Positions 1-64,000 of a stretch of DNA of 64,000 nt are shown one piece after another; position 1 is the first letter of the stretch, and every line of letters starts with the position of its first letter. This DNA comes from Bdellovibrionota bacterium (GTDB lineage Bacteria > Bdellovibrionota_C > UBA2361 > OMII01). The position numbers and the translations under genes were made by a program. The DNA is taken from the NCBI GenBank assembly GCA_044345405.1, contig JBIJBE010000001.1, forward strand, positions 96,001 through 160,000, given 5' to 3'. Below the pieces are notes generated by a model. The model was not told the origin of the DNA. It did no database searches and saw only the letters and a list, made by a program, of their open reading frames with translations.

Positions 1-80
1 AAAACAAAAAGAATCTTCGCTCTGAAGGTTCGTGAGATGGCAGAGAACCGTCGCCCGTTGGTAGTTATAGGTATGGTGCG

Positions 81-367
81 GCGAAGTTAAAGTAAGGTTC
101 GCGGTGATTCGAAAGGATCATCGATTTGGCGGTAATCGTTAAGCTTCGTAGCTTGTCTGACGACAAGCAGTGATGAAGCAAAAAAAGCCGCTCTCGCCAA
201 GGAAAAACGGCTTCTTTCGCAAGGAAAAGCCGCTCTGAGGTGAGAGGGGATAAGATTTCGGTCAAGCTAAGCTTGGTGAGGTTGAGAGATTCTCTCGAAG
301 ACCAATAAGTTTGGCTAGGTCGGTAAACCAACGTAGACGGTGAGTGGAGATTATTCCATTCGCCATC
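81..367 (+). ncRNA. Putative structured leader or ncRNA upstream of a small Lys-rich ORF (may extend beyond the window start)
   Basis: Hairpins read by eye: 102-123 (GAAA loop), 143-179, 208-232 (GCAA loop), 265-316, 336-367; several G-U pairs favour the + strand; no convincing ORF. Confidence 0.45.
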
Positions 368-384
368 AAACAGGAGAAAAGAAA

Positions 385-462
385 ATGGCAGCTAAGAAGA
401 AAGCAGCAAAGAAGACAACAGCTAAGAAGAAGACCACAAAGAAGGCAGCTAAGAAGAAGTAA
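385..462 (+). CDS. 25-aa Lys/Ala/Thr-rich basic peptide MAAKKKAAKKTTAKKKTTKKAAKKK (histone H1-like composition)
   Basis: AGGAG RBS at 372-376, ATG 385, TAA 460-462, intrinsic terminator follows; too short for the ORF track. Confidence 0.8.
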   Translation: MAAKKKAAKKTTAKKKTTKKAAKKK

Positions 463-481
463 GCTGACTCTTGTCTTTTTT

Positions 482-524
482 GGGAGCGGCCCTCGTTCTT
501 CGGAACTTGGGCCGCTTCTTTTTT
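482..524 (+). terminator. Rho-independent terminator
   Basis: GAGCGGCCC...GGGCCGCTTC stem with inner GTTC-TTCG-GAAC, then T run. Confidence 0.8.
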
Positions 525-609
525 GCCCAAAGGGCGGTTTTGATACGAGGTTCTATTAAAATCAACCCGGGCCGAGGCAAGGATATTTTCGTTTTTTGGG
601 GTGTGACCC

Positions 610-701
610 GGGAGGCCGGTCGTCCCCGACCGCCGCGTTGCGTAAGGCGGACATCATCTAAAGTGCGCGAAATTTCGACGACCGAGGACGGTCGCCCTCC
701 C
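610..701. repeat. REP doublet (REPIN-like): inverted 26-bp units at 610-635 and 676-701
   Basis: GGGAGGCCGGTCGTCCCCGACCGCCG ... CGACGACCGAGGACGGTCGCCCTCCC; same family at seven other intergenic sites. Confidence 0.85.
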
Positions 702-717
702 GCGACGCCAGTCCATC

Positions 718-2202
718 CTAGCGCAAATTCCTTTTCAACCCCTCAAGCCACCGACTCGAATTGCTGGTGTTGGTGGTCCCCGATGTCGCTAGGCCGTACC
801 GGAGCTTAGCTGGCGCCGAGATGGTGCGGGAACTTCCGCACACCACTTTCGCCTTAAAGTAGAAGCTTTGCGTTGAGGTGAGGGGTGGCGCCTCCGCGGC
901 GAATGAAGCGACCCGCGCGGTGCTTGTTGTCGCTCGACCAAGATTCCGGGTGGAGATCGGAGTGTATCGCCGACCATCCCCTGAACCGTACAAGATAACG
1001 GAGCATGAGGAGCTGCCTGTGGTGGTGAATGTGACCTGCGCATTAAATCGGGTCGGATCGGTGCTGTCGAGCGTTATGGTCGCGGGTGAGAGAAGTTCCG
1101 AACCGAGACATGATCCAGTTGAGGTGACGAAGTTGTAGATGCTTGTCAGAGCCCGCGACGTGAACCGGTTGTTCGCCTCAGTGATGGCGGGATTCATAAT
1201 AGAGTTGGCCTCACCGTCGTGTGTAGCGCTTAGGTTGTGCGCGAGCTCGTGCGCGGCGAGGAATGGTTGGAGCCCCGCGCTGACATCGCGCGAGAGCCCG
1301 ACGCCGTATCGGCCCCCCTGTGTACACGCCGCAGCGACATAGGCGATGCCGATCGTGAGTCCTTCAACGGACCGACCGGTGAAAAGGTGTCGAACGTCGG
1401 CGGGTGAGTTTGAAGCGAAGGCTCCCTGGCGGAACTCCTCCAAGAGATTGAGCGCGTCGATCGAGCCCCGTCGGCCGGTGGGTGATGAAGAGACTCGCTG
1501 ACTGACTATCTTAACGCGCACGCCAAGGCTTGAGGCGTAGATAGTGTCGACAGCGTTGAGTACGGCTCTGATGTACGTGTTGGTGTCGTCGCCGTGGATT
1601 CGACGGAATTCGTAATCAGCCTCGGTGGCGACCTCAAGAACGCGCGCCGGGCTAAAGAGCCCCGCTCGGTTCGCGCCAAATTTTCCACCAGAGGGGCGAT
1701 TTACGCGTCGCTTGCGAGAGGCGGCTGAGGTCGATGGTTCGTCGGCGTGTTCGTTCCCGTGACTTCCACACTCAAGCGTTTTCTCAGGAACCCGGGAGAC
1801 CCGTACCCGTTTGGTGATGAGCTTCGAGTCAGCTCGGGTGAGCGAGACGATTGCGGCCGCGGGTCTTCCGGTTCGTCGACTCGTATAGAAGATCCAGGCG
1901 CGGCGGTCGGCGATCGTGAGGGCGGCGGGGAGTTTCTCTCTCTGGAAGTTTCGTGGTCGCGCGTATCCAGAGAAATGCACCTCTTCGGTGGTGGTGGTGG
2001 CGGATTCGTGTGGAGCGAATACGAAACGCTCGAGTCCCTCTTGGGTGCGAAGGGTTACGTGAACCGTTTTGCTATCCGTTCTCTCAAGGGATACGAGTCG
2101 AGCGGTCACCGTCGGGATAGCGGCCGCGTCACACGCACAGGCTACGAACATACCCAGAGCAAGTGTGAGGATGGAGTAGAGGGAGGTCCTGAATCGGGAC
2201 AT
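718..2202 (-). CDS. Secreted M12B/reprolysin-like zinc metalloprotease
   Basis: HELAHNLSATHD zinc motif, SIMNP Met-turn, GIAYVAAAC, signal peptide; ATG 2202 chosen over GTG 2247. Confidence 0.85.
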   Translation of the reverse strand: MSRFRTSLYSILTLALGMFVACACDAAAIPTVTARLVSLERTDSKTVHVTLRTQEGLERFVFAPHESATTTTEEVHFSGYARPRNFQREKLPAALTIADRRAWIFYTSRRTGRPAAAIVSLTRADSKLITKRVRVSRVPEKTLECGSHGNEHADEPSTSAASRKRRVNRPSGGKFGANRAGLFSPARVLEVATEADYEFRRIHGDDTNTYIRAVLNAVDTIYASSLGVRVKIVSQRVSSSPTGRRGSIDALNLLEEFRQGAFASNSPADVRHLFTGRSVEGLTIGIAYVAAACTQGGRYGVGLSRDVSAGLQPFLAAHELAHNLSATHDGEANSIMNPAITEANNRFTSRALTSIYNFVTSTGSCLGSELLSPATITLDSTDPTRFNAQVTFTTTGSSSCSVILYGSGDGRRYTPISTRNLGRATTSTARVASFAAEAPPLTSTQSFYFKAKVVCGSSRTISAPAKLRYGLATSGTTNTSNSSRWLEGLKRNLR

Positions 2203-2379
2203 AACGACCGCGAGAAGGATAGGGTTGTACAACGAAGCCCCGAGCACCGCCTGCAGGGCCTTTACGTTTAGTATCAGAGGGGTAAACGCTAAGGAAGCCG
2301 GAACGTTGGAAAAGGGGCGTTAGAGGTGGTTATGGTTTGAATTAGGAGGTGGCGGTGGGGTTGACGCTTAGTAGATTGC

Positions 2380-2471
2380 GGGAGGGCGAGCATTCCTGCT
2401 CGCCGAAACATTTCATACCGCAATCGGTCTTGGCTTCACGTAACGCGGCGGTCAGGAATGACTGCCCTTCC
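2380..2471. repeat. REP doublet: units 2380-2405 and 2446-2471
   Basis: GGGAGGGCGAGCATTCCTGCTCGCCG ... CGGCGGTCAGGAATGACTGCCCTTCC. Confidence 0.85.
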
Positions 2472-2514
2472 TGGGTGCCGGCTCCCGGTAAGGGGGGGAG
2501 GATGGCTGACTCCG

Positions 2515-4362
2515 CTACCGATCAAACCCGATCCCCAACGACGCGTTCTCAGGTCCAAGCGCTTCACTTCTGAGACGGGCGTTGAACATCTGACCAGCGG
2601 CGAAGATGACTCGGGGCTCTCCTGCGTTTGATCCATCTGGACCGTCTCGGAACGGAAACGCCACGTCGATACGGGCGATGCCGCCGCCTGATGCTCGTGG
2701 GAAGCAGAACCGCAGTCCGAATCCCGCGTCCGCGTAGAGATCGGAGGTGAGGAGGTCTCCGAGCGAGTTCGATGCCGCTCCTCCGACATCAACGAAGACC
2801 GCGGTTCCTAAGCTCACCAGTTGGAATATGTCGTCAGCGATGTGCGAGCGCTCCTCGAGGTTCAGCACCGCGCGTTTGTCACCAGCGAATGTGTTGATCT
2901 CATACCCTCGCAAACCGGTGTCCGCGCCGAGAAGAAGTTGTCTGTCCTTGTCCAGCTTCTCTCCGAAATCGATGTAGAACTGGCTCGCGAAGGTGTGTCG
3001 CCCGAAGAAGCGCTCTCCCATGTAGAGATCTCCCATGACGGAGTATGCCTTCCACTCGGTGCGGATGATCGTGTTCTGTATCTCCTCCATGGTGTGGTCG
3101 TACCGCGTGGCTCCACCGATCTCTCCGCGAAGGAATGACGAGTTCGACGTCTTCCATCCTTTGCTTCGATTCGCTGTGGCAATTATCGAGTTGTCTCGTG
3201 AACCCAAGGAGCGGGGGGCGATCTGCATGTTTACGAGCGATTCATCCCCGAGGTTGTAATCCTCGACCCGGTCGAATCGGTCGATGTAGTTCATCGAGAT
3301 AAACTCGGGATGGATCGTCTGATACTGGAAGAGCGGTCCACTGAAGCGCCTATCGGTCGCGAGGTCGGCAGGATTGTTGCTCACCGTTGAGGGGTCGAGA
3401 TCGAGGTCCTGATAATCCTGCTCGTCGGCCTGGTGGAAGGTGGCGTCCGAGTAGCTGTATCCCACGGAGTATCGTTGCGAGAGGACCCACTGTCCCTTGT
3501 AAATACCGGTGTAGGGATCATCCTCCTGTGCAGGAAGGGCGCTTGGCCCCGCGAAGGTATAGAGGGCGTCGAAGCTGTTGAGGTGCTGGCGATAGATATA
3601 GGTCTCGGTTCCCGCGTTCCATAAACGGCCGATAGTGTCCGCGGTACCGCCGTCAAATGACCACGCGTCACGCTGCATCAGGCTTCGAAAGGGGAGTCCG
3701 TACGCGAAGCGAGTCGTTGTTCCGTCGGAACGGTCAGCGGCTCCGAGGAGGAAGTTATGACGGGTGCCTAGAAATTGAGGATCCTGCACCGCGGCGCCAA
3801 AGCTGTTTCTGGAGGCGTTCTGCTCGTATTTCGTTTCTACCCGGGTGGCTCCGCCGAGGAAGTTACCCTCCGAGATGCCAACGCCCTGATTGCGTTGACC
3901 GGTTCCCGAGGAGTAGCTGAGGTAGGGGATCAGGGTCCATGAATCCCTGGCCTCGACCATCACGTCCACCGCGTTGCCATCAAAGGTGGGGGTTATCTTG
4001 ATCTGTCGCAGAAACCGTTGCAGGCGGAGATTTCGAGCCGATTGCTTAATGAGATACGGATCAAAGGTGTCGCCCTCTCGAAAGAGGAGCTCCGTGCGGA
4101 TAACACTGTGCATGGTCGGAGTCTTGAGGCTGTTGACCAACCCATACGGGCCGCTGTCGTCCTCGAAGATCTCGCCAACTTTTATAGTAATTTTGCGGAT
4201 ATACCGCTTCTCTTTCTGAGGTTGGGATTTGTCGAGCGGAGCATCCGGATCGGTGACCGTAACCCCCTCAACCTGCATCGTCGTTGCCGCAGGCTCCGCA
4301 TAGCTCGATGTCGGGAGCGTTACCAGGGACACCGCAATTATGAGGAGACGAAAGAGGGGCAT
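2515..4362 (-). CDS. Omp85/BamA-TamA family outer-membrane protein with a POTRA-like region
   Basis: Signal peptide, VIRTELLFREGD POTRA-like segment, LRGY motif, DAGFGLR, ARIDVAFP. Confidence 0.8.
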   Translation of the reverse strand: MPLFRLLIIAVSLVTLPTSSYAEPAATTMQVEGVTVTDPDAPLDKSQPQKEKRYIRKITIKVGEIFEDDSGPYGLVNSLKTPTMHSVIRTELLFREGDTFDPYLIKQSARNLRLQRFLRQIKITPTFDGNAVDVMVEARDSWTLIPYLSYSSGTGQRNQGVGISEGNFLGGATRVETKYEQNASRNSFGAAVQDPQFLGTRHNFLLGAADRSDGTTTRFAYGLPFRSLMQRDAWSFDGGTADTIGRLWNAGTETYIYRQHLNSFDALYTFAGPSALPAQEDDPYTGIYKGQWVLSQRYSVGYSYSDATFHQADEQDYQDLDLDPSTVSNNPADLATDRRFSGPLFQYQTIHPEFISMNYIDRFDRVEDYNLGDESLVNMQIAPRSLGSRDNSIIATANRSKGWKTSNSSFLRGEIGGATRYDHTMEEIQNTIIRTEWKAYSVMGDLYMGERFFGRHTFASQFYIDFGEKLDKDRQLLLGADTGLRGYEINTFAGDKRAVLNLEERSHIADDIFQLVSLGTAVFVDVGGAASNSLGDLLTSDLYADAGFGLRFCFPRASGGGIARIDVAFPFRDGPDGSNAGEPRVIFAAGQMFNARLRSEALGPENASLGIGFDR

Positions 4363-4695
4363 TTCTAAAACTGCGTTTAAACAGAGCGCGCCATCCAAGA
4401 TGGTTGGAGGGCGGTGTGCCAAGGATTTTCTCCCAGGTGCCGCCCACATGTGGGAGGGAAAAACCTACGAGTACCCCTTGTTACTACTGGTAAGATGCAT
4501 GATCCGTCAATCAGAGAAGAGTTTATGCGTAATAAATTTGCCGCACGATTCGTACTCGATTTTTCCCGATTGGAAACGGGGGTTTTAAGCGTTCGTCAGA
4601 TCGGTTTTTTTGGCGCGAAGAGAGATCGTGCGAGCGGAAAAGTTAGAAGTGTCGGTCCGGATATCGTTGTGAATTCATTGACGGGATGGAGGTAG

Positions 4696-5997
4696 GTGGC
4701 TATCCTGCGCCGGATGTCTTCATGGGCCTTTTCTCGAAAAATTGCGTTACGTTACCTGTGGAGTAAGAGGTCCGAAGCCTTCATCTCGATTATCACCGTT
4801 ATCTCAGTAATCGGTGTCGCGATCGGAGTCATGGTTTTGAATATCGTCATGTCGGTCATGACGGGATTCGAACATGAATTGCGAGAGAAGATCGTAGGTA
4901 CCGATTCACACATCGTTATTAATAGTGCGACCGGGTCCGGTATCTTCGGATGGCGAGAGACCGCTCAAAAGATACAGCAGGTGTCTGGGGTTCTCTCTGT
5001 TTCTCCGTTTACCTATCACCAGGTTCTTATTCGTTCGGATTCCCGAGCCTCGGGTCTGCTCATTCGTGGAATCGAAAAGGGAAGCGCGTCGGCCGAGCAG
5101 GTCGCTCGGTACCTTCCTCCGCACCGCTCCCTTGATTCCCTCTTTAATCCTTCGCCGATCAACGTTCTTCTCGCCAATGGAGAGGAGCAGGAGGCGACCC
5201 TTCCGGGTATCTTGATCGGACGTTCGTTGGCTCAGACTTTGGGAGTTTTTGCCGGAACCCCCGTATCGATCCTCTCTCCGCAGGTGACCTCGACCCCGTT
5301 CGGGCTCGTTCCTTCCTTTCGAAGGTTCGTGGTTGTGGGCGCGTATAGCTCCGGACTCGTGGAGTACGAGAGCGGGGTCGCGTACATCAGCTTAGAGGAG
5401 GCGCAGCGATTCTTCGATATGCAGGGTGGTGTGACCGGGCTTGAGGTTCGAGTTCGTGATATCAACGCCGCGCCTGATATCGCCAAGCGTATCCACGCAG
5501 CCACCGGTGGTCTCGAGTCAGGACTTACTGTTCGTGATTGGACCGTCACCAACAAACCTTTATGGGACGCTATTCAGCTTGAGAAGCGTGTGTACTTTAT
5601 CGTGTTGCTCCTCATCATCGTTATGGCGAGCTTCTCCATCGTGACCACCCTCATCATGATCGTGCTTGAGAAGCGGAAGGACATCGCGGTCATGAAAACC
5701 CTGGGCGCTTCAACGCCGAGCATCGGTCGAATCTTCAGAATTCAGGGCGCCGTCATTGGTGGTCTCGGCACCATTATCGGACTCGCGCTCGGATTTGTCG
5801 GGTGCTGGGCGTTGAAGACCTACGGATTCCCGATCGATGAGCGCATCTTCCAGATGTCGACCCTGCCGGTGACTATCGATCCATTTAACTTCGCGATGGT
5901 CGGCGTTGCCGCGTTCTTGATCTGTTTCGTAGCGACTATCTATCCAGCGCGGAGAGCGGCGAGCTTAGAGCCGAGTGAGGTGCTTCGCTATGACTAA
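4696..5997 (+). CDS. lolE: Lipoprotein-releasing ABC transporter permease LolC/E
   Basis: IALRYL, SVMTGFE, EKRKDIAVMKTLGA, PARRAA; upstream of lolD. Confidence 0.9.
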   Translation: MAILRRMSSWAFSRKIALRYLWSKRSEAFISIITVISVIGVAIGVMVLNIVMSVMTGFEHELREKIVGTDSHIVINSATGSGIFGWRETAQKIQQVSGVLSVSPFTYHQVLIRSDSRASGLLIRGIEKGSASAEQVARYLPPHRSLDSLFNPSPINVLLANGEEQEATLPGILIGRSLAQTLGVFAGTPVSILSPQVTSTPFGLVPSFRRFVVVGAYSSGLVEYESGVAYISLEEAQRFFDMQGGVTGLEVRVRDINAAPDIAKRIHAATGGLESGLTVRDWTVTNKPLWDAIQLEKRVYFIVLLLIIVMASFSIVTTLIMIVLEKRKDIAVMKTLGASTPSIGRIFRIQGAVIGGLGTIIGLALGFVGCWALKTYGFPIDERIFQMSTLPVTIDPFNFAMVGVAAFLICFVATIYPARRAASLEPSEVLRYD

Positions 5998-6011
5998 GGG
6001 TGAGGGAGTTC

Positions 6012-6710
6012 ATGCGCATCGAAGTTGAGGGTCTCACGAAGCGGTACCGTGACGCCGATCGGGAGTTAACGGTTATCGATAACCTCTCATTCTCATTTCC
6101 TGATCGGGGTTCCGTCGCCATTATCGGTCGTTCCGGTACCGGTAAATCTACCCTGATGCACCTGCTTGGCGCTCTCGATACCCCGTCGTCCGGAAGCGTC
6201 ACGTATGGCGATACGAATATTAGCGCGCTCCGCTCTGATGAGCGCGCGGCGTTTCGCGCCAAGAATATCGGATTCATCTTCCAGTTTCATCATCTCCTTC
6301 CTGAGTTTAACGCGGTTGAGAACGTCGCGTTGCCGCTCATCATGTCGGGAGTGGCCGAGAGCGAGGCGCAGGCGAAGGCTGGCGCGTTGCTCGACAAGGT
6401 CGGTCTTGCGGCTCGCAAGGAGCACTTGCCCTCTCAATTGTCGGGTGGTGAGCAGCAGCGTGTCGCCATCGCCCGAGCGCTAGTGGCGCGTCCCGCGGTG
6501 GTTCTCGCGGATGAACCGACCGGTAACCTCGATATCGCCACAGCGTCAGAGATTCAACGCCTTCTCCTTGAGATAAATAGGGAGCAGGGGAGTACCTTAA
6601 TAATCGTTACACACAATCATGAATTGGCTCGCAGTCTCGATATGGTCGTTGAGATGCACCCGGGTGGTGCGCTCGTTGTCCAGGGTGAGGAACGAGGCGC
6701 AAACGCCTAG
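6012..6710 (+). CDS. lolD: Lipoprotein-releasing ABC transporter ATP-binding protein
   Basis: [36 protein letters not shown]. Confidence 0.93.
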
Positions 6711-6725
6711 GAGTGGAAGATCCGT

Positions 6726-9038
6726 ATGAAGAGGTTAACCCTTACACGTCGAGCTGGGATTGTCTCCGCTGTTGTGATGGCGGTATTCGTGGCCTCGGCG
6801 CTGAAGCCGGCGCAGGCCCAGATCAGTGACGTCTATTCAGTTGGCGGTGTGGTCATAGAGGGAAATCGTCGTATCGACACGAACGCGATCCGGGTACAGC
6901 TTAAAGGGACGTACGGTCGGGTGACGGCGTCTGAGATCAATGAGGACGTGAAAACGCTCTACAACACCGGATTCTTCGATGACGTTACGGTGAGTGTCGT
7001 TACAACCCCATCGGGTGAGCGCAAGCTCAAGTATACGCTCGTCGAGAAACCTGTTGTTCGCAAGGTGCTGATTAAGGGGAACGACGAGGTCTCGGAGAGT
7101 GATCTCGCTGAGATCCTTACATTCGACTCCCGTCGCTTCGTGGATAAAGCGAAGATACAGTCGATGATTCGCAAGGCTGAGGTCTACTACCAAGCTCAGG
7201 GATTTTACGACGCGACACTCGATTATTCGACAACTCCCGTGGGAGAGAATGAGGTTGACCTCACCTTCGTCGCTAAAGAGGGTAACCGATATCGAGTTCG
7301 AGAGGTCAAGATCGAGGGGGCTAAAGACCTTGATGAGAGCGAGATGCTCTCCAAGATAGCCACCAAGGAGTACAACTGGTGGATTTCGTGGCTCCTCGGA
7401 ACGGGGCGCGTGAATGAGGAGATGACGGAAGCCGATAAGCAGGTACTCCGTCAGTACCTCATGGATCATGGGTATCTCGAGGGAACTGTTGGAAACGCCG
7501 ATATTGAGAAGCGCGACGATGGACTGTATGTGACCTTCGACGTGACTGAGGGGCAGCAGTACAAGATCGGTAAGATCTCGGCCTCCGGGGACCTCGCGAA
7601 GGATTCGGCTGAGTATACGTTAGAGGGCATCAAGAGCGAGTCTGGTGAGGTCTTTAGCGCCACCGATGTACGAAATGACATCTTTACCATCACCGATAAG
7701 TTTTCGGATGAGGGGTACGCGTTCGCGAACGTGGTACCTAACACCGCCGTGAACAAGCAGGAGTCGACCGTTGACCTCGACTTTACCACCACCAAGGGGA
7801 ATGTTGTTCGAATCAACAAGATTAACGTGAGCGGGAACGAGAAGACCTACGACAACGTCATTCGTCGTGAGTTGAAGATCGAGGAGCAGCAGCTCTACTC
7901 AGGGACCAAGATCAAACGGAGTCAGACGCTGTTGCAGCGATTAGGGTACTTCGATGAGGTGGGCATTACCAATCAGCCCACCAGTGATCCTTCGATGGTG
8001 GATCTCGATGTGAACGTGAAGGAAGCGACAACGGGAAGCTTCAGCGCGGGCGCGGGATACTCCACGAACAACGGCGCTATCTTCAACACGAAGGTGTCTG
8101 AGAATAACCTCTTCGGAACGGGGCGACGAGCGAACCTCAATCTCGACTTCGGTTCCCAGATCAGTAATCAGGTGCTCTCTATCGACGACCCGCGCGTGAA
8201 CGACACGTATGTGTCGGCTGGAGTGGACGCGCTCCGTACTACCCGAGTATTCGATGACTTCCGTCGCGAGTTAGCGGGAGGAGCGTTTACGGTCGGCTAT
8301 CCGGGTGAGCAGATCTTCGGTGAATGGCTTCAAGACATCAACTTCAACGTGAAGTATGAGGCCCTGAGAGTTGATATTTACGATGTCGACAGCGACGCCG
8401 CTCAGCTGGTCAAGGACTCATATGGGAAGTCTTCGGCCTCCTCCGTCACTCCGAGCCTCGTGCGAAATACTATCAACAATCCGATGAATCCAACGAAGGG
8501 GTCTAAGCAGGTTCTTCAAACGGAGCTTGCCGGGCTTGGCGGAGATCAGGATTTCTACCTCGTCGAGTTCCGAAATTCCTGGTACTACCCCCTCGCGGAG
8601 GGCTCGTGGGGTGAGGTCGTCATCGCCGATCGAACTAACTTCGGCTATGGAGAGAGCTTTAACGACAATCCGTTCCCGCTCTACCGACGGTTCTTCCCTG
8701 GAGGTATTAACTCCGTGCGTGGATATCGAAATCGAACCCTTGGCCCGGTTGATATCAATGATCAAGAGTACGGTGGTAGTAAGCAGATCGTGAACAACCT
8801 TGAGATGATCTTCCCACTTGTGAACTCCGCTGGATTCAAGGGCGTTGTGTTCTACGACTTCGGTCAGGCGTACGACGACAACAAGCCGATCGCGGTTGAT
8901 GAGCTGCGACAAGCGTGGGGGTACGGTATTCGATGGGCATCGCCGATGGGTCCGATTCGTGTTGAGTTCGGATACCCCATCGATCCTCAGGATGGCGAGA
9001 AGATGCAGACGATGTTCTCGTTTGGGGCGCCGTTGTAG
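6726..9038 (+). CDS. bamA: Outer membrane protein assembly factor BamA
   Basis: Multiple POTRA repeats (GN..T...VIRRE), VRGY motif, W.SPMGP; conserved lolE-lolD-bamA order. Confidence 0.93.
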   Translation: MKRLTLTRRAGIVSAVVMAVFVASALKPAQAQISDVYSVGGVVIEGNRRIDTNAIRVQLKGTYGRVTASEINEDVKTLYNTGFFDDVTVSVVTTPSGERKLKYTLVEKPVVRKVLIKGNDEVSESDLAEILTFDSRRFVDKAKIQSMIRKAEVYYQAQGFYDATLDYSTTPVGENEVDLTFVAKEGNRYRVREVKIEGAKDLDESEMLSKIATKEYNWWISWLLGTGRVNEEMTEADKQVLRQYLMDHGYLEGTVGNADIEKRDDGLYVTFDVTEGQQYKIGKISASGDLAKDSAEYTLEGIKSESGEVFSATDVRNDIFTITDKFSDEGYAFANVVPNTAVNKQESTVDLDFTTTKGNVVRINKINVSGNEKTYDNVIRRELKIEEQQLYSGTKIKRSQTLLQRLGYFDEVGITNQPTSDPSMVDLDVNVKEATTGSFSAGAGYSTNNGAIFNTKVSENNLFGTGRRANLNLDFGSQISNQVLSIDDPRVNDTYVSAGVDALRTTRVFDDFRRELAGGAFTVGYPGEQIFGEWLQDINFNVKYEALRVDIYDVDSDAAQLVKDSYGKSSASSVTPSLVRNTINNPMNPTKGSKQVLQTELAGLGGDQDFYLVEFRNSWYYPLAEGSWGEVVIADRTNFGYGESFNDNPFPLYRRFFPGGINSVRGYRNRTLGPVDINDQEYGGSKQIVNNLEMIFPLVNSAGFKGVVFYDFGQAYDDNKPIAVDELRQAWGYGIRWASPMGPIRVEFGYPIDPQDGEKMQTMFSFGAPL

Positions 9039-9064
9039 GTCAGGCGATCCTGCCATCCGTAACA

Positions 9065-9136
9065 CGGCGACCAGGAATGGTCGCCCTCCCGTTGTACCGT
9101 CCCGTGACTTGGGAGGGCGGTCATTCCTGACCGCCG
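9065..9136. repeat. REP pair, head-to-head: units 9065-9090 and 9111-9136
   Basis: CGGCGACCAGGAATGGTCGCCCTCCC ... GGGAGGGCGGTCATTCCTGACCGCCG between convergent genes. Confidence 0.85.
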
Positions 9137-9150
9137 CGGTACTTGAGGAT

Positions 9151-10374
9151 CTACGCCCTCAACACCGAATCATCCTTCTTCTCATCGGTGGGAAGTTTGG
9201 ACGCCTGCTCCTCCTCGTGTTCGTAGAAGAGCTGATGGCGAGGACGACGTCGCAGGAGGGCTACCGTGTCGTGATATCCTTGCTCCATTAACGCGTTGAG
9301 GTAATCAGGATCGAGGGCGCCATAGGACATCACCTCGTAGGCGAGGTCCTCGCCAAGTTTGGCTTTGACGAGCGTAAAGAGCGGCCACAGCGCGCCACAC
9401 GCGTTCATGAACTTCTTGTGTGAACTTCCAACGGCCGCTTTCAAGAGCGGTCCAAGAGCCGACGCCGGACGAATGGTGAGGGTCTGTGGTGGGCGCAAGC
9501 AGAAGGTATCTGACTCCGCCGGGACCTCCCACGTCGGTCGCGTATCGTGAGGCTCCCCGTAGTGATCGAACCACCACGAGCGTCCTGAGATGTCGATAAT
9601 GATGATGCGGTGCGCTCCGAGCCGGACAGCTGGATCCACGGGGACGTTCTGAGAGATACCACCGTCCACGAGACGAACCTTGCCGCGCTCCGTATCGATC
9701 TCAACCGGTGGAAGCACGGATGGAAGGGCCGCCGAGGCGAAGCCATGTTTCGCGGTGAGCTCGTTCACGTAGCACACGTCGAAGGTTGTGCCGTGCATCT
9801 GCTCTGGTGGGATCTCTTGGTGAGAGCTTAGGAAGAGCAGGGGTTTTCGTGATTCCCCCTCAAGGGTTGTCATCACGCCGACCGCTTTCAGGTTCGCCGC
9901 TCGGCCATCGGGGGTGAGTCCGCCGTTGGCTTGTAACGCGGCGTCCAGCTGGTCTCTGAGGGGCTCTGGATCGAAGAGGGTTACCTTTGACCCGTGAGGG
10001 CCGGGGGCGAGGTATTGCTCCGCCGCTATCCGGATTGCTCTAATGAAGGCCCGCGCCCGAGTGCCTGAAAAGGTGTTGCTGAACGTTCGCTCTCGCCACA
10101 ACTCTTCGAGGAGGTTTATTGAATGATTAAAGCTGGTCTTGAGCCCAGCCGATACCACGAGGCCGTTGACGGCGCCGATACTACTTCCGAGGATTATGGA
10201 GGTGCGGTCGAGGTCTTTCGAGATGACTTGGCCAAGAGCTTTGAGAGCACCTGCTTGATAGGCTGCGCGAACACCGCCACCTGACAGTACGATACCGAGG
10301 TCGCTCTCATTTTGTTCGAGGGAGCGTCGAAATGGTACCGCTAATTGGTCCTCTCCTTGGGGGCGCCTTTTCAT
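9151..10374 (-). CDS. Patatin-like phospholipase
   Basis: LSGGGVR, GSSIG nucleophile elbow, ASAALP, DGG. Confidence 0.88.
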   Translation of the reverse strand: MKRRPQGEDQLAVPFRRSLEQNESDLGIVLSGGGVRAAYQAGALKALGQVISKDLDRTSIILGSSIGAVNGLVVSAGLKTSFNHSINLLEELWRERTFSNTFSGTRARAFIRAIRIAAEQYLAPGPHGSKVTLFDPEPLRDQLDAALQANGGLTPDGRAANLKAVGVMTTLEGESRKPLLFLSSHQEIPPEQMHGTTFDVCYVNELTAKHGFASAALPSVLPPVEIDTERGKVRLVDGGISQNVPVDPAVRLGAHRIIIIDISGRSWWFDHYGEPHDTRPTWEVPAESDTFCLRPPQTLTIRPASALGPLLKAAVGSSHKKFMNACGALWPLFTLVKAKLGEDLAYEVMSYGALDPDYLNALMEQGYHDTVALLRRRPRHQLFYEHEEEQASKLPTDEKKDDSVLRA

Positions 10375-10759
10375 ACCTTTATCCGGTAGCGCTAGCCTTT
10401 CCTAAAGGGTCGGCCGCCACGCTATAACCTTAATGAATCTGGGCTATTTAGTGCCTAAACTCTCTATATTTGATGCCGGAAGTGCCGATATAAGTTCGCT
10501 GTGAACACACTATCAGGCACTTAGGATGAGAGGAATCGACCTCCCTTCAATTACTTGGACATCCCTATCAGTGTGAGGGGAGTTCGCTGAGAGGGCAAGT
10601 CCCCCAGGAGCGAGTTCCACCTTTAGTTTTCTCGGTATTCACAGAAACACCAGGGGTGGGGGCTCGAGTGCCTAACGCCGGGGTGCCTCGATGGAGAGTT
10701 CCGAGGGGGTGTGGTACGGTCTGAAGGATCGAGAAGTGGCCAAGGGGGAGTAAGGTATC

Positions 10760-11431
10760 ATGATGGCAGGGCGACGGATTATCACCGTAGATGGAGTGGG
10801 CGCATCGGGCAAGAGCGCGCTTGCGCGCCTTCTCGCGGAGCGTCTTGGATTCGCGCACCTCAATTCAGGGCTTCTCTATAGGGCGGCGGGATTTTTGGTC
10901 TCTCAGGCCGGTATCTCATCTGACGATAACGCCGCTGTTGGTAATCTGCTCAAGCGTCACACCATTGAACTCAAGTACGACCGTACAACAGGTAATCAGG
11001 TCTTCATCGATGGCGTCCTTCGTGACTCCGAGATTCAGACCCAAGAGGTCTCAAAGCTAGCGTCCTTCGTGGCCAAGCTCCCTTCCGTTCGTGATCACTT
11101 TGTCGATGTGCAGCGGACTGCCTTCGCGCCGGCCGGTGTGGTGGCTGAGGGGCGTGATATGGGAACGGTCATATTTCCTGAGGCATCCCCGAAATTTTTT
11201 ATAAACGCAGATCTCCGTGTTCGCGCCGAGCGCCGTCGGGCGCAGCTTCTGGCGAAGGGCGAGGTGGCTGACCTCGAGACGATCGAACGTGACCTTTCCC
11301 GACGTGACTACGACGACGAACACCGGGCGTTGGCTCCAATGAAGCCGGCGGAGGGCGCGGTTTTGATCGATAATTCCTCTGGTACCCTGGAGGAGATCGT
11401 GGAGAAGATGTTCCGTCACGCGATCGGATAG
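10760..11431 (+). CDS. cmk: Cytidylate kinase
   Basis: DGVGASGKS, LYRA, EGRDMGTVIFP, RDYDD. Confidence 0.93.
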   Translation: MMAGRRIITVDGVGASGKSALARLLAERLGFAHLNSGLLYRAAGFLVSQAGISSDDNAAVGNLLKRHTIELKYDRTTGNQVFIDGVLRDSEIQTQEVSKLASFVAKLPSVRDHFVDVQRTAFAPAGVVAEGRDMGTVIFPEASPKFFINADLRVRAERRRAQLLAKGEVADLETIERDLSRRDYDDEHRALAPMKPAEGAVLIDNSSGTLEEIVEKMFRHAIG

Positions 11432-11464
11432 AACCCTCGGCCTTTCTCTACTCTTGTTGCGCCA

Positions 11465-12262
11465 CTAATTTTGGACCTGACAACCTTGAGGAACAACCGG
11501 CGGCAACTTGTTCGCTCTGTCTTGGCAATTACACATGCCGTCATTGCCGAGCCATATGCATTGCCCGCTGTCGCTACAGCAGTTTGGATTCTCGCAGCCG
11601 GCGTCATTTGGACAGGTCTTGCAGTCCTCGCCCGCGTCGATCTGGCAGTTTCCGCACTTACACTCTGTATCTGACATACACGTCTTAGTCCGCTCGCAAC
11701 AGGTTTGGCCGTCACCCTGGCACTTATGGTCGTTGGGACAGACTTCGCAGCTGGTTGGAACGCACTGTCCTTGATGACAGCACTCTCCCTCCTTACACGA
11801 GCCACCCTCCGAGCAGTTGGGCGTTGGGCTAGCGTCTGGAGTCGCTGTCGACGGTACTGTCGCTGTTGCCTCTGTAGTCGGTGTTGTCTCTGGAGTCGGT
11901 GTTGTCTCTGGAGTCGCTGCTGTCTCCGGTGTTGCCAAAGCCGTTGGTTCAGTTGTCGCCTCTGCAGTGGGTTCCGTTGTTGGCTCCGTCGTTGGCTCCG
12001 TCGTTGGCTCTGTTGTTGGCTCCGTTGTTGGCTCTACGGTGGGTTCCACGCCAGTACCGTCTGAGGAGCCAGTACCATCAGAGGAGTTTGAATACCCCTC
12101 TGACCCGTAGTTCTCCATCTGAGCCCACGCGGCGGAGTTACATCCGATGATCAGGGTTGTGAGGAGCGCGATCCACACGGAGCGGGAGTTGAGCGGATGC
12201 CGCCCACCACTTCGTTGTAGCCCAAAAATACTGCAAGATATCATCGGTCTCATCTTGTTCAC
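11465..12262 (-). CDS. Secreted protein with PTTE repeats and a Cys-rich C-terminal domain; true start uncertain
   Basis: Hydrophobic signal-like segment ending AAWA, (PTTE)n linker, CGNCQIDAGEDC..CP.D motif. Confidence 0.75.
   Translation of the reverse strand: MNKMRPMISCSIFGLQRSGGRHPLNSRSVWIALLTTLIIGCNSAAWAQMENYGSEGYSNSSDGTGSSDGTGVEPTVEPTTEPTTEPTTEPTTEPTTEPTAEATTEPTALATPETAATPETTPTPETTPTTEATATVPSTATPDASPTPNCSEGGSCKEGECCHQGQCVPTSCEVCPNDHKCQGDGQTCCERTKTCMSDTECKCGNCQIDAGEDCKTCPNDAGCENPNCCSDSGQCIWLGNDGMCNCQDRANKLPPVVPQGCQVQN
11880..12049. repeat. Coding tandem repeats (12-bp PTTE and 18-bp TPETT units)
   Basis: GGCTCCGTCGTT-like units at about 11970-12049; GGTGTTGTCTCTGGAGTC twice from 11880. 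Confidence 0.85.
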
Positions 12263-14251
12263 TCACTTTTTAAGCATTCGAAGGCTTCCCGGCACCATTC
12301 GCTTCGCCGTCCAGGACATCTTCAGGCTCGGTCCGCCCTTGGTGGCTGAGCTCGAGCCGGTTAATACGCCCTTCTTTTCATCGAGCGTCGCGGTCGAGGT
12401 GGTGATAACACCACCGTAATTCGCCGTCATCTTCACCGTTCGAGAGTTCCCTGTCTTCGAGATAGTACCAGCAAGGAGAGCTTTGTCGTAGAAGCTTCTC
12501 ACTCCCTTGGCGTTCGGCTTTTGACGGCGCTCGACGATGGAGACGCCCGCCATTCGATCTTTGTTCTCCTCAAGGAAGAACACTCCACCTGTCGTTGGGT
12601 CGGAATCGTGTTGCCAGATCCAGAATCCGTCGAGAGGACCCTGTGGTTCGAGCGCCCTAGTAGAACGATACGCCTCTTGAGGGCTTGTCGCCACCGGCTC
12701 GTGAGGAGACACCGAAGGGGCTCGATCGAGTTCCGCGAGGGCCAAGCGTTTGGAGGTATAGGTGTCTGAGTACCAATCGAAGGTGTTTCCTCGCACGGTC
12801 TTACCCTTCGTCGTAGTTCGTTCGTATCCGTTCACGGAGAGGAGCGTTCCACTCTTTGGATCTACGGTGTCGTAACTCGTTCTCAGCTCGGTTATTCCCT
12901 TCGATGTCGCCGGTACAACCTCGCCCTGATCGGCTATGGCGTTTTGGTTCGCGTCGAACCATAGGGCGATAGGCTCAAGCTCCTGCCCGCGCACGAATCC
13001 GTCCTTATTGATGTCGAGTTCAGCGAGCGCTTGATAACCGTTGTCCCACTCATCCACGGAGGACGGAGCCGAGCTTCGCGATACGAGGCGAACCGCCTTC
13101 CGTCCACCGAAGGTCCAATTTCCAAAGAGCTGCCGGCCATCGACGACCTTACCGGTGTGTTGCGGATCGTACACGAGGAGCGGTCGTTCCGCGCTCGCTT
13201 TCCACACAACCCAAGGATTCCGTTGTTTCGGCGCGAGTTTAAATCGTACAACGGTCCAGCTGTCCTCCCCACCGAGGTCGAGACCGAGCGGGCTTACGAT
13301 GTACCCCACGTTGATCGTTCCGCAGCTGCGGGCATCGTTGGAAACCACTATAGGATTACAATTTTCACCGACCGCCAGCTTTTGCCCGACCTCAGCCGGT
13401 TGAAGCGCCGCGATCTCCTCAGGTGTGAGGTCTCCGCCCGCCGCATTCAGGGCATCAAACAGGGCAGTAACCCAAGCGCCTTCTTTTGAAAATAATCTCT
13501 CCCACGCAACCTGGAACATGTTGTCATCATCATAACGAGCGTTGCCCGTTCCGGTTTGTCGAAGCACGCCGGTAGCGCATCCCGCCCCACCTCCCTGAAC
13601 GACATCCCCGCCAAAGGTTGGGATCTCTTGGTCGTACTCGCAGTAGAAGATGCTGATCTCGGTCTCGAGATCGTAGTACGAGCAGGTTGGCGTGAAGGTG
13701 GGGGTAATCGTGGCGGTGAGAGTCGGTGTTATCGTAACTGTTTGAGTTGGCGATGGTCGGTTTGTTGGAGTTGACGTAGCCGTTACCGTCCCCGTGTTGC
13801 TTGCCGTTGGTGTTGCAGTGTTAGTTGGTGTTGCGGATCTTGTTAATGTTGGTGTCGCAGATCTTGTTATCGTTGGTGTCAGTGTTGGCGTCCTGCTCGG
13901 GGTGACCGTTGCGGTGGGCGTATCCGGAATGACCACTACCTTCTCGGTCGGTGTGGCGGTGAAGGTGAATGTTGGAGTCGGACATTCTGGTCCATAGAAA
14001 ATCACCGTCTCGTTGGGACATGGGGGACGTCCAGGTGAAGGATACTGAATTATGGGACGCGGAATGGCGACGAATTGGCCGCATGGAATCTCGGGGGGCG
14101 GGGTCGGATCCCCAAGAATGCAGTCTTGAAATGAATTAAACGACTCCGGGCTCCTCACGTCGGTGGCGCCGGATTGAGCAAGGGGCGTGGAGTGGGGGAT
14201 GGTGAAGGTTGAGATCACCGCAAGCAAAACGAAAAGCAAAGCTCTCTTCAT
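12263..14251 (-). CDS. Secreted protein with a Thr/Pro-rich stalk and an SPLxLDL/EF-hand-like Ca-binding domain
   Basis: Signal peptide, long PT repeats, SPLGLDL, ELFG-like RQLFGN, LDINKDG, WFDANQN. Confidence 0.75.
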
Positions 14252-14577
14252 ACAACCTTCAGAAGTAACCACTCTACAGCGTATCAGGCCAGACCGATCC
14301 CGAGCGCGTTGGAATGCGCTGGGATGAACATGAACCCATGTAGCTTCCTAGAAGTATACCAGGGGCAAAGGAGCTTGGTAAACCAATGATTTTAGGAAAT
14401 TGTCGAGCGCGAAGTGGCTGCTTGTGTGGGCGAGCATGGTCGTGGACCGCGGCGATAAATGCATGAAGGGACTACGTTTGTGGGTTATTCAAGAGATGAA
14501 AGCATCGCCAATTCCTGGGTGGCGCTACGGCTTTCTCGCACCGGATACGGGCCGCGCTGGTGGCGGCTCCAGTGCTC

Positions 14578-15666
14578 TTACCGGGGAGCCTCTGTTCCAA
14601 GATTTAGCACGAACGCCACGATACCCAACACGATGTTCGCTGACCAGGCCGCGAGGAACGGTGGAAGGAGCTCCGCTCGTCCCATCGAGATGCTAAATGA
14701 GTCGACCGCGTAGTAGAGGAACGCTATCGAGATCGCGGCGATCGAGGTGAGCGCCATGCTCCCGGATCGGGCCGGTAAGAGGGTGAACGGGAGGACGAGC
14801 ATTCCGGTTATGAAGATGATGAGAGGGGCCGCAATCTTACTGTAGAGGTCCGGCATGTACTGGGTCGTTGAGATCCCGTTTCGTTTGAGCTTTTTGATGA
14901 ACCGTCGAAGTTCCGAAAAGCTCATCGTGGAGGGATCGCTCTTCACGTCGTAGAAGTCGCTCGGAATCTCCTTGATGGGAAGTGGTAGTGAGCGAAGGCG
15001 CTCGACGAACATCGGATTCCTATCGAAGTGATAGGTGGTGACATCGCGCATGTTCCACCCAAGTCCCTGATCGATCCAGTGGGCGGTTCGAGCGTCCGTG
15101 CGTTTTGACACCCGCCAGTCATCGGGAATATCAAATTGAGAGAGGGAGTGGATGGTATTTGTACGTGAGTCGAAGAGATCGAAGGCGTAGAAATTGTCTC
15201 CGTGACGCCACCAGAAGTCCGATTGGCTGTATCCGCCCTTTTTGTCCTTTTGCCGAATGTCGATGTTATAGAGCTCCTTTTGTCGTCGCTCAGAGAAGGG
15301 GACAACGACCTCGCCGAGGAGGAGCGAGAAAGCCGACAGTCCGAGGCCGAACATCATCAGGGGGCGCCCGAGCCACGCCACCGTAACGCCAGCCGCCCGC
15401 ATCGCCGTTATCTCGGAGCTCTTTGACAGGAGTCCGTACGTGAAGAGGGTCGCGAAGATGAGCGCAACCGGAAGCATGAGCTGCGCCATAAGGGGCACCT
15501 TGCAGAGGAAGTACTGAACAATTAGCCACGCTGAAGCCCCTTCGCCGAGGACGTTGTCGATGCGATCGATAAAGTCGACGACGAGGAAGAGAAATACGAA
15601 GGTCGTGAGACCTATGATAAAGTTCCTAACGAGGAGGGAGAGGATGTAACGGTGAAGGATCTTCAT
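14578..15666 (-). CDS. lptG: LPS export ABC transporter permease LptG
   Basis: ILHRYI, SEITAMRAAG, AAWSANI; downstream of lptF with overlapping stop/start. Confidence 0.88.
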   Translation of the reverse strand: MKILHRYILSLLVRNFIIGLTTFVFLFLVVDFIDRIDNVLGEGASAWLIVQYFLCKVPLMAQLMLPVALIFATLFTYGLLSKSSEITAMRAAGVTVAWLGRPLMMFGLGLSAFSLLLGEVVVPFSERRQKELYNIDIRQKDKKGGYSQSDFWWRHGDNFYAFDLFDSRTNTIHSLSQFDIPDDWRVSKRTDARTAHWIDQGLGWNMRDVTTYHFDRNPMFVERLRSLPLPIKEIPSDFYDVKSDPSTMSFSELRRFIKKLKRNGISTTQYMPDLYSKIAAPLIIFITGMLVLPFTLLPARSGSMALTSIAAISIAFLYYAVDSFSISMGRAELLPPFLAAWSANIVLGIVAFVLNLGTEAPR

Positions 15667-16907
15667 TTCGCCTTCCTCCATCGCTTGGTGAACGTGCCCA
15701 CTCTCTCTATCGCTTTTTGAGCTCCCTCAGATACTGACTGCCACTGCTCTGTTCCTACTTTGTAGACGAGGAGCGCCGCGATCGCCGTCGTTATGATGTT
15801 GGGGGCCCACAGCGCTACGCCGACCTTAAGCGCTCCCCTATCCGCCATGGTGAGGCCGATAGAAAAAATTGAGTAGTAAAGAATAAATACGACGAGCCCC
15901 AACGTCGCGGCGAATCCCGCGCCCCAGGTCCGTTGGGTTCGAGGAGACATAATACCGAGGGCCATGCCGATGAACGCCATCACAACGGACGCGTAGGGAA
16001 GAGAGAGTCGTTGCCCATACTCGATCTTAGCGCGGCGAAACTTTTTGAGGAGCTCCTTCCGTGTGAGCGTCTGACCGTATACCTCAATAGCGTCCCCTTC
16101 GGTGGAGCGAATCTTCTGTTTGTAGTGCTGTACCGTCTCAAGGAGTTTGGGCCCCGAGAGCTCGCGGGCGACGGCTCCCTTCTTGGCATCCTCTTTGAGC
16201 TCCGATGGATTGACGCTCAAGCTGTTCGATTGAAATTCGGTGCGAGAGTAGTTCTCCCCATCGGTCTCGTGGGCGACCCCCTCACCGAGAAGGAGTGAGA
16301 GAGTTTGAGTCTCCTCATCCGCCACGATCTTTCCTCGACGAGCGACGACCACCTTGCGCTGTGTATCGTTTCGTTTGTCATCGACGATGACCTTGAGGAG
16401 ATCTCCGGTCTGGTAGTCGATCTTCTCTGCGTAGAGGGTGAGTTGTCCGATCTTGTTGAACACACCCTCCGTGAGACCTGAGGTGCTCTTTGAACGGGCG
16501 ATCTCGAAGAGCGCCGTGGAGAGGGTAGAGAAACCCCACGGCCGGAGTACGAAAGAGACGAAGAGCCCAGTGGATCCGACCACAACGGCGAAAATCCCGA
16601 TCGGGAGCATGAACTTAAGAAGGCTGATCCCGCTCGCCCGAAGAACCACCATTTCGGAGTCTCCGCACATTCGGGCAAACGCGAGCATCACTCCAAGAAG
16701 GGTAGACATCGGAAGAGCGATCTCAAGGAAGGTGGGAATGATAGCCAAGAAGACCTTAGCTATCTGACCCAACTCCACCCCGCGATTCACGATGAGCGAT
16801 GTGAGCTTCAACATCCGCACGGTCAGGAGAAGTCCCGTGAAGGTTAGGAGGCTGATTGAGAAGAAGGTGAACACCTCTTTCAGCACGTATCGGGAGATAA
16901 TTCTCAC
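15663..16907 (-). CDS. lptF: LPS export ABC transporter permease LptF
   Basis: IISRYV, DSEMVVLRASGIS, EGVFN, WAPNI. Confidence 0.88.
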   Translation of the reverse strand: MRIISRYVLKEVFTFFSISLLTFTGLLLTVRMLKLTSLIVNRGVELGQIAKVFLAIIPTFLEIALPMSTLLGVMLAFARMCGDSEMVVLRASGISLLKFMLPIGIFAVVVGSTGLFVSFVLRPWGFSTLSTALFEIARSKSTSGLTEGVFNKIGQLTLYAEKIDYQTGDLLKVIVDDKRNDTQRKVVVARRGKIVADEETQTLSLLLGEGVAHETDGENYSRTEFQSNSLSVNPSELKEDAKKGAVARELSGPKLLETVQHYKQKIRSTEGDAIEVYGQTLTRKELLKKFRRAKIEYGQRLSLPYASVVMAFIGMALGIMSPRTQRTWGAGFAATLGLVVFILYYSIFSIGLTMADRGALKVGVALWAPNIITTAIAALLVYKVGTEQWQSVSEGAQKAIERVGTFTKRWRKAK

Positions 16908-17021
16908 AGGCGGTTTTCTCGGATTCGCTAATCAACAGAAATCTAACCCGTTGGTTGCTGAAGGCCAAGGGGCGCAGATGGGCGACTGAGGGAAATTGCG
17001 ACCAAGCTTGACCCTTGATCA

Positions 17022-17139
17022 GGGAGGGCGGTCATTCCTGACCGCCGTGTTGCGTGAGGTGAAGGTGTTATCGAGGGATGTAACCTTTCGGCGACCAACC
17101 TGTCCCGAGCACAGTCGAGGGCGGAATGGTCGCCCTCCC
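17022..17139. repeat. REP doublet; second unit (17089-17139) carries an internal insert of about 25 bp
   Basis: Unit 17022-17047 is canonical; second reads CGGCGACCA-[ACCTGTCCCGAGCACAGTCGAGGGC]-GGAATGGTCGCCCTCCC. Confidence 0.85.
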
Positions 17140-17143
17140 GAGC

Positions 17144-17171
17144 AAAAAAAGAGGAGCCTCACGGCTCCTCT
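17144..17171 (-). terminator. rpsU terminator
   Basis: GAGGAGCC-TCAC-GGCTCCTC stem preceded by an A7 run on the + strand. Confidence 0.8.
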
Positions 17172-17201
17172 CTCTTTCAATCTTACTCGTGCGAGCAAAG
17201 A

Positions 17202-17546
17202 TTACATGAGGCCTGGTCCCTTGTTGAGACGAGCCTGCTCTTTGCGCTGCTTCTTACGCGACTCTTTCTCCTTGCGCTTGCGGCGCTCGGATGGCTTCTC
17301 GTAGTACTTGCGAGCCTTGAGCTCCTTGAAGAGACCTTCCTTGATGAGCTTACGCTTGAGGATCTTCATCGCCTTCTCGATGTTGTGAGAAACAACTACT
17401 TCCATCGCCCCTGCACGAGCGCGATCATCGCCTGGAGCCGCAGCACGTGGCTCACGTGCTCGTGGAGCACCGCCTACTGTCTCAGTGCTTGTCTTTGCTG
17501 TTGTCTTCTCAGAATCAACTTCGTCGTTCATAGCTCCAACTACCAT
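17202..17546 (-). CDS. rpsU: 30S ribosomal protein S21, possibly with an N-terminal extension
   Basis: EKAMKILKRK, YYEKPSERRKRK; alternative start at MEVVV (17405). Confidence 0.9.
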   Translation of the reverse strand: MVVGAMNDEVDSEKTTAKTSTETVGGAPRAREPRAAAPGDDRARAGAMEVVVSHNIEKAMKILKRKLIKEGLFKELKARKYYEKPSERRKRKEKESRKKQRKEQARLNKGPGLM

Positions 17547-17764
17547 TTCAAATCCATGCTTACATTACGTTCCCTTCTGGGAACCACTACACACGTGTCA
17601 TCCGTGTGATTTAAGGATGTGGTTTTCTATCAAAAAACAGGGGGATAAGTAAAGAGATGGGGATTTTGGGGGCAGGGGGGAAAGATGTACCCAACTCGCG
17701 GAGTGCAGCTTCTCGAGCGTTGGGATGATATTATGATTAGAATCAGTTGGTTAGATGTTATTTG

Positions 17765-17931
17765 CGGCGACCGGGGACGGTCGCCCTCCCGAGTGCGCCT
17801 CTCGATCTGGTAGGGCGGTCGTTCCCCCCTTTCGCTAAAGCTACGGGGGCCAAGCCTGACTGCCGTGTTACATAGGGCAAATGTCCTTTGCCATCCGGGG
17901 TGGTTCGGCGAGCAGGAATGCTCGCCCTCCC
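17765..17931. repeat. REP triplet: 17765-17790, 17809-17865 (with insert) and 17906-17931
   Basis: Two canonical units plus one with CCCCTTTCGCTAAAGCTACGGGGGCCAAGCC in its loop. Confidence 0.85.
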
Positions 17932-17954
17932 GTCGTGCCAATCGTAACGGGGGA

Positions 17955-18863
17955 TTACCCCAACTCAATCACCGTAATCTCCGGCGGACAGTTAACCCGT
18001 ATCGGCAGCCCGACGACCCCAAGACCCCGCGAGGTGTACACATACCCCGTATCGATATCGGTGAGTCCCGACATGAAGCGGGGATCCTGAACGGGGATGA
18101 CCACCCCCATCAGTCCCGGTACACGAACCTGTCCACCGTGTGTGTGTCCACACAGCGCGAGGTCGAAAGCGTTTTTCTCCTCTTCAAGGAGCATCGCTAC
18201 GTAATCCGGGTTGTGACTGAGAAGTATGCGGGTCGACACGGTCGAGCGAGGGGGAGGTTTGATCGGGAAGCCGGTGAGAAAATCATCGACACCGAGAAGC
18301 TCGATCGACGCATCGCCCCGCGCGATATGGTGTGACTCGTTGATCAAGATTCGTAGTGAGGGATGCGCGCGAGCGGCCATCATGAACAACTCGATCGAAT
18401 TCCAATGCTCGTGATTTCCCACGACACCTACAATTCCGTCGGGGAAGGTGTACGTAGCGATGAGGCCACACACGTCGGAGAACGCCTTGCGCGCCATCTC
18501 CTCGCGGGACATGTCCAGATAATCGGTATTTCGTATGCACCCAGTTGTGTCCCACAACGGGTTGTCGCTCACAAAGATGTAGTCGCCACCAAGAAGGAGG
18601 ATATCGACCTTTTCACGCTGGAGCGTTTCTATCGCGTCGGTAATCCACGACTGCGGAACCCAGAGTCCTAGGTGAAGGTCCGTAAGGTAGCCGATACGGT
18701 ACCCTTTGAAGGCACGAGGAAGGTTCGGAACGGAAAGCTTGAGCCTCTCCAGTACGGGTGTGCCAGTGTAGCCATCGGAGCGCATGTCGCGTGTAACCGC
18801 GGCGACGGCGATACCTGTTCCCGCGAGTGTGGCTGATTGAAGGAGTGCGCGACGAGAGAGCAT
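17955..18863 (-). CDS. Calcineurin-like metallophosphoesterase (YkuE/YaeI type) with Tat-like signal
   Basis: SRRALL, TDLH, GGDY, GNHE, SHNPD, GHTHGGQ. Confidence 0.9.
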   Translation of the reverse strand: MLSRRALLQSATLAGTGIAVAAVTRDMRSDGYTGTPVLERLKLSVPNLPRAFKGYRIGYLTDLHLGLWVPQSWITDAIETLQREKVDILLLGGDYIFVSDNPLWDTTGCIRNTDYLDMSREEMARKAFSDVCGLIATYTFPDGIVGVVGNHEHWNSIELFMMAARAHPSLRILINESHHIARGDASIELLGVDDFLTGFPIKPPPRSTVSTRILLSHNPDYVAMLLEEEKNAFDLALCGHTHGGQVRVPGLMGVVIPVQDPRFMSGLTDIDTGYVYTSRGLGVVGLPIRVNCPPEITVIELG

Positions 18864-18902
18864 GAACACTTATACGCCGGAACGGAGCGTCAGGGGAGGG
18901 GC

Positions 18903-19502
18903 TTACTCGGTTAACCCTTTGCGGCGTGACCATGCTTGGCGCGCGCGATGGGATCTGACCGCCATCGCCCATCCTCCTGAGCGAATCCACGCGTTCATCG
19001 CGGAGATGTCGGGGTGTCTGGCTTCAAGGGAACGAAACTCAGCGCCATGCCATTGGCGCTTTCCACTTTGAAGGTGAACCCCCTCGCCAATAACGGCGTG
19101 ACAAAGCTCATGGTAGAGCACGGGTGCTATCCATCGACACGCGGTTGGCTCAAAGAGCTCCTTCGCCACTACGACCCTTCGGCGCCTGATATTGCAGGAA
19201 GCGAGAACCCGCTTCTGCGCGCGGCTACTCCACGCGACGACGTAGGAATCGAGCTCGGGACGATCGGGATAGTACTCCGCTCTCAGGTTCGTCCATAGGT
19301 TGTGGAGAAACTCGTCGCTCTTTCCCTGGGCAGAGCCCCTCGTTACTCGTGCTTGACGACGACGCGGGGAACGAACGGCACGTTGTGTTGTCCTCGAAAA
19401 GAGAAGCTCGATCTGTCGTATGAGCGTTCGGGCTGTGCGGTTAGATATCGTCATCTTTGAGGTCGATAAAAAAGATGCCAGCGAGGAAATCAGCGAACTC
19501 AT
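18903..19502 (-). CDS. SprT-like zinc metalloprotease domain protein
   Basis: VLYHELCHA followed by WHGAEFR. Confidence 0.75.
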   Translation of the reverse strand: MSSLISSLASFLSTSKMTISNRTARTLIRQIELLFSRTTQRAVRSPRRRQARVTRGSAQGKSDEFLHNLWTNLRAEYYPDRPELDSYVVAWSSRAQKRVLASCNIRRRRVVVAKELFEPTACRWIAPVLYHELCHAVIGEGVHLQSGKRQWHGAEFRSLEARHPDISAMNAWIRSGGWAMAVRSHRARQAWSRRKGLTE

Positions 19503-19995
19503 CGACGCATACCCCGCCGTACGCGCCGGCTACAAGAAGGTCGGCTCCGAGGCCAATCTCTCCCGGGCACACATTTCGGTCCGAAGAGTTTACATACGCC
19601 GGGCCAACGCCGAACTCGTTGCTCGATTCTATAAGGAACGGCATCTGTCTTCCGAAGTCTCCAACGCGCAGAGACGCTGGTGCCATCTGACGATAGCCAA
19701 TCTCACCGTACTTGGTGACTCGAACCACCGCCCCGAACGATGGCCCTACACCCACGTCGACTCGAAACACATCGATAAGGTCCAGCACGCGGTTCGGAAG
19801 CCATAACAGTATCTGCGACCAGATCGGACTTCCCTCGCCTTTCTCGATCGGTTCGAGTTTCGACCATCCCTCTTTGGGGCTGGTGGGGACGAGGTCATTG
19901 TAATTTCCGTCGGTGTATCGATCTTGGGCGACCGAGGGCTGCGCAGAGCACAGGACTACGGCACTGAGAAGAAAGGAGTGGAATATGTGTCGCAT
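19441..19995 (-). CDS. Hypothetical secreted or outer-membrane protein
   Basis: Signal peptide, NRVLDLIDVFR, Gly-rich beta strands, D-rich end. Confidence 0.7.
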   Translation of the reverse strand: MRHIFHSFLLSAVVLCSAQPSVAQDRYTDGNYNDLVPTSPKEGWSKLEPIEKGEGSPIWSQILLWLPNRVLDLIDVFRVDVGVGPSFGAVVRVTKYGEIGYRQMAPASLRVGDFGRQMPFLIESSNEFGVGPAYVNSSDRNVCPGEIGLGADLLVAGAYGGVCVDEFADFLAGIFFIDLKDDDI

Positions 19996-20055
19996 GCGAA
20001 CCTGTATACCACCCGAGGGCATCGGGGTGAACTGGGAATATTGGCTGGGACCCGG

Positions 20056-21327
20056 CTAGGCCACCAGCACTCCAATGAGCTCCGCGTGATAGGTCTGCGG
20101 GAACATATCGAGCATCTTCACGCTTTCGAGTTTGTAACCCCGTTCAACCAACACCTGCACATCGCGGGCAAACGTCGGAGGATAGCAGCTTACGTAGACC
20201 AGCTTCGTTGATACCGATGGCGAGAGACGCTGACAAACCTCAAGAGCACCGCTTCGAGGGGGATCGAGTACGACGGTTGCGTCAGGAGTGTGCGCGTCGA
20301 TCCACTTCTCACACCCTTGGTGGTGGAAGGTGAGCGCGGCTCCGAGATCGGCGGCGGCGGATCGTGTTTGTCCGAACTCAACGAGGTGCCGATCGAGCTC
20401 CACCGCGGTGACGATGTGACCAGCTTGCGCGAGCGGAATGGAGATATTCCCGGCGCCGGCGTACAGGTCGGTCACCCGCTCAGTAGTGACGTGCTGTTTG
20501 ATGTAGTCGATCATGAGGTCGTTCGCGGCGCGATTGTTCTGCGAGAAGTGCCCAACAGGTGGGGCATCGAGCGACCGCCCTTCAGCTTTGAAGATCGGTT
20601 TATGACGATAGTTTACCTGAACGTTCGGTACCCGTTTGAGGAGCTCTTGAAACGCCACTTTGGGCGCGAGGGTCGTCATCGCTTTGTCGTTTCGTGGGTG
20701 AACCTCAAGAGCGATGAAGATCCCTTCATCGTGATCCTCAATCGTCACCGTCTCACACTCAGGGGCGCAATGACGGAAGAGTTCGAGGTTCTCCTTGAGG
20801 CAGTTGTTGATCGCTTCCGTTGAGATCGGACAGTGATCGATCTCAACGATTGAGCGGGCGTGCTTTCGATAGAGACCGAACTCGCCCTTCTTATTGATGT
20901 GGAACGACATGCGACGTCGATAGGTGAGTCCGGGGAGGTCATCACCAAGCACCTGAACATCTCCAGGAACCTCGATGCCTCCGTGAACACGAAGAAGATC
21001 GGCGACCATCTGCGACTTGAGGCTCCGTTGCTTCGGGAGGTTGATGTGCTGGAGGTCGCATCCACCGCACTGACCAAAGGCGGGGCAGGGGGGCGTTATA
21101 CGCTCGGACGAGGGGTTCGCGACGGAGATAAGCGCCCCGTTGACGAAGCTTTTTTTGTTGAGGGTGATGTTCGCGATAACGTTCTCGCCAGGAGCGGTAT
21201 AGGGGATAAACGCCTTCTTGCCCGCGTGCTTCTCTGGAGCTGTGATAGTACCCACGAAGCTCCCTCCTGAAGCGAGGCTTGAGATGGAAACGGCGATCTC
21301 TTCGGGGGCTTTGGTGTCTGAATTCAT
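20056..21327 (-). CDS. rlmD: TRAM-domain 23S rRNA m5U methyltransferase (RlmD/TrmA family)
   Basis: CPAFGQCGGC Fe-S motif, DLYAGAG, LDPPRSG, YVSC, DMFPQT. Confidence 0.85.
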   Translation of the reverse strand: MNSDTKAPEEIAVSISSLASGGSFVGTITAPEKHAGKKAFIPYTAPGENVIANITLNKKSFVNGALISVANPSSERITPPCPAFGQCGGCDLQHINLPKQRSLKSQMVADLLRVHGGIEVPGDVQVLGDDLPGLTYRRRMSFHINKKGEFGLYRKHARSIVEIDHCPISTEAINNCLKENLELFRHCAPECETVTIEDHDEGIFIALEVHPRNDKAMTTLAPKVAFQELLKRVPNVQVNYRHKPIFKAEGRSLDAPPVGHFSQNNRAANDLMIDYIKQHVTTERVTDLYAGAGNISIPLAQAGHIVTAVELDRHLVEFGQTRSAAADLGAALTFHHQGCEKWIDAHTPDATVVLDPPRSGALEVCQRLSPSVSTKLVYVSCYPPTFARDVQVLVERGYKLESVKMLDMFPQTYHAELIGVLVA

Positions 21328-21444
21328 AGGGGCAGAGGGTACCATTCCTCAGGATTGGAGGCAAAATTGGCGCCATGCCTCTATGCTGAGTGCGATTTCA
21401 CGCAGATACCACCGTGAGAGCTCACGGATGGACGCAGAGCTCGA

Positions 21445-24297
21445 TTAGTTTACCGCGCGCTTCTGAAAGATTCTGAGATCGTTTCCGTATGCCCCTAGGA
21501 ATCCGTCCGCGAAGAACTTAGGCATGATAACACCATTTAACGGAGCTCCCTTCTCGTCGAAGAAGAATTCGGTCGACCCCGTTGTTGGATCGAAGAGTCG
21601 TTCCCCTGAACTTGAATACACCTTCGGTGTCCAGTTGCGATCAGAGGACCAGATGTAGATGTTGCCTCGATCGTCCGCCGACATTCCCATGTTGAACATG
21701 AGTGCGCCAACTATCTTGCCTGTGGTTCCCGTGATGATATTTCGATAATAGGTTCCGACCGTCGTCCCGACGTAGAGGGTGTCTCCGATCCAAACGAGAC
21801 CGGTGACGGCTTGGTCCTTAACCACCCAGGTCGTGGTTTCAACCTTCTCTCCTTTGGTGATGAAGATCCTTCCGTCGGCGCACAGCGTGGCGACTCTATC
21901 TCCTTGCTGGTCGAAGTCGGTCACTGGACAGCCGAAGTCGTGCAGTTGCTTCTCCGTTGTTCCAACTAAGGAGAAAATTTTAGCTCCTGAACGCAACATG
22001 AGGAGGGGAGTTCCCGCACGACCTAGTTTGACGAAATCTCCAATTTGAAAGTCCAAGATCTGCTTCGTCGTGTTCGAGGCGCGGTCGAAGGAAAATATCC
22101 CCTTCATAAAGGAAAGAATCGTCTCGTTGCCGTTCCGGGCACTAATTGAGCGTAGGGGATCGAGGTCTCGTTGAGGAAAGGACTCCCTCGCCTCATAGAC
22201 AAACGAGGCGGGCTTACCTGAATCACCCAGGTTTTGATTTGCCCACGCGTTAGCGTCTGGGGGCGAGAATCCCCACAGCAGCTCTCGGATAGGGCTTGCG
22301 GCTCCGTCTTTCGTTTTGGCGAACAGTTTCAGCTCCGCCGCCTTGTGTTGCGCGACGATCCGAACCGGGTGGAGTCCAGCGCCGAGAAAGGCGAAATGCC
22401 TCTTGGCGCTCTGATCAGAGCATGACATCACCTCGATAGTTCTATCGTCGACGATCAGCTGTGGCCTTACGTTGTCCTCAGAGCAGAAGGAATGCACCAC
22501 ATCCTGAGCTACGCCGAGAAAGCCTCGGGATTCGATCTCATTACCCACCGGGGTCGCAGGAGCCTCTTTAAGGCTAAAAACATCTGAGACCGGTATGCTG
22601 ACTCGAAGTGCCCGCGGGGCAAGATTCTCGGGATGTTGATCGTGTGGAGGAGGTACAGGAAGGGAGTGTACAACGAGGTTGGGGTAGAGCTTTCTGAGGG
22701 TGGTATCGATAAGGCGTTGAGAGCCCTCGGAAGGGATGAGGTAGAGCTCCGCACCTTGGGTGCCCTGAACGGCGCTGGGTTCGAACCAAGGCACGTCGGG
22801 ATTAAATACATGCAGTTTTCTGACGAACGCGTACTCGGGGAAGCCTTGGTCACACAACGTCCACAAACTCTCTCCGAATTCCCGTCTTGGTATCCACACG
22901 GAGTGAGTAGAGGTCAGCGCCCGCATCTCGTCCCGCAAATGTGTCGCTGGATTCGCGTAGGGGCTGAAGAAGGTGTAGGTCGGTCGAACTAGCGACACCA
23001 TATAGTTGGTAACCGCCTGCTCACCGAGGAGAGCGATAGGGGCAAGGCCGAGAAAGAGCGCTCTACCCCCTCCAAAGGCGGCTATCAGCGTCTGACCACT
23101 TCTCACGAGACCTTGTCCCGCGAGGCAGTACACGCTGAAGAGGAGACCCGTCATGTACATGTCATGCGCCCAGGTAACCATGATCCCAACGAAGAATAAG
23201 GTGAAGTTGATAACCAGCAACGCGGATGGGATCGACGACCTAAATCGTCGCACCGCCCCGAAGAGGCCAACCAGAAACAGAAACGCGACGGGTGCGGTCA
23301 CGAAGGAGGTTCCGTATTTGCTTGTTGAAGAGGAGAGGGCCCAGAGCAAAAACTCAAGGTTACGGACCACCTTGTGGAGAAAGACGTTGTCTCCGTAATC
23401 GAGTTTCGACTTTATATATCCGGAGGCGCCGAGCTCCGGTATCAATACGTACAGAACCGGTAAGGCCAGGCACGTGGCGAGAAAGGATGCCGTGAAGAGG
23501 GGGCCAAGGTATCGCCGAGCTTGGTCTCGGTGAAACGCCACAAGGTAGACGAGGAATACCGCCCAGGTGCCGCCCAAGACGTAACATCCCCAGTATGCGT
23601 GGAGGCCAAGAATGAATCCGATCGCGGCCACGACCGCTCCGAGGTAGCGATGTGAGCGCTTGATCCCCGTTGCCGCGACGATGAGTCCAAAAAGGGTGAT
23701 ACTTTCACAAAACGGGAGGAGGAACTTTTGCATCAGAAATCGCGAGATCCAGATGTGCCATGGCGATGTGGCCATAAGCCCGATACCGATCCATGCCGCT
23801 TTCGAGCCAACGGCGCTCAGTGCGCGAATCGCGAAGAAAGACGTGATAAGTGTGAGGAAGCTCACAACGGCTGTGGCGGCCCGGAAGCCCCACTCCCAAT
23901 CTGAAGAGAGGAGCATGCCGAGCGCACCTATGTACGCATACAACGTATGCATGTACCCGACATACGGTGTATACCAGAATCCCTCGGTGAGAAATCGTGC
24001 TGAGAGGCTTGTGAAGAGTGGCGTTTCCGCCATATCCGCGCCACTCGGAACGGTATCGAGGTAGCTGAAGCGGTAGGCGAGCCCAAGAGCAAACGCAAGC
24101 ACCAAGCCAATTGTAGAGAGCGAGGAGCGGCGCTCTCCCTCAAGGGGAGAGGAAGCGGACCACGGCCCCCCGAGCAGTATCGCCACCGCGAGAGGGATCG
24201 CTACCATCCATAAAGGCTGCTCTGAGAGTTTGGGAAGGATCCAGATGCTAGCGCCGATACCGCCACATAATAGCAGTCCGAGGAGTTTCTTAACCAT
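21445..24297 (-). CDS. GT-C (ArnT/PMT, GT39-like) membrane glycosyltransferase with large extracytoplasmic domains
   Basis: Many TM segments, PSGADMAE acidic loop, SPWHIWISR, PA14-like GLHPVRI, beta-rich C-terminus. Confidence 0.7.
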   Translation of the reverse strand: MVKKLLGLLLCGGIGASIWILPKLSEQPLWMVAIPLAVAILLGGPWSASSPLEGERRSSLSTIGLVLAFALGLAYRFSYLDTVPSGADMAETPLFTSLSARFLTEGFWYTPYVGYMHTLYAYIGALGMLLSSDWEWGFRAATAVVSFLTLITSFFAIRALSAVGSKAAWIGIGLMATSPWHIWISRFLMQKFLLPFCESITLFGLIVAATGIKRSHRYLGAVVAAIGFILGLHAYWGCYVLGGTWAVFLVYLVAFHRDQARRYLGPLFTASFLATCLALPVLYVLIPELGASGYIKSKLDYGDNVFLHKVVRNLEFLLWALSSSTSKYGTSFVTAPVAFLFLVGLFGAVRRFRSSIPSALLVINFTLFFVGIMVTWAHDMYMTGLLFSVYCLAGQGLVRSGQTLIAAFGGGRALFLGLAPIALLGEQAVTNYMVSLVRPTYTFFSPYANPATHLRDEMRALTSTHSVWIPRREFGESLWTLCDQGFPEYAFVRKLHVFNPDVPWFEPSAVQGTQGAELYLIPSEGSQRLIDTTLRKLYPNLVVHSLPVPPPHDQHPENLAPRALRVSIPVSDVFSLKEAPATPVGNEIESRGFLGVAQDVVHSFCSEDNVRPQLIVDDRTIEVMSCSDQSAKRHFAFLGAGLHPVRIVAQHKAAELKLFAKTKDGAASPIRELLWGFSPPDANAWANQNLGDSGKPASFVYEARESFPQRDLDPLRSISARNGNETILSFMKGIFSFDRASNTTKQILDFQIGDFVKLGRAGTPLLMLRSGAKIFSLVGTTEKQLHDFGCPVTDFDQQGDRVATLCADGRIFITKGEKVETTTWVVKDQAVTGLVWIGDTLYVGTTVGTYYRNIITGTTGKIVGALMFNMGMSADDRGNIYIWSSDRNWTPKVYSSSGERLFDPTTGSTEFFFDEKGAPLNGVIMPKFFADGFLGAYGNDLRIFQKRAVN

Positions 24298-24554
24298 AGT
24301 AGTACCTGTCAGAGGAGAACCTCTCTTCCCCAAACATACGCAGTAGTGAGGGGAAGGAGAGCCACCCTGGCAAGGGGAGGATGTGTCCTTGTGCGCTCGT
24401 GCCGATCGGCCCCACGTATCGAGTTTAGTATAAAAGTAAGGCGCGAGCTATCCGCTCTTATCAGGAGCGGGGCTTGGTAGAACGTTTTTTCGCGCCGGAT
24501 GTGCCGTGCGGTCCTATCCCGTACTCGCAGCCCTTATGGTCGGGCCCCTGAGCC

Positions 24555-27035
24555 TTACTTTTTCAGCATAGCGCCGAGATTCGCGAAGGGGTTATTTCCG
24601 ATACTTTGAGAGTGGCCGCTTCCACCGAAGGAGTGCGACGACTTCGAAGCGCCGTTGCGGGGGCGGGGTCCGTTCCCTTGACCGTATCCGCCTCGGGTTT
24701 CCCCAGGGGATTGCGAGGGCGGTCGGATCTCACCACTTTTCATCGTCAACGCGATCTGTCGCTTCTCAAGGCTCACCTCAAGCACGCGAACCTGTACCTT
24801 ATCGCCCGGGTTCACCACCGCGCGAGGGTCCTTCACAAATGAATCGCTGAGTTGTGAGATATGCACGAGTCCGTCCTGATGCACACCAATATCAACGAAC
24901 GCGCCGAAATTGGTAACGTTCGTTACGACGCCGGTACACACCATCCCCGGTTTAAGGTCGGAGAGCTCGTGAATGTCCTCGCGGTACTTCACGTACTCAA
25001 ACTCGGAGCGGGGGTCGCGTCCTGGCTTCTCAAGCTCTTGGATGATGTCGTTGAAGGTGAAGTCACCGAGTGTCTTTTTTAGTTGCGAATCGCTCTTCAA
25101 CGCGGCGACCCCTTTTCCGAGAAGGTCGGTGAGTGTTTTTTCGCTCTGTGACGCGAACGCTTCGAGCGCTTTGTACCGCTCAGGATGTACCCCTGTATTG
25201 TCGAGTGGGTTTACGCCGTTCGGAATTCGCAGGAATCCAGCCGCTTGTTCAAAGGCCCGGTCTCCGAAGTACGGAACCTTCATCAAGTCTTCACGGGAGG
25301 TGAAGAGCCCCGAAGTAGCTCGGTACTCGACGATCGATCGCGCTAAGGATGGACCGATACCGGAAACGTACGCCAAAAGATGTCTCGACGCCGTGTTTAC
25401 GTTCACACCAACGGTGTTCACGCACGATTCAACCACACGCTCGAGCGCGCTCTTGAGCGCGTACTGCGACACGTCGTGCTGGTACTGTCCTACGCCGATG
25501 CTCTTCGGATCGACCTTCACAAGCTCCGCGAGCGGGTCCTGAAGACGGCGAGCGATAGAGATAGCCCCTCGTACCGTGACGTCGAGCTCCGGGAACTCCT
25601 CCCGAGCTACCTCGCTCGCGCTGTAGATACTCGCCCCTGATTCACTCACCATAACAACCGGGATCTTAAGGTTCATCTTGGTGACGGTGTCCCGCAAGAA
25701 CTTCTCCGTTTCGCGAGCGGCGGTGCCGTTACCAACCGCGATCGCTTCAACGTTACCCTTCTCAAGTACCGATTTGAGTTGATTGTAGGACTGCGCCTGT
25801 TGCTCTGGAGTGAGGAGGTGGATAACGCCGCTTGCGAGGAATCCACCCGATGAGTTGATAAGCGCGAGTTTGCATCCCGTTCGGAGTCCAGGGTCAACGC
25901 CAAGAACGCACTTGGTCCCAAGTGGCGCCGCGAGGAGCACCTTTCGAACGTTTTCGCTGAACACCTCGATCGCCGCGGTGTCGGCGATCTCACGAAGCGA
26001 TGAATGGATCTCGTTCTCGATAGAGAGAAGCGTGTACACCCGCAGCGCCATCCGCGCCGCCATGAGGAGCTGCTTCTCGCCGGGAGTTCCCTTCGTTGGA
26101 CAGGCGTGAGCTTGGTACATCGCTAAGAGCTGTGCCATGAGCGCCTCGTTCTGAGGAGCGCTTCCGATTGAGAGCGTAAGCTCACCCTCTGCCTCTCCTC
26201 GACGAATGGCGAGGTAGCGATGGGTATTCTCTCGCTTCATCAGCGCGGAGATCGGCTCGCTGTACTCGAAGTATCGATCAAACTTACTTGGGACCTTCGC
26301 CTTCTCGCCCTTGGTCGACCCGAGGTGCGCGTTCGTGAAGAGTTGGTTTCGGACCTCTTGTCGAAGCTCGGGGACCTCAGAGATCTTTTCGATAAGGATC
26401 GACTCAGCTCCCTGGATAGCTGCGGATGTGTCAGCGATACCGAGTTCCGTGTTTACGAACCCTTGCGCCTTACCATCCAAGGTGTCTTGAGGAGCCCACG
26501 GAGTGCCGTGCGCGCAATCCCAGATCCACTGTGCGAGGGGCTCCAGGCCTGCCTCCTTGGCGATAGTCGCTTTTGTTTTTCGCTTACGCTTGTACGGAAG
26601 GTAGAGGTCCTCAAGCACGAGGAGGTCGAAGGTTCCCTCGATCTGCGCTTGGAGCTCAGGCGTTAATTTACCTTGGGCCTCGATCTCCGAGAGGATGAAC
26701 GCTTTGCGCTCAACGATACTCTTCCACCGCGCCACCGCGTCGATGATATTTCCGATAGCGACCTCATCGAGGTTCCCGGTTTGCTCCTTTCGGTACCGAG
26801 CGATGAAGGGAACGGTAGCCTTGTCAGCGGCTAGCCGGATGACGACGAGCGCCGAGCGAAAGGGGATAGCGGGAAATTGGTCCTGGAACCATCTGGCGAA
26901 CTGTGTCGGATCCCCGGCTATCATCTCGTCTGAACTGTTGGCCGAAGGCGCGTCTCCCGTGATGTGTGTTGTGATTCCTGAAGAGTATGAAGTTGCGGGG
27001 GCGATAAGGGACTCTGACCGTACAGCGGATGACAT
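24555..27035 (-). CDS. tex: Tex transcription accessory protein (S1 domain)
   Basis: TVPFIARYRKEQTG, DPGLRTGCK, SIGVGQYQHD, FGAFVDIGVHQDG. Confidence 0.95.
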   Translation of the reverse strand: MSSAVRSESLIAPATSYSSGITTHITGDAPSANSSDEMIAGDPTQFARWFQDQFPAIPFRSALVVIRLAADKATVPFIARYRKEQTGNLDEVAIGNIIDAVARWKSIVERKAFILSEIEAQGKLTPELQAQIEGTFDLLVLEDLYLPYKRKRKTKATIAKEAGLEPLAQWIWDCAHGTPWAPQDTLDGKAQGFVNTELGIADTSAAIQGAESILIEKISEVPELRQEVRNQLFTNAHLGSTKGEKAKVPSKFDRYFEYSEPISALMKRENTHRYLAIRRGEAEGELTLSIGSAPQNEALMAQLLAMYQAHACPTKGTPGEKQLLMAARMALRVYTLLSIENEIHSSLREIADTAAIEVFSENVRKVLLAAPLGTKCVLGVDPGLRTGCKLALINSSGGFLASGVIHLLTPEQQAQSYNQLKSVLEKGNVEAIAVGNGTAARETEKFLRDTVTKMNLKIPVVMVSESGASIYSASEVAREEFPELDVTVRGAISIARRLQDPLAELVKVDPKSIGVGQYQHDVSQYALKSALERVVESCVNTVGVNVNTASRHLLAYVSGIGPSLARSIVEYRATSGLFTSREDLMKVPYFGDRAFEQAAGFLRIPNGVNPLDNTGVHPERYKALEAFASQSEKTLTDLLGKGVAALKSDSQLKKTLGDFTFNDIIQELEKPGRDPRSEFEYVKYREDIHELSDLKPGMVCTGVVTNVTNFGAFVDIGVHQDGLVHISQLSDSFVKDPRAVVNPGDKVQVRVLEVSLEKRQIALTMKSGEIRPPSQSPGETRGGYGQGNGPRPRNGASKSSHSFGGSGHSQSIGNNPFANLGAMLKK

Positions 27036-27509
27036 GAACGAACTAACTCCTGAGGAACAAACTAGTCGAGCCGCGAACGGGGCGGCCGTTGAGAGAGCGC
27101 GATAGTACTTCGGTTGGCGTCACCGCACTAGCAGCGATCTTAGCGATCTCGTGGCTGGATGGTGTTGGGAGTTCGCGGGTTTACGCGCGGTCTCCCCTCG
27201 TAGATCTAGGTGGTTAGGTCTCCCCGTTTGAGTCGTAAATCACCGCGCTACTACTCTGGTACAGTCCAATAACCAGGGCCAGCGCCCTCCGAAGTAACCC
27301 AATTCACCTGTATGGGTATAAGAATAACCCAGGTGCTGATAATAACGCCCGAGTAGCGGCCCCCATACATTGAAAATCAAGTGAAATGCGGCGTTGCCGA
27401 ACTCGACAGATACTCGAGTGCCTTACGCAGCAGGAGCTCGTATGACTTTTATATGGCGTTGCTCAATCGCGGAATGGGAGGCTTGAAACACCCCGGGGGT
27501 CAAGGGACA

Positions 27510-27617
27510 TTAAGACCCCCCCTGCTTCATAAGGAGAAAGCATTTAGCACATTGATTGATGAAACTCCGGAATGTCTCTAGAAAGGCCCAGCGAAGTTCA
27601 TTCCAGGAGGAGTACAT
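27510..27617 (-). CDS. Candidate 35-aa peptide MYSSWNELRWAFLETFRSFINQCAKCFLLMKQGGS
   Basis: Purine-rich RBS AAGGAGAGAAAGG before ATG; GGGGGTC...GACCCCC hairpin around the stop. Confidence 0.35.
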   Translation of the reverse strand: MYSSWNELRWAFLETFRSFINQCAKCFLLMKQGGS

Positions 27618-27864
27618 GAATACCTTTCTCTCCTTCTTTGCCTCAGACCCGTGCTTACCAGAGGTGTGACTTTTCTTCGCTCGAAGTTGAGCACCGCTCT
27701 GGCGCGTATCGCCCCTGAATTTTGTTATCTCCCGATTCGTCGAGCGCTCGTCTTTTTGTAGAGGACCGGCGATAGTTTGTGGCACGTCGGGGACGTGCCT
27801 GCCGTGTGGATAGCGCGGAGAAGCGAGAATGTGTATGCATTCTTCTCGCTTCTCCTTCAAACCT

Positions 27865-28281
27865 TTACCGCAGAGGTATGTTGAATACGCGGGCACTGCT
27901 CCCCATAATGGATTGAAATGTTCTTTGCGCTTCGACGTTTTCCATTGGTTTTACTTGGTTTCCAGTTTCGGCGCCGGAAAAATGCGACCATGCCGTTACA
28001 AGTGTTCCTTGGCCGTCAATAAAAAAGAGGTCCCTTTGGCTCCAATAGCTTCCATCTTGATAAGCCTTAACGATGAAAGCGACCTGATGGTCTTTTGCTA
28101 TATCTTTCAGAGTCTCCGGAGTTAAAAAAAACGATCCTGCGCCTATAGTTGGGTCGACTATTGAAACTTTATGTCGTCCTAGTTGGATCGGTTCGGATTG
28201 CTGTGCTAGCGCCGTAATAATGGCTTGGACTTTATCGGCTGCGATAGTTTGGGATTGATGTGGGCTCCGTATACTAGACAA
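27865..28281 (-). CDS. Hypothetical protein
   Basis: 138-aa ORF with globular-like composition in a more AT-rich segment; TTG start. Confidence 0.5.
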   Translation of the reverse strand: MSSIRSPHQSQTIAADKVQAIITALAQQSEPIQLGRHKVSIVDPTIGAGSFFLTPETLKDIAKDHQVAFIVKAYQDGSYWSQRDLFFIDGQGTLVTAWSHFSGAETGNQVKPMENVEAQRTFQSIMGSSARVFNIPLR

Positions 28282-28655
28282 GCAGAGGATAGGAGAAAAG
28301 TGTGCTTCGCAAGCCGGAGCGGTAGGGTTCTACTAAAAGTGGAAACAAGCGAGGGCTGTTTTGAGTAGCTCGGGGGCGATGGTACCTTTGTAGGGCAAGT
28401 ACATCGTCGGCCTGGGTAGAAGAATAGGTGAAATGTTACGTCACATGAGGGCAATCCTCACGCGACGTAACAAACGTAATGCGTAAGGTTTTGTGTAATA
28501 AACGCTTCGTCTCTTCTACGTGAGACCATTGAGCAGATGCTTCGTGCCCGCACAGTGACCGTGTGGGTTGGAAGCATCTGTTCAAATATTCGCAGCCAGC
28601 TGATGGAACGTACTCCATCGGGGTGAGCGGATAGTTCTCGTAGAGAAAGGTCAAA

Positions 28656-29069
28656 ATGATGATGAGAAAATGCGAGTCGTTTCATATCGAGCTTGCCTCG
28701 AAGGGCAAGGCGGTCGAAACCCGTGCGTGTGTCATCAATGTGCGGGGCAATCCCGAAGATACAGGGAAGTTCGTCCGACAGCTCGGGCTGCTGGTAGGGG
28801 ATTACCAAAGCAAGGCCGTCGCTGAATGGTTCGTCGGAAGATATCAATCCGGCGAGATCTTGGGATATCGCCAAAGTCGACGAGGAATGATTTGGGCGGT
28901 CTTGGAAGGAGGCAGGTTCCAGGAGACTGAAGCCAGGGCAACAAAGTCCGCTCTGGCCATACTGAGAAGGGGCAAGGTTCCGTGCTTCAAAGTTCTGCCG
29001 AGCAGCGCTCCTTCCTCCGCTGGTGATACTGTGGATGAAGTTTTGCCGCTGCCTGGTGGTCCCTCGTAG
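28656..29069 (+). CDS. Hypothetical protein
   Basis: AGAAAGG RBS, 137-aa ORF; no recognised motif. Confidence 0.55.
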   Translation: MMMRKCESFHIELASKGKAVETRACVINVRGNPEDTGKFVRQLGLLVGDYQSKAVAEWFVGRYQSGEILGYRQSRRGMIWAVLEGGRFQETEARATKSALAILRRGKVPCFKVLPSSAPSSAGDTVDEVLPLPGGPS

Positions 29070-29517
29070 GTACCCCTCGACGGCCTAATTCTCATCGGTG
29101 TGACGAGCACATCAAACGCGAGAGGTTTTTTAGGTATCTAAAAGGATCTTTTCGCCACGTTTGTTCGTCACCCATTTCTTCCAACCACTGATTTTCCGTT
29201 GCATTCAAAAAGGGGGCGATCTTGTCCTATAGAGCTTTAGCGCGCTGTCGCAATCGCTTTTGGCCATGCGAGCGGATAAGCCAGAGTTAGCACGAGCGGG
29301 GAACGGCAATCCCCGAAGGGACCGAAAACACAAATCGTACATCTTTTTGCTTCGGAGCATTCTTCTGCGGCGCATAGTGACTCGTTCATCGAGAGAACCG
29401 CGCCGAAAGTTTCCTCTCGAACACAAAAAAGTTGGCCTGTACCAAAGAGAAGCTTCGAAATGTGCTGGGAGCTGTTGTAATCGCTCACTGCCAGAGGGGG
29501 TCGATATCCTCGTTAAG

Positions 29518-30537
29518 CTAGCCTTGCATTCGTTTTGCCTTCAGCTCTGTGTACTCAAGCGAAAGTAGCTCTTTGAGGTCGCTGGTGGTGTCGCCGCGTA
29601 ACGCGCCGTTCTCGAGAGCGCCAGGATTAGGCTCCGTCCTAAGGAGTCGCTTGAAAAAACTTCCTACGCCCCCATCGCGATGAGGGTTGGTCGCGAGGAG
29701 CTCCTCATTGACCGCGTGATGAAGCGTTTGCAGGTCCTCCCGGGAGATTCGTGGGTGACGGTTTTTGAAATCGGTAATTAGAGGTGTCGTCAAGCGATTT
29801 ACGTACGCGGCCGCTGCCTCAGCTGAGGTCGAGAACTGTCCCGGCTTAATTCCTCCGTCTTTGTAAGCGGCCTCAGCCCATCGCTGAAATTGACCGGTCC
29901 GGAGTTCGGCGGCTTCTCGAGCTCGGTCAGTGGTAGATCGGGTGTCCATGTCAGGGTTATGGGTCCACCCGGTTCGCTTCTCGATCGTTGCCGCTAGTCG
30001 CTCGGATGGGTCGATGGCGGAAACGAGAGCGGTTGCCTTCTCACTTTTGAGCGAAAAGAGCTTTGCTGTCGAGAACGCGAGCCCAACATCACCTAGAAGA
30101 TCCACTCTGAACTCTCGGTCAGCTCCGGATCCCTTTATGGTGAATCCGATCCCCGCAATCATTCCAGGCTCCTGATTCTGTCTATTTCCTTCCTGGGACA
30201 ACGCGCGGTCGATAGAGTTAAATCCTGATCCCTGTCGTGACCGTAAGCCCTCTCGGAGAGACTCTCTGTCGAGATGGGTTTGTTGGCGGGCTATCTCGGT
30301 CGCTGCTCTCTCGTTTGAATAGCTTTCTTGGTGTAGTGCGGGATGAGAGGTGCCGCCTGTGTGCTTTATCGTGCCGTTGGATGAGGTGTGAGCGGAACGC
30401 ATCACCTGAGATCGAAGGTCATCTCGCTTGAACGAAGTAGGGGTGGTTGAGGCTGTCGCTAGTTGGTCGCTCGGACCGCACTGCGATTCGGAAACCGCTT
30501 GTGGAGCGCGGGTCGCTTTGAACTCTTGAGCTGGCAT
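29518..30537 (-). CDS. Hypothetical protein with low-complexity N-terminus
   Basis: 339-aa ORF, GAAGG RBS. Confidence 0.7.
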   Translation of the reverse strand: MPAQEFKATRAPQAVSESQCGPSDQLATASTTPTSFKRDDLRSQVMRSAHTSSNGTIKHTGGTSHPALHQESYSNERAATEIARQQTHLDRESLREGLRSRQGSGFNSIDRALSQEGNRQNQEPGMIAGIGFTIKGSGADREFRVDLLGDVGLAFSTAKLFSLKSEKATALVSAIDPSERLAATIEKRTGWTHNPDMDTRSTTDRAREAAELRTGQFQRWAEAAYKDGGIKPGQFSTSAEAAAAYVNRLTTPLITDFKNRHPRISREDLQTLHHAVNEELLATNPHRDGGVGSFFKRLLRTEPNPGALENGALRGDTTSDLKELLSLEYTELKAKRMQG

Positions 30538-30642
30538 GGGTAACCTTCAAAAAACCTTACAGTAGGTTATGGTGATTGTGAGGAGAGGTGTGGCTTAGAG
30601 CTAAGTTGCCGAATGTTGTGGGGTTTGCCCCGACCTTTCCGC

Positions 30643-31089
30643 TTACAGGTAGACGTCCGTCTCCCCCGCATTCCACTGATTGAGCGCGAAGCGCTTCACC
30701 GCTTTGAAGGTTTGTAGCCGCTCATGCACCGCTCGCTGCACCCGCCCTGTTCCGAGTCCGTGCACCACTTTGACATGTGTGAGGTCGGAAAGAATTACTG
30801 AGTCGAGCCAAGCGTCCAGCTTTCGAATCGCCTCATCTACGGTGAGTCCGTGAAGGTCGAGGGATTGAGAGGGGCGTGGGGCGTTAGACGCGCGGGAGAT
30901 CGGAGCTGTAGTCGTGGATGATGGACGAGGAGATGTTGTCGGAGTGAGATCACGCGCGGTGCACGTGATTGTGAGTGAGCCGATAGCGATTTTGTATCTA
31001 TCCCCGCCAAGAATAGAGTGAACAACGCCATCTTTCTTGAGGGAGATGACGCGAACAACATCCCCCTCATTGAAGGTTTGCTCACCCAT
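30643..31089 (-). CDS. Stand-alone KOW + Smr domain protein (MutS2 C-terminus-like)
   Basis: GDVVRVI KOW-like, LDLHGLTVDEA, VVHGLGTG. Confidence 0.88.
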   Translation of the reverse strand: MGEQTFNEGDVVRVISLKKDGVVHSILGGDRYKIAIGSLTITCTARDLTPTTSPRPSSTTTAPISRASNAPRPSQSLDLHGLTVDEAIRKLDAWLDSVILSDLTHVKVVHGLGTGRVQRAVHERLQTFKAVKRFALNQWNAGETDVYL

Positions 31090-31094
31090 GACGA

Positions 31095-32357
31095 TTAATC
31101 AGCGAGTCTCACGAGGTGGTAGTTCTTCTTGCCGCTTCGAAGTACAACGAAACCCTTTGCAAGGAGCGCGGTCTCTTTGATCTTCAGCGTCTCGTTCGAT
31201 ACCCGCTCGCTATCGAGGTAGATGCCGCCAGCTTGCACGAGACGGCGAGCCTCTCCCTTTGACTTGGACACCGTTGTGCTTAAAAGGGTGAGGATGTCGA
31301 GTTCGTCTACCTGCGAGCGTGAAATCGCGCTTGATGGAGCGTCCTCGAAGATCTCAAGGATCTGATCGTTAGAAAGCTCTGAAAGAGCGCCGCTAAAGAG
31401 CGCCTGCGCGCACTTCTTGGCGTCAGCGGTTGCTTGCTCCCCATGCACGAAGGTGCAGATCGAGTCCGCAAGGAGCTTCTGCGCGTCACGCTTCTCGGGT
31501 GCCGTCTTCATGAGCGCCTCAACCTCTTCGATCTTCTCCTTGGTTTCAAGGGTGAAGATCTTAAGAAGGCGAATCGCCTCGGCATCCTGAACGTTCAACC
31601 AGAACTGATGGAACTTGTACGGGCTCGTCATCTTAGGGTTGAGCCACACGGCGTTCCCTTCAGATTTTCCGAACTTCTTTCCTTCGCTGTTGGTGATGAG
31701 CGGGAAGGAGAGTGCGTACGCGTCGCCCTGGATCTTGCGGCGGATGAGCTCAAGGCCCGCGGTGATGTTGCCCCACTGATCGGAGCCTCCGATCTGCAGT
31801 TTGCAGTTCTTGTGTTGGTAGAGGTGGAGGTAGTCGAAGGCTTGCAACAGCATGTAGCTGAACTCGGTGTACGAGATCCCGTCACCGGAGAGGCGGGATT
31901 TTACCGAGTCCTTCGCGAGCATGTAATTGATGGTGAAGTGTTTGCCCACATCGCGCAGGAAGGTCAGCATCGAGACATCTTTAGTCCACTCGATGTTGTT
32001 CACGAACTCTGGCGTGATATCGAGTCCAGCGCTGCGCCACAGGTTCGCCGCTTGCGTCTGCTGAAGCTTTACGTTCTCGGCAACCTGCTCAAGGGGGAGG
32101 AGGTTTCGCTCGGCGCTCTTTCCACCTGGATCGCCGATCATGCCGGTCGCGCCGCCAAATAGTAGAATCGGTTTGAGCCCGGCCCTCGAGAGGTGAATGC
32201 TTACGAGGAGCGCTACGAGGTTACCAACCTGAAACGAAGGGGCTGTTGGGTCGAACCCAATGTAGAACGCGTCGCCGGCTTTGAGCTTTGAGAGGGTCTC
32301 AGGATCTGACATATCCTGGATGAGTCCGCGCCAACTGAGTTCTTCGAAAACGTTCAT
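31095..32357 (-). CDS. tyrS: Tyrosine--tRNA ligase
   Basis: YIGFDPTA, QIGGSDQWGNI, KFGKS, S4-like C-terminus. Confidence 0.96.
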   Translation of the reverse strand: MNVFEELSWRGLIQDMSDPETLSKLKAGDAFYIGFDPTAPSFQVGNLVALLVSIHLSRAGLKPILLFGGATGMIGDPGGKSAERNLLPLEQVAENVKLQQTQAANLWRSAGLDITPEFVNNIEWTKDVSMLTFLRDVGKHFTINYMLAKDSVKSRLSGDGISYTEFSYMLLQAFDYLHLYQHKNCKLQIGGSDQWGNITAGLELIRRKIQGDAYALSFPLITNSEGKKFGKSEGNAVWLNPKMTSPYKFHQFWLNVQDAEAIRLLKIFTLETKEKIEEVEALMKTAPEKRDAQKLLADSICTFVHGEQATADAKKCAQALFSGALSELSNDQILEIFEDAPSSAISRSQVDELDILTLLSTTVSKSKGEARRLVQAGGIYLDSERVSNETLKIKETALLAKGFVVLRSGKKNYHLVRLAD

Positions 32358-32437
32358 AATTGCCTAATCTTGTGTACTTTTTGTATCTCCGCAGAGTTCT
32401 GGTACCATACAACCGGCCTGAAAGGCTGGCAACGTTT

Positions 32438-33580
32438 ATGAACTACAGGGATCCGAAAAGTATTCAGGAGGCGTTGGCCGAGCGTCGTGAGGCGCACGCG
32501 TTACGATACCTTGCGCCTGTGACTGGTGGTATCGACCTCTGCTCGAACGACTACCTCGGTATCTCGCGCAAGCTCGCCTCGATTCATCTCGCCCCGTCGT
32601 CTGAGTATGGGGTGATGGGCGCCACGGGCTCGCGCTTGGTGAGTGGTACCACCCAAGCCCATGAGGATCTTGAGAGCTTCTTGGCTGAGTTCCACGCCGC
32701 TCCCTCAGCGCTTCTCTTTGGCTCTGGGTACGAGGCGAACGTCGGGCTCCTAAGTAGCATCGGCACCCGCCACGACACGATTATCTACGACGATCTTGTG
32801 CACGCCTCGATGCGTGACGGTATTCGCCTGAGCGCCGCCCGGTCGTACTCCTTTCGACACAACGACCTCGACGATCTTCGAAAGAAGATCGCGCAAGCCC
32901 GTGGCGATATCTTTGTCGCGGTTGAGTCGCTCTATTCCATGGATGGTCATACCGCGCCGCTTCGAGAGTTGTGCGAGGTGTGCGAGGAGATGGGCGCTTA
33001 CCTAATCGTGGATGAAGCTCACGCGACCGGTGTGTATTGCAAGCGAGGGGAGGGGCTTGTGCAGCGTGAGGGGCTTGAGTCCCGAGTATACGCGCGCGTT
33101 CACACCTTTGGTAAAGGGGTGGGGTATCGCGGCGCTATCGTTATAGGAAGCGAGACCCTTCGAGAGTATCTCGTCAATTTCGCGCGCCCGTTTATCTATT
33201 CGACGGCGCCAGATCTTTTAACCCTTCGGTACATCGACCACGCGTACCGTTTGATGGCTGACGCTCATGACGAGCGGACGCGCCTGCGCGCCTTGATTAA
33301 TAGTGTTCGCTTGTTGCGTGAGGAGTTTCCCGCGCTTTCGTTCCTCGATTCCGATTCCCCGATTCAAGGAGTGGTGCTTCCCTCAAACGAGCGTGTTCTC
33401 GCGGCGGAAGGGGCGCTGCAGAGTGCCGGATTCTTCGCCAAGGCGATCCGTTCTCCAACCGTGCCTCATGGTTCGGAGCGAATCCGACTCTGTTTGCACG
33501 CCTACAATACCCTCGACGAGGTGCGCGAGTGCCTCGGGATTATCGCGGATTCCCTTCCGAGAGGTGTGGTGAATGGATAG
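32438..33580 (+). CDS. bioF: 8-amino-7-oxononanoate synthase (class II PLP aminotransferase)
   Basis: SNDYLG, GSRLVSG, HASMRDG, YSMDG, DEAHA, TFGK, IRSPTVP. Confidence 0.85.
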   Translation: MNYRDPKSIQEALAERREAHALRYLAPVTGGIDLCSNDYLGISRKLASIHLAPSSEYGVMGATGSRLVSGTTQAHEDLESFLAEFHAAPSALLFGSGYEANVGLLSSIGTRHDTIIYDDLVHASMRDGIRLSAARSYSFRHNDLDDLRKKIAQARGDIFVAVESLYSMDGHTAPLRELCEVCEEMGAYLIVDEAHATGVYCKRGEGLVQREGLESRVYARVHTFGKGVGYRGAIVIGSETLREYLVNFARPFIYSTAPDLLTLRYIDHAYRLMADAHDERTRLRALINSVRLLREEFPALSFLDSDSPIQGVVLPSNERVLAAEGALQSAGFFAKAIRSPTVPHGSERIRLCLHAYNTLDEVRECLGIIADSLPRGVVNG

Positions 33581-34781
33581 GAATCTCATCATTCGCGGGC
33601 TTTCGACTATCTCGCCGTTTGGTACGTGCCGAGCGGATATCGCTCGGCTTCTCGAGGATCCCGCGCCTCCCGCGGTGCCGTGCGCCGAAAGAAACGACCG
33701 CCCGATCTTTCCATTAACCGTTGGTGGCGAGGAGCTCGTGCGCGGCGTTGCTGGAGAGGAGCGTTACGCCCGCCTCGATAGGGTTGCGCACCTCGCCATC
33801 GCCTCGGTGCGGAGAACTCTTGATGCCGCTCACGGTCGACACGGGGAGATCGGATGCGTCACGATCGGCTCATCTCGTGGAGCGACGCAGACCCTTGAAC
33901 GGACGATCGCCGGCTTCGCCACTGATTCATCGAAGGTGCCGACCGAGACCTCGCCGACCACAACCGCGGGGAACATCTCCTCGTGGGTCGCGCAGGAGTG
34001 TGTCGCTCGGCGTACCGGGGATGTTGCCGCAGTTTCGATCGCGAGCATCGGCACCTCGATGACCTGCTCGAGCGCCTTTCAATCACTCGTAACGGCGGCG
34101 GCGTTCGTTCGAAGTGGGATGAGCTCCGCCGCTATCTTTGGTGGGTCTGAGGCGTGTCTGACGCCGTACACCATCGCGCACCTTGAAGCGCTCAGAATTT
34201 ACTCAGATGGCGCCACGCCGTGGCCGTGCAGGCCGTGTGGGAGCGTTTCGGTCGCTCAGAACACCGTGGCTTTGGGAGAGGGCGCTGGTACCGCTATCTT
34301 GATGTCTGATGATGGGGCGGCGGTCGACGGAGATCTTGCGTTACTCGGACTCGGGTGGGCTGTCGAGGAGACGCCGACCGCGACCGGTCTTTCGGCTGAT
34401 GGACGAGCGTTCGAACGTTCGATGCGGATGGCTGTGGCTGCGCTTCCCGCCGGAGTTTCGGTTGATACAGTTGTGGTTCACGCGCCTGGTTCGATAAAGG
34501 GGGATGAGGCCGAGCTGACCGCCGTGTCCCGTGTTCTCACCGATGAGGTCATGGTTGCGTCTACCAAACATCTGACCGGTCACACCTACGGGGCTTCGGG
34601 CATGGTGAGCCTCGCCTTGGCCCAGGCCCTCATTGAGGGGGCGCGATGGGGTGGATTCCCCTATGAGGCGGCGGTGCGGGGACGTCCGGAAGGGACGTCG
34701 CGAGTGGTTCTTATCAATACGGCGGGGTTCGGAGGGAACTCGGTGACCCTCATTGTGGGGGCCCGAAGGGGTAGAAGTTAG
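33573..34781 (+). CDS. Beta-ketoacyl synthase (FabF-like) coupled to bioF
   Basis: TCSS catalytic Cys, VHAPG and KHLTGHTYGASG histidines, GFGG. Confidence 0.85.
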   Translation: MDRNLIIRGLSTISPFGTCRADIARLLEDPAPPAVPCAERNDRPIFPLTVGGEELVRGVAGEERYARLDRVAHLAIASVRRTLDAAHGRHGEIGCVTIGSSRGATQTLERTIAGFATDSSKVPTETSPTTTAGNISSWVAQECVARRTGDVAAVSIASIGTSMTCSSAFQSLVTAAAFVRSGMSSAAIFGGSEACLTPYTIAHLEALRIYSDGATPWPCRPCGSVSVAQNTVALGEGAGTAILMSDDGAAVDGDLALLGLGWAVEETPTATGLSADGRAFERSMRMAVAALPAGVSVDTVVVHAPGSIKGDEAELTAVSRVLTDEVMVASTKHLTGHTYGASGMVSLALAQALIEGARWGGFPYEAAVRGRPEGTSRVVLINTAGFGGNSVTLIVGARRGRS

Positions 34782-34954
34782 GGCCGTTTACCCGATTTGA
34801 GCCCTTGCCGTCCTGTTCTCTAGCGGAAATCACAAGCTTGGGTTGAAACGGGGGCCGTTTTAGGCTACAAACCAAGGGCTTGGGAGTGCTTCCGTCCCGA
34901 CCATCCCTTTTTCTGGGTTTGTCATCGAGGAAGCTCTAGTTGTGAGGATTTATT

Positions 34955-35173
34955 ATGGCTAAGGCCGCTAAAGAAACCTTTTTCTTAGTTTCAGCAGAAG
35001 GTACTGGGTTCTTCTACACAAATCGTAAGAACAAGAAGAAGGGCAAGGGCGAGAATAAGCTCAAAGTTCGTAAGTACGATCCGGTTGCTCGTAAGCACGT
35101 TCTCTTCGAGGACAAAAAGCTTTCAAAGCTTAAGAAGAAGTACGTCGCCGCAGCTGCTGCTAAGAGCGAGTAA
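34955..35173 (+). CDS. rpmG: 50S ribosomal protein L33 (Cys-free type) with extensions
   Basis: LVSAEGTGFFYT, KYDPVARKHVLF. Confidence 0.92.
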   Translation: MAKAAKETFFLVSAEGTGFFYTNRKNKKKGKGENKLKVRKYDPVARKHVLFEDKKLSKLKKKYVAAAAAKSE

Positions 35174-35210
35174 TCCATACAGGACTAGCTTCCTTTGAGG
35201 AGGTCGTTGC

Positions 35211-37079
35211 ATGAGTCTACCCGCTGAAAGCACGGGAGCACACGCCGCGGTAGGGGACACCACCGCGGACGTATCACCATCAACGATCGCCATCGATACC
35301 TCTTCACTTTCTTCCGTTTCGCAGCCCTCCGTATGGCGAGGCATCGGCGTTGGCGTAGGGCTTATCGCGCTCGGCGTTGTTGGCTTCGCTTTGGAATACG
35401 CGGGACTAACCTCCGACACCCTACAGATGGTGTGCGGGGTTGGTGGGCTCGTCTCCGCGGCTGTTATCCTTCGCGAGCTTGCGGACCTTCCAAAATACTC
35501 ATCTCGTCGGTATTCCCCTCTTACCTTCGTTCCAGCTACGGGGGCGCTGCTGATTAGCGCGGCGGCTATCATGGCCGCGTTCGTTCCCGGTGGTGGCGTT
35601 GACTCTATAGGCGCGGCGCTTCTCGGTGGTCCAGCGCTCACCGTTGGCGCGGTACTTGTCGTTAGAACGCTCATCTCTCGGATCTGGGAGCAGGGGGATC
35701 AGATGACCTCGTTGGTTCCTAACTTCCCGGTCGACGCGAAGATGGTGGCGGAGGGTGAGGTTTTCCCGCTGACCGCAGGTATTATCGTACCGACTGATGG
35801 GCGTATTCGCTCCGGCACATGCGCAGTTCTTGAGCGCTACCTCTCTCCGGAAGCTCACTTCCGAGTGAAAGATGAGGCTGATGTGGTGTTCGCTGGCTCC
35901 TATGTGTTGAGTGGAGAGGCGTCCGTTCAGGCTCTCACGAGCTCCTACGATTCATGTCTCAAACGACTTGAGCAGGCGGTGCTTCCCGGTCTTCGATGGG
36001 TTGAGGAGTCGCTAAAGCGTGACCACGACCATATCGTGACCCCGCTTGTATACGTGCTGCTCTTCTGTTTCGTTTCCTCCGCGATCTTCTGGGATGAGCG
36101 AGGGGCGAGTGGAGCGACTATCCTTCTAGCCGCTGGTTCGATCTTAACGATCTCGTTGCTCCTCCAATTAGGAGAGGCGCTGTACGGAACCCGTAGCCGC
36201 TTGGTTCGAGCGTGGGCTCAACGTGGGTTCCTCATCAATTCAGCCAAAGCGTGGAGTGAACTCTATAACGTCCGCACCGTGGCGTACGATTCCTCACGGC
36301 TCGCCTCGACGACGGCGTGCCACGTGAAGGAACTGAACCTCATGGACGATCGAATTAGCGAGCACTCTCTCTGCTCCTGCATCGCCTCGATTGTTGGCCG
36401 CGCTGAGGATCCAGCTCTGGCGATGATCGGTGATTACTGCCAGCGTGTTGTGGGCGCTATCCCGACCGATCGGGTTATCGATCTTCATGAGTATGAAGGT
36501 CGAGGTATCTGCGGCACCGTAAAGGGGATTGAGTTCTCAATAGGCTCTGAGGATTTCCTCGTTGATAGAGGGATCCTTATTCAGCCAACTGAGAGCGCTC
36601 TTGAGGAGGGCTCTGAGGATAGAGTGGTTCTTGTCGCTATCGGTGACGACCTTATCGCGCGCTTTTGGGTGGCATTTGGCCAGGCGGATCTCCTCTCTGA
36701 GGAAGCGCTTCAACGATGGCCTAAGAACCTCCACGGAAGACTCATTGACCCGTCAGAGCGTGAGCTCGCTGGTGATGTTCTTTTGGTGCGAGGTGACGAG
36801 TCGGACGTTGTCGGACGCGCGCATTCCCCTGAGGTTGCGCTTCTTAAGCCGAACACCCTTGAGGTTCCGTCTTCGTCCGTTGTGGCTTTGACCCCTCACG
36901 TGGACCTAATCCCGGCCTTAGTGAAGGAGTGTCGGAAGCACGTGCACGAGGTATTCCGCGCCCGCGCCTGGATCCTGTTCGCGACCTTTGTGTCCGTGTG
37001 CCTCGTTTTCGCGGGGTTTGTGACCCCTCTCGTACCGGTGGCGTTGGTGCCGGTTATCGCGCTTTGCATATTTTTCTAA
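35211..37079 (+). CDS. Degenerate P1B-type ATPase-like membrane protein
   Basis: IVPTDG A-domain, VFAGS, EGRGI N-domain; DKTGT replaced by DSSRL, TGES by SPEA, no CPC or GDGxND. Confidence 0.75.
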   Translation: MSLPAESTGAHAAVGDTTADVSPSTIAIDTSSLSSVSQPSVWRGIGVGVGLIALGVVGFALEYAGLTSDTLQMVCGVGGLVSAAVILRELADLPKYSSRRYSPLTFVPATGALLISAAAIMAAFVPGGGVDSIGAALLGGPALTVGAVLVVRTLISRIWEQGDQMTSLVPNFPVDAKMVAEGEVFPLTAGIIVPTDGRIRSGTCAVLERYLSPEAHFRVKDEADVVFAGSYVLSGEASVQALTSSYDSCLKRLEQAVLPGLRWVEESLKRDHDHIVTPLVYVLLFCFVSSAIFWDERGASGATILLAAGSILTISLLLQLGEALYGTRSRLVRAWAQRGFLINSAKAWSELYNVRTVAYDSSRLASTTACHVKELNLMDDRISEHSLCSCIASIVGRAEDPALAMIGDYCQRVVGAIPTDRVIDLHEYEGRGICGTVKGIEFSIGSEDFLVDRGILIQPTESALEEGSEDRVVLVAIGDDLIARFWVAFGQADLLSEEALQRWPKNLHGRLIDPSERELAGDVLLVRGDESDVVGRAHSPEVALLKPNTLEVPSSSVVALTPHVDLIPALVKECRKHVHEVFRARAWILFATFVSVCLVFAGFVTPLVPVALVPVIALCIFF

Positions 37080-37091
37080 GGCCTCGTAGGG

Positions 37092-37117
37092 CGGTGACCA
37101 GGCAGGTTCGCCCTCCC
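37092..37117. repeat. Degenerate single REP unit
   Basis: CGGTGACCAGGCAGGTTCGCCCTCCC. Confidence 0.65.
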
Positions 37118-37267
37118 GACTTACCCGGTCCGATTCCCAAACCACCACCTCCGTATAGCCCCAACCCATTACCGTGCAATATCGGTCCACTATCTCACTT
37201 TTCCGAGCATCGAACGGGACCCTGCGGCATCCGAATTGTAGGGTGTATTGTTTTCCCGGAGGCTTAT

Positions 37268-37630
37268 ATGTCTGTCCCTGAGTTCCTTAATCGAGTCGGT
37301 TCGGCGTCAGATCTGTCCACGTCGGTGGTCGATGAGATAGTCGAAAGCACTCGTGGCTATGCTCGCGGTCCAGAGCGATCGCTTCTAGGAGCTCTCCTGT
37401 TCGATGGTATTCAGGCGTACATCGCGTACGCCTTGGCTGTTACCCCGAATGATAAAGCGCGTTACCTTGAGGCGTTCAACTGGATCATGGACGCGACCGC
37501 GGATGAGCCGTTTTCATTTAATGGCGTATGTGAGGCGTTAGGTATCTCACCTGAGTATCTCCGCCTCGGGCTCGCGAACGCTTCAACGTCACTTCTTTTT
37601 GAAGTGGGAAAGGCTCGTCGTAATTTCTAG
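37268..37630 (+). CDS. Hypothetical protein, paralog of 47301-47591
   Basis: PERSLLGALL...AFNWIMD...FSFNGVCEALG; GGAGG RBS. Confidence 0.8.
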   Translation: MSVPEFLNRVGSASDLSTSVVDEIVESTRGYARGPERSLLGALLFDGIQAYIAYALAVTPNDKARYLEAFNWIMDATADEPFSFNGVCEALGISPEYLRLGLANASTSLLFEVGKARRNF

Positions 37631-37694
37631 CCTAAGACACTTTCCAAAGGTTTGAGCCCACTTGTCTCCCGGTTTTTATAGGTTTTAGATCCTT

Positions 37695-37748
37695 CGTTCG
37701 GCACCGCTCTTCGACTCAGGTTTTCTGAGTCGGATTGGGTGCCGAACG
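37695..37748. terminator. Long hairpin between convergent genes
   Basis: CGTTCGGCACC...CGACTCAG-GTTTT-CTGAGTCG...GGTGCCGAACG. Confidence 0.65.
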
Positions 37749-37770
37749 TGTATGCGCCGCGAGGTTTTGG

Positions 37771-39027
37771 TTAGACCTCAGCTCGAAAGTAGTACGACCC
37801 GTCTTTGTAGGTGCACGGTCGATTGAGGCGCCACGCAACGTCGTCTACGACATCTCTTCGTACTCGAAGTCCTCGGCTCGTGGACGGTGAGACCTCGGCG
37901 GTCGGAGAGAGGTCGCGCGCGGCCTCGCCGAAGAACTCCATGAGAAGTAGGTCCTCTGCCTCGGGGCCGAGGATGTGGAGATCTAATCCCCGTATGCGAG
38001 CGATGAGCAAGGTGTCCTTACCGGTCACCCGCTGGATAAACTCACGGTCCTTCTCAAGGGTGACCTTGTATCCCATCAGCTCCGCGGGGTGTTTTAGAAT
38101 ACCGAAGTTGACTGGTGTGCTTACCTGACCTTGGAAGGTCATGAAGGCCGACGGATTCGAGGTGGGGGATTGGTATCCGTAGTCAAAGAAGTGAACGGAC
38201 GATGGCGCGGGCAGGTCTCGCATCTGCCAGAGCATGGCGATCGCCGCGGTTGGGAGGTGAAGGACGTTGCCGAACTGCTTGATAGAGCGGAGATCGCTCG
38301 CGTAGCGCTCAAGGATCTTCTCCCCGAGTGGTCGGAACGACTCCGGCATGATACGCCATCCCATCTCGAAGATGCTTGATAGGTCGGTGGGCATGAACTG
38401 TCGTGTTTGATATCGAATCGCCTTGAGTAGCCCCGGATTGTAGTTATCGAGCTCGTTCCACTGACCGCTCGAGATAAGCGAGCTCAGGAGTTCGGCGTCG
38501 AGGGGTGGCAAGGTGAGATTCCCATCGGCTGCAGCATCGATGGTAACTTTGCATGGAGTTTTGGTCGCTCGATGTGGAAGGTGCTGCGCTGGTTCGATCG
38601 CCATGTCCATCCACATCTCAACGGGGCGTCCCTCGTGACACGACCAATATTCATTGGGGAGGTCGTCACATAACTCAACCCCGACGACGTGAGCGTGAGG
38701 TCCCGCGATGTGTTGACGGGCTTGGAGCGCAGCGCACCGCTTAAAGGAGATCTCCTTGGGAAGGGAAGCGCCATGGGTTGTGAACGAGACATCGGAGAAA
38801 TCGTAGGTGGTATAGCCACTGAGCGATGGAGCGTGACGACACACCGCCCTCGCGAAGAAGAAGTTGCCGCTTCCCACTTCGTGGACCGCGGGGCGCGCTC
38901 CGGGCTGATTCGTGAGGCTCAGAGCGAACGCCAGTGGAAGAGGGGATCTGCGGAGCCGAGGGTTCGAAAGGCCCGAAGGGGATCGTCGATATTGGAGTAG
39001 AAGATCCGATTTGTGGTGCTCGCCCAT
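37771..39027 (-). CDS. Divergent SAM-dependent methyltransferase, MidA/NDUFAF7-like
   Basis: HEVGSGN, VELCDDLP, FFDYG and PVNF in the order of MidA ExGxG, NExxDAxP, IDYG, HVDF. Confidence 0.6.
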   Translation of the reverse strand: MGEHHKSDLLLQYRRSPSGLSNPRLRRSPLPLAFALSLTNQPGARPAVHEVGSGNFFFARAVCRHAPSLSGYTTYDFSDVSFTTHGASLPKEISFKRCAALQARQHIAGPHAHVVGVELCDDLPNEYWSCHEGRPVEMWMDMAIEPAQHLPHRATKTPCKVTIDAAADGNLTLPPLDAELLSSLISSGQWNELDNYNPGLLKAIRYQTRQFMPTDLSSIFEMGWRIMPESFRPLGEKILERYASDLRSIKQFGNVLHLPTAAIAMLWQMRDLPAPSSVHFFDYGYQSPTSNPSAFMTFQGQVSTPVNFGILKHPAELMGYKVTLEKDREFIQRVTGKDTLLIARIRGLDLHILGPEAEDLLLMEFFGEAARDLSPTAEVSPSTSRGLRVRRDVVDDVAWRLNRPCTYKDGSYYFRAEV

Positions 39028-39291
39028 AGGTTGAAGGGCACGGGGTTCGATAACGGAATGAGATTCGGTGGAGCGGTGGGGGATCGCATACCCGGAGATA
39101 ACGGAAGCTCCGCCGTTAATCAAATCCCGGGTTCGGTCGGACGCCGAGGTGATAGAGTAATCAGTCGTAGCCTGTCGTAATTAGTAATCGGCCAGACCTG
39201 ATTGTACAACTGGAGGGCGTACGATCCTTCGATTGGCGAGTTCTCCGCTCCTAGCCGTTGATCAGCTCGGCCAAATCTCTACAATCCCCTT

Positions 39292-40080
39292 ATGTTGTCA
39301 CAATCCCCCAAGGCGTCTTCCACTTCGGCTTCAACCCCTCGCGCAGAGGGCGAGATCTCTTACACACGCTTAACGGCCCTGCTTCATCTCGTGGGAGAGA
39401 ACCCCTCGACCCTTGAGCCGCTGCTCCATGAGCTGCGCGGCACGCAGTTCCACGTCCCAGTTGATGGCGGTGAATGCGCGTCGCTCGCTGACTCCAGGGT
39501 CTTCTGCAATGAACGAGAGGGGCAACTCTTCGGCATCGCCTTCTTAAGGGAGGCGGACGCGCGGGAATATTTCCGTGAGTATCAGGAACCGTACAGCTTG
39601 ATGCTGTGTCAAGGAAGCGATCTCGTCGCAACGTTGACCAAACGAGAACCCCTCTTAGGTCTCTACCTCGTTGATGGCGGTGAGGGATATTTCCTGAACG
39701 CCGAGGTTATGAGCGTTGGTTCCGGTATCCTCGATTTCAAGAACGCTGAAGTTGAACACGTGCAGTACGCGCCGACGCCGTACAGCGGCGCTATCCCGAG
39801 GCAGCTTCGTACGGAGCTTAATCTGCTCTGTTCGAAGCATCCTCACATCGAGCGGGTTTACCTGAGCGATATTATCGCCGCGAAGGGGCCCCAGGGAGCC
39901 GCCTTTATTATCGTGGGAGACCATGAGGCCTCACCTGTTAACGTGCAGGATATCCTCTCAGCTATAGCTACCCGCTGTGGGCTCGCGGATTGGAGGGGCA
40001 CCATTACATGGATCGATGGGGGAGAGGGTGAGGAGATCCTGCGCCGTAATCACATCGACCTCGTGTACTCTCGGAAGTGA
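39292..40080 (+). CDS. SseB-like two-domain protein
   Basis: FHVPV, IAF, LCQGSDL N-domain; HPHIERVYL SseB_C-like segment. Confidence 0.5.
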   Translation: MLSQSPKASSTSASTPRAEGEISYTRLTALLHLVGENPSTLEPLLHELRGTQFHVPVDGGECASLADSRVFCNEREGQLFGIAFLREADAREYFREYQEPYSLMLCQGSDLVATLTKREPLLGLYLVDGGEGYFLNAEVMSVGSGILDFKNAEVEHVQYAPTPYSGAIPRQLRTELNLLCSKHPHIERVYLSDIIAAKGPQGAAFIIVGDHEASPVNVQDILSAIATRCGLADWRGTITWIDGGEGEEILRRNHIDLVYSRK

Positions 40081-40093
40081 TAACGGGAACAGA

Positions 40094-40525
40094 TTAGCAT
40101 CTCTGCCGGCCACCTTCGAAATGAATGGAGAGGGTGCTTTGGCGTTCGCCGTCGAGCACCGTGACCTCGTAATCGATGTCGGATTCCAAGACCTCCTCAG
40201 GTTGGAGTAGGAGCTGGTTCTTCGCTCGGATCTCCTCGAGCTCGGGAGCGCCGCCGAACATCCGCCGCCATATCGGCCGTGTATCCACCGTGTCGGTGAC
40301 CGTGGTGGTGCTTCTAAGGGGGACGGGTCGTGAGCCCCCAAGCTGCCTTACCCCAGTAACCTGGGGGGTGGAGGCGCGTCCTTGGAGGCGGAGCCCGCTC
40401 TGCGCACGCGCTTCGATCCGGGCGCCGTTGCTGATTGTGAAGGTGGGAGGGGGCCCGTGACACGCCTCCGCGCCGGCTGGTGTCCAGGAGAGCGCGAGAA
40501 CGATGAGCGTGAACAAAAATCTCAT
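40094..40525 (-). CDS. Hypothetical secreted protein
   Basis: Clear signal peptide ending AEA; one Cys at each end of the mature chain. Confidence 0.7.
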   Translation of the reverse strand: MRFLFTLIVLALSWTPAGAEACHGPPPTFTISNGARIEARAQSGLRLQGRASTPQVTGVRQLGGSRPVPLRSTTTVTDTVDTRPIWRRMFGGAPELEEIRAKNQLLLQPEEVLESDIDYEVTVLDGERQSTLSIHFEGGRQRC

Positions 40526-40678
40526 TGCTCAATACTACCCCTAGGCCATCACGTACCCCATCCCAAATGTGACTGGTGGTTTTTCGTAGGGATGCCCCTA
40601 GTCTTTGAGGATTGGGGTAGGCCCCTGATTAGACTAGCTCGGTCGGCCTGTTACACTAGGGGTCGCCAGGAGAGCGAG

Positions 40679-42301
40679 ATGCCCCCTCACGCACATGGAC
40701 TACACATCAAGGATGTCGATTGGAAGAGTGGACTGTCGCTGCCGAAGGCGCGCGCGCGTGGTCGTGATGTTGAGGAGTATCCAACTACCGTTCTCGGGGA
40801 ACTGGCGTTTCGAATTCGCGAGCTCTACTGTCGCGATAACGATCATCCGCGGCCGACCAGCGTAGAGCTCGCGCAGACCGCGCGGCTTGTTGGTCTTCTC
40901 TCCCAGGAAGTTCAGGGAGCGCCGCTCTATAAACGCTCCCCCGATGAGCTCGAGCTCATTAACTACCTCGTCACCCCACGGGTCCTTTGGAGGGAGGTGG
41001 TACCATTTCATCGGGCGATCCAGACGATCGTGGCTGAGCGTTTCGCGGAGGACGGGGGCGCGATAGCGGCTTTGCTTGGTCGCGCGTGGAGTGGAGGGGA
41101 GGGGTCGGTGTCGGTCTACTATCTCCAACAGATAGCGATCCATCTCTGCATGGTGGGGAACGTCCACAAAGAGGTCGCCAAAGTGGTTGCCTCCTCTATA
41201 CCTTCTCCGCGGCGAGCCGCGATGAGCGCTTCCCTTACGGGAGGGGCGTTCGCTCTGCTCGCGATGTGCGGTCAGCTCGGTGAGGAGCGTGCCAGCCGAC
41301 TTCTCTTAGGGGTAGGGCTGGAGGCGCTGGCACGGGCTGAGATGGTGGATAAGTTGTTCGTGCTCGATCCGCTCTCGCGGCCGACGGAGTATCGGTTCGC
41401 TTCGTATTTTCTGGCGGACCTTCTTCGAGCTCATCTCTCAGTCCATCCAAAGGAAGCAGGCTCGGAGTGGGCACCAACTGACGACGAGGTCCTCGATATT
41501 ACGCGGTCGTGGCTTGAGGGAAGTCACTTCCCTGTAAGGAATTTCCTGCGGCACTGTAACGCTCTCCGAAGAGACCTCCTTGCTCCTTCTCTCAAGGAAC
41601 TCTACTACCGGAACGGAATTCGAAACTTTCTGCGCCTCGAGCTCCGGGAGTGTGACGACCCGTGGTTTCTCATGAACTACCTCTCGGATCGAGACGCCCG
41701 CGCCACCGCCGGTCGTGATATTATCTTGGTCGCGATGAGTAGTGGCGATCACAACGACGCGTTTAGTGAGCGAAGTTGGGAATATGAAGCTATTCGATCG
41801 GCTGGGGATTCCCAAGGCTGGGAATTCGACTACGTCGAAGTCCGAGATAGCGTGGAGCTCGGGTATCACATCCTTCGACACCACGATCAGGGTTCCCGGG
41901 TGGCGGTACTCCATCACCTCGGTCATGGAAGTCGGGAGGGCGCCGAGTATGGCCATCTGGAGCGTGAAGGGAGGTCGCAGCTCGACCTCGCTACCTTATG
42001 TACGAACCGAGACCACGCTGAGGTGTGTTCGATCGCGGCCGCGGCTGTCGATACGTGGGTTTTGCATCATTGCTCAACCGCGGCGCCGGACACGGATCGA
42101 ACCCGAAAGATCTCTAATCTGAGAGAGGCGCTTCACAAGGCCACCGATGGGAAGGTGAACGTCACGGGTCTAAGGGGCAACGACGCTTTCGACGAGTTGA
42201 CCCACAGACGAGACTCGCGGGGCCGGGTCATCTTTACAGGCAGGGCTGTGTGGATGGGAGCGCAACGAGCGCAACGACGGACGAGAGGCGCGGAGGGATA
42301 A
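40679..42301 (+). CDS. Hypothetical protein with a C-terminal clan CD (His-Cys) peptidase-like domain
   Basis: DHNDAF, LHHLGHG, WVLHHCST; AGGAG RBS before ATG 40679. Confidence 0.6.
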   Translation: MPPHAHGLHIKDVDWKSGLSLPKARARGRDVEEYPTTVLGELAFRIRELYCRDNDHPRPTSVELAQTARLVGLLSQEVQGAPLYKRSPDELELINYLVTPRVLWREVVPFHRAIQTIVAERFAEDGGAIAALLGRAWSGGEGSVSVYYLQQIAIHLCMVGNVHKEVAKVVASSIPSPRRAAMSASLTGGAFALLAMCGQLGEERASRLLLGVGLEALARAEMVDKLFVLDPLSRPTEYRFASYFLADLLRAHLSVHPKEAGSEWAPTDDEVLDITRSWLEGSHFPVRNFLRHCNALRRDLLAPSLKELYYRNGIRNFLRLELRECDDPWFLMNYLSDRDARATAGRDIILVAMSSGDHNDAFSERSWEYEAIRSAGDSQGWEFDYVEVRDSVELGYHILRHHDQGSRVAVLHHLGHGSREGAEYGHLEREGRSQLDLATLCTNRDHAEVCSIAAAAVDTWVLHHCSTAAPDTDRTRKISNLREALHKATDGKVNVTGLRGNDAFDELTHRRDSRGRVIFTGRAVWMGAQRAQRRTRGAEG

Positions 42302-42305
42302 GACC

Positions 42306-43664
42306 CTATCCGTTTCCGTCGGGCGAAAGGCCCTTCGCGAGCCTCTCTTCACGATCGTATCGGTTCAACACAGAGTCCCATAGCTTTTCCACCTTCGCCG
42401 CCAGGTCCTTTTTTGAGGCCTTCGATAATTTCTTCGACTCAGCTAGTTTTTCAAGCTTAGTATCCTTAATCTCTTTGACGTAGGCGCGGCGGCTGTCATA
42501 GAGCGCCTCGATCTGTTGGTCGATCGATGCCTCGCTCAGGTCTACCGCCTGAGCCGCGTCCCGCAAGACCTCCTCAAACTTGCCGTGCTGAACACCGATA
42601 CTGAGAAAGACCTCAGCAGTTTGAGGGGTGATGTCGAAACCTAGTTTTTGTGCCTCTTTCAGAACCGGCGTAAGATGTGTGTCGAGGATAAAGCCGTGTT
42701 GAAGTGCTGGAAAGTCGCGCGGGTTCGTACGGGCGAGATAGCTCCAGTCCCGCTTAAACTCACTCGAGGATGGCTCATGGTCACGCAGAGCTTCGTATGT
42801 TCGTGCGGCGAGGCGTTTCTGCTCTGGAGAGAGGTCCGAGTCATTTCCGGCGTTCTTAAGGTAGCGCATGAAGCCTGGCATCGTTCCCTCGGCTATCTGG
42901 TAGTGCCCCCACGAAGCGCCGCCGGGATCGGCCGCCGCATTGGAATACGCGTCGGATTTCCCCTGCGATTCAAAGGCGCGGCACAGTGCTCCGAAGTCAC
43001 TCTTGAGGCCACTCACGAACCCGTCGATGTTTGTCGGGTTGGTTGACCTCTGCACGGGAGGGGCTGCTGGTGATTGTGGTGGCGGTGTGACGCTCTCCTC
43101 AAGGAGACTTCGCGGGGCATCATACGGCACGTTGATCATTTTACCGGCCAGGATGAAGGCTTCGTCTTTGTGACCGTTTATCGCCTGCAAGAGGGCAGGT
43201 GTGGTGTTGAATTCTTTAGCGAGCGCCGAAAGGGTGTCTCCAGGTGATACCTGATAGCGCACGATGGACGGTTGCTCTTTGGTGGGAATGCAGATCCGTT
43301 GTCCCACGCGGAGCGTGTTAAGGTTACAATCGTTCATCTCCCGCATCAGAGCGAGCTGTTTCTCAAGGGGATGTCGACTTGATGCCACGCTTTGCGCTAT
43401 CTCTGACGCGGTATCTCCCTTCTTGACGGTGTACGTTGTCATTCGTACGAGCGTTGGCTCTGTTTCGGTCGTCGCGGAAGGCTCGTTTGTCGCGGGCGGC
43501 ATAGCGCCTCTCGCGATCGCGCGTCTGGCGTCCTCTCGGTTTGTGGTTGAACTTGGTGGAAGGGTTGAGTCAGAGAGTGCTGGATATGAGGCGGCCGGGT
43601 GCGTCTGTGGTGGCACCTGCTCCGGTGTTGAGGGGCTCTTAAGCGAGGCGACGGTAAGTCCCAT
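42306..43664 (-). CDS. Two LysM domains plus a lysozyme-like muramidase domain
   Basis: YTVKKGDT and YQVSPGDTLS LysM; FES...DPGGASWGHYQ, SIGVQHG, NRY..E. Confidence 0.8.
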   Translation of the reverse strand: MGLTVASLKSPSTPEQVPPQTHPAASYPALSDSTLPPSSTTNREDARRAIARGAMPPATNEPSATTETEPTLVRMTTYTVKKGDTASEIAQSVASSRHPLEKQLALMREMNDCNLNTLRVGQRICIPTKEQPSIVRYQVSPGDTLSALAKEFNTTPALLQAINGHKDEAFILAGKMINVPYDAPRSLLEESVTPPPQSPAAPPVQRSTNPTNIDGFVSGLKSDFGALCRAFESQGKSDAYSNAAADPGGASWGHYQIAEGTMPGFMRYLKNAGNDSDLSPEQKRLAARTYEALRDHEPSSSEFKRDWSYLARTNPRDFPALQHGFILDTHLTPVLKEAQKLGFDITPQTAEVFLSIGVQHGKFEEVLRDAAQAVDLSEASIDQQIEALYDSRRAYVKEIKDTKLEKLAESKKLSKASKKDLAAKVEKLWDSVLNRYDREERLAKGLSPDGNG

Positions 43665-43902
43665 AAAAAACCTTCTAACGATCTCTCGATAGTTTATGCG
43701 GGATCGTTGGAGGGGTGTGGCATAGTGGGGCCACTGGGGACGAGCCGTGCGAGGTTTTCGTACGGGGCCCCCCGAATGAGGGAGCGCTCCACAGCCGAAA
43801 GAGCATGTTGTTGTGCGACGTTGCGGCGGTACATCCGCACAACATCGATAGTCGCAGAGGTGTGGAGTGACACCGACTGTCGTTTATGTCGCACAGGTTT
43901 CT

Positions 43903-45180
43903 ATGAGTAAAACATCCCCCCTCATAAACATCTTCAGCGCCGACCCCAAAGCCTCTATCGTTCCGGTGCGGGTCGATGGACTCTCTTTTCCAAAACTTGA
44001 GTCTGCGGGGCTTCTCGCTTCAGCCGACTATTCCAAGGTTGAAGGACGCGGAACCTACGAGGAGTTGGATAACGGTTCTGGGCGCCACCGTTACGTAAAG
44101 GGGGCCGGCAATCTTGAGTCGCTCCGGTCGCGGGGAGAGGATGACCCTCGATCGTTTCCACAGTTCGGTCACGCTCACTCACGTAAGTTCTTTTTCGGGT
44201 CTGACTCATCGACTACGGGCATCGGACAGACAGCTCCCCGAGTCAGGGGAGCGCTCGCGCTTCCCTACGCTGTCGGCGAAGTTATTAACGCCGCTGTCTT
44301 CCTTGATCTGCTGATGCGTAAAGAGGGGATCTCAACTGTTCAAGCCGCGGAGGCGAAGGGGCTGACGATTCCGGAGGGCGCGATATATTCGCCCGGTATA
44401 TCAGCCGATATCTGTGAGGGGCTCGCACGCGCTCGACGAGAGAGCGGTCGGAACGAAATCTTGGAACGTATCCCGCATAAATACGGTTTGGCGTCCCTGC
44501 GTGTGCCGTCATGCGCACGCCTTCGTACTCGTGAGGATGTGACCACGTCTAAGGGCGAGTTTTGGACCCGCGTGTTACGTTCGCCCGAAAAGATGGAGAT
44601 GGTGGGTCGAGTTTTAAGGCATCAACTACAGTGCGGATTCGTGAGTCTCTCAACGCACCTGCAAAACGTATATGACGCTCCGAATAGTCTCTGTCCTCAC
44701 GCTGATAGCAGTGACCTCGTGCCGATCAGCGAGGTTATGAACGCGGGCGCGCGCGCTGAGGTCGATAAGGAGGTTCTCCTTGAGGCGCTCGTGATGCGAC
44801 AGCTTCAGTACATGCCCTTGAACTTGATGCGCTTCTCGGCGTTGCCTGAGCTTCGAAATGACGCAAAGGGCGCCATTCACACCATCCTTTCCACGATTGC
44901 CCCAGGGGAGTGGACTCACCAGGAGCGGGAGGCGTTGGCGATCTCATTTCCTCGCAAGCCCTACACCGTCCTCTCAACGATCGCGAATCGCCTGATTGAT
45001 ATGAATTTGGTTGATGTCTCGCCTCAGGCGGATTGGGTCAAGATTCAGAGGCAACATTCCCGTTTCGGCTACGATCTTGTGGCTGACCATCTTACGCGGG
45101 TAGCGCTCGCAAGCGCATGCGCCTTGTATACCGGCGTTGTGGAGGCTGAAGCCAAGGGGGGCCTTTCTGACCTCTGTTAG
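43903..45180 (+). CDS. Hypothetical protein, possible SelO/kinase-like fold
   Basis: YVKGAG, GALALPYAVGE, GFVSLSTHLQN, HAD. Confidence 0.6.
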   Translation: MSKTSPLINIFSADPKASIVPVRVDGLSFPKLESAGLLASADYSKVEGRGTYEELDNGSGRHRYVKGAGNLESLRSRGEDDPRSFPQFGHAHSRKFFFGSDSSTTGIGQTAPRVRGALALPYAVGEVINAAVFLDLLMRKEGISTVQAAEAKGLTIPEGAIYSPGISADICEGLARARRESGRNEILERIPHKYGLASLRVPSCARLRTREDVTTSKGEFWTRVLRSPEKMEMVGRVLRHQLQCGFVSLSTHLQNVYDAPNSLCPHADSSDLVPISEVMNAGARAEVDKEVLLEALVMRQLQYMPLNLMRFSALPELRNDAKGAIHTILSTIAPGEWTHQEREALAISFPRKPYTVLSTIANRLIDMNLVDVSPQADWVKIQRQHSRFGYDLVADHLTRVALASACALYTGVVEAEAKGGLSDLC

Positions 45181-45268
45181 GGCTTACCTCTTTGCTGTAG
45201 GCTGATCATGACATCGGATAGTGACGTCTTGTCACGTTTTCGTGATACTGGGAGAGGCTAAGAGCAAC

Positions 45269-46459
45269 ATGAACTACCGCGCGTGGGTCTTTGGTATCGC
45301 CGTGCTTTTTTCTATCGCCTCGGCGCGCGCGCAGAGTGTCGATGTGGATATTCCTCGCAAGCAGCTCGAGCTCGGCGTCTTCGCGCTCAAAAAAGGCGCC
45401 GAACAGAGTGTGAATGTAACGGTTTCTCCCCTGAGTATTCACTCCGCGCTTATGCTGTTACGGTTGGGTGCCCGTGGCGCTGTCGCTCAGGAGATCGATG
45501 AGAAACTTCTGTCCGCTCCGTTTTCGTCCGAGGTGCAGGGGCTCTACACGAACCTGATCTCTCAGATGAATCTTTCGAGCGAGATGGTGACGTCGACCTT
45601 GGCGAACGCGGTATGGCTCCAGTCGGGACTTCCGTTTCAAAAGGGGTATGTTGCGGATTCACAACGAATATTCGCCTCTGAGCCTCAGCACGTCGATTTC
45701 GGGGAGCCGGAGAGTGCCCGGGGCGCCATTAATCGTTGGGTGTCATCGAAGACACACGGCCTCGTGTCTCATCTCTTGCCGGCGGGCTCGCTCTCTCGAA
45801 GCTCGACCTGTGTGCTCGTGAACGCGCTCTATTTCAAGTCAGCGTGGCTTCACGCGTTTGATTCAAAAGCCACCAGAGAGGGGGACTTTTGGAATACTCC
45901 GTCCAGCTCCTCTAAAGTTCCGATGATGTCGAGCTTGAAGAGTATGGGGTACTTTGAAGATGGGGCGTGGCAGGGGGTGCAGCTCAGATATCAGGGGTTG
46001 GACTTTATGTTCGTGGTGCTCGTGCCGAAAGAGAAGCGTTCCGTAGGGGGCGTCGTTCGTGATCTTACCCCTGAACTCTTCACGCGAGCTATTGTAGATG
46101 CTCGTGTTCGTGAGGTGGAGCTCACCCTTCCGCGCTTCAAGGCGCGTTTCTCCATGGATCTGATGGAGCAGCTCAAGGTGTATGGTTTGAACCACCTTGA
46201 ACGTGGGGATTACTCTGGTATCTCTCCTCGCAACGTATCGCGCGTCAGTGGTGTGCTACACGAGGCGGTTGTGAGCGTTGATGAAATTGGAACCGAGGCG
46301 GCGGCCGCGACCGCGATTACGATGGTAGGGGGCGCGATGGTTGAGCCCGACCATGAGGGGCCTACAAAGGTAACGGTGGATCGACCCTTTGCATTCGCGC
46401 TCGTCCAACGCTCCTCAACCGCGCCTCTGTTTGTCGGTGTTGTAGGAGATCCTCGGTAG
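45269..46459 (+). CDS. Secreted serpin
   Basis: SPLSI, INRWVSSKTHG, NALYFKSAW, EIGTEAAAAT hinge, VDRPF. Confidence 0.93.
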   Translation: MNYRAWVFGIAVLFSIASARAQSVDVDIPRKQLELGVFALKKGAEQSVNVTVSPLSIHSALMLLRLGARGAVAQEIDEKLLSAPFSSEVQGLYTNLISQMNLSSEMVTSTLANAVWLQSGLPFQKGYVADSQRIFASEPQHVDFGEPESARGAINRWVSSKTHGLVSHLLPAGSLSRSSTCVLVNALYFKSAWLHAFDSKATREGDFWNTPSSSSKVPMMSSLKSMGYFEDGAWQGVQLRYQGLDFMFVVLVPKEKRSVGGVVRDLTPELFTRAIVDARVREVELTLPRFKARFSMDLMEQLKVYGLNHLERGDYSGISPRNVSRVSGVLHEAVVSVDEIGTEAAAATAITMVGGAMVEPDHEGPTKVTVDRPFAFALVQRSSTAPLFVGVVGDPR

Positions 46460-46464
46460 AGCGG

Positions 46465-46683
46465 TTAGGAATCCGACTCGTCCCCACCTTGGGAGGAGGG
46501 CACGGGATTGGATGCGATGCGATAGTTCTCGCCAAACCACTTTGAGAGGTCGTTCATGCGGCACCGCTCCGAACAGAAGGGAGAGCGGGTTGGATCGTGC
46601 GGCGGGGAAAGGGGAGCCCCGCATATCTTACAATGGGTTATATCCTTATCTGATCTTTGGCTGTTTTTTCCCTGGGTGTTCAT
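46465..46683 (-). CDS. yacG: DNA gyrase inhibitor YacG
   Basis: CKIC...PFCSERC..DL.KWF.E.Y.I. Confidence 0.9.
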   Translation of the reverse strand: MNTQGKNSQRSDKDITHCKICGAPLSPPHDPTRSPFCSERCRMNDLSKWFGENYRIASNPVPSSQGGDESDS

Positions 46684-46728
46684 ACCGTAAGGGTCGCAGA
46701 TGGGAGCTCAGAAAGAAAGGGGAAGCGA

Positions 46729-47004
46729 TTACTCCGCGCTAGGTGCGACCGGCCTAAACTTTACCTCGGTAACCCCAGTTGAGTCCTGCGCGAGTAAGCA
46801 GAGCTGGGTGAATTGCGCCCCTTTCTGAAGGTACGCTTCGTCATCTTTGGATCCCGGCTCAAGGAAGAGAGTGTCAGATTCGAAGTGGTACGCCTGAATC
46901 CGGCGCATCCTGTCGAGGAGCCCGAGCTGTAATTTCTCGTCGAGGTCTGCCAAGAACTTCTCCCACAGTACGGGGTTGTTGCCCTTTGCTACTCCATCGC
47001 TCAT
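46729..47004 (-). CDS. Small hypothetical protein, possibly DnaA domain I/DciA/tau-C-like fold
   Basis: LWEKFLADL helix, DTLFLE strand, VTEVKF strand. Confidence 0.6.
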   Translation of the reverse strand: MSDGVAKGNNPVLWEKFLADLDEKLQLGLLDRMRRIQAYHFESDTLFLEPGSKDDEAYLQKGAQFTQLCLLAQDSTGVTEVKFRPVAPSAE

Positions 47005-47180
47005 GCTCCACCACTATCCTTTTGTAACACCTCCCCGTTGGTCGGATGCAAAGAACACCCGCCTGCGAAGGAAGTTGCATTGTGTAAGGGTTTCGGGAAC
47101 TAAGGTGAAACGTTCGCCGCAGTTCCTCGTTCAGCCTCTACGATGAGTATACCCTGGGAGGCTTGCCCCCCGAAAGTATC

Positions 47181-47235
47181 AAAAACTTAAGGGCGCGATA
47201 TGACAGGGAACTTATTCCCTTCACGTCGCGCCCTT
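47181..47235 (-). terminator. Terminator-like hairpin downstream of the 47301-47591 gene
   Basis: AAGGGCGCGA...TCGCGCCCTT stem with an A run on the + strand. Confidence 0.6.
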
Positions 47236-47300
47236 GATGTATCGATTTTCCGATACCTAGGAGAATTGCGCAGAGGTGTGACCACCTCTGGAGTAACGAC

Positions 47301-47591
47301 TTACGCTAAAGCGTCGTTAGCGGCGAACTCTCGAAGCTGAGCTTCGGCTTGTCGCCCGATAGCCTTTCGAAGGCTCTCGCTGTCGAGGTCAAGAGCCTCG
47401 CAGATGAACTTGAATGAAAGTGGAGCGTCAGTTGGTTCCTCGTCCATGAGCCATGAGCGTGCACCTTCACGAACGTCGCCCTCGCCACCGATGAAGTCAT
47501 GGATTGCCCGTTGAAGAACCGCTGCAAGTAATCGCAGTTCGGGAATCGCTGCACCAGGGGTCGGAACATCAGAATTTGACCAGAATTTCAT
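47301..47591 (-). CDS. Hypothetical protein, paralog of 37268-37630
   Basis: PELRLLAAVL...ARSWLMD...LSFKFICEALD. Confidence 0.8.
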   Translation of the reverse strand: MKFWSNSDVPTPGAAIPELRLLAAVLQRAIHDFIGGEGDVREGARSWLMDEEPTDAPLSFKFICEALDLDSESLRKAIGRQAEAQLREFAANDALA

Positions 47592-48322
47592 GATTGTTGT
47601 CCCATCAAAAAGTTATTCATTCCTGACCATCGCTCTCTCCGAAAACATTTTCGTCGAGCTCTTGAGCCAGAACACCATCCGTTGTCCGTGTATCCAGACA
47701 CCAGATAAAACCAACCGCGCCGGTCTTCCTCTATGACCATCGTCACACCTCTTTCTTCGTTAGTGGGATACACTTTCAAAGATGAGAAGGGTGACCGAAC
47801 GAGGCGACCTCTCTTACGTTCCAGTTCGTTTATCGCGAGGCGTGTAACGCGCTTCCGCGATGCGACTTTCAAGTGTTCGCACCGCTTTTGAACCACTCCC
47901 AACCCTGACTCAACGGAACAAAAGTCCTAGGCCCATTCTGTTCTTCAACGGAGGGCGCTCTATGGACTTTTAACTGCTGAGCTACTATCGAGTGCGATTC
48001 CCGCTCTAACGGACTGACAACCTAAAAAGGTTAAACCCTGAGCAAAACCGGACCCGGAGAATAATCCTTGGGGATCTCGTAGGTCAAGGATTATTTTCGT
48101 CGCGACTGAGATACTTGAAGAGTGCTGGTATCTGTCGCCATCTGTCCGTTTATTAGTGGTTGTGGTACCGCTCGTATGAGCCCGAGCGAGAGGTTTGATC
48201 CCGATAGCGCCGGCGGAGCTTCGAGGGAAGGGTGTTTCGGAGCTCATCGGTTGAAAGTTGGCGTCTATTTCTATATGATTTTCAGCGTCTTAACTAGCCT
48301 AGTGGCATAAAGGGTCGCGAGC

Positions 48323-49576
48323 GTGACGAAAATAGCAGTCGATAAAGGAATTGACCTTCTCCATCCAGGAAAAGGTGTTCGAGAGCACTTCCCCTTCTTC
48401 ACCGAGGGGCCCGGAGGATGTTACCTCGATTCCGCGGCGACAACGCAAAAGCCCGCCGTGGTGCTGGACACGCTCCGTGATGTGCTCGTGAATCATAACG
48501 CCAACGTACATCGTGGCGCGTATCGTCTGAGCGCCGTCGCGACTGAGATGTACGACGAGGCACGTCGAAAGATAGCTCGCTATATTGGCGCGCGCTCCGA
48601 ACGGTCAATTATCTTCACACGGGGCGCTACCGACGCGATTAATCTCGTGGCGTACGGCTCGGAGCTTCTCTTCCAACCTGGCGACGTGATCCTTCTCACC
48701 CTGCTCGAGCACCATAGCAATATCGTGCCGTGGCAGATGCTCGCTAAGCGCCGTGGGCTCAAGGTGGTATTCACCGAGATCACACCCGAGGGGCGGCTCG
48801 ATCTGAACGACTTCAAGGCAAAGCTCTCCTCCTTGAAGCCGAAGTTAGTGGCGTGCACGCAGCTCGCGAACTCCCTCGGGACGATTACGCCGATAGAGGA
48901 GGTGGTGCGGCTTTCAAAAGCGTCAGGAGCGATGACCTTGGTTGATGGCGCGCAGGGGGCCACGCACCTCGGCGTAAACGTGGAGGAGCTTGGGTGCGAT
49001 TTCTACGTGTGCTCTGGCCACAAGATGTACGGACCGACCGGAATCGGCGTCCTCTACGGACGACCGGAGCGTCTTGAGGCGATGCAACCGTTTCTGGGCG
49101 GAGGCGATATGATCTCCTTCGTTAGCGTCGAGGGGGCCGGGTGGGCTGAGGTGCCCCAACGGTTTGAGGCGGGAACTCCGGCGTTCCCTGAGGCGATCGC
49201 CCTCGGGGCCGCGGTTGATTTCCTCTCTCGATTCTCGCGCGCTGAGATTAATCAGCATGAGGTTGATCTGGTGAAGAGCGCGATACAGCTCCTGAAGGGA
49301 GAGCAGGGGGTTACCCTTCACGGGCCAGGCGTTCACGGAGGTGATCAAACCTCGGTGTGCTCCTTCACGATCGATTGTGTTCATCCGCATGATTTCGCCA
49401 CTATCGCCGATACCCACAACGTTCAGATCCGAGCGGGCAATCATTGCGCCATGCCCACCCTTCGAAAGTTAGGGGTCCCGGCCACGGTACGAATGAGCTT
49501 TGGGATCTACTCATGCGAGGCTGACTTTCAAGCGGTTGTGAGCGCGGTGCGAGAAGCGCGGAAGATGTTTTCGTAA
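48323..49576 (+). CDS. sufS: SufS-type cysteine desulfurase
   Basis: YLDSAATTQKP, ANVHRG, EHHSN, SGHKMYGPTG, RAGNHCA. Confidence 0.92.
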   Translation: MTKIAVDKGIDLLHPGKGVREHFPFFTEGPGGCYLDSAATTQKPAVVLDTLRDVLVNHNANVHRGAYRLSAVATEMYDEARRKIARYIGARSERSIIFTRGATDAINLVAYGSELLFQPGDVILLTLLEHHSNIVPWQMLAKRRGLKVVFTEITPEGRLDLNDFKAKLSSLKPKLVACTQLANSLGTITPIEEVVRLSKASGAMTLVDGAQGATHLGVNVEELGCDFYVCSGHKMYGPTGIGVLYGRPERLEAMQPFLGGGDMISFVSVEGAGWAEVPQRFEAGTPAFPEAIALGAAVDFLSRFSRAEINQHEVDLVKSAIQLLKGEQGVTLHGPGVHGGDQTSVCSFTIDCVHPHDFATIADTHNVQIRAGNHCAMPTLRKLGVPATVRMSFGIYSCEADFQAVVSAVREARKMFS

Positions 49577-49588
49577 GGCGAAGGTCCA

Positions 49589-49639
49589 GGGAGGGCGACC
49601 ATTCCTCCCTCGACTGCGCTCGGGACAGGCTGCTCGCCG
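49589..49639. repeat. Single REP unit with a 25-bp internal insert
   Basis: GGGAGGGCGACCATTCC-[TCCCTCGACTGCGCTCGGGACAGGC]-TGCTCGCCG. Confidence 0.85.
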
Positions 49640-49656
49640 CTCATAGAATCCTACGT

Positions 49657-50238
49657 CTACGTTCCCCCTCGATTCGAAAGCCGCCGGATCGATACTATCG
49701 CGATAAAGTTATAGGTCGCATGGGTCGCCGCCGCGGCAGCGAGGGAGTCGGTGAGAAACCACACGAGCCATAGAACCCCACCTACCGCTGAGTAGAGTGG
49801 GATCATGCCACCGTAACGCGTAAATGACCCGATAAAATGAACGCACGCGAAGGCGACGCTTGAGACGAGGAGCGCCAGCCAGAGGCCGCCTGAGCCGATG
49901 ATGAGCACGTTAAGGCTTCCTCGAAAAAGCGCCTCTTCGCCTATCCCTGAGAGAACGCCGATCCAGAACGCCTGGGCGGGGGTGACCCTGCGGCAGAGTG
50001 GCACGACGACCTCGCGACTGAATCGCGCGTAGACCGAATCGGGATTGGTACGGGTCCACCGCCACAGCAGGTGGTTTCCGATAAGTAGGGGGATAGCCGC
50101 GGCTATACCGAGAGCGATCGCCCGAGCGGATGGGTTCCACGCGATATCCAACGAGAAGGTGTACGCGAGTAGGTACGCGATGACGACGAGGATCGCCTCA
50201 GAGACTATGGCTACCAGTAGGATCGATCCTCGTCTCAT
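49657..50238 (-). CDS. CPBP/Abi family intramembrane metalloprotease
   Basis: GEEALFRG, FACVH, HATYN. Confidence 0.9.
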   Translation of the reverse strand: MRRGSILLVAIVSEAILVVIAYLLAYTFSLDIAWNPSARAIALGIAAAIPLLIGNHLLWRWTRTNPDSVYARFSREVVVPLCRRVTPAQAFWIGVLSGIGEEALFRGSLNVLIIGSGGLWLALLVSSVAFACVHFIGSFTRYGGMIPLYSAVGGVLWLVWFLTDSLAAAAATHATYNFIAIVSIRRLSNRGGT

Positions 50239-50246
50239 ATCGGGCG

Positions 50247-50834
50247 CTAGGAGATCGGTGCGAGACCGAGACAGTCAAGGAGTTTGTAGCTTGCGTGCAG
50301 GAGCGATTCGCCCAGCGCGCTTTGTAACTCCGCCGCGAACGCGTAGTGGGCGGTGTTCGTCGCCGTGTAGCTTTCCTCGCACGCTCTCGTCACCTGTCCT
50401 TTGTCGTAGAGCTTCGCCGCCAAAGTTACCGAGGCGGTTGGTTTCCTCATAACGAGTAGGTCATATCCGTTCACGGTGAGATCGCGAATCGTGATCTCAA
50501 GCATGCCGCCTGACGCCGTCGTTGGCTCCTCACTGCAGCGATAGCCGCGCATGCCGCACGCGACTGAGAGTTGCGTGCGGAGGTCTTTGGCGACAGCGGG
50601 GGCGTAGACCCGGGTGAGGGGGATGACGAAGAAGAGGTATTGATGACCAAGGGAGCGGTCGTTGAATCCCTCTGTTTGAATCCGTATGGGAAGAGCGGAA
50701 TCAGATACAGAGAGGAGTTTTTCGAGGCCTGAGGGGGGCTCGACTGGTGGAAGTTCTGAGGCGAAGCAACCGGTTAGGAGCGTTATGAGGGTGAAATTGA
50801 GGAGCCACCTGGGCCCGGCGAAGCGTCTTACCAT
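50247..50834 (-). CDS. Hypothetical lipoprotein
   Basis: Lipobox LLTGC. Confidence 0.75.
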   Translation of the reverse strand: MVRRFAGPRWLLNFTLITLLTGCFASELPPVEPPSGLEKLLSVSDSALPIRIQTEGFNDRSLGHQYLFFVIPLTRVYAPAVAKDLRTQLSVACGMRGYRCSEEPTTASGGMLEITIRDLTVNGYDLLVMRKPTASVTLAAKLYDKGQVTRACEESYTATNTAHYAFAAELQSALGESLLHASYKLLDCLGLAPIS

Positions 50835-50958
50835 AGAAAAACCCCGTTATTGCCCTTCAGTAAGAATAGGGCTGTGGGTACGATAGTATAGGAAGGCGTT
50901 AAGGACGGATAGCCACGTTGGGCGTGTTCTCTTCGTGAGAGCGTGCCACGGTAACGGT

Positions 50959-52269
50959 ATGGATACCAAAGGGGCGAAAAACAGAGAACGGCTCGACCTC
51001 GGCTTAGAGGCGATACTCGCCGGAGCTGAGACTCCACGACCTCCCGAGGTTTCGATCGACCTTGAACTTCCGCACGCGACGCGTGACGGATCCGCATGGA
51101 CACTCGGAGACGCTCCGCCACAACCACCACCAAAAAGTGAATTCGAGTCCCTCGCCGATGAGCGGAAATGGTCAGAGCTTGCTCGCCTCGCCGAAGATCG
51201 TCTCGCGAGTGGAGACGATGCTGAGGCCAAGGTGTGGTGGATTCGCGCGCATCTCGGCGCCTTCTCTATGCCCGTGTCGTTTCTCTCCGCGCCCTTCGAG
51301 GCTGTGTGTCGCAAGCTTTCGCCAGAGGATGTGACAGGGCCGTTCAAGACCATCCTTGAAGAAACGGGTCTGCTTGTTCTGCAACGTCTTCGTGAGGTCA
51401 GCGACACCGCGCACCGTAGTGAGGTACGGAGTTCTCTTGAACGACTCGGTATCAGGGAGTCGCGGGGTGGTCGCGAGCGAGTCGGCACGAGCTCGTTCCG
51501 CTCCCTTAAAAGTGTTGTCGCGAGCAATCCGCAAACCTCGGTGGCGGATGTGCCCGATCTTCGACCTCCGACCGGCACGCGCAAACGGGTGACGTGGACC
51601 GGTGTCTGCGTTCTGGTGGTGGTGTCGCTCCTCGCGCTCGATCGCCTCTTTCCTCATATTCGAACGCCTCAACTCGATATCGCCACAGAGGGCTTTGAGC
51701 GGCCGCTATTCGGTGTTGAGCAGGTAACCGATACCCCCGGACGTAGAGATCCTGGAGGGCGGCTAGGTGCTCTCTTTTATTCGATCGGTGAGGGGGGGCA
51801 GACGGATTCGTCGACCTCTCCGCGGGTCGCCTCGCAACCTCCCGCGGAGCCTCAACCACGTTCCGAGGCGAAGGGTGAGAGCCTTCCGCCTCGTTCGAAG
51901 GAGGAGGTGAACACGACGGGGCCCGTTGAGGGGCCGGAGTTTCGTGAGCGGATCGAACGGGTCCGACCGCCCGCTCCCCAGAGCCGTCGGGAGGAGCTTC
52001 AAGGTGGTGCGCCTCAAGCCGTCCTCCCAAGCGCGCCAACTCGGGAATTCGACGACCATCGGACCTATCGGGTTCTTACGGGTACCTCAGTGCTTTCAGC
52101 CCCAAGCTATGGCGGGCGTGTGATCGGCCAACTTGAACCGGGTGATCGAGTCCTTGTTGAGGGGAAGCTCGGGCGATGGTTGAGGCTCAGATCAAAGAAG
52201 GGACGGGGAGGGTATGTCCTGACGGCTGACGTCGAGGAGGTTCTCGCAGGTGAAAGCGCCACGAATTAG
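50959..52269 (+). CDS. Single-pass membrane protein with a C-terminal bacterial SH3 domain
   Basis: Central TM segment; SAPS...VIGQL..GD.V.V...WL...GYV. Confidence 0.75.
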   Translation: MDTKGAKNRERLDLGLEAILAGAETPRPPEVSIDLELPHATRDGSAWTLGDAPPQPPPKSEFESLADERKWSELARLAEDRLASGDDAEAKVWWIRAHLGAFSMPVSFLSAPFEAVCRKLSPEDVTGPFKTILEETGLLVLQRLREVSDTAHRSEVRSSLERLGIRESRGGRERVGTSSFRSLKSVVASNPQTSVADVPDLRPPTGTRKRVTWTGVCVLVVVSLLALDRLFPHIRTPQLDIATEGFERPLFGVEQVTDTPGRRDPGGRLGALFYSIGEGGQTDSSTSPRVASQPPAEPQPRSEAKGESLPPRSKEEVNTTGPVEGPEFRERIERVRPPAPQSRREELQGGAPQAVLPSAPTREFDDHRTYRVLTGTSVLSAPSYGGRVIGQLEPGDRVLVEGKLGRWLRLRSKKGRGGYVLTADVEEVLAGESATN

Positions 52270-52456
52270 GAGCATCTCTCCCTGCGGGGCTTTTTCCGCG
52301 CAGTAATTTTCCCTATTTAGAGGGTCCTCTCGACATGTAACCCCGACTTGCCAGCGCCGTTCGTGGGGTCTAGACTGCTGCACGCTATAACGATTTTGGC
52401 GTTGAGATTGACGAAGTCACCCGGCCGCACTGGCTCTCCGCCATCCGAGGAAAGGT

Positions 52457-54358
52457 ATGCTGACATCACGAGAAGTTCGCGAAAAATTTATTGAGTTCTG
52501 GACCCAAGAGCCCCGCAACTGCGGCGTCGTTCCTAATATGTCCCTCGTCCCTAATGTAGACTCAACCCTGCTTTTCGTGAACTCGGGTATGTTTCCCCTC
52601 GTTCCGTACCTCGGCGGACAACCCCACCCACTTGGGAAGCGTCTTTGTAATATTCAACGGTGTCTCCGCACAAACTACGAGGACATGCTGGAAGTGGGTG
52701 ACAACCGCCACACCCTCATGTTCGAGATGATCGGCGACTGGTCCCTTGGCGATTTCACCAAGGAGCAGCAGATTCCGTGGATCATGGAGCTGTGGGTGAA
52801 GGTGTTGGGAATGGATCCCCACCGTCTCTACGTTTCCGTGTTCGCTGGTGATGAAACCGCGCCGCGCGACGACCTCGCGATCGCGACCTGGAAGAAGGTG
52901 TTTCGTGACTACGGCGTTGAGGCCGAGTTCTGCGAGGATGTATACAACGTGCCGCCGAGCCTCGCCGAGTCGAAGGGATGGAAGTATCACATCTTCCCAT
53001 ACGGCAAGAAAAAGAACTGGTGGCAGCGCGCCGAGGCTCCAGGAGAGCTCGGTGGCCCCACCTCCGAGATGTTCTATGACCTCGGAACACCTGAGCGCGT
53101 TCAGGACAAATATGACATCAACGACGACTCTGGTCGCTTCGTGGAGATCGGCAATAACGTCTTCATGGAGTACAAGCTCAACGCGGAGATGAAGTGGGAG
53201 CCACTCGCGCAGAAGAATATCGACTTCGGTGGTGGATTCGAGCGCGTGTGCATGATCGTTCAGGGTAAGAACGAGATCTTCGAGAGTGATATCTACCGTC
53301 CTGTCATCGATCGTGTCGCCGCGTTGTCAGGTCGTTCGTACAAGACGGACGGCAAGGACAACGAGGACACCGCAGCGTTCCGTGTTATCGCGGATCACGG
53401 GCGAGCCGCGACCTTCATCCTCGCTGATGGCGTTTCCCCATCGAACAAAGATCAGGGGTATATCCTCCGCCGTTTCATCCGCCGTCTCGTTCGATTCGGA
53501 AAGAAACTTGGGCTTGAGAAGGAGTTCACTGCTGAGGTGGCTGACGCCGTTATCAATACTCTTGCGCATGCGTATCCTAACCTTGAGGAGAATCGTCAGG
53601 TCGTTCTCCAGAAGATCCACGACGAGGAGGTCGCTTTTAATCAAACACTCGCGAAGGGACTCAAGGAGCTCTCGAAGATTCAGGCGCAGCTTGAGCCCGG
53701 AAAACTCATCTCCGGCGATCAGGCGTTCTTTATCTACGAGTCCTACGGCTTTCCGCTCGAACTCACACTGGACGAGCTTAAGGTGACTGACGACCAAGCC
53801 AAGGAGATCACGAAGGAGTTCGCGGCCGCTGAGAAGCGGCACCGAGAGCTCTCGCGCACGGGCGCTGAGCAGAAATTTAAGGGCGGCCTTGCGGATCAGT
53901 CGCGCGAAACCACGAAGCTTCACACCGCGCATCACCTCCTGCTCGCGGCGATGCAAAAGATCGTCGACCCCAACATTCGCCAGAAGGGAAGCAATATCAC
54001 CGCGGAGCGGCTCCGTATGGATTTTAACCTCGATCGTAAGATGACCCCCGAGGAGATCGCCAAAGTAGAGGAGCTGGTGAACCAGCAGATCAGCGAAAGC
54101 TTGCCGGTTGCGCGCGTTGAGATGCCACGCGAGGAGGCTGAGGCTCTCGGCGCTCAGATGGAGTTCGGCGCGAAGTATCCCGATATTGTGAGTGTGTACT
54201 TCGTGGGTGATCAGAAAAATTGGTTCTCCGCGGAGTTCTGTGGCGGCCCACACGTTTCCTCAACTGGGGAGATCGCGGAGGGCGCAAAGCGCTTCAAGAT
54301 CCAAAAGCAAGAGAACGTCGGCGCTGGTATTAAGCGTGTTAAGGCCGCGTTGCTGTAA
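52457..54358 (+). CDS. alaS: Alanine--tRNA ligase, short form without C-Ala
   Basis: LLFVNSGM, FEMIGDWS, DFGGGFER, ADHGRA, editing HTAHH and EFCGGPH; ends at GIKRVKA. Confidence 0.93.
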   Translation: MLTSREVREKFIEFWTQEPRNCGVVPNMSLVPNVDSTLLFVNSGMFPLVPYLGGQPHPLGKRLCNIQRCLRTNYEDMLEVGDNRHTLMFEMIGDWSLGDFTKEQQIPWIMELWVKVLGMDPHRLYVSVFAGDETAPRDDLAIATWKKVFRDYGVEAEFCEDVYNVPPSLAESKGWKYHIFPYGKKKNWWQRAEAPGELGGPTSEMFYDLGTPERVQDKYDINDDSGRFVEIGNNVFMEYKLNAEMKWEPLAQKNIDFGGGFERVCMIVQGKNEIFESDIYRPVIDRVAALSGRSYKTDGKDNEDTAAFRVIADHGRAATFILADGVSPSNKDQGYILRRFIRRLVRFGKKLGLEKEFTAEVADAVINTLAHAYPNLEENRQVVLQKIHDEEVAFNQTLAKGLKELSKIQAQLEPGKLISGDQAFFIYESYGFPLELTLDELKVTDDQAKEITKEFAAAEKRHRELSRTGAEQKFKGGLADQSRETTKLHTAHHLLLAAMQKIVDPNIRQKGSNITAERLRMDFNLDRKMTPEEIAKVEELVNQQISESLPVARVEMPREEAEALGAQMEFGAKYPDIVSVYFVGDQKNWFSAEFCGGPHVSSTGEIAEGAKRFKIQKQENVGAGIKRVKAALL

Positions 54359-54719
54359 TAAGCGTTGCCGCAGCCGCGTGAGCGCGTGTCGGTAAGGATC
54401 TTCACGCCAGCCGTATGGTACGAGGGTGTTCTACCTGCCGCCCGTTTCCTGCCCAGCGCTCTCCCGGTCCCTCTTTCTCGACTCTTTGTCTACGAGCAGG
54501 GCTCGGGAACCCTTGGGGACTACGTTGCCGCTCTATCTCTCGCCACCTACTTTCCTCGTCCATTCACCGTTCACCGTTGATGCCGGATAGCGGAGGCGTT
54601 GATTCCCTTCTCCCGGGGCCACAACGATAGTTCTGGCGCCCCAGGTCCGTTATCCCCATACTGGAAGGGCACCCTCTTTCGTCTCCGTTGAGAGGGGCGC
54701 TCTCGTAAAAGGGTTCATC

Positions 54720-55031
54720 ATGCGAATATTTTTGCTCTCTGTAATGGGTTGTCTTCTTGTGCCTCTTGGGGACGCCGACGCTCAGACCGCCCTTCCTAAG
54801 GAGGGTACCTGCCCCGCTGGCTTTTACACGAGTGGGAAGTATTGTGTCCCTATCAAAGATGACGCGCATCCGGCGATGCTCCGAGCGGGGCAATGCCCAA
54901 GCGGATATTACACGAGCGGTAAGTATTGCGTCGCTACCAGGAAGGATGCTCCCCCCGCTGTGCCTAAAAACGGAACGTGCCCGAGCGGTTACTACACCTC
55001 GGGATCGCACTGCCTGAAAAATAAGCGATAG
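54720..55031 (+). CDS. Secreted small protein with three CPxGxYTSGxxC repeats
   Basis: Signal peptide; CPAGFYTSGKYC, CPSGYYTSGKYC, CPSGYYTSGSHC. Confidence 0.8.
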   Translation: MRIFLLSVMGCLLVPLGDADAQTALPKEGTCPAGFYTSGKYCVPIKDDAHPAMLRAGQCPSGYYTSGKYCVATRKDAPPAVPKNGTCPSGYYTSGSHCLKNKR

Positions 55032-55035
55032 CTCT

Positions 55036-55665
55036 CTAAAAATCGAAGCGATAGATATCGTCGATTGGGCTGCCCGGGTCTACCTTGTACAGGCTCTTCA
55101 AAAGACCATCGCTAATCCCGTACACCCATCCATGAAGAATGGGACGACGCTCCTCGTGCCAAGCTTTCTGAATCACATTTGTCTTCATCAAATTCTTGAG
55201 TTGCTCGTGAATATTGATCTCCACCAGTTTGTCCGCTTGCTGCTCGAGGTCTCCAGCGTGCGTTACTAAGTCCTTGTTGTCGTGATACGAATCCTTGATC
55301 TGGCGCAGCCACTCATCGAGAACTCCATATCGGTGAGATGATAGCGCCGCTTTAATACCGCCACAGCCGTAATGGCCACACACGATAACGTGTTTAACCT
55401 TCAGGTATTCAACCGCGAATGTGAGTACGCTCAAGAGGTTGAAGTCGGTGTGATTGACTAGGTTGGCGATATTTCTATGGGTGAAGATCTCACCTGGAGC
55501 GGTCCCTGTGATCTCCTCCGCGGGCACTCTACTATCTGAGCATCCAATCCAAAGGAACTCAGGCTTCTGCTCCTTGGCGAGGTCGCCGAAGAAGTTCGGT
55601 GAGAGCGACACCTTCTCCTGAACCCACGCTTTGTTGGCCAGAAGGAGCCGCTTGTACTTATCCAT
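55036..55665 (-). CDS. can: Beta-carbonic anhydrase
   Basis: WIGCSDSR, HRNIAN, CGHYGCGG. Confidence 0.93.
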   Translation of the reverse strand: MDKYKRLLLANKAWVQEKVSLSPNFFGDLAKEQKPEFLWIGCSDSRVPAEEITGTAPGEIFTHRNIANLVNHTDFNLLSVLTFAVEYLKVKHVIVCGHYGCGGIKAALSSHRYGVLDEWLRQIKDSYHDNKDLVTHAGDLEQQADKLVEINIHEQLKNLMKTNVIQKAWHEERRPILHGWVYGISDGLLKSLYKVDPGSPIDDIYRFDF

Positions 55666-57253
55666 GGTTTGTTCCCTTTGAAAACGCTGATAGAAGGTCA
55701 AATTTAGTGGAAGGAAAGTTCGTAATGTCGATAGAGATATTTCGGTCGACCGCCGACTCCTTGAAGTCCTGGAGGAGTTCAAGGATGTCGTGGTCGATGA
55801 ACATTGCGCCACCGCAGTCGATGACGATCTGCGAGTGGTTCGGCAGACGCGCGAGTGTCCGTTTGAGGGCTATTTTTTGGAGAAAGGTTACGTCTTTGGC
55901 GAATCGGAGATAGTAGTTGTCACCATCGTTAACCACAGTGAACGCCGAGTTGTGGTTCATCACCAGCACCACGACTAAGCCGAAAATGGTACCGATGAAA
56001 ACTCCCGTGAGGAGATCGAAGAGGACGACGCCGAGAGCGGTGACCACGAAGGGGAGAAATTGGTCCAGTCCGCTTCTCCACACCTCTTTTATCAGAGAGG
56101 CGTTAGCTAGTTTGTATCCAACTAGGATGAGGATAGCTGAAAGAGCGGCAAGGGGAATCTCATTGAGGAGTCCGGGAAACGCGAGTACGCTCAAAAGGAG
56201 AAGGAAGCCGTGGACCATACCCGATATCCTCGTACGTCCCCCAGAATAGACGTTGGTGCTGCTGCGCACGATAACAGAGGTCATCGGAATACCTCCAAGG
56301 GCTCCCGCCGCGATGTTGCCGATACCCTGGGCGACCAATTCCCGGTTGGGACGAGATATCCGTCGAAGCGGATCGAGTTTATCGACAGCTTCAAGGCTAA
56401 GGAGTGTCTCAAGGCTTCCAATTAGGGCGATAATAAGAGCAGCCGACCACACCTTTGGCGAGAGAATCCACGTCCAAAGGTCGCCAGGACCCTGCATGAG
56501 GAGATCCGTAACGCTGCTGATGGTTGGTATGCTGACGAGTTGTCCCTCTGAAACTGTAAGCGCGAGACCTGGCGCTACCACCTTCAACACTCCGTTGCAA
56601 AGGATGCCGAAGCACACCACTGCGAGTGGGCCGGGAATAATCCTGAATGCCCTTGACGTGCGCGTGGCAAGCTTTGACCAAGAGAGAAGGAGGGCGAGAG
56701 ATGATGCCGATATCACCACAGCGATGAGATCGAAGTGTCCCCCCGTTGTGCGGATTTGAGACCAGAGGCTCTTGAGGCAGAAGGGTGAGAAGAGGCAGAA
56801 CATACCCTCCTCGGGATTGAAGGTGCTTTTCCAGCCGATCGCGTGCGGGAGTTGTTTAAAGGCGATAATGATACCGATTCCCGCTAACATTCCCTTGATA
56901 ACCGCTGATGGGAAGAACGTCGCGAGGTGTCCCGCGCGAAGCCCTCCAAGAATGAGTTGAAAGACCCCAGAGAGGATAGTTGCCACCAAGAGACCTTCAA
57001 ATGAGCCTATCGATTGGGTCGCGCTTATCACGGTAACGGTGAGACCCGCCGCGGGCCCACTCACACTGAGTTCGCTACCCGCCAGAAATGAGACCAAAAT
57101 TCCGGCGATGATACCGGTTATTAGCCCAGAGATAGGTGGAGCTTCCGAGGCCACAGCTATTCCAAGGCAGAGAGGGAGGGCGACAAGGAACACCACGAAG
57201 CCAGCGCTGATGTCTTGGCGGAGGAAGTCAAACCGGAGGCGGGTTGCGATCAT
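55658..57253 (-). CDS. SulP family anion (probably bicarbonate) transporter
   Basis: VALPLCLGIA, SGPAAG, NRELVAQG, TSVIVRSS, short STAS; overlaps the CA start. Confidence 0.92.
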   Translation of the reverse strand: MIATRLRFDFLRQDISAGFVVFLVALPLCLGIAVASEAPPISGLITGIIAGILVSFLAGSELSVSGPAAGLTVTVISATQSIGSFEGLLVATILSGVFQLILGGLRAGHLATFFPSAVIKGMLAGIGIIIAFKQLPHAIGWKSTFNPEEGMFCLFSPFCLKSLWSQIRTTGGHFDLIAVVISASSLALLLSWSKLATRTSRAFRIIPGPLAVVCFGILCNGVLKVVAPGLALTVSEGQLVSIPTISSVTDLLMQGPGDLWTWILSPKVWSAALIIALIGSLETLLSLEAVDKLDPLRRISRPNRELVAQGIGNIAAGALGGIPMTSVIVRSSTNVYSGGRTRISGMVHGFLLLLSVLAFPGLLNEIPLAALSAILILVGYKLANASLIKEVWRSGLDQFLPFVVTALGVVLFDLLTGVFIGTIFGLVVVLVMNHNSAFTVVNDGDNYYLRFAKDVTFLQKIALKRTLARLPNHSQIVIDCGGAMFIDHDILELLQDFKESAVDRNISIDITNFPSTKFDLLSAFSKGTNHG

Positions 57254-57364
57254 AGTTGCTTTCTGCGGGAACTAACAAACGGTTTCAGGGGGATACTAGT
57301 AGATAGACGGTCGTTCCAAAATGGATAAAAACCACCCTTAGCGAGCCTTGATTCCTGTGGATTT

Positions 57365-57378
57365 GGGAGGGCGGTCAT
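57365..57378. repeat. REP remnant (5' arm only)
   Basis: GGGAGGGCGGTCAT. Confidence 0.5.
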
Positions 57379-57517
57379 GTGCCGTGCGCACTGAGGTAGG
57401 GCTTGTCTTCGACTATTCAATAGGTTGTCCATGTTGTTCGCATTTTTTTCGTTGGTAAGACTCAGGGAATCTACCAATCGTCATAATCTCTTCGGGTGTT
57501 TGGGGGCGGGGGGAGCC

Positions 57518-58888
57518 ATGGCCAGATTTGAACTCACTAAGCTAAACGTCGATCTGTCGCAACTCGTGCCATCGCACGGCGAAATGAATATCCTCGTCGA
57601 GGCGTTCAAGGATACCGTTCGCGATGCGACAGCCAGGCAGGATTCGGAGCTTCTTGGCTCGCTCTGCGGCGGTATCGGTGAAATCCGTTTGAGGGGAGTA
57701 TGTCGACGTCTCTCTACGTCAGAGCGCGCCGAAATGATCGGTCTCCTTTTACCTGAAGTCGAGGACAAGAGCTCTAAGGCTCAGGAGCTAATCTCGCGTC
57801 TGTGCGACACGGCGCCACATCTGGTGGCGTTGCAGCAGACCTTCGAGACGCTTGGATATGAACGATTTCGGGAGGGGCCCTTAGCGAAGTGGTTTGGTGA
57901 ACGAGCGGCCCTCGCTGAGGCGGTCGGAGAGGTCAGGGGCGTTGCGTTTCTGGACGAGGAAATTCGCACCCCGGAGGACGCCGATGCCGCTATTGCGCGG
58001 ATTGATGAGGTCTTGCGGTATAACGCGACGGTCCTGGAGACCGACGAACGACTTGAACACGTACCGATGGCGTTTAACTCCAAACTGTTGCTTGCCGCGT
58101 TTGAAGAGCAGCGGTGGGGGGTAGAGGATCCTGTGGAGTTCGCGCGAGCTTGGAACGAGCGGATCAAGATTCACACGGCGACCGGGCTTGGGGTGTTCGA
58201 CTCTGCTGACCTCGTCCTATCATCTAGAGAGTTGAGAGAGATTAGACAGGGGCTTGAACAGTTTCCCGCCTACGTACTTACCCTGGAAAACGTCGCTATT
58301 GGAATCAATTTTCGTTCCCCGCCCGCTGGCCGTGAGGGAGCGCTAGGCGGCTATGAAATGGGAAGGATATTCCTGTTTGACACCGTTCGAGACGCCCGTC
58401 CTGGCGTCGATTTTCCTGAGACGGAGACCGATCCGGTGATGTACGCTACGGTGCATGAGGTATCTCACACCGCCCAGACGGTAGGGATGATGGATTTTCA
58501 AAAGCTTTCGGGCTGGGTTCGGGTCTCTAACCTAACCTTTCGGGATCCAATCACTAATGCGTGTCATCGGATACGGCCAGAGGCGTTCGTGCCGGGTGAA
58601 AGCGTTGAAACGGAATCGGGGCGATACATCGTGAGCTTCCACGTAGAGCCCGAGACTATTCATTTCCCCTTGGGCGTCTCAATTAAGAACCCAGATAAGG
58701 CCGACGCGGAGGCAGGCTATCTCTACAGTGACGATGCGGAGTTCGTGAACTCGTACGCGGCTATATCTCCCGAGGAGGATTACGCTGAATCTCTAACAGC
58801 TTTCCTTCTTGACCGTGAAAAGCTCATGAGGCTCGCTCCGGAGAAGTATGAATTGATGAACTTCCTCTACGGAAAGATCTCGAAGTAA
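57518..58888 (+). CDS. Hypothetical protein with a C-terminal zincin metallopeptidase domain
   Basis: HEVSH plus YAAISPEEDYAES third-ligand motif, LAPEKY. Confidence 0.7.
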   Translation: MARFELTKLNVDLSQLVPSHGEMNILVEAFKDTVRDATARQDSELLGSLCGGIGEIRLRGVCRRLSTSERAEMIGLLLPEVEDKSSKAQELISRLCDTAPHLVALQQTFETLGYERFREGPLAKWFGERAALAEAVGEVRGVAFLDEEIRTPEDADAAIARIDEVLRYNATVLETDERLEHVPMAFNSKLLLAAFEEQRWGVEDPVEFARAWNERIKIHTATGLGVFDSADLVLSSRELREIRQGLEQFPAYVLTLENVAIGINFRSPPAGREGALGGYEMGRIFLFDTVRDARPGVDFPETETDPVMYATVHEVSHTAQTVGMMDFQKLSGWVRVSNLTFRDPITNACHRIRPEAFVPGESVETESGRYIVSFHVEPETIHFPLGVSIKNPDKADAEAGYLYSDDAEFVNSYAAISPEEDYAESLTAFLLDREKLMRLAPEKYELMNFLYGKISK

Positions 58889-58985
58889 GGCTGGGGGTTT
58901 CCAAGGTGTTTTGGTTTCAGAGAGGTTGGAGCTACTCGGGCGAAATATGATGGCCGTTCCAGATCGGCTTTGGTAGCCTCCGCTC

Positions 58986-59822
58986 ATGCAAACTAAACCG
59001 AGCGACGTTATCACCTATCTCCTTCCGTACATCGTTACCGCTGGCGCCTACAGCGCCGAGATTCAATCCCGGGTCGCTACTCGCGAGGCAAAGGGTGGTG
59101 ACACGATATTTCATCACGCCCTTTCAGATGCGGACCTCTCGATTCAGGCTTTTCTTGAGGTTGTTCTCTTAGCTCGGTTTCCTGAGCTCTCTTATTTCTC
59201 AGAGGAGCAGGAGCAGTCTCTCAACAAGAAGTATTTCTCGGGTAGCTCTTCGATTGAGATCCTCCTCGATCCGATCGACGGCACCCGTCCGTATATCGAC
59301 GGCAAGGAGTTTTACCAGATTATTGTGACCCTCCATGATGAGCGTGAGATCGTCGGTTCGATCTGCTACATGCCTCGGCGGAACAAGTGTTTCGTCGCTT
59401 CCAAAGGAGAGGGGGCGCACCTTCTTTCAAGGGAGGATATCGCCGCTGGTCGCACCGGCACTCGCTGCGATGTGACGACGGGAGATGGACCAGTTCTCCT
59501 TTTTAATTCGCCCGTCCTCCTGGAGAAGCTCTCCAAGACGATGGTCGCCAAGGATATCGCGACGGCGTACGTTGAGGAGCCGGGTACGTACCATTCAACG
59601 GACCTCCTTGAGGGCACCGCGTGCGCGGTGGTGCATCGCTCCTGTCAGGCGATTGATGGCGGGTCGCTTGCGTTTATCGCTCAAGAAGGTGGGGCGGTCG
59701 TTACGGATTTCGCCGGCGATCCCGTTGGAAGCTATCGAACATCCTCCACCCGGGTCCTCTCCTCTATCGTTGTTTCGGTTAATTCGGCTGTTCACGAGAA
59801 GGTCCTTGCCACCCTTCGCTAG
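58986..59822 (+). CDS. Inositol monophosphatase family protein
   Basis: ADL, SEE, LDPIDGT, EGGAVVTD. Confidence 0.85.
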   Translation: MQTKPSDVITYLLPYIVTAGAYSAEIQSRVATREAKGGDTIFHHALSDADLSIQAFLEVVLLARFPELSYFSEEQEQSLNKKYFSGSSSIEILLDPIDGTRPYIDGKEFYQIIVTLHDEREIVGSICYMPRRNKCFVASKGEGAHLLSREDIAAGRTGTRCDVTTGDGPVLLFNSPVLLEKLSKTMVAKDIATAYVEEPGTYHSTDLLEGTACAVVHRSCQAIDGGSLAFIAQEGGAVVTDFAGDPVGSYRTSSTRVLSSIVVSVNSAVHEKVLATLR

Positions 59823-59992
59823 CTTGCTAGGTGGTTCTCGCACTCAAGTCGCAAAGAGTGCCTAGTTCGGAAGTCGGCTTCCCAACAACAAGATCGCGTT
59901 GGGTCTAAAGTCTTGGTTTCATCGCTGTCCTATCATTTGGCATGTCCATTGCCACGAAGGGGAGAGTTGCCTAGCGCATTGTCGATGGTGGT

Positions 59993-60376
59993 ATGTTTAC
60001 GCACATCTGGTACATTACGAAGTTCCTCCAGGTATCCGCCGTGATAGGGGTTTCGGTCAGCTCGATGATGGTGATTGGCCCTCGAATGAGTTCGCAACCT
60101 ATGTCCAAATCGGCCCGCGCAACCGTTGAAAAGAGGGTGGTTCGCGCATTGCCGATAAAGCTCCCGCAGGGGCGACTCTACTGTGTGAACGGTGTGGTCA
60201 TGCACGAACGCATGTATCCGCGCGGCTTTGAGCCTATCGCCGCGGCTGATGCTGTGGAGATAGCCACTACAATCGCCGATGAGGCGTGCGCTCGCTCCTT
60301 GCGATCAACGGAGTGCAAGGCTGCTCAAGGGGATCTCACCGCGTTGCGGAGATCGATGCGTTCCTGTCAGGGGTAG
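59993..60376 (+). CDS. Hypothetical membrane-anchored protein
   Basis: N-terminal hydrophobic segment; 127-aa ORF. Confidence 0.5.
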   Translation: MFTHIWYITKFLQVSAVIGVSVSSMMVIGPRMSSQPMSKSARATVEKRVVRALPIKLPQGRLYCVNGVVMHERMYPRGFEPIAAADAVEIATTIADEACARSLRSTECKAAQGDLTALRRSMRSCQG

Positions 60377-60467
60377 TGGTGATGGAACGGGGCGTCTCGT
60401 TCTTTAAGGCTAGAGTGCCCTAGGGATAGGGGGGGCGGTAGTTGGAAAGGCGCGTGTCACATAATAG

Positions 60468-60500
60468 AAAGCCCCGGCCACGATCGCTCGTGGCCGGGGC
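60468..60500 (-). terminator. Terminator hairpin downstream of csp
   Basis: GCCCCGGCCACGA-TCGC-TCGTGGCCGGGGC perfect 13-bp stem. Confidence 0.75.
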
Positions 60501-60530
60501 CAGTTAAAACTTACATCGTGCAAGTTCGAA

Positions 60531-60836
60531 CTATTCCGCGGAATCGGACTCAGTAACGGGAGTTGTCTCCTCGCCCTCAATCTCGGTGATCTCCTCAGAA
60601 GAACCATCGTCCTTCTTCGTACGGACCACCTTTGAAGCTTGAAGGCCCTTTGGACCCTCCTTCAATTCATACTCCACAGTCTCCCCATCCTTGAGGGTTT
60701 TGAAACCATCGGATGAAATCACCGAGTAGTGTACAAACACATCCCGACCACTCGTGTGTTGAATGAAGCCAAACCCTTTGGCGTCATTAAACCACTTCAC
60801 TACTCCCTTAAGGATCCCGGACTCAGACTCAGACAT
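60531..60836 (-). CDS. Cold-shock domain protein with an acidic C-terminal tail
   Basis: VKWFNDAKGFGFI, DVFVHYS, GPKGLQA. Confidence 0.93.
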   Translation of the reverse strand: MSESESGILKGVVKWFNDAKGFGFIQHTSGRDVFVHYSVISSDGFKTLKDGETVEYELKEGPKGLQASKVVRTKKDDGSSEEITEIEGEETTPVTESDSAE

Positions 60837-61384
60837 AACAACTGACTCCCCGTTAAAAAAACTTACGGTTGATAAAACCTACCACATTCGTTTCAGGTTA
60901 CAAGCCTAACTACATTGAGGTGATCATCACCTCAGCAATTGAGATTCGTACGGCTGGCAAAGGGATCCAACTTTTTCTCCGCGGTGGAGGAGAGGGCGAA
61001 AAGAGCCCCAAAATCAGGTGTTTTTCAAGGAATAGGCCCCCCTCGCACGTCTCCCGTCTCAGGCCACCAGCGAAGATTGAGCTCCATTCCTGGAAAAAAC
61101 ACCTGTCGTTGAGGGGGGAGTGGTACTCAATGCCGCGCCATGCAAATGCTCTAAATAGGTAGTGTTTCTAGTTTGTTAGAGGCCGGTCTGGTTGGCGGGG
61201 TACCCCACAACTCTCCGGAAGAGAGTCCGTTGATAAGAGAGTGCCCAACCACGTATAGTGGGAGCCACTGAGCGACGCCCAAAAGGTGAATCAGCTCGGT
61301 AGTTTGCTCGCCCTCCGCGTGTGGTTGGAGGTGCGACCCTCGTGTACGTCCCCGGTGTATTCCGCTCGGTAGTCCAGTCGAAAC

Positions 61385-62842
61385 ATGTCCGATACCTTCG
61401 CTCACGCCATTCTTGAAAACCTCCCCGAGCCGCACTGCGTGGTGTCAACGGATCTCACCTGTATGGGCGCTAATACGAGCTTCGCCACCCTGTTGGGGAT
61501 AGAGCTTTCAGAGCTTGTTGGTTCGCATGCCTCGCTGTTTTGGCCGGAGGTCGAACGGATTCCCTGGAGTAATCGGGAGTTCTCAACGGAGTTTAAGCCC
61601 GCCGGTCGTGGCCCGCTCTTGGTTCGGATTGCGACCTTCGAGGGGGATGTGCTCCTCGTTCGGATCCTCTCCACATTTTCAGAGGACCGGGCCGGAGAGG
61701 TCTTTCACGGACAACGACTTGAGACCTTGGGGCTTCTGGCCGGAGGGGTGGCGCACGATTTTAACAACCTGTTGACCGGAATCCTCGGACACCTCGCGTA
61801 TGCGCGAAGCGTTATGCCTGGAGAGGGTAATCACGTTGAATCCCTCGCCGCGATAGAGGAGGGTGCGCTCCGAGCCGCGTCCCTCACGCAGCAGATCCTA
61901 CGGTTCTCTCGCATCGATGGGGGAGAGCTCTCCACGAAGATCGATGTTGTTGATGTTATTTCGCGCATCTCTACCCTCATCAAGAGCGCGATCCCCTCTG
62001 AGATTCGACTGGCGTGGACCCCTCTGAGCAATCCGCTCTGTGTGATGGCGTCCGAAGCCTACCTCAGTCAGGTTATTATCAATCTTATCGTGAACGCTCG
62101 TGACGCAATCAAAGGCAGGGGCACTATCGAGGTATCGGTAGATCGGCTGTGTAGCTCGGATGAGGTACGCGAACTGTTCGGCGAGGAACCACCGGCCGCC
62201 ACCTATTCGGCGCTCGTTGTGAAGGATACGGGTGAGGGGATGGATGAGGAGGTGAAAGAGCGCCTCTTTGAGCCGTACTTCACCACCAAGAAGGAAGGGG
62301 GGACTGGGTTAGGGCTCAGCACCGTAAATTCTATCGTGAAACAGCTCGGCGGCGCGATCGTCGTGCGGTCGGAGAAGCACAAAGGGACGGAGTTTCGAAT
62401 CGTTCTTCCCTCCGTGACGGATGAGTCTCGCGAATCGCAAGGGGATACTGAGTCGACGGGTCCTGTGCGTGGCCGTGGCGAGCGCGTTCTCATTATCGAT
62501 GACGAGTACGCCGTGCGTAACGTGCTAGGGTTAAGTCTCACCCATCTCGGGTACGAGGTGATGACAGCTTCCTCCGGCTTGGAGGGGCTTGAGATATACG
62601 CTGAGGAGCGAGGGACCTTCGACCTCGTGATCCTTGATATCCTCATGCCCGGACTGTCGGGAGAGGATGTCTTCGTTCGTTTGCAAAAGATGAATGCCGA
62701 TGTTCGCGTGCTGCTCGTGAGTGGGTTTAGTTCAGGTGATGTCGTCGCTCGGATCCTCAGTAGTGGAGGGAGAGACTTTATTCAGAAGCCGTTCCTGATA
62801 GATGTTTTATCAAGAAAAGTTCGAGGGTGTTTGTGTGATTAA
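61385..62842 (+). CDS. PAS hybrid sensor histidine kinase/response regulator (CckA-like architecture)
   Basis: AHDFNNLL, NARDA, DTGEG, GTGLGL, receiver IIDDE, LDILMP, KPF. Confidence 0.92.
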   Translation: MSDTFAHAILENLPEPHCVVSTDLTCMGANTSFATLLGIELSELVGSHASLFWPEVERIPWSNREFSTEFKPAGRGPLLVRIATFEGDVLLVRILSTFSEDRAGEVFHGQRLETLGLLAGGVAHDFNNLLTGILGHLAYARSVMPGEGNHVESLAAIEEGALRAASLTQQILRFSRIDGGELSTKIDVVDVISRISTLIKSAIPSEIRLAWTPLSNPLCVMASEAYLSQVIINLIVNARDAIKGRGTIEVSVDRLCSSDEVRELFGEEPPAATYSALVVKDTGEGMDEEVKERLFEPYFTTKKEGGTGLGLSTVNSIVKQLGGAIVVRSEKHKGTEFRIVLPSVTDESRESQGDTESTGPVRGRGERVLIIDDEYAVRNVLGLSLTHLGYEVMTASSGLEGLEIYAEERGTFDLVILDILMPGLSGEDVFVRLQKMNADVRVLLVSGFSSGDVVARILSSGGRDFIQKPFLIDVLSRKVRGCLCD

Positions 62843-63863
62843 GTCGTATCAGATCCGCCATATCCAAGTGAATCCAGGGCTCGTGCTCTCGCCGATGAGC
62901 GGCGTGACCACTCGCCCGTTCCGTCGCCTAATCAAGGAGCTCAATCCGGGAGCGGTAGGTCTCGTCGTGAGTGAGTTCGTGTCAGTTGAGGGAATGACCC
63001 GAGGTTCGCAACGAACCATGGAGATGATGAAGTTCTCGGAAGAGGAACGCCCCTACTGCGTGCAGATCTTCGGATATGATGTTGATCGTATGCGTGACGC
63101 CGCCTTGATGGTGCAGGATATCGGGGCTGATCTGGTCGATATTAATTGCGGATGTCCAGCCCCGAAGGTCGTGAAGCGTGGCGGTGGGTGCGAACTCATG
63201 CGACAACCGGATCATCTGCAAAAGATTATTAAAGAGGTTAAGAGCGCGATATCGATTCCTTTGACGATCAAAATTCGCGCTGGATGGGACGAGGATTCTC
63301 GCAACGCTCTTGAGATCGCGAAGATGGCGGAAGGTGAGGGGGTTGAGGCGCTCGCCATTCACGGGCGGACCCGCTCTCAGTTGTACCGCGGTGAGGCCGA
63401 TTGGGACCTCGTGCAGGAGATCGCGGAGCGGGTATCGATACCGGTGCTTGGAAGTGGTGATGTGGTATGTCGCAAGACCGCCGAGGCTCGATTGAAGGGA
63501 AAGGTCGCCGGGCTCTTTATCGGCCGGGCTAGTATGATGAATCCATTCGTATTCACTGAGATTTTGAACGACGAGCCCTCGAGATTGAAGGGGAATTACG
63601 CGCTCATGATCGATGTGCTCTTTCGCTATATCGAGCTTTTAAGGGAAGATTTCCAAGAGAGCTCGTGCGGGGGGAAATTTAAGCAGCTTGCCTCGCAGAT
63701 GTGTCGAGGCGCGCCGTGGAGGAAGCAGCTCCTGCAGTTGAACGCTCTGAAAGATCACGAGGCGCTCCTGCTTGCGGTGCGTGAGGGGCGATGGCGTCCC
63801 GCGGCCGTTCAGGTTGAAGAAACGGACACGACCGACGTCTCGTGTGATATGTTCTCCGCGTAG
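62835..63863 (+). CDS. dusB: tRNA-dihydrouridine synthase, DusB type
   Basis: LSPMSG, QIFG, DINCGCP, KIRAGW, HGRT; GTG start overlaps the kinase stop. Confidence 0.88.
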   Translation: MIKSYQIRHIQVNPGLVLSPMSGVTTRPFRRLIKELNPGAVGLVVSEFVSVEGMTRGSQRTMEMMKFSEEERPYCVQIFGYDVDRMRDAALMVQDIGADLVDINCGCPAPKVVKRGGGCELMRQPDHLQKIIKEVKSAISIPLTIKIRAGWDEDSRNALEIAKMAEGEGVEALAIHGRTRSQLYRGEADWDLVQEIAERVSIPVLGSGDVVCRKTAEARLKGKVAGLFIGRASMMNPFVFTEILNDEPSRLKGNYALMIDVLFRYIELLREDFQESSCGGKFKQLASQMCRGAPWRKQLLQLNALKDHEALLLAVREGRWRPAAVQVEETDTTDVSCDMFSA

Positions 63864-64000
63864 GGTGGGGAGAGGAAAGAAAGTATTTCGTGTTACGTGT
63901 AAATGATATCTATCGAAGCTTCGGTGAACGCCCTGTATTGCAGGGGGTTAGCTTCGCGTTGAAGCCCGCCTCTATTAACGGGCTGGTCGGTCCCAGTGGC

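What the first reader, a model, noticed from the sequence alone, without database searches (positions are those of the whole stretch)
17089..49639. REP-in-REP nesting: two different short palindromes inserted at the same site in the loop of a host REP
Seen: the empty host unit is GGGAGGGCGnnC-ATTCC|TG-nnCGCCG. Three copies have extra sequence exactly at the TTCC|TG junction. Copies 49589-49639 and 17089-17139 (reverse strand) carry near-identical 25-bp inserts, TCCCTCGACTGCGCTCGGGACAGGC and GCCCTCGACTGTGCTCGGGACAGGT. Copy 17809-17865 carries an unrelated insert, CCCCTTTCGCTAAAGCTACGGGGGCCAAGCC, with its own CCCC...GGGG stem. From memory both resemble other dispersed bacterial repeat types (TTCGACTnCGCTCAG-like and TTCGCTAAAGCT-like); not verified. 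Inference: tiny non-autonomous elements target the hairpin loop of another non-autonomous element, and the composite may itself spread.
Basis: partly seen in the sequence, partly recalled or inferred. Interest (0 to 1): 0.75.

Follow-up and report, generated by a model that had tools for sequence, protein, structure and literature searches.

The report
Tiny mobile hairpins inside REP loops
Two kinds of very small (24-31 base) DNA hairpins sit in the loop of a bacterial repeat, and one kind also turns up as a fresh insertion in an unrelated gene, so it really jumps, but the enzyme that moves it is unknown.

Summary
Observation confirmed. The window holds 12 REP-like units (9 empty, 3 filled), mostly in doublets of about 92 nt. 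All copies of both inserts found in the window lie in a REP loop; the junction is shared to within 1 nt.

Insert 1 is a mobile element. A near-identical 24-nt copy sits in frame in a Sphingomonas plasmid traD gene whose four aligned orthologues are empty, with no target duplication. Insert 2 fills the same loop at two non-orthologous loci of another MAG, but no free copy was found. The inserts share an architecture: bulged hairpin plus a 3' CARG tag.

Insert 1's core also forms dispersed repeats in sphingomonads and cyanobacteria. Its readings are enriched in the tails of small GIY-YIG nucleases (31 of 150, shuffled mean 7); insert 2's are not.

Best reading: SDR-like mini-elements landed in REP loops and the composites were then copied. 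Active loop targeting versus survival bias is unresolved, and the enzyme is not shown. Precedents exist (SDR5 into HIP1, IS into REP), so this is a new variant of a known kind.

The parts
17022..17139 (.). REP doublet: empty A-type arm 17022-17047 (+), 43-nt linker, filled B-type arm 17089-17139 (-); lies between lptF and rpsU
17098..17122 (-). Insert 1, copy b (25 nt; 4-bp foot, 12-nt bulged core, CAGG tag) in the loop of the B arm
17809..17931 (.). REP doublet: filled A-type arm 17809-17865 (+, GTAG foot), 42-nt linker, empty B-type arm 17906-17931 (-)
17826..17856 (+). Insert 2 (31 nt; C/G-rich foot, bulged core, CAAG tag) in the loop of the A arm
17765..17790 (-). Empty B-type REP, back to back with the filled unit at 17809
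49589..49639 (+). Filled single B-type REP between convergent genes (class-V aminotransferase and CAAX protease); its stem has one C.C mismatch
49606..49630 (+). Insert 1, copy a (25 nt)
610..701 (.). Empty REP doublet (42-nt linker)
2380..2471 (.). Empty REP doublet (42-nt linker)
9065..9136 (.). Two empty REPs back to back (feet inside)

Best explanation
The host is a REP-like hairpin (4-nt foot, 8-bp stem, TTCC loop) organised as foot-outside doublets of about 92 nt, and is probably copied by a RAYT-type enzyme encoded elsewhere (inferred). The inserts are separate, very small non-autonomous elements: a bulged hairpin with a 4-nt CARG tag at one end. They enter as a unit, without target duplication, at a pyrimidine-rich site (YC|YT or CC|TK). 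The REP loop offers such a site, and it is also where an insertion leaves both REP arms intact. The filled arm was afterwards copied with the host family. SHOWN: unit insertion with no duplication for the insert-1 family at one polymorphic site; recurrence of composites at different loci. INFERRED: mobility of insert 2; single-strand recognition; spread by RAYT. Sub-odds: active preference for the loop about 0.45. Mobiliser: small GIY-YIG nuclease about 0.35, Y1/HUH enzyme about 0.35, other about 0.3.
For: L116 (Sphingomonas sp. NBWT7 plasmid, traD) carries an unambiguous 24-nt insertion absent from 4 of 4 aligned orthologues, with no flanking duplication. The 8 closest orthologues (80-90% band of 82 matching records) are each 24 nt shorter over the aligned span. 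It adds 8 residues in frame. A second CAGG-tagged copy is intergenic in L115. All four tagged copies are followed by Y-T. Across 16 core-bearing copies, 96.9% of cells pair and 11 cells change on both sides; 0 of 500 shuffles reach either value; the window copies carry compensatory foot changes. Insert 2 fills the same loop in L017 and L074 beside different genes. Those doublets have 45-nt linkers like that genome's empty one (44 nt), while the window's filled doublet has the window's 42-nt linker. Two independent events both landing in loop junctions has p about 1.4e-5 over non-coding DNA, or about 0.015 against the linker alone (rough estimate). GIY-YIG lead: L124's gene is flanked by same-core hairpins; 31 of 150 diverse GIY-YIG tails match insert-1 readings versus a shuffled mean of 7.0, maximum 12.
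Against: There is only one filled/empty comparison, in a distant genus, and it is 24 nt while the window inserts are 25 nt, so every boundary model needs a 1-nt irregularity. No free insert 2 was found. No free copy of either insert is in the window. GIY-YIG tails are not enriched for insert 2 (5 of 150 vs 6.2 shuffled). The GIY-flanking repeats have a different tail: 0 of 35 copies in L124, L136 and L137 carry CAGG and none has a loop insertion. Only 1 of 7 fetched GIY-YIG loci had the core. No RAYT or GIY-YIG gene was found in the window. The covariation set was chosen partly for having a closing stem, which inflates the pairing figures. Conserved linker length means selection could explain loop-only insertions.
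Confidence: 0.7

Rival explanations
1. No targeting. The mini-elements insert at any YC|YT-like site; only loop insertions keep the REP functional, and these are amplified by the host's copying machinery. This differs from the best explanation only in denying any preference for loops, so it is a sub-case of it.
For: Free copies in traD and in an intergenic site are not in REP loops. Linker length is nearly fixed at 42-45 nt, so other positions may be purged. Few independent events are needed: one per family.
Against: Two families, plus a 15-nt third hairpin in L101, occupy the same loop. Filled doublets do not form one backbone group. No free copies in 64 kb.
Confidence: 0.4
2. The host's own RAYT cuts the C|T in the loop and joins foreign hairpin fragments (capture rather than invasion).
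For: TnpA_REP cleaves and recombines at C|T (PMC8266576, passages). The loop holds CC|TG, and copy 49589 can be read as T...C inserted at C|T. No duplication, as expected for HUH chemistry.
Against: Copy 17089 and the L116 insertion have C|G or C|C and G|T junctions rather than C|T at both ends. The passages seen place cleavage 5' or 3' of the hairpin, not in its loop. L116 has no REP of this family.
Confidence: 0.15
3. The filled units are long-loop sequence variants of the REP that arose in place, like the GTAG-14 long self-complementary loops. They are not insertions.
For: Di Nocera 2013 describes REP families with loop variants up to 27 bp. Insert 2 is known here only inside the REP.
Against: Insert 1 matches a free polymorphic insertion in another lineage and a widely dispersed repeat core.
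Confidence: 0.1
4. Filled forms are ancestral and the empty units are deletions.
For: No orthologous empty site was available for the window loci.
Against: Two different inserts cannot both be the ancestral loop. 9 of 12 units are empty. The same TTCC-loop architecture is the plain REP in Solibacter (PMC6006769 Table S1) and in loci L057 and L062.
Confidence: 0.03

Closest known systems
Small dispersed repeats (SDR) of Nostocaceae, Elhai et al. 2008 (paper not held; seen only through passages of citing papers PMC4390886, PMC5861425, PMC2884548; family sizes of 21-27 nt, shared fold and nesting are recalled)
   Same: Repeats of about 20-odd nt thought to be mobile; SDR5 inserts precisely inside another repeat (HIP1); enzyme unknown.
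   Different: The target here is a REP loop, not HIP1. The host is not a cyanobacterium. Insert 2 is 29-31 nt. Sequence identity with any SDR family could not be checked.
GTAG-class REP / REPIN with RAYT (TnpA_REP), nearest listed example subclass 2.7 of Quentin 2018
   Same: Host unit: 4-nt foot, 8-bp stem, TTCC loop, extragenic, foot-outside doublets with constant spacer.
   Different: The foot is GGAG in 10 of 12 units. The cognate RAYT was not seen. This describes the host only, not the inserts.
IS elements targeting REPs (Tobes and Pareja 2006, abstract); REPINs into REPINs (Bertels and Rainey 2011, passages); REPs inside other palindromes (Di Nocera 2013, sections)
   Same: Repeats as recurrent insertion targets.
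   Different: Those invaders are autonomous ISs or whole REPs/REPINs. Here the invader is a 24-31-nt non-coding hairpin sitting in the loop.
CGTC-tagged REPs (Di Nocera 2013)
   Same: Tagged hairpins with no known transposase; alphaproteobacterial distribution overlaps with the sister repeats of insert 1.
   Different: The inserts have a CYTG tag, a 4-5-bp foot with an internal loop and no CCA tail, and they occur singly rather than as dimers.

Membership tests
GTAG-class REP/REPIN (host) | 5' GT[AG]G tetranucleotide foot | tested here: inconclusive
   GTAG in 1 of 12, GGAG in 10, GAAG in 1. Same-stem units with a GTAG foot occur in L057, L062 and L101.
GTAG-class REP/REPIN (host) | Palindromic stem of 7 bp or more with a short loop | tested here: met
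GTAG-class REP/REPIN (host) | Extragenic and multicopy | tested here: met
   12 of 12 units lie outside the long-ORF set
GTAG-class REP/REPIN (host) | Inverted doublets with conserved spacing | tested here: met
   4 doublets in the window (42-43 nt) and 3 in L017/L074 (44-45 nt)
GTAG-class REP/REPIN (host) | Cognate RAYT gene flanked by the REP | not testable with these tools
   None found in the window; the rest of the genome was not available.
SDR-type very small mobile elements (inserts) | Very small size (about 20 bp in a citing passage; 21-27 nt recalled) | tested here: inconclusive
   Insert 1 is 24-25 nt; insert 2 is 29-31 nt
SDR-type very small mobile elements (inserts) | Mobility shown by filled versus empty orthologous sites | tested here: met
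   Insert-1 family only; not shown for insert 2
SDR-type very small mobile elements (inserts) | Precise insertion inside another repeat | tested here: met
   5 filled units, junction within 1 nt; precedent passage
SDR-type very small mobile elements (inserts) | Sequence identity with a named SDR family | not testable with these tools
   Paper not held
CGTC REP (inserts) | CGTC/TGTC/CCTC tag, 8-9-bp stem opening with AT pairs, CCA tail | tested here: not met
   Definition; alignment
MITE (inserts) | 70-300 bp with terminal inverted repeats (PMC3733652); target-site duplication (established knowledge) | tested here: not met
   24-31 nt; no duplication at L116
IS200/IS605-type non-autonomous element (inserts) | No target duplication; tetranucleotide 5' of a hairpin | tested here: met
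IS200/IS605-type non-autonomous element (inserts) | Two subterminal hairpins (left and right ends) served by a Y1 transposase | tested here: not met
   Single hairpin only; no Y1 motif hit in the window or in the loci held (crude motif scan)

The most novel reading that the evidence does not exclude
A widespread family of elements of about 30 nt or less is mobilised by small stand-alone GIY-YIG nucleases, which form REPtron-like loci with their own BIME-like repeats. Its CARG-tagged offshoots actively seek single-stranded hairpin loops and hyperparasitise RAYT-driven REPINs, hitch-hiking on their replication. The same nuclease class could be the missing enzyme for CGTC-type REPs.
Probability: 0.2. 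Interest if true: 0.85.

Novelty: new variant of a known kind. Interest (0 to 1): 0.52.

Why it matters
How elements as small as 24 nt move is unexplained. This case gives a clean polymorphic insertion with defined ends, a candidate target motif, and a candidate enzyme class that can be tested with oligonucleotides. If the GIY-YIG link holds, it would also bear on the open statement that CGTC REPs lack a dedicated transposase. In-frame copies add 8 residues to proteins, a source of small protein insertions. If it is only survival bias, it is a modest extension of SDR-like elements to REP loops.

Tried and rejected
I judged 3 of 114 to be real filled hosts (L017, L074, L101). The other 111 were dropped as chance matches, neighbouring empty REPs (e.g. 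L014, L024, L050, L057, L062) or unrecognised loops (L037, L079). None was orthologous to the window, so filled versus empty at the window's own loci stayed untested. Metagenome and viral contig collections stayed unchecked.

Rfam: no match. Short blastn searches were mostly chance: 2 of 13 real; others (insert 2; phages) gave nothing usable; H111 and H121 were fetched and lack the tag. No empty orthologue was found for L115 or for the Microcystis copies. A protein search with the ORF spanning the composite gave only antisense rpsU. No insert was found in 120 TyrRS homologues.

(47 of 120 GIY-YIG tails matching hand-written patterns) is biased, because the query's own tail holds the repeat; one search supersedes it. 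The automatic search for nested inserts in protein tails (34 of 269) was too noisy to count. P0191 versus P0230 and tails such as P0259, P0335 and P0378 only suggest tagged elements nested in the GIY-flanking repeats; no DNA was seen and the cluster look-up could not be made.

A 2-bp target-duplication model fits 49589 and insert 2 but fails for 17089 and L116; rejected as the general rule. Minimum-free-energy folds of the isolated inserts are weak (-1 to -6 kcal/mol) and were not used as evidence.

Literature: searches found no description of these inserts in REP loops and no GIY-YIG/REP link; the library lacks most subscription papers, including Elhai 2008. Figures 1-2 and file S5 of PMC3733652 (family consensus sequences) could not be seen and may bear on naming the host family.
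Full report
Observation. The three filled units are present at the stated coordinates. A pattern for filled hosts matches 3 times in the window and never in 100 shuffles; the empty pattern matches 9 times and never in shuffles. The 12 units have a 4-nt foot (GGAG 10, GTAG 1, GAAG 1), an 8-bp stem and a 4-nt loop, and all lie outside long ORFs. Eight of them form four foot-outside doublets of an A-type and a B-type arm with a 42-43-nt linker. Insert 1 (25 nt, two copies, 22/25 identical) is in B arms; insert 2 (31 nt) is in an A arm. Neither insert occurs free in the window. The genes nearby are housekeeping genes; no RAYT or GIY-YIG gene was found and Rfam is empty. The organism is uncultured; its TyrRS is 90% identical to that of a MAG labelled Pseudomonadota.

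Other genomes with the filled host. L017 and L074, from one MAG labelled Proteobacteria, carry 29- and 30-nt versions of insert 2 in the same loop of the same A arm, inside the same kind of doublet, beside genes different from the window's. Their linkers are 45 nt, like that genome's empty doublet (44 nt), whereas the window's filled doublet has the window's 42 nt. The filled copies are therefore not simply one inherited doublet: either the loop was hit more than once or filled arms are exchanged between doublets. Linker identities (0.47-0.67) are too low to choose between these. L101 (Lentisphaerae) has a third, 15-nt hairpin in the loop of a GTAG-footed relative.

Insert 1 moves on its own. 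Plasmid searches found two copies outside any REP. In Sphingomonas sp. NBWT7 traD (L116), a 24-nt copy is absent from 4 of 4 aligned orthologues, the gap cannot slide, and nothing is duplicated. The 8 closest orthologues are each 24 nt shorter, and the protein gains 8 residues. The element ends at the CAGG tag, and all four tagged copies are followed by Y-T. The empty traD site reads CC|TT and the host loop CC|TG or TC|YT. This is the strongest result, but it is a single site, and the window copies are one base longer, so the junction is fixed only to within 1 nt. No equivalent was found for insert 2.

What the inserts are. On the tag-first strand both read: CYTG tag, short G/C stem, purine-rich internal loop, two base pairs, small loop (the parallel for insert 2 is my reading of the sequence). 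The 20-nt hairpin of insert 1 is shared with dispersed repeats of sphingomonads (about 190 places across the S. parapaucimobilis YK209 records) and of cyanobacterial plasmids, which differ in the 4-nt tail. Across 16 copies the foot covaries: 96.9% paired, 11 double changes, 0 of 500 shuffles. These copies were partly selected for having a stem, which inflates those figures.

Candidate enzyme. A recalled link to small GIY-YIG nucleases was tested. Of seven GIY-YIG loci fetched, L124 is flanked by inverted pairs of the same core, L129 and L130 by other palindromic pairs, and four by none seen. Among 150 diverse representatives, 31 have tails matching six-frame readings of insert 1, against a shuffled mean of 7.0 (maximum 12). 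Insert 2 (5 vs 6.2) and the host REP (8 vs 9.8) show no excess. Against a direct role: the flanking repeats carry another tail (0 of 35 with CAGG, none with a loop insertion), and nothing links insert 2 to this nuclease. Lack of duplication and a tetranucleotide foot fit HUH chemistry equally well; TnpA_REP cuts at C|T and the loop contains that step.

Mechanism. Shown: a 24-nt unit inserts without duplication; composites recur at several loci and in two genomes. Inferred: insert 2 is a similar element; the single-stranded loop is a favourable or tolerated site; filled arms are copied by the host's machinery. Chance placement of two events in loop junctions is unlikely (about 1e-5 over non-coding DNA, about 0.015 against the linker), but these figures ignore selection, so targeting versus survival stays open.

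Comparison with what is known. Di Nocera 2013 (PMC3733652; abstract, parts 1-3 of 8, passages, supplement S2) defines tagged REPs, long-loop variants and REPs inside other palindromes, and says CGTC REPs lack a dedicated transposase. Quentin 2018 (PMC6006769; passages, part 4, Table S1 parts 5 and 7) lists a Solibacter REP with the host's architecture, and P. fluorescens SBW25 REPs with and without extra loop sequence; I saw no comment on the latter in the parts read. Tobes and Pareja 2006 (abstract) and Bertels and Rainey 2011 (passages) show ISs and REPINs inserting into REPs or REPINs. Passages in PMC4390886, PMC5861425 and PMC2884548 attest that the cyanobacterial SDR5 element inserts precisely inside HIP1; the primary paper was not held, and further details of it are recalled. 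Passages of PMC3686654, PMC3337134 and PMC3184786 added nothing on loop inserts. Ten searches found no account of these inserts in REP loops or of a GIY-YIG/REP association.

Verdict. Real, and better supported than the window alone suggested for insert 1. It works like an SDR-type mini-element landing in a REPIN; membership of SDR could not be tested. New variant of a known kind; interest 0.52, with the GIY-YIG lead as the part most worth following.

Noticed in passing
L129:2964-3421 and L130:1315-1906: Stand-alone GIY-YIG genes in Methylobacterium and Sinorhizobium are flanked on both sides by pairs of CCTC-tagged palindromes resembling CGTC-class REPs, for which no transposase is reported. 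REPtron-like layout.
   Followed up: partly
L137:33795-35901: Tandem array (234-nt period) of inverted pairs of the GIY-YIG-flanking repeat in S. parapaucimobilis YK209, like a BIME array.
   Followed up: no
L131:20001-20050 and 21247-21270: Microcystis plasmid copies of the same 20-nt core inside coding sequence, where the 4-nt tail repeats or nearly repeats the 4 nt before the element, unlike the CAGG-tagged copies; no empty orthologue found.
   Followed up: partly
L101:301-340: Third kind of short hairpin (15 nt) in the loop of a GTAG-footed relative of the host REP in a Lentisphaerae MAG.
   Followed up: no
window 49589-49639: The left and right arms belong to different B-type stem variants, giving a C.C mismatch: a point mutation or a recombinant at the insert.
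   Followed up: no
window 37085-37118 and 57365-57380: A double-footed long palindrome that looks like a collapsed doublet, and a lone half REP.
   Followed up: no
PMC6006769 Table S1, RAYT CAY50813.1: P. fluorescens SBW25 REPs are listed with and without about 16 extra nt after the loop tetranucleotide: a possible parallel case of loop filling.
   Followed up: no
window 45221-46459 and 42306-43664: A bacterial serpin gene, and a LysM protein with a VgrG3-like C-terminal domain.
   Followed up: no
window 11969-12035 and 372-458: A 12-nt tandem repeat inside an ORF, and 15-nt lysine/alanine-type repeats.
   Followed up: no
window 52457-54358: Alanyl-tRNA synthetase of only 633 aa, ending at the SAD domain.
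   Followed up: no
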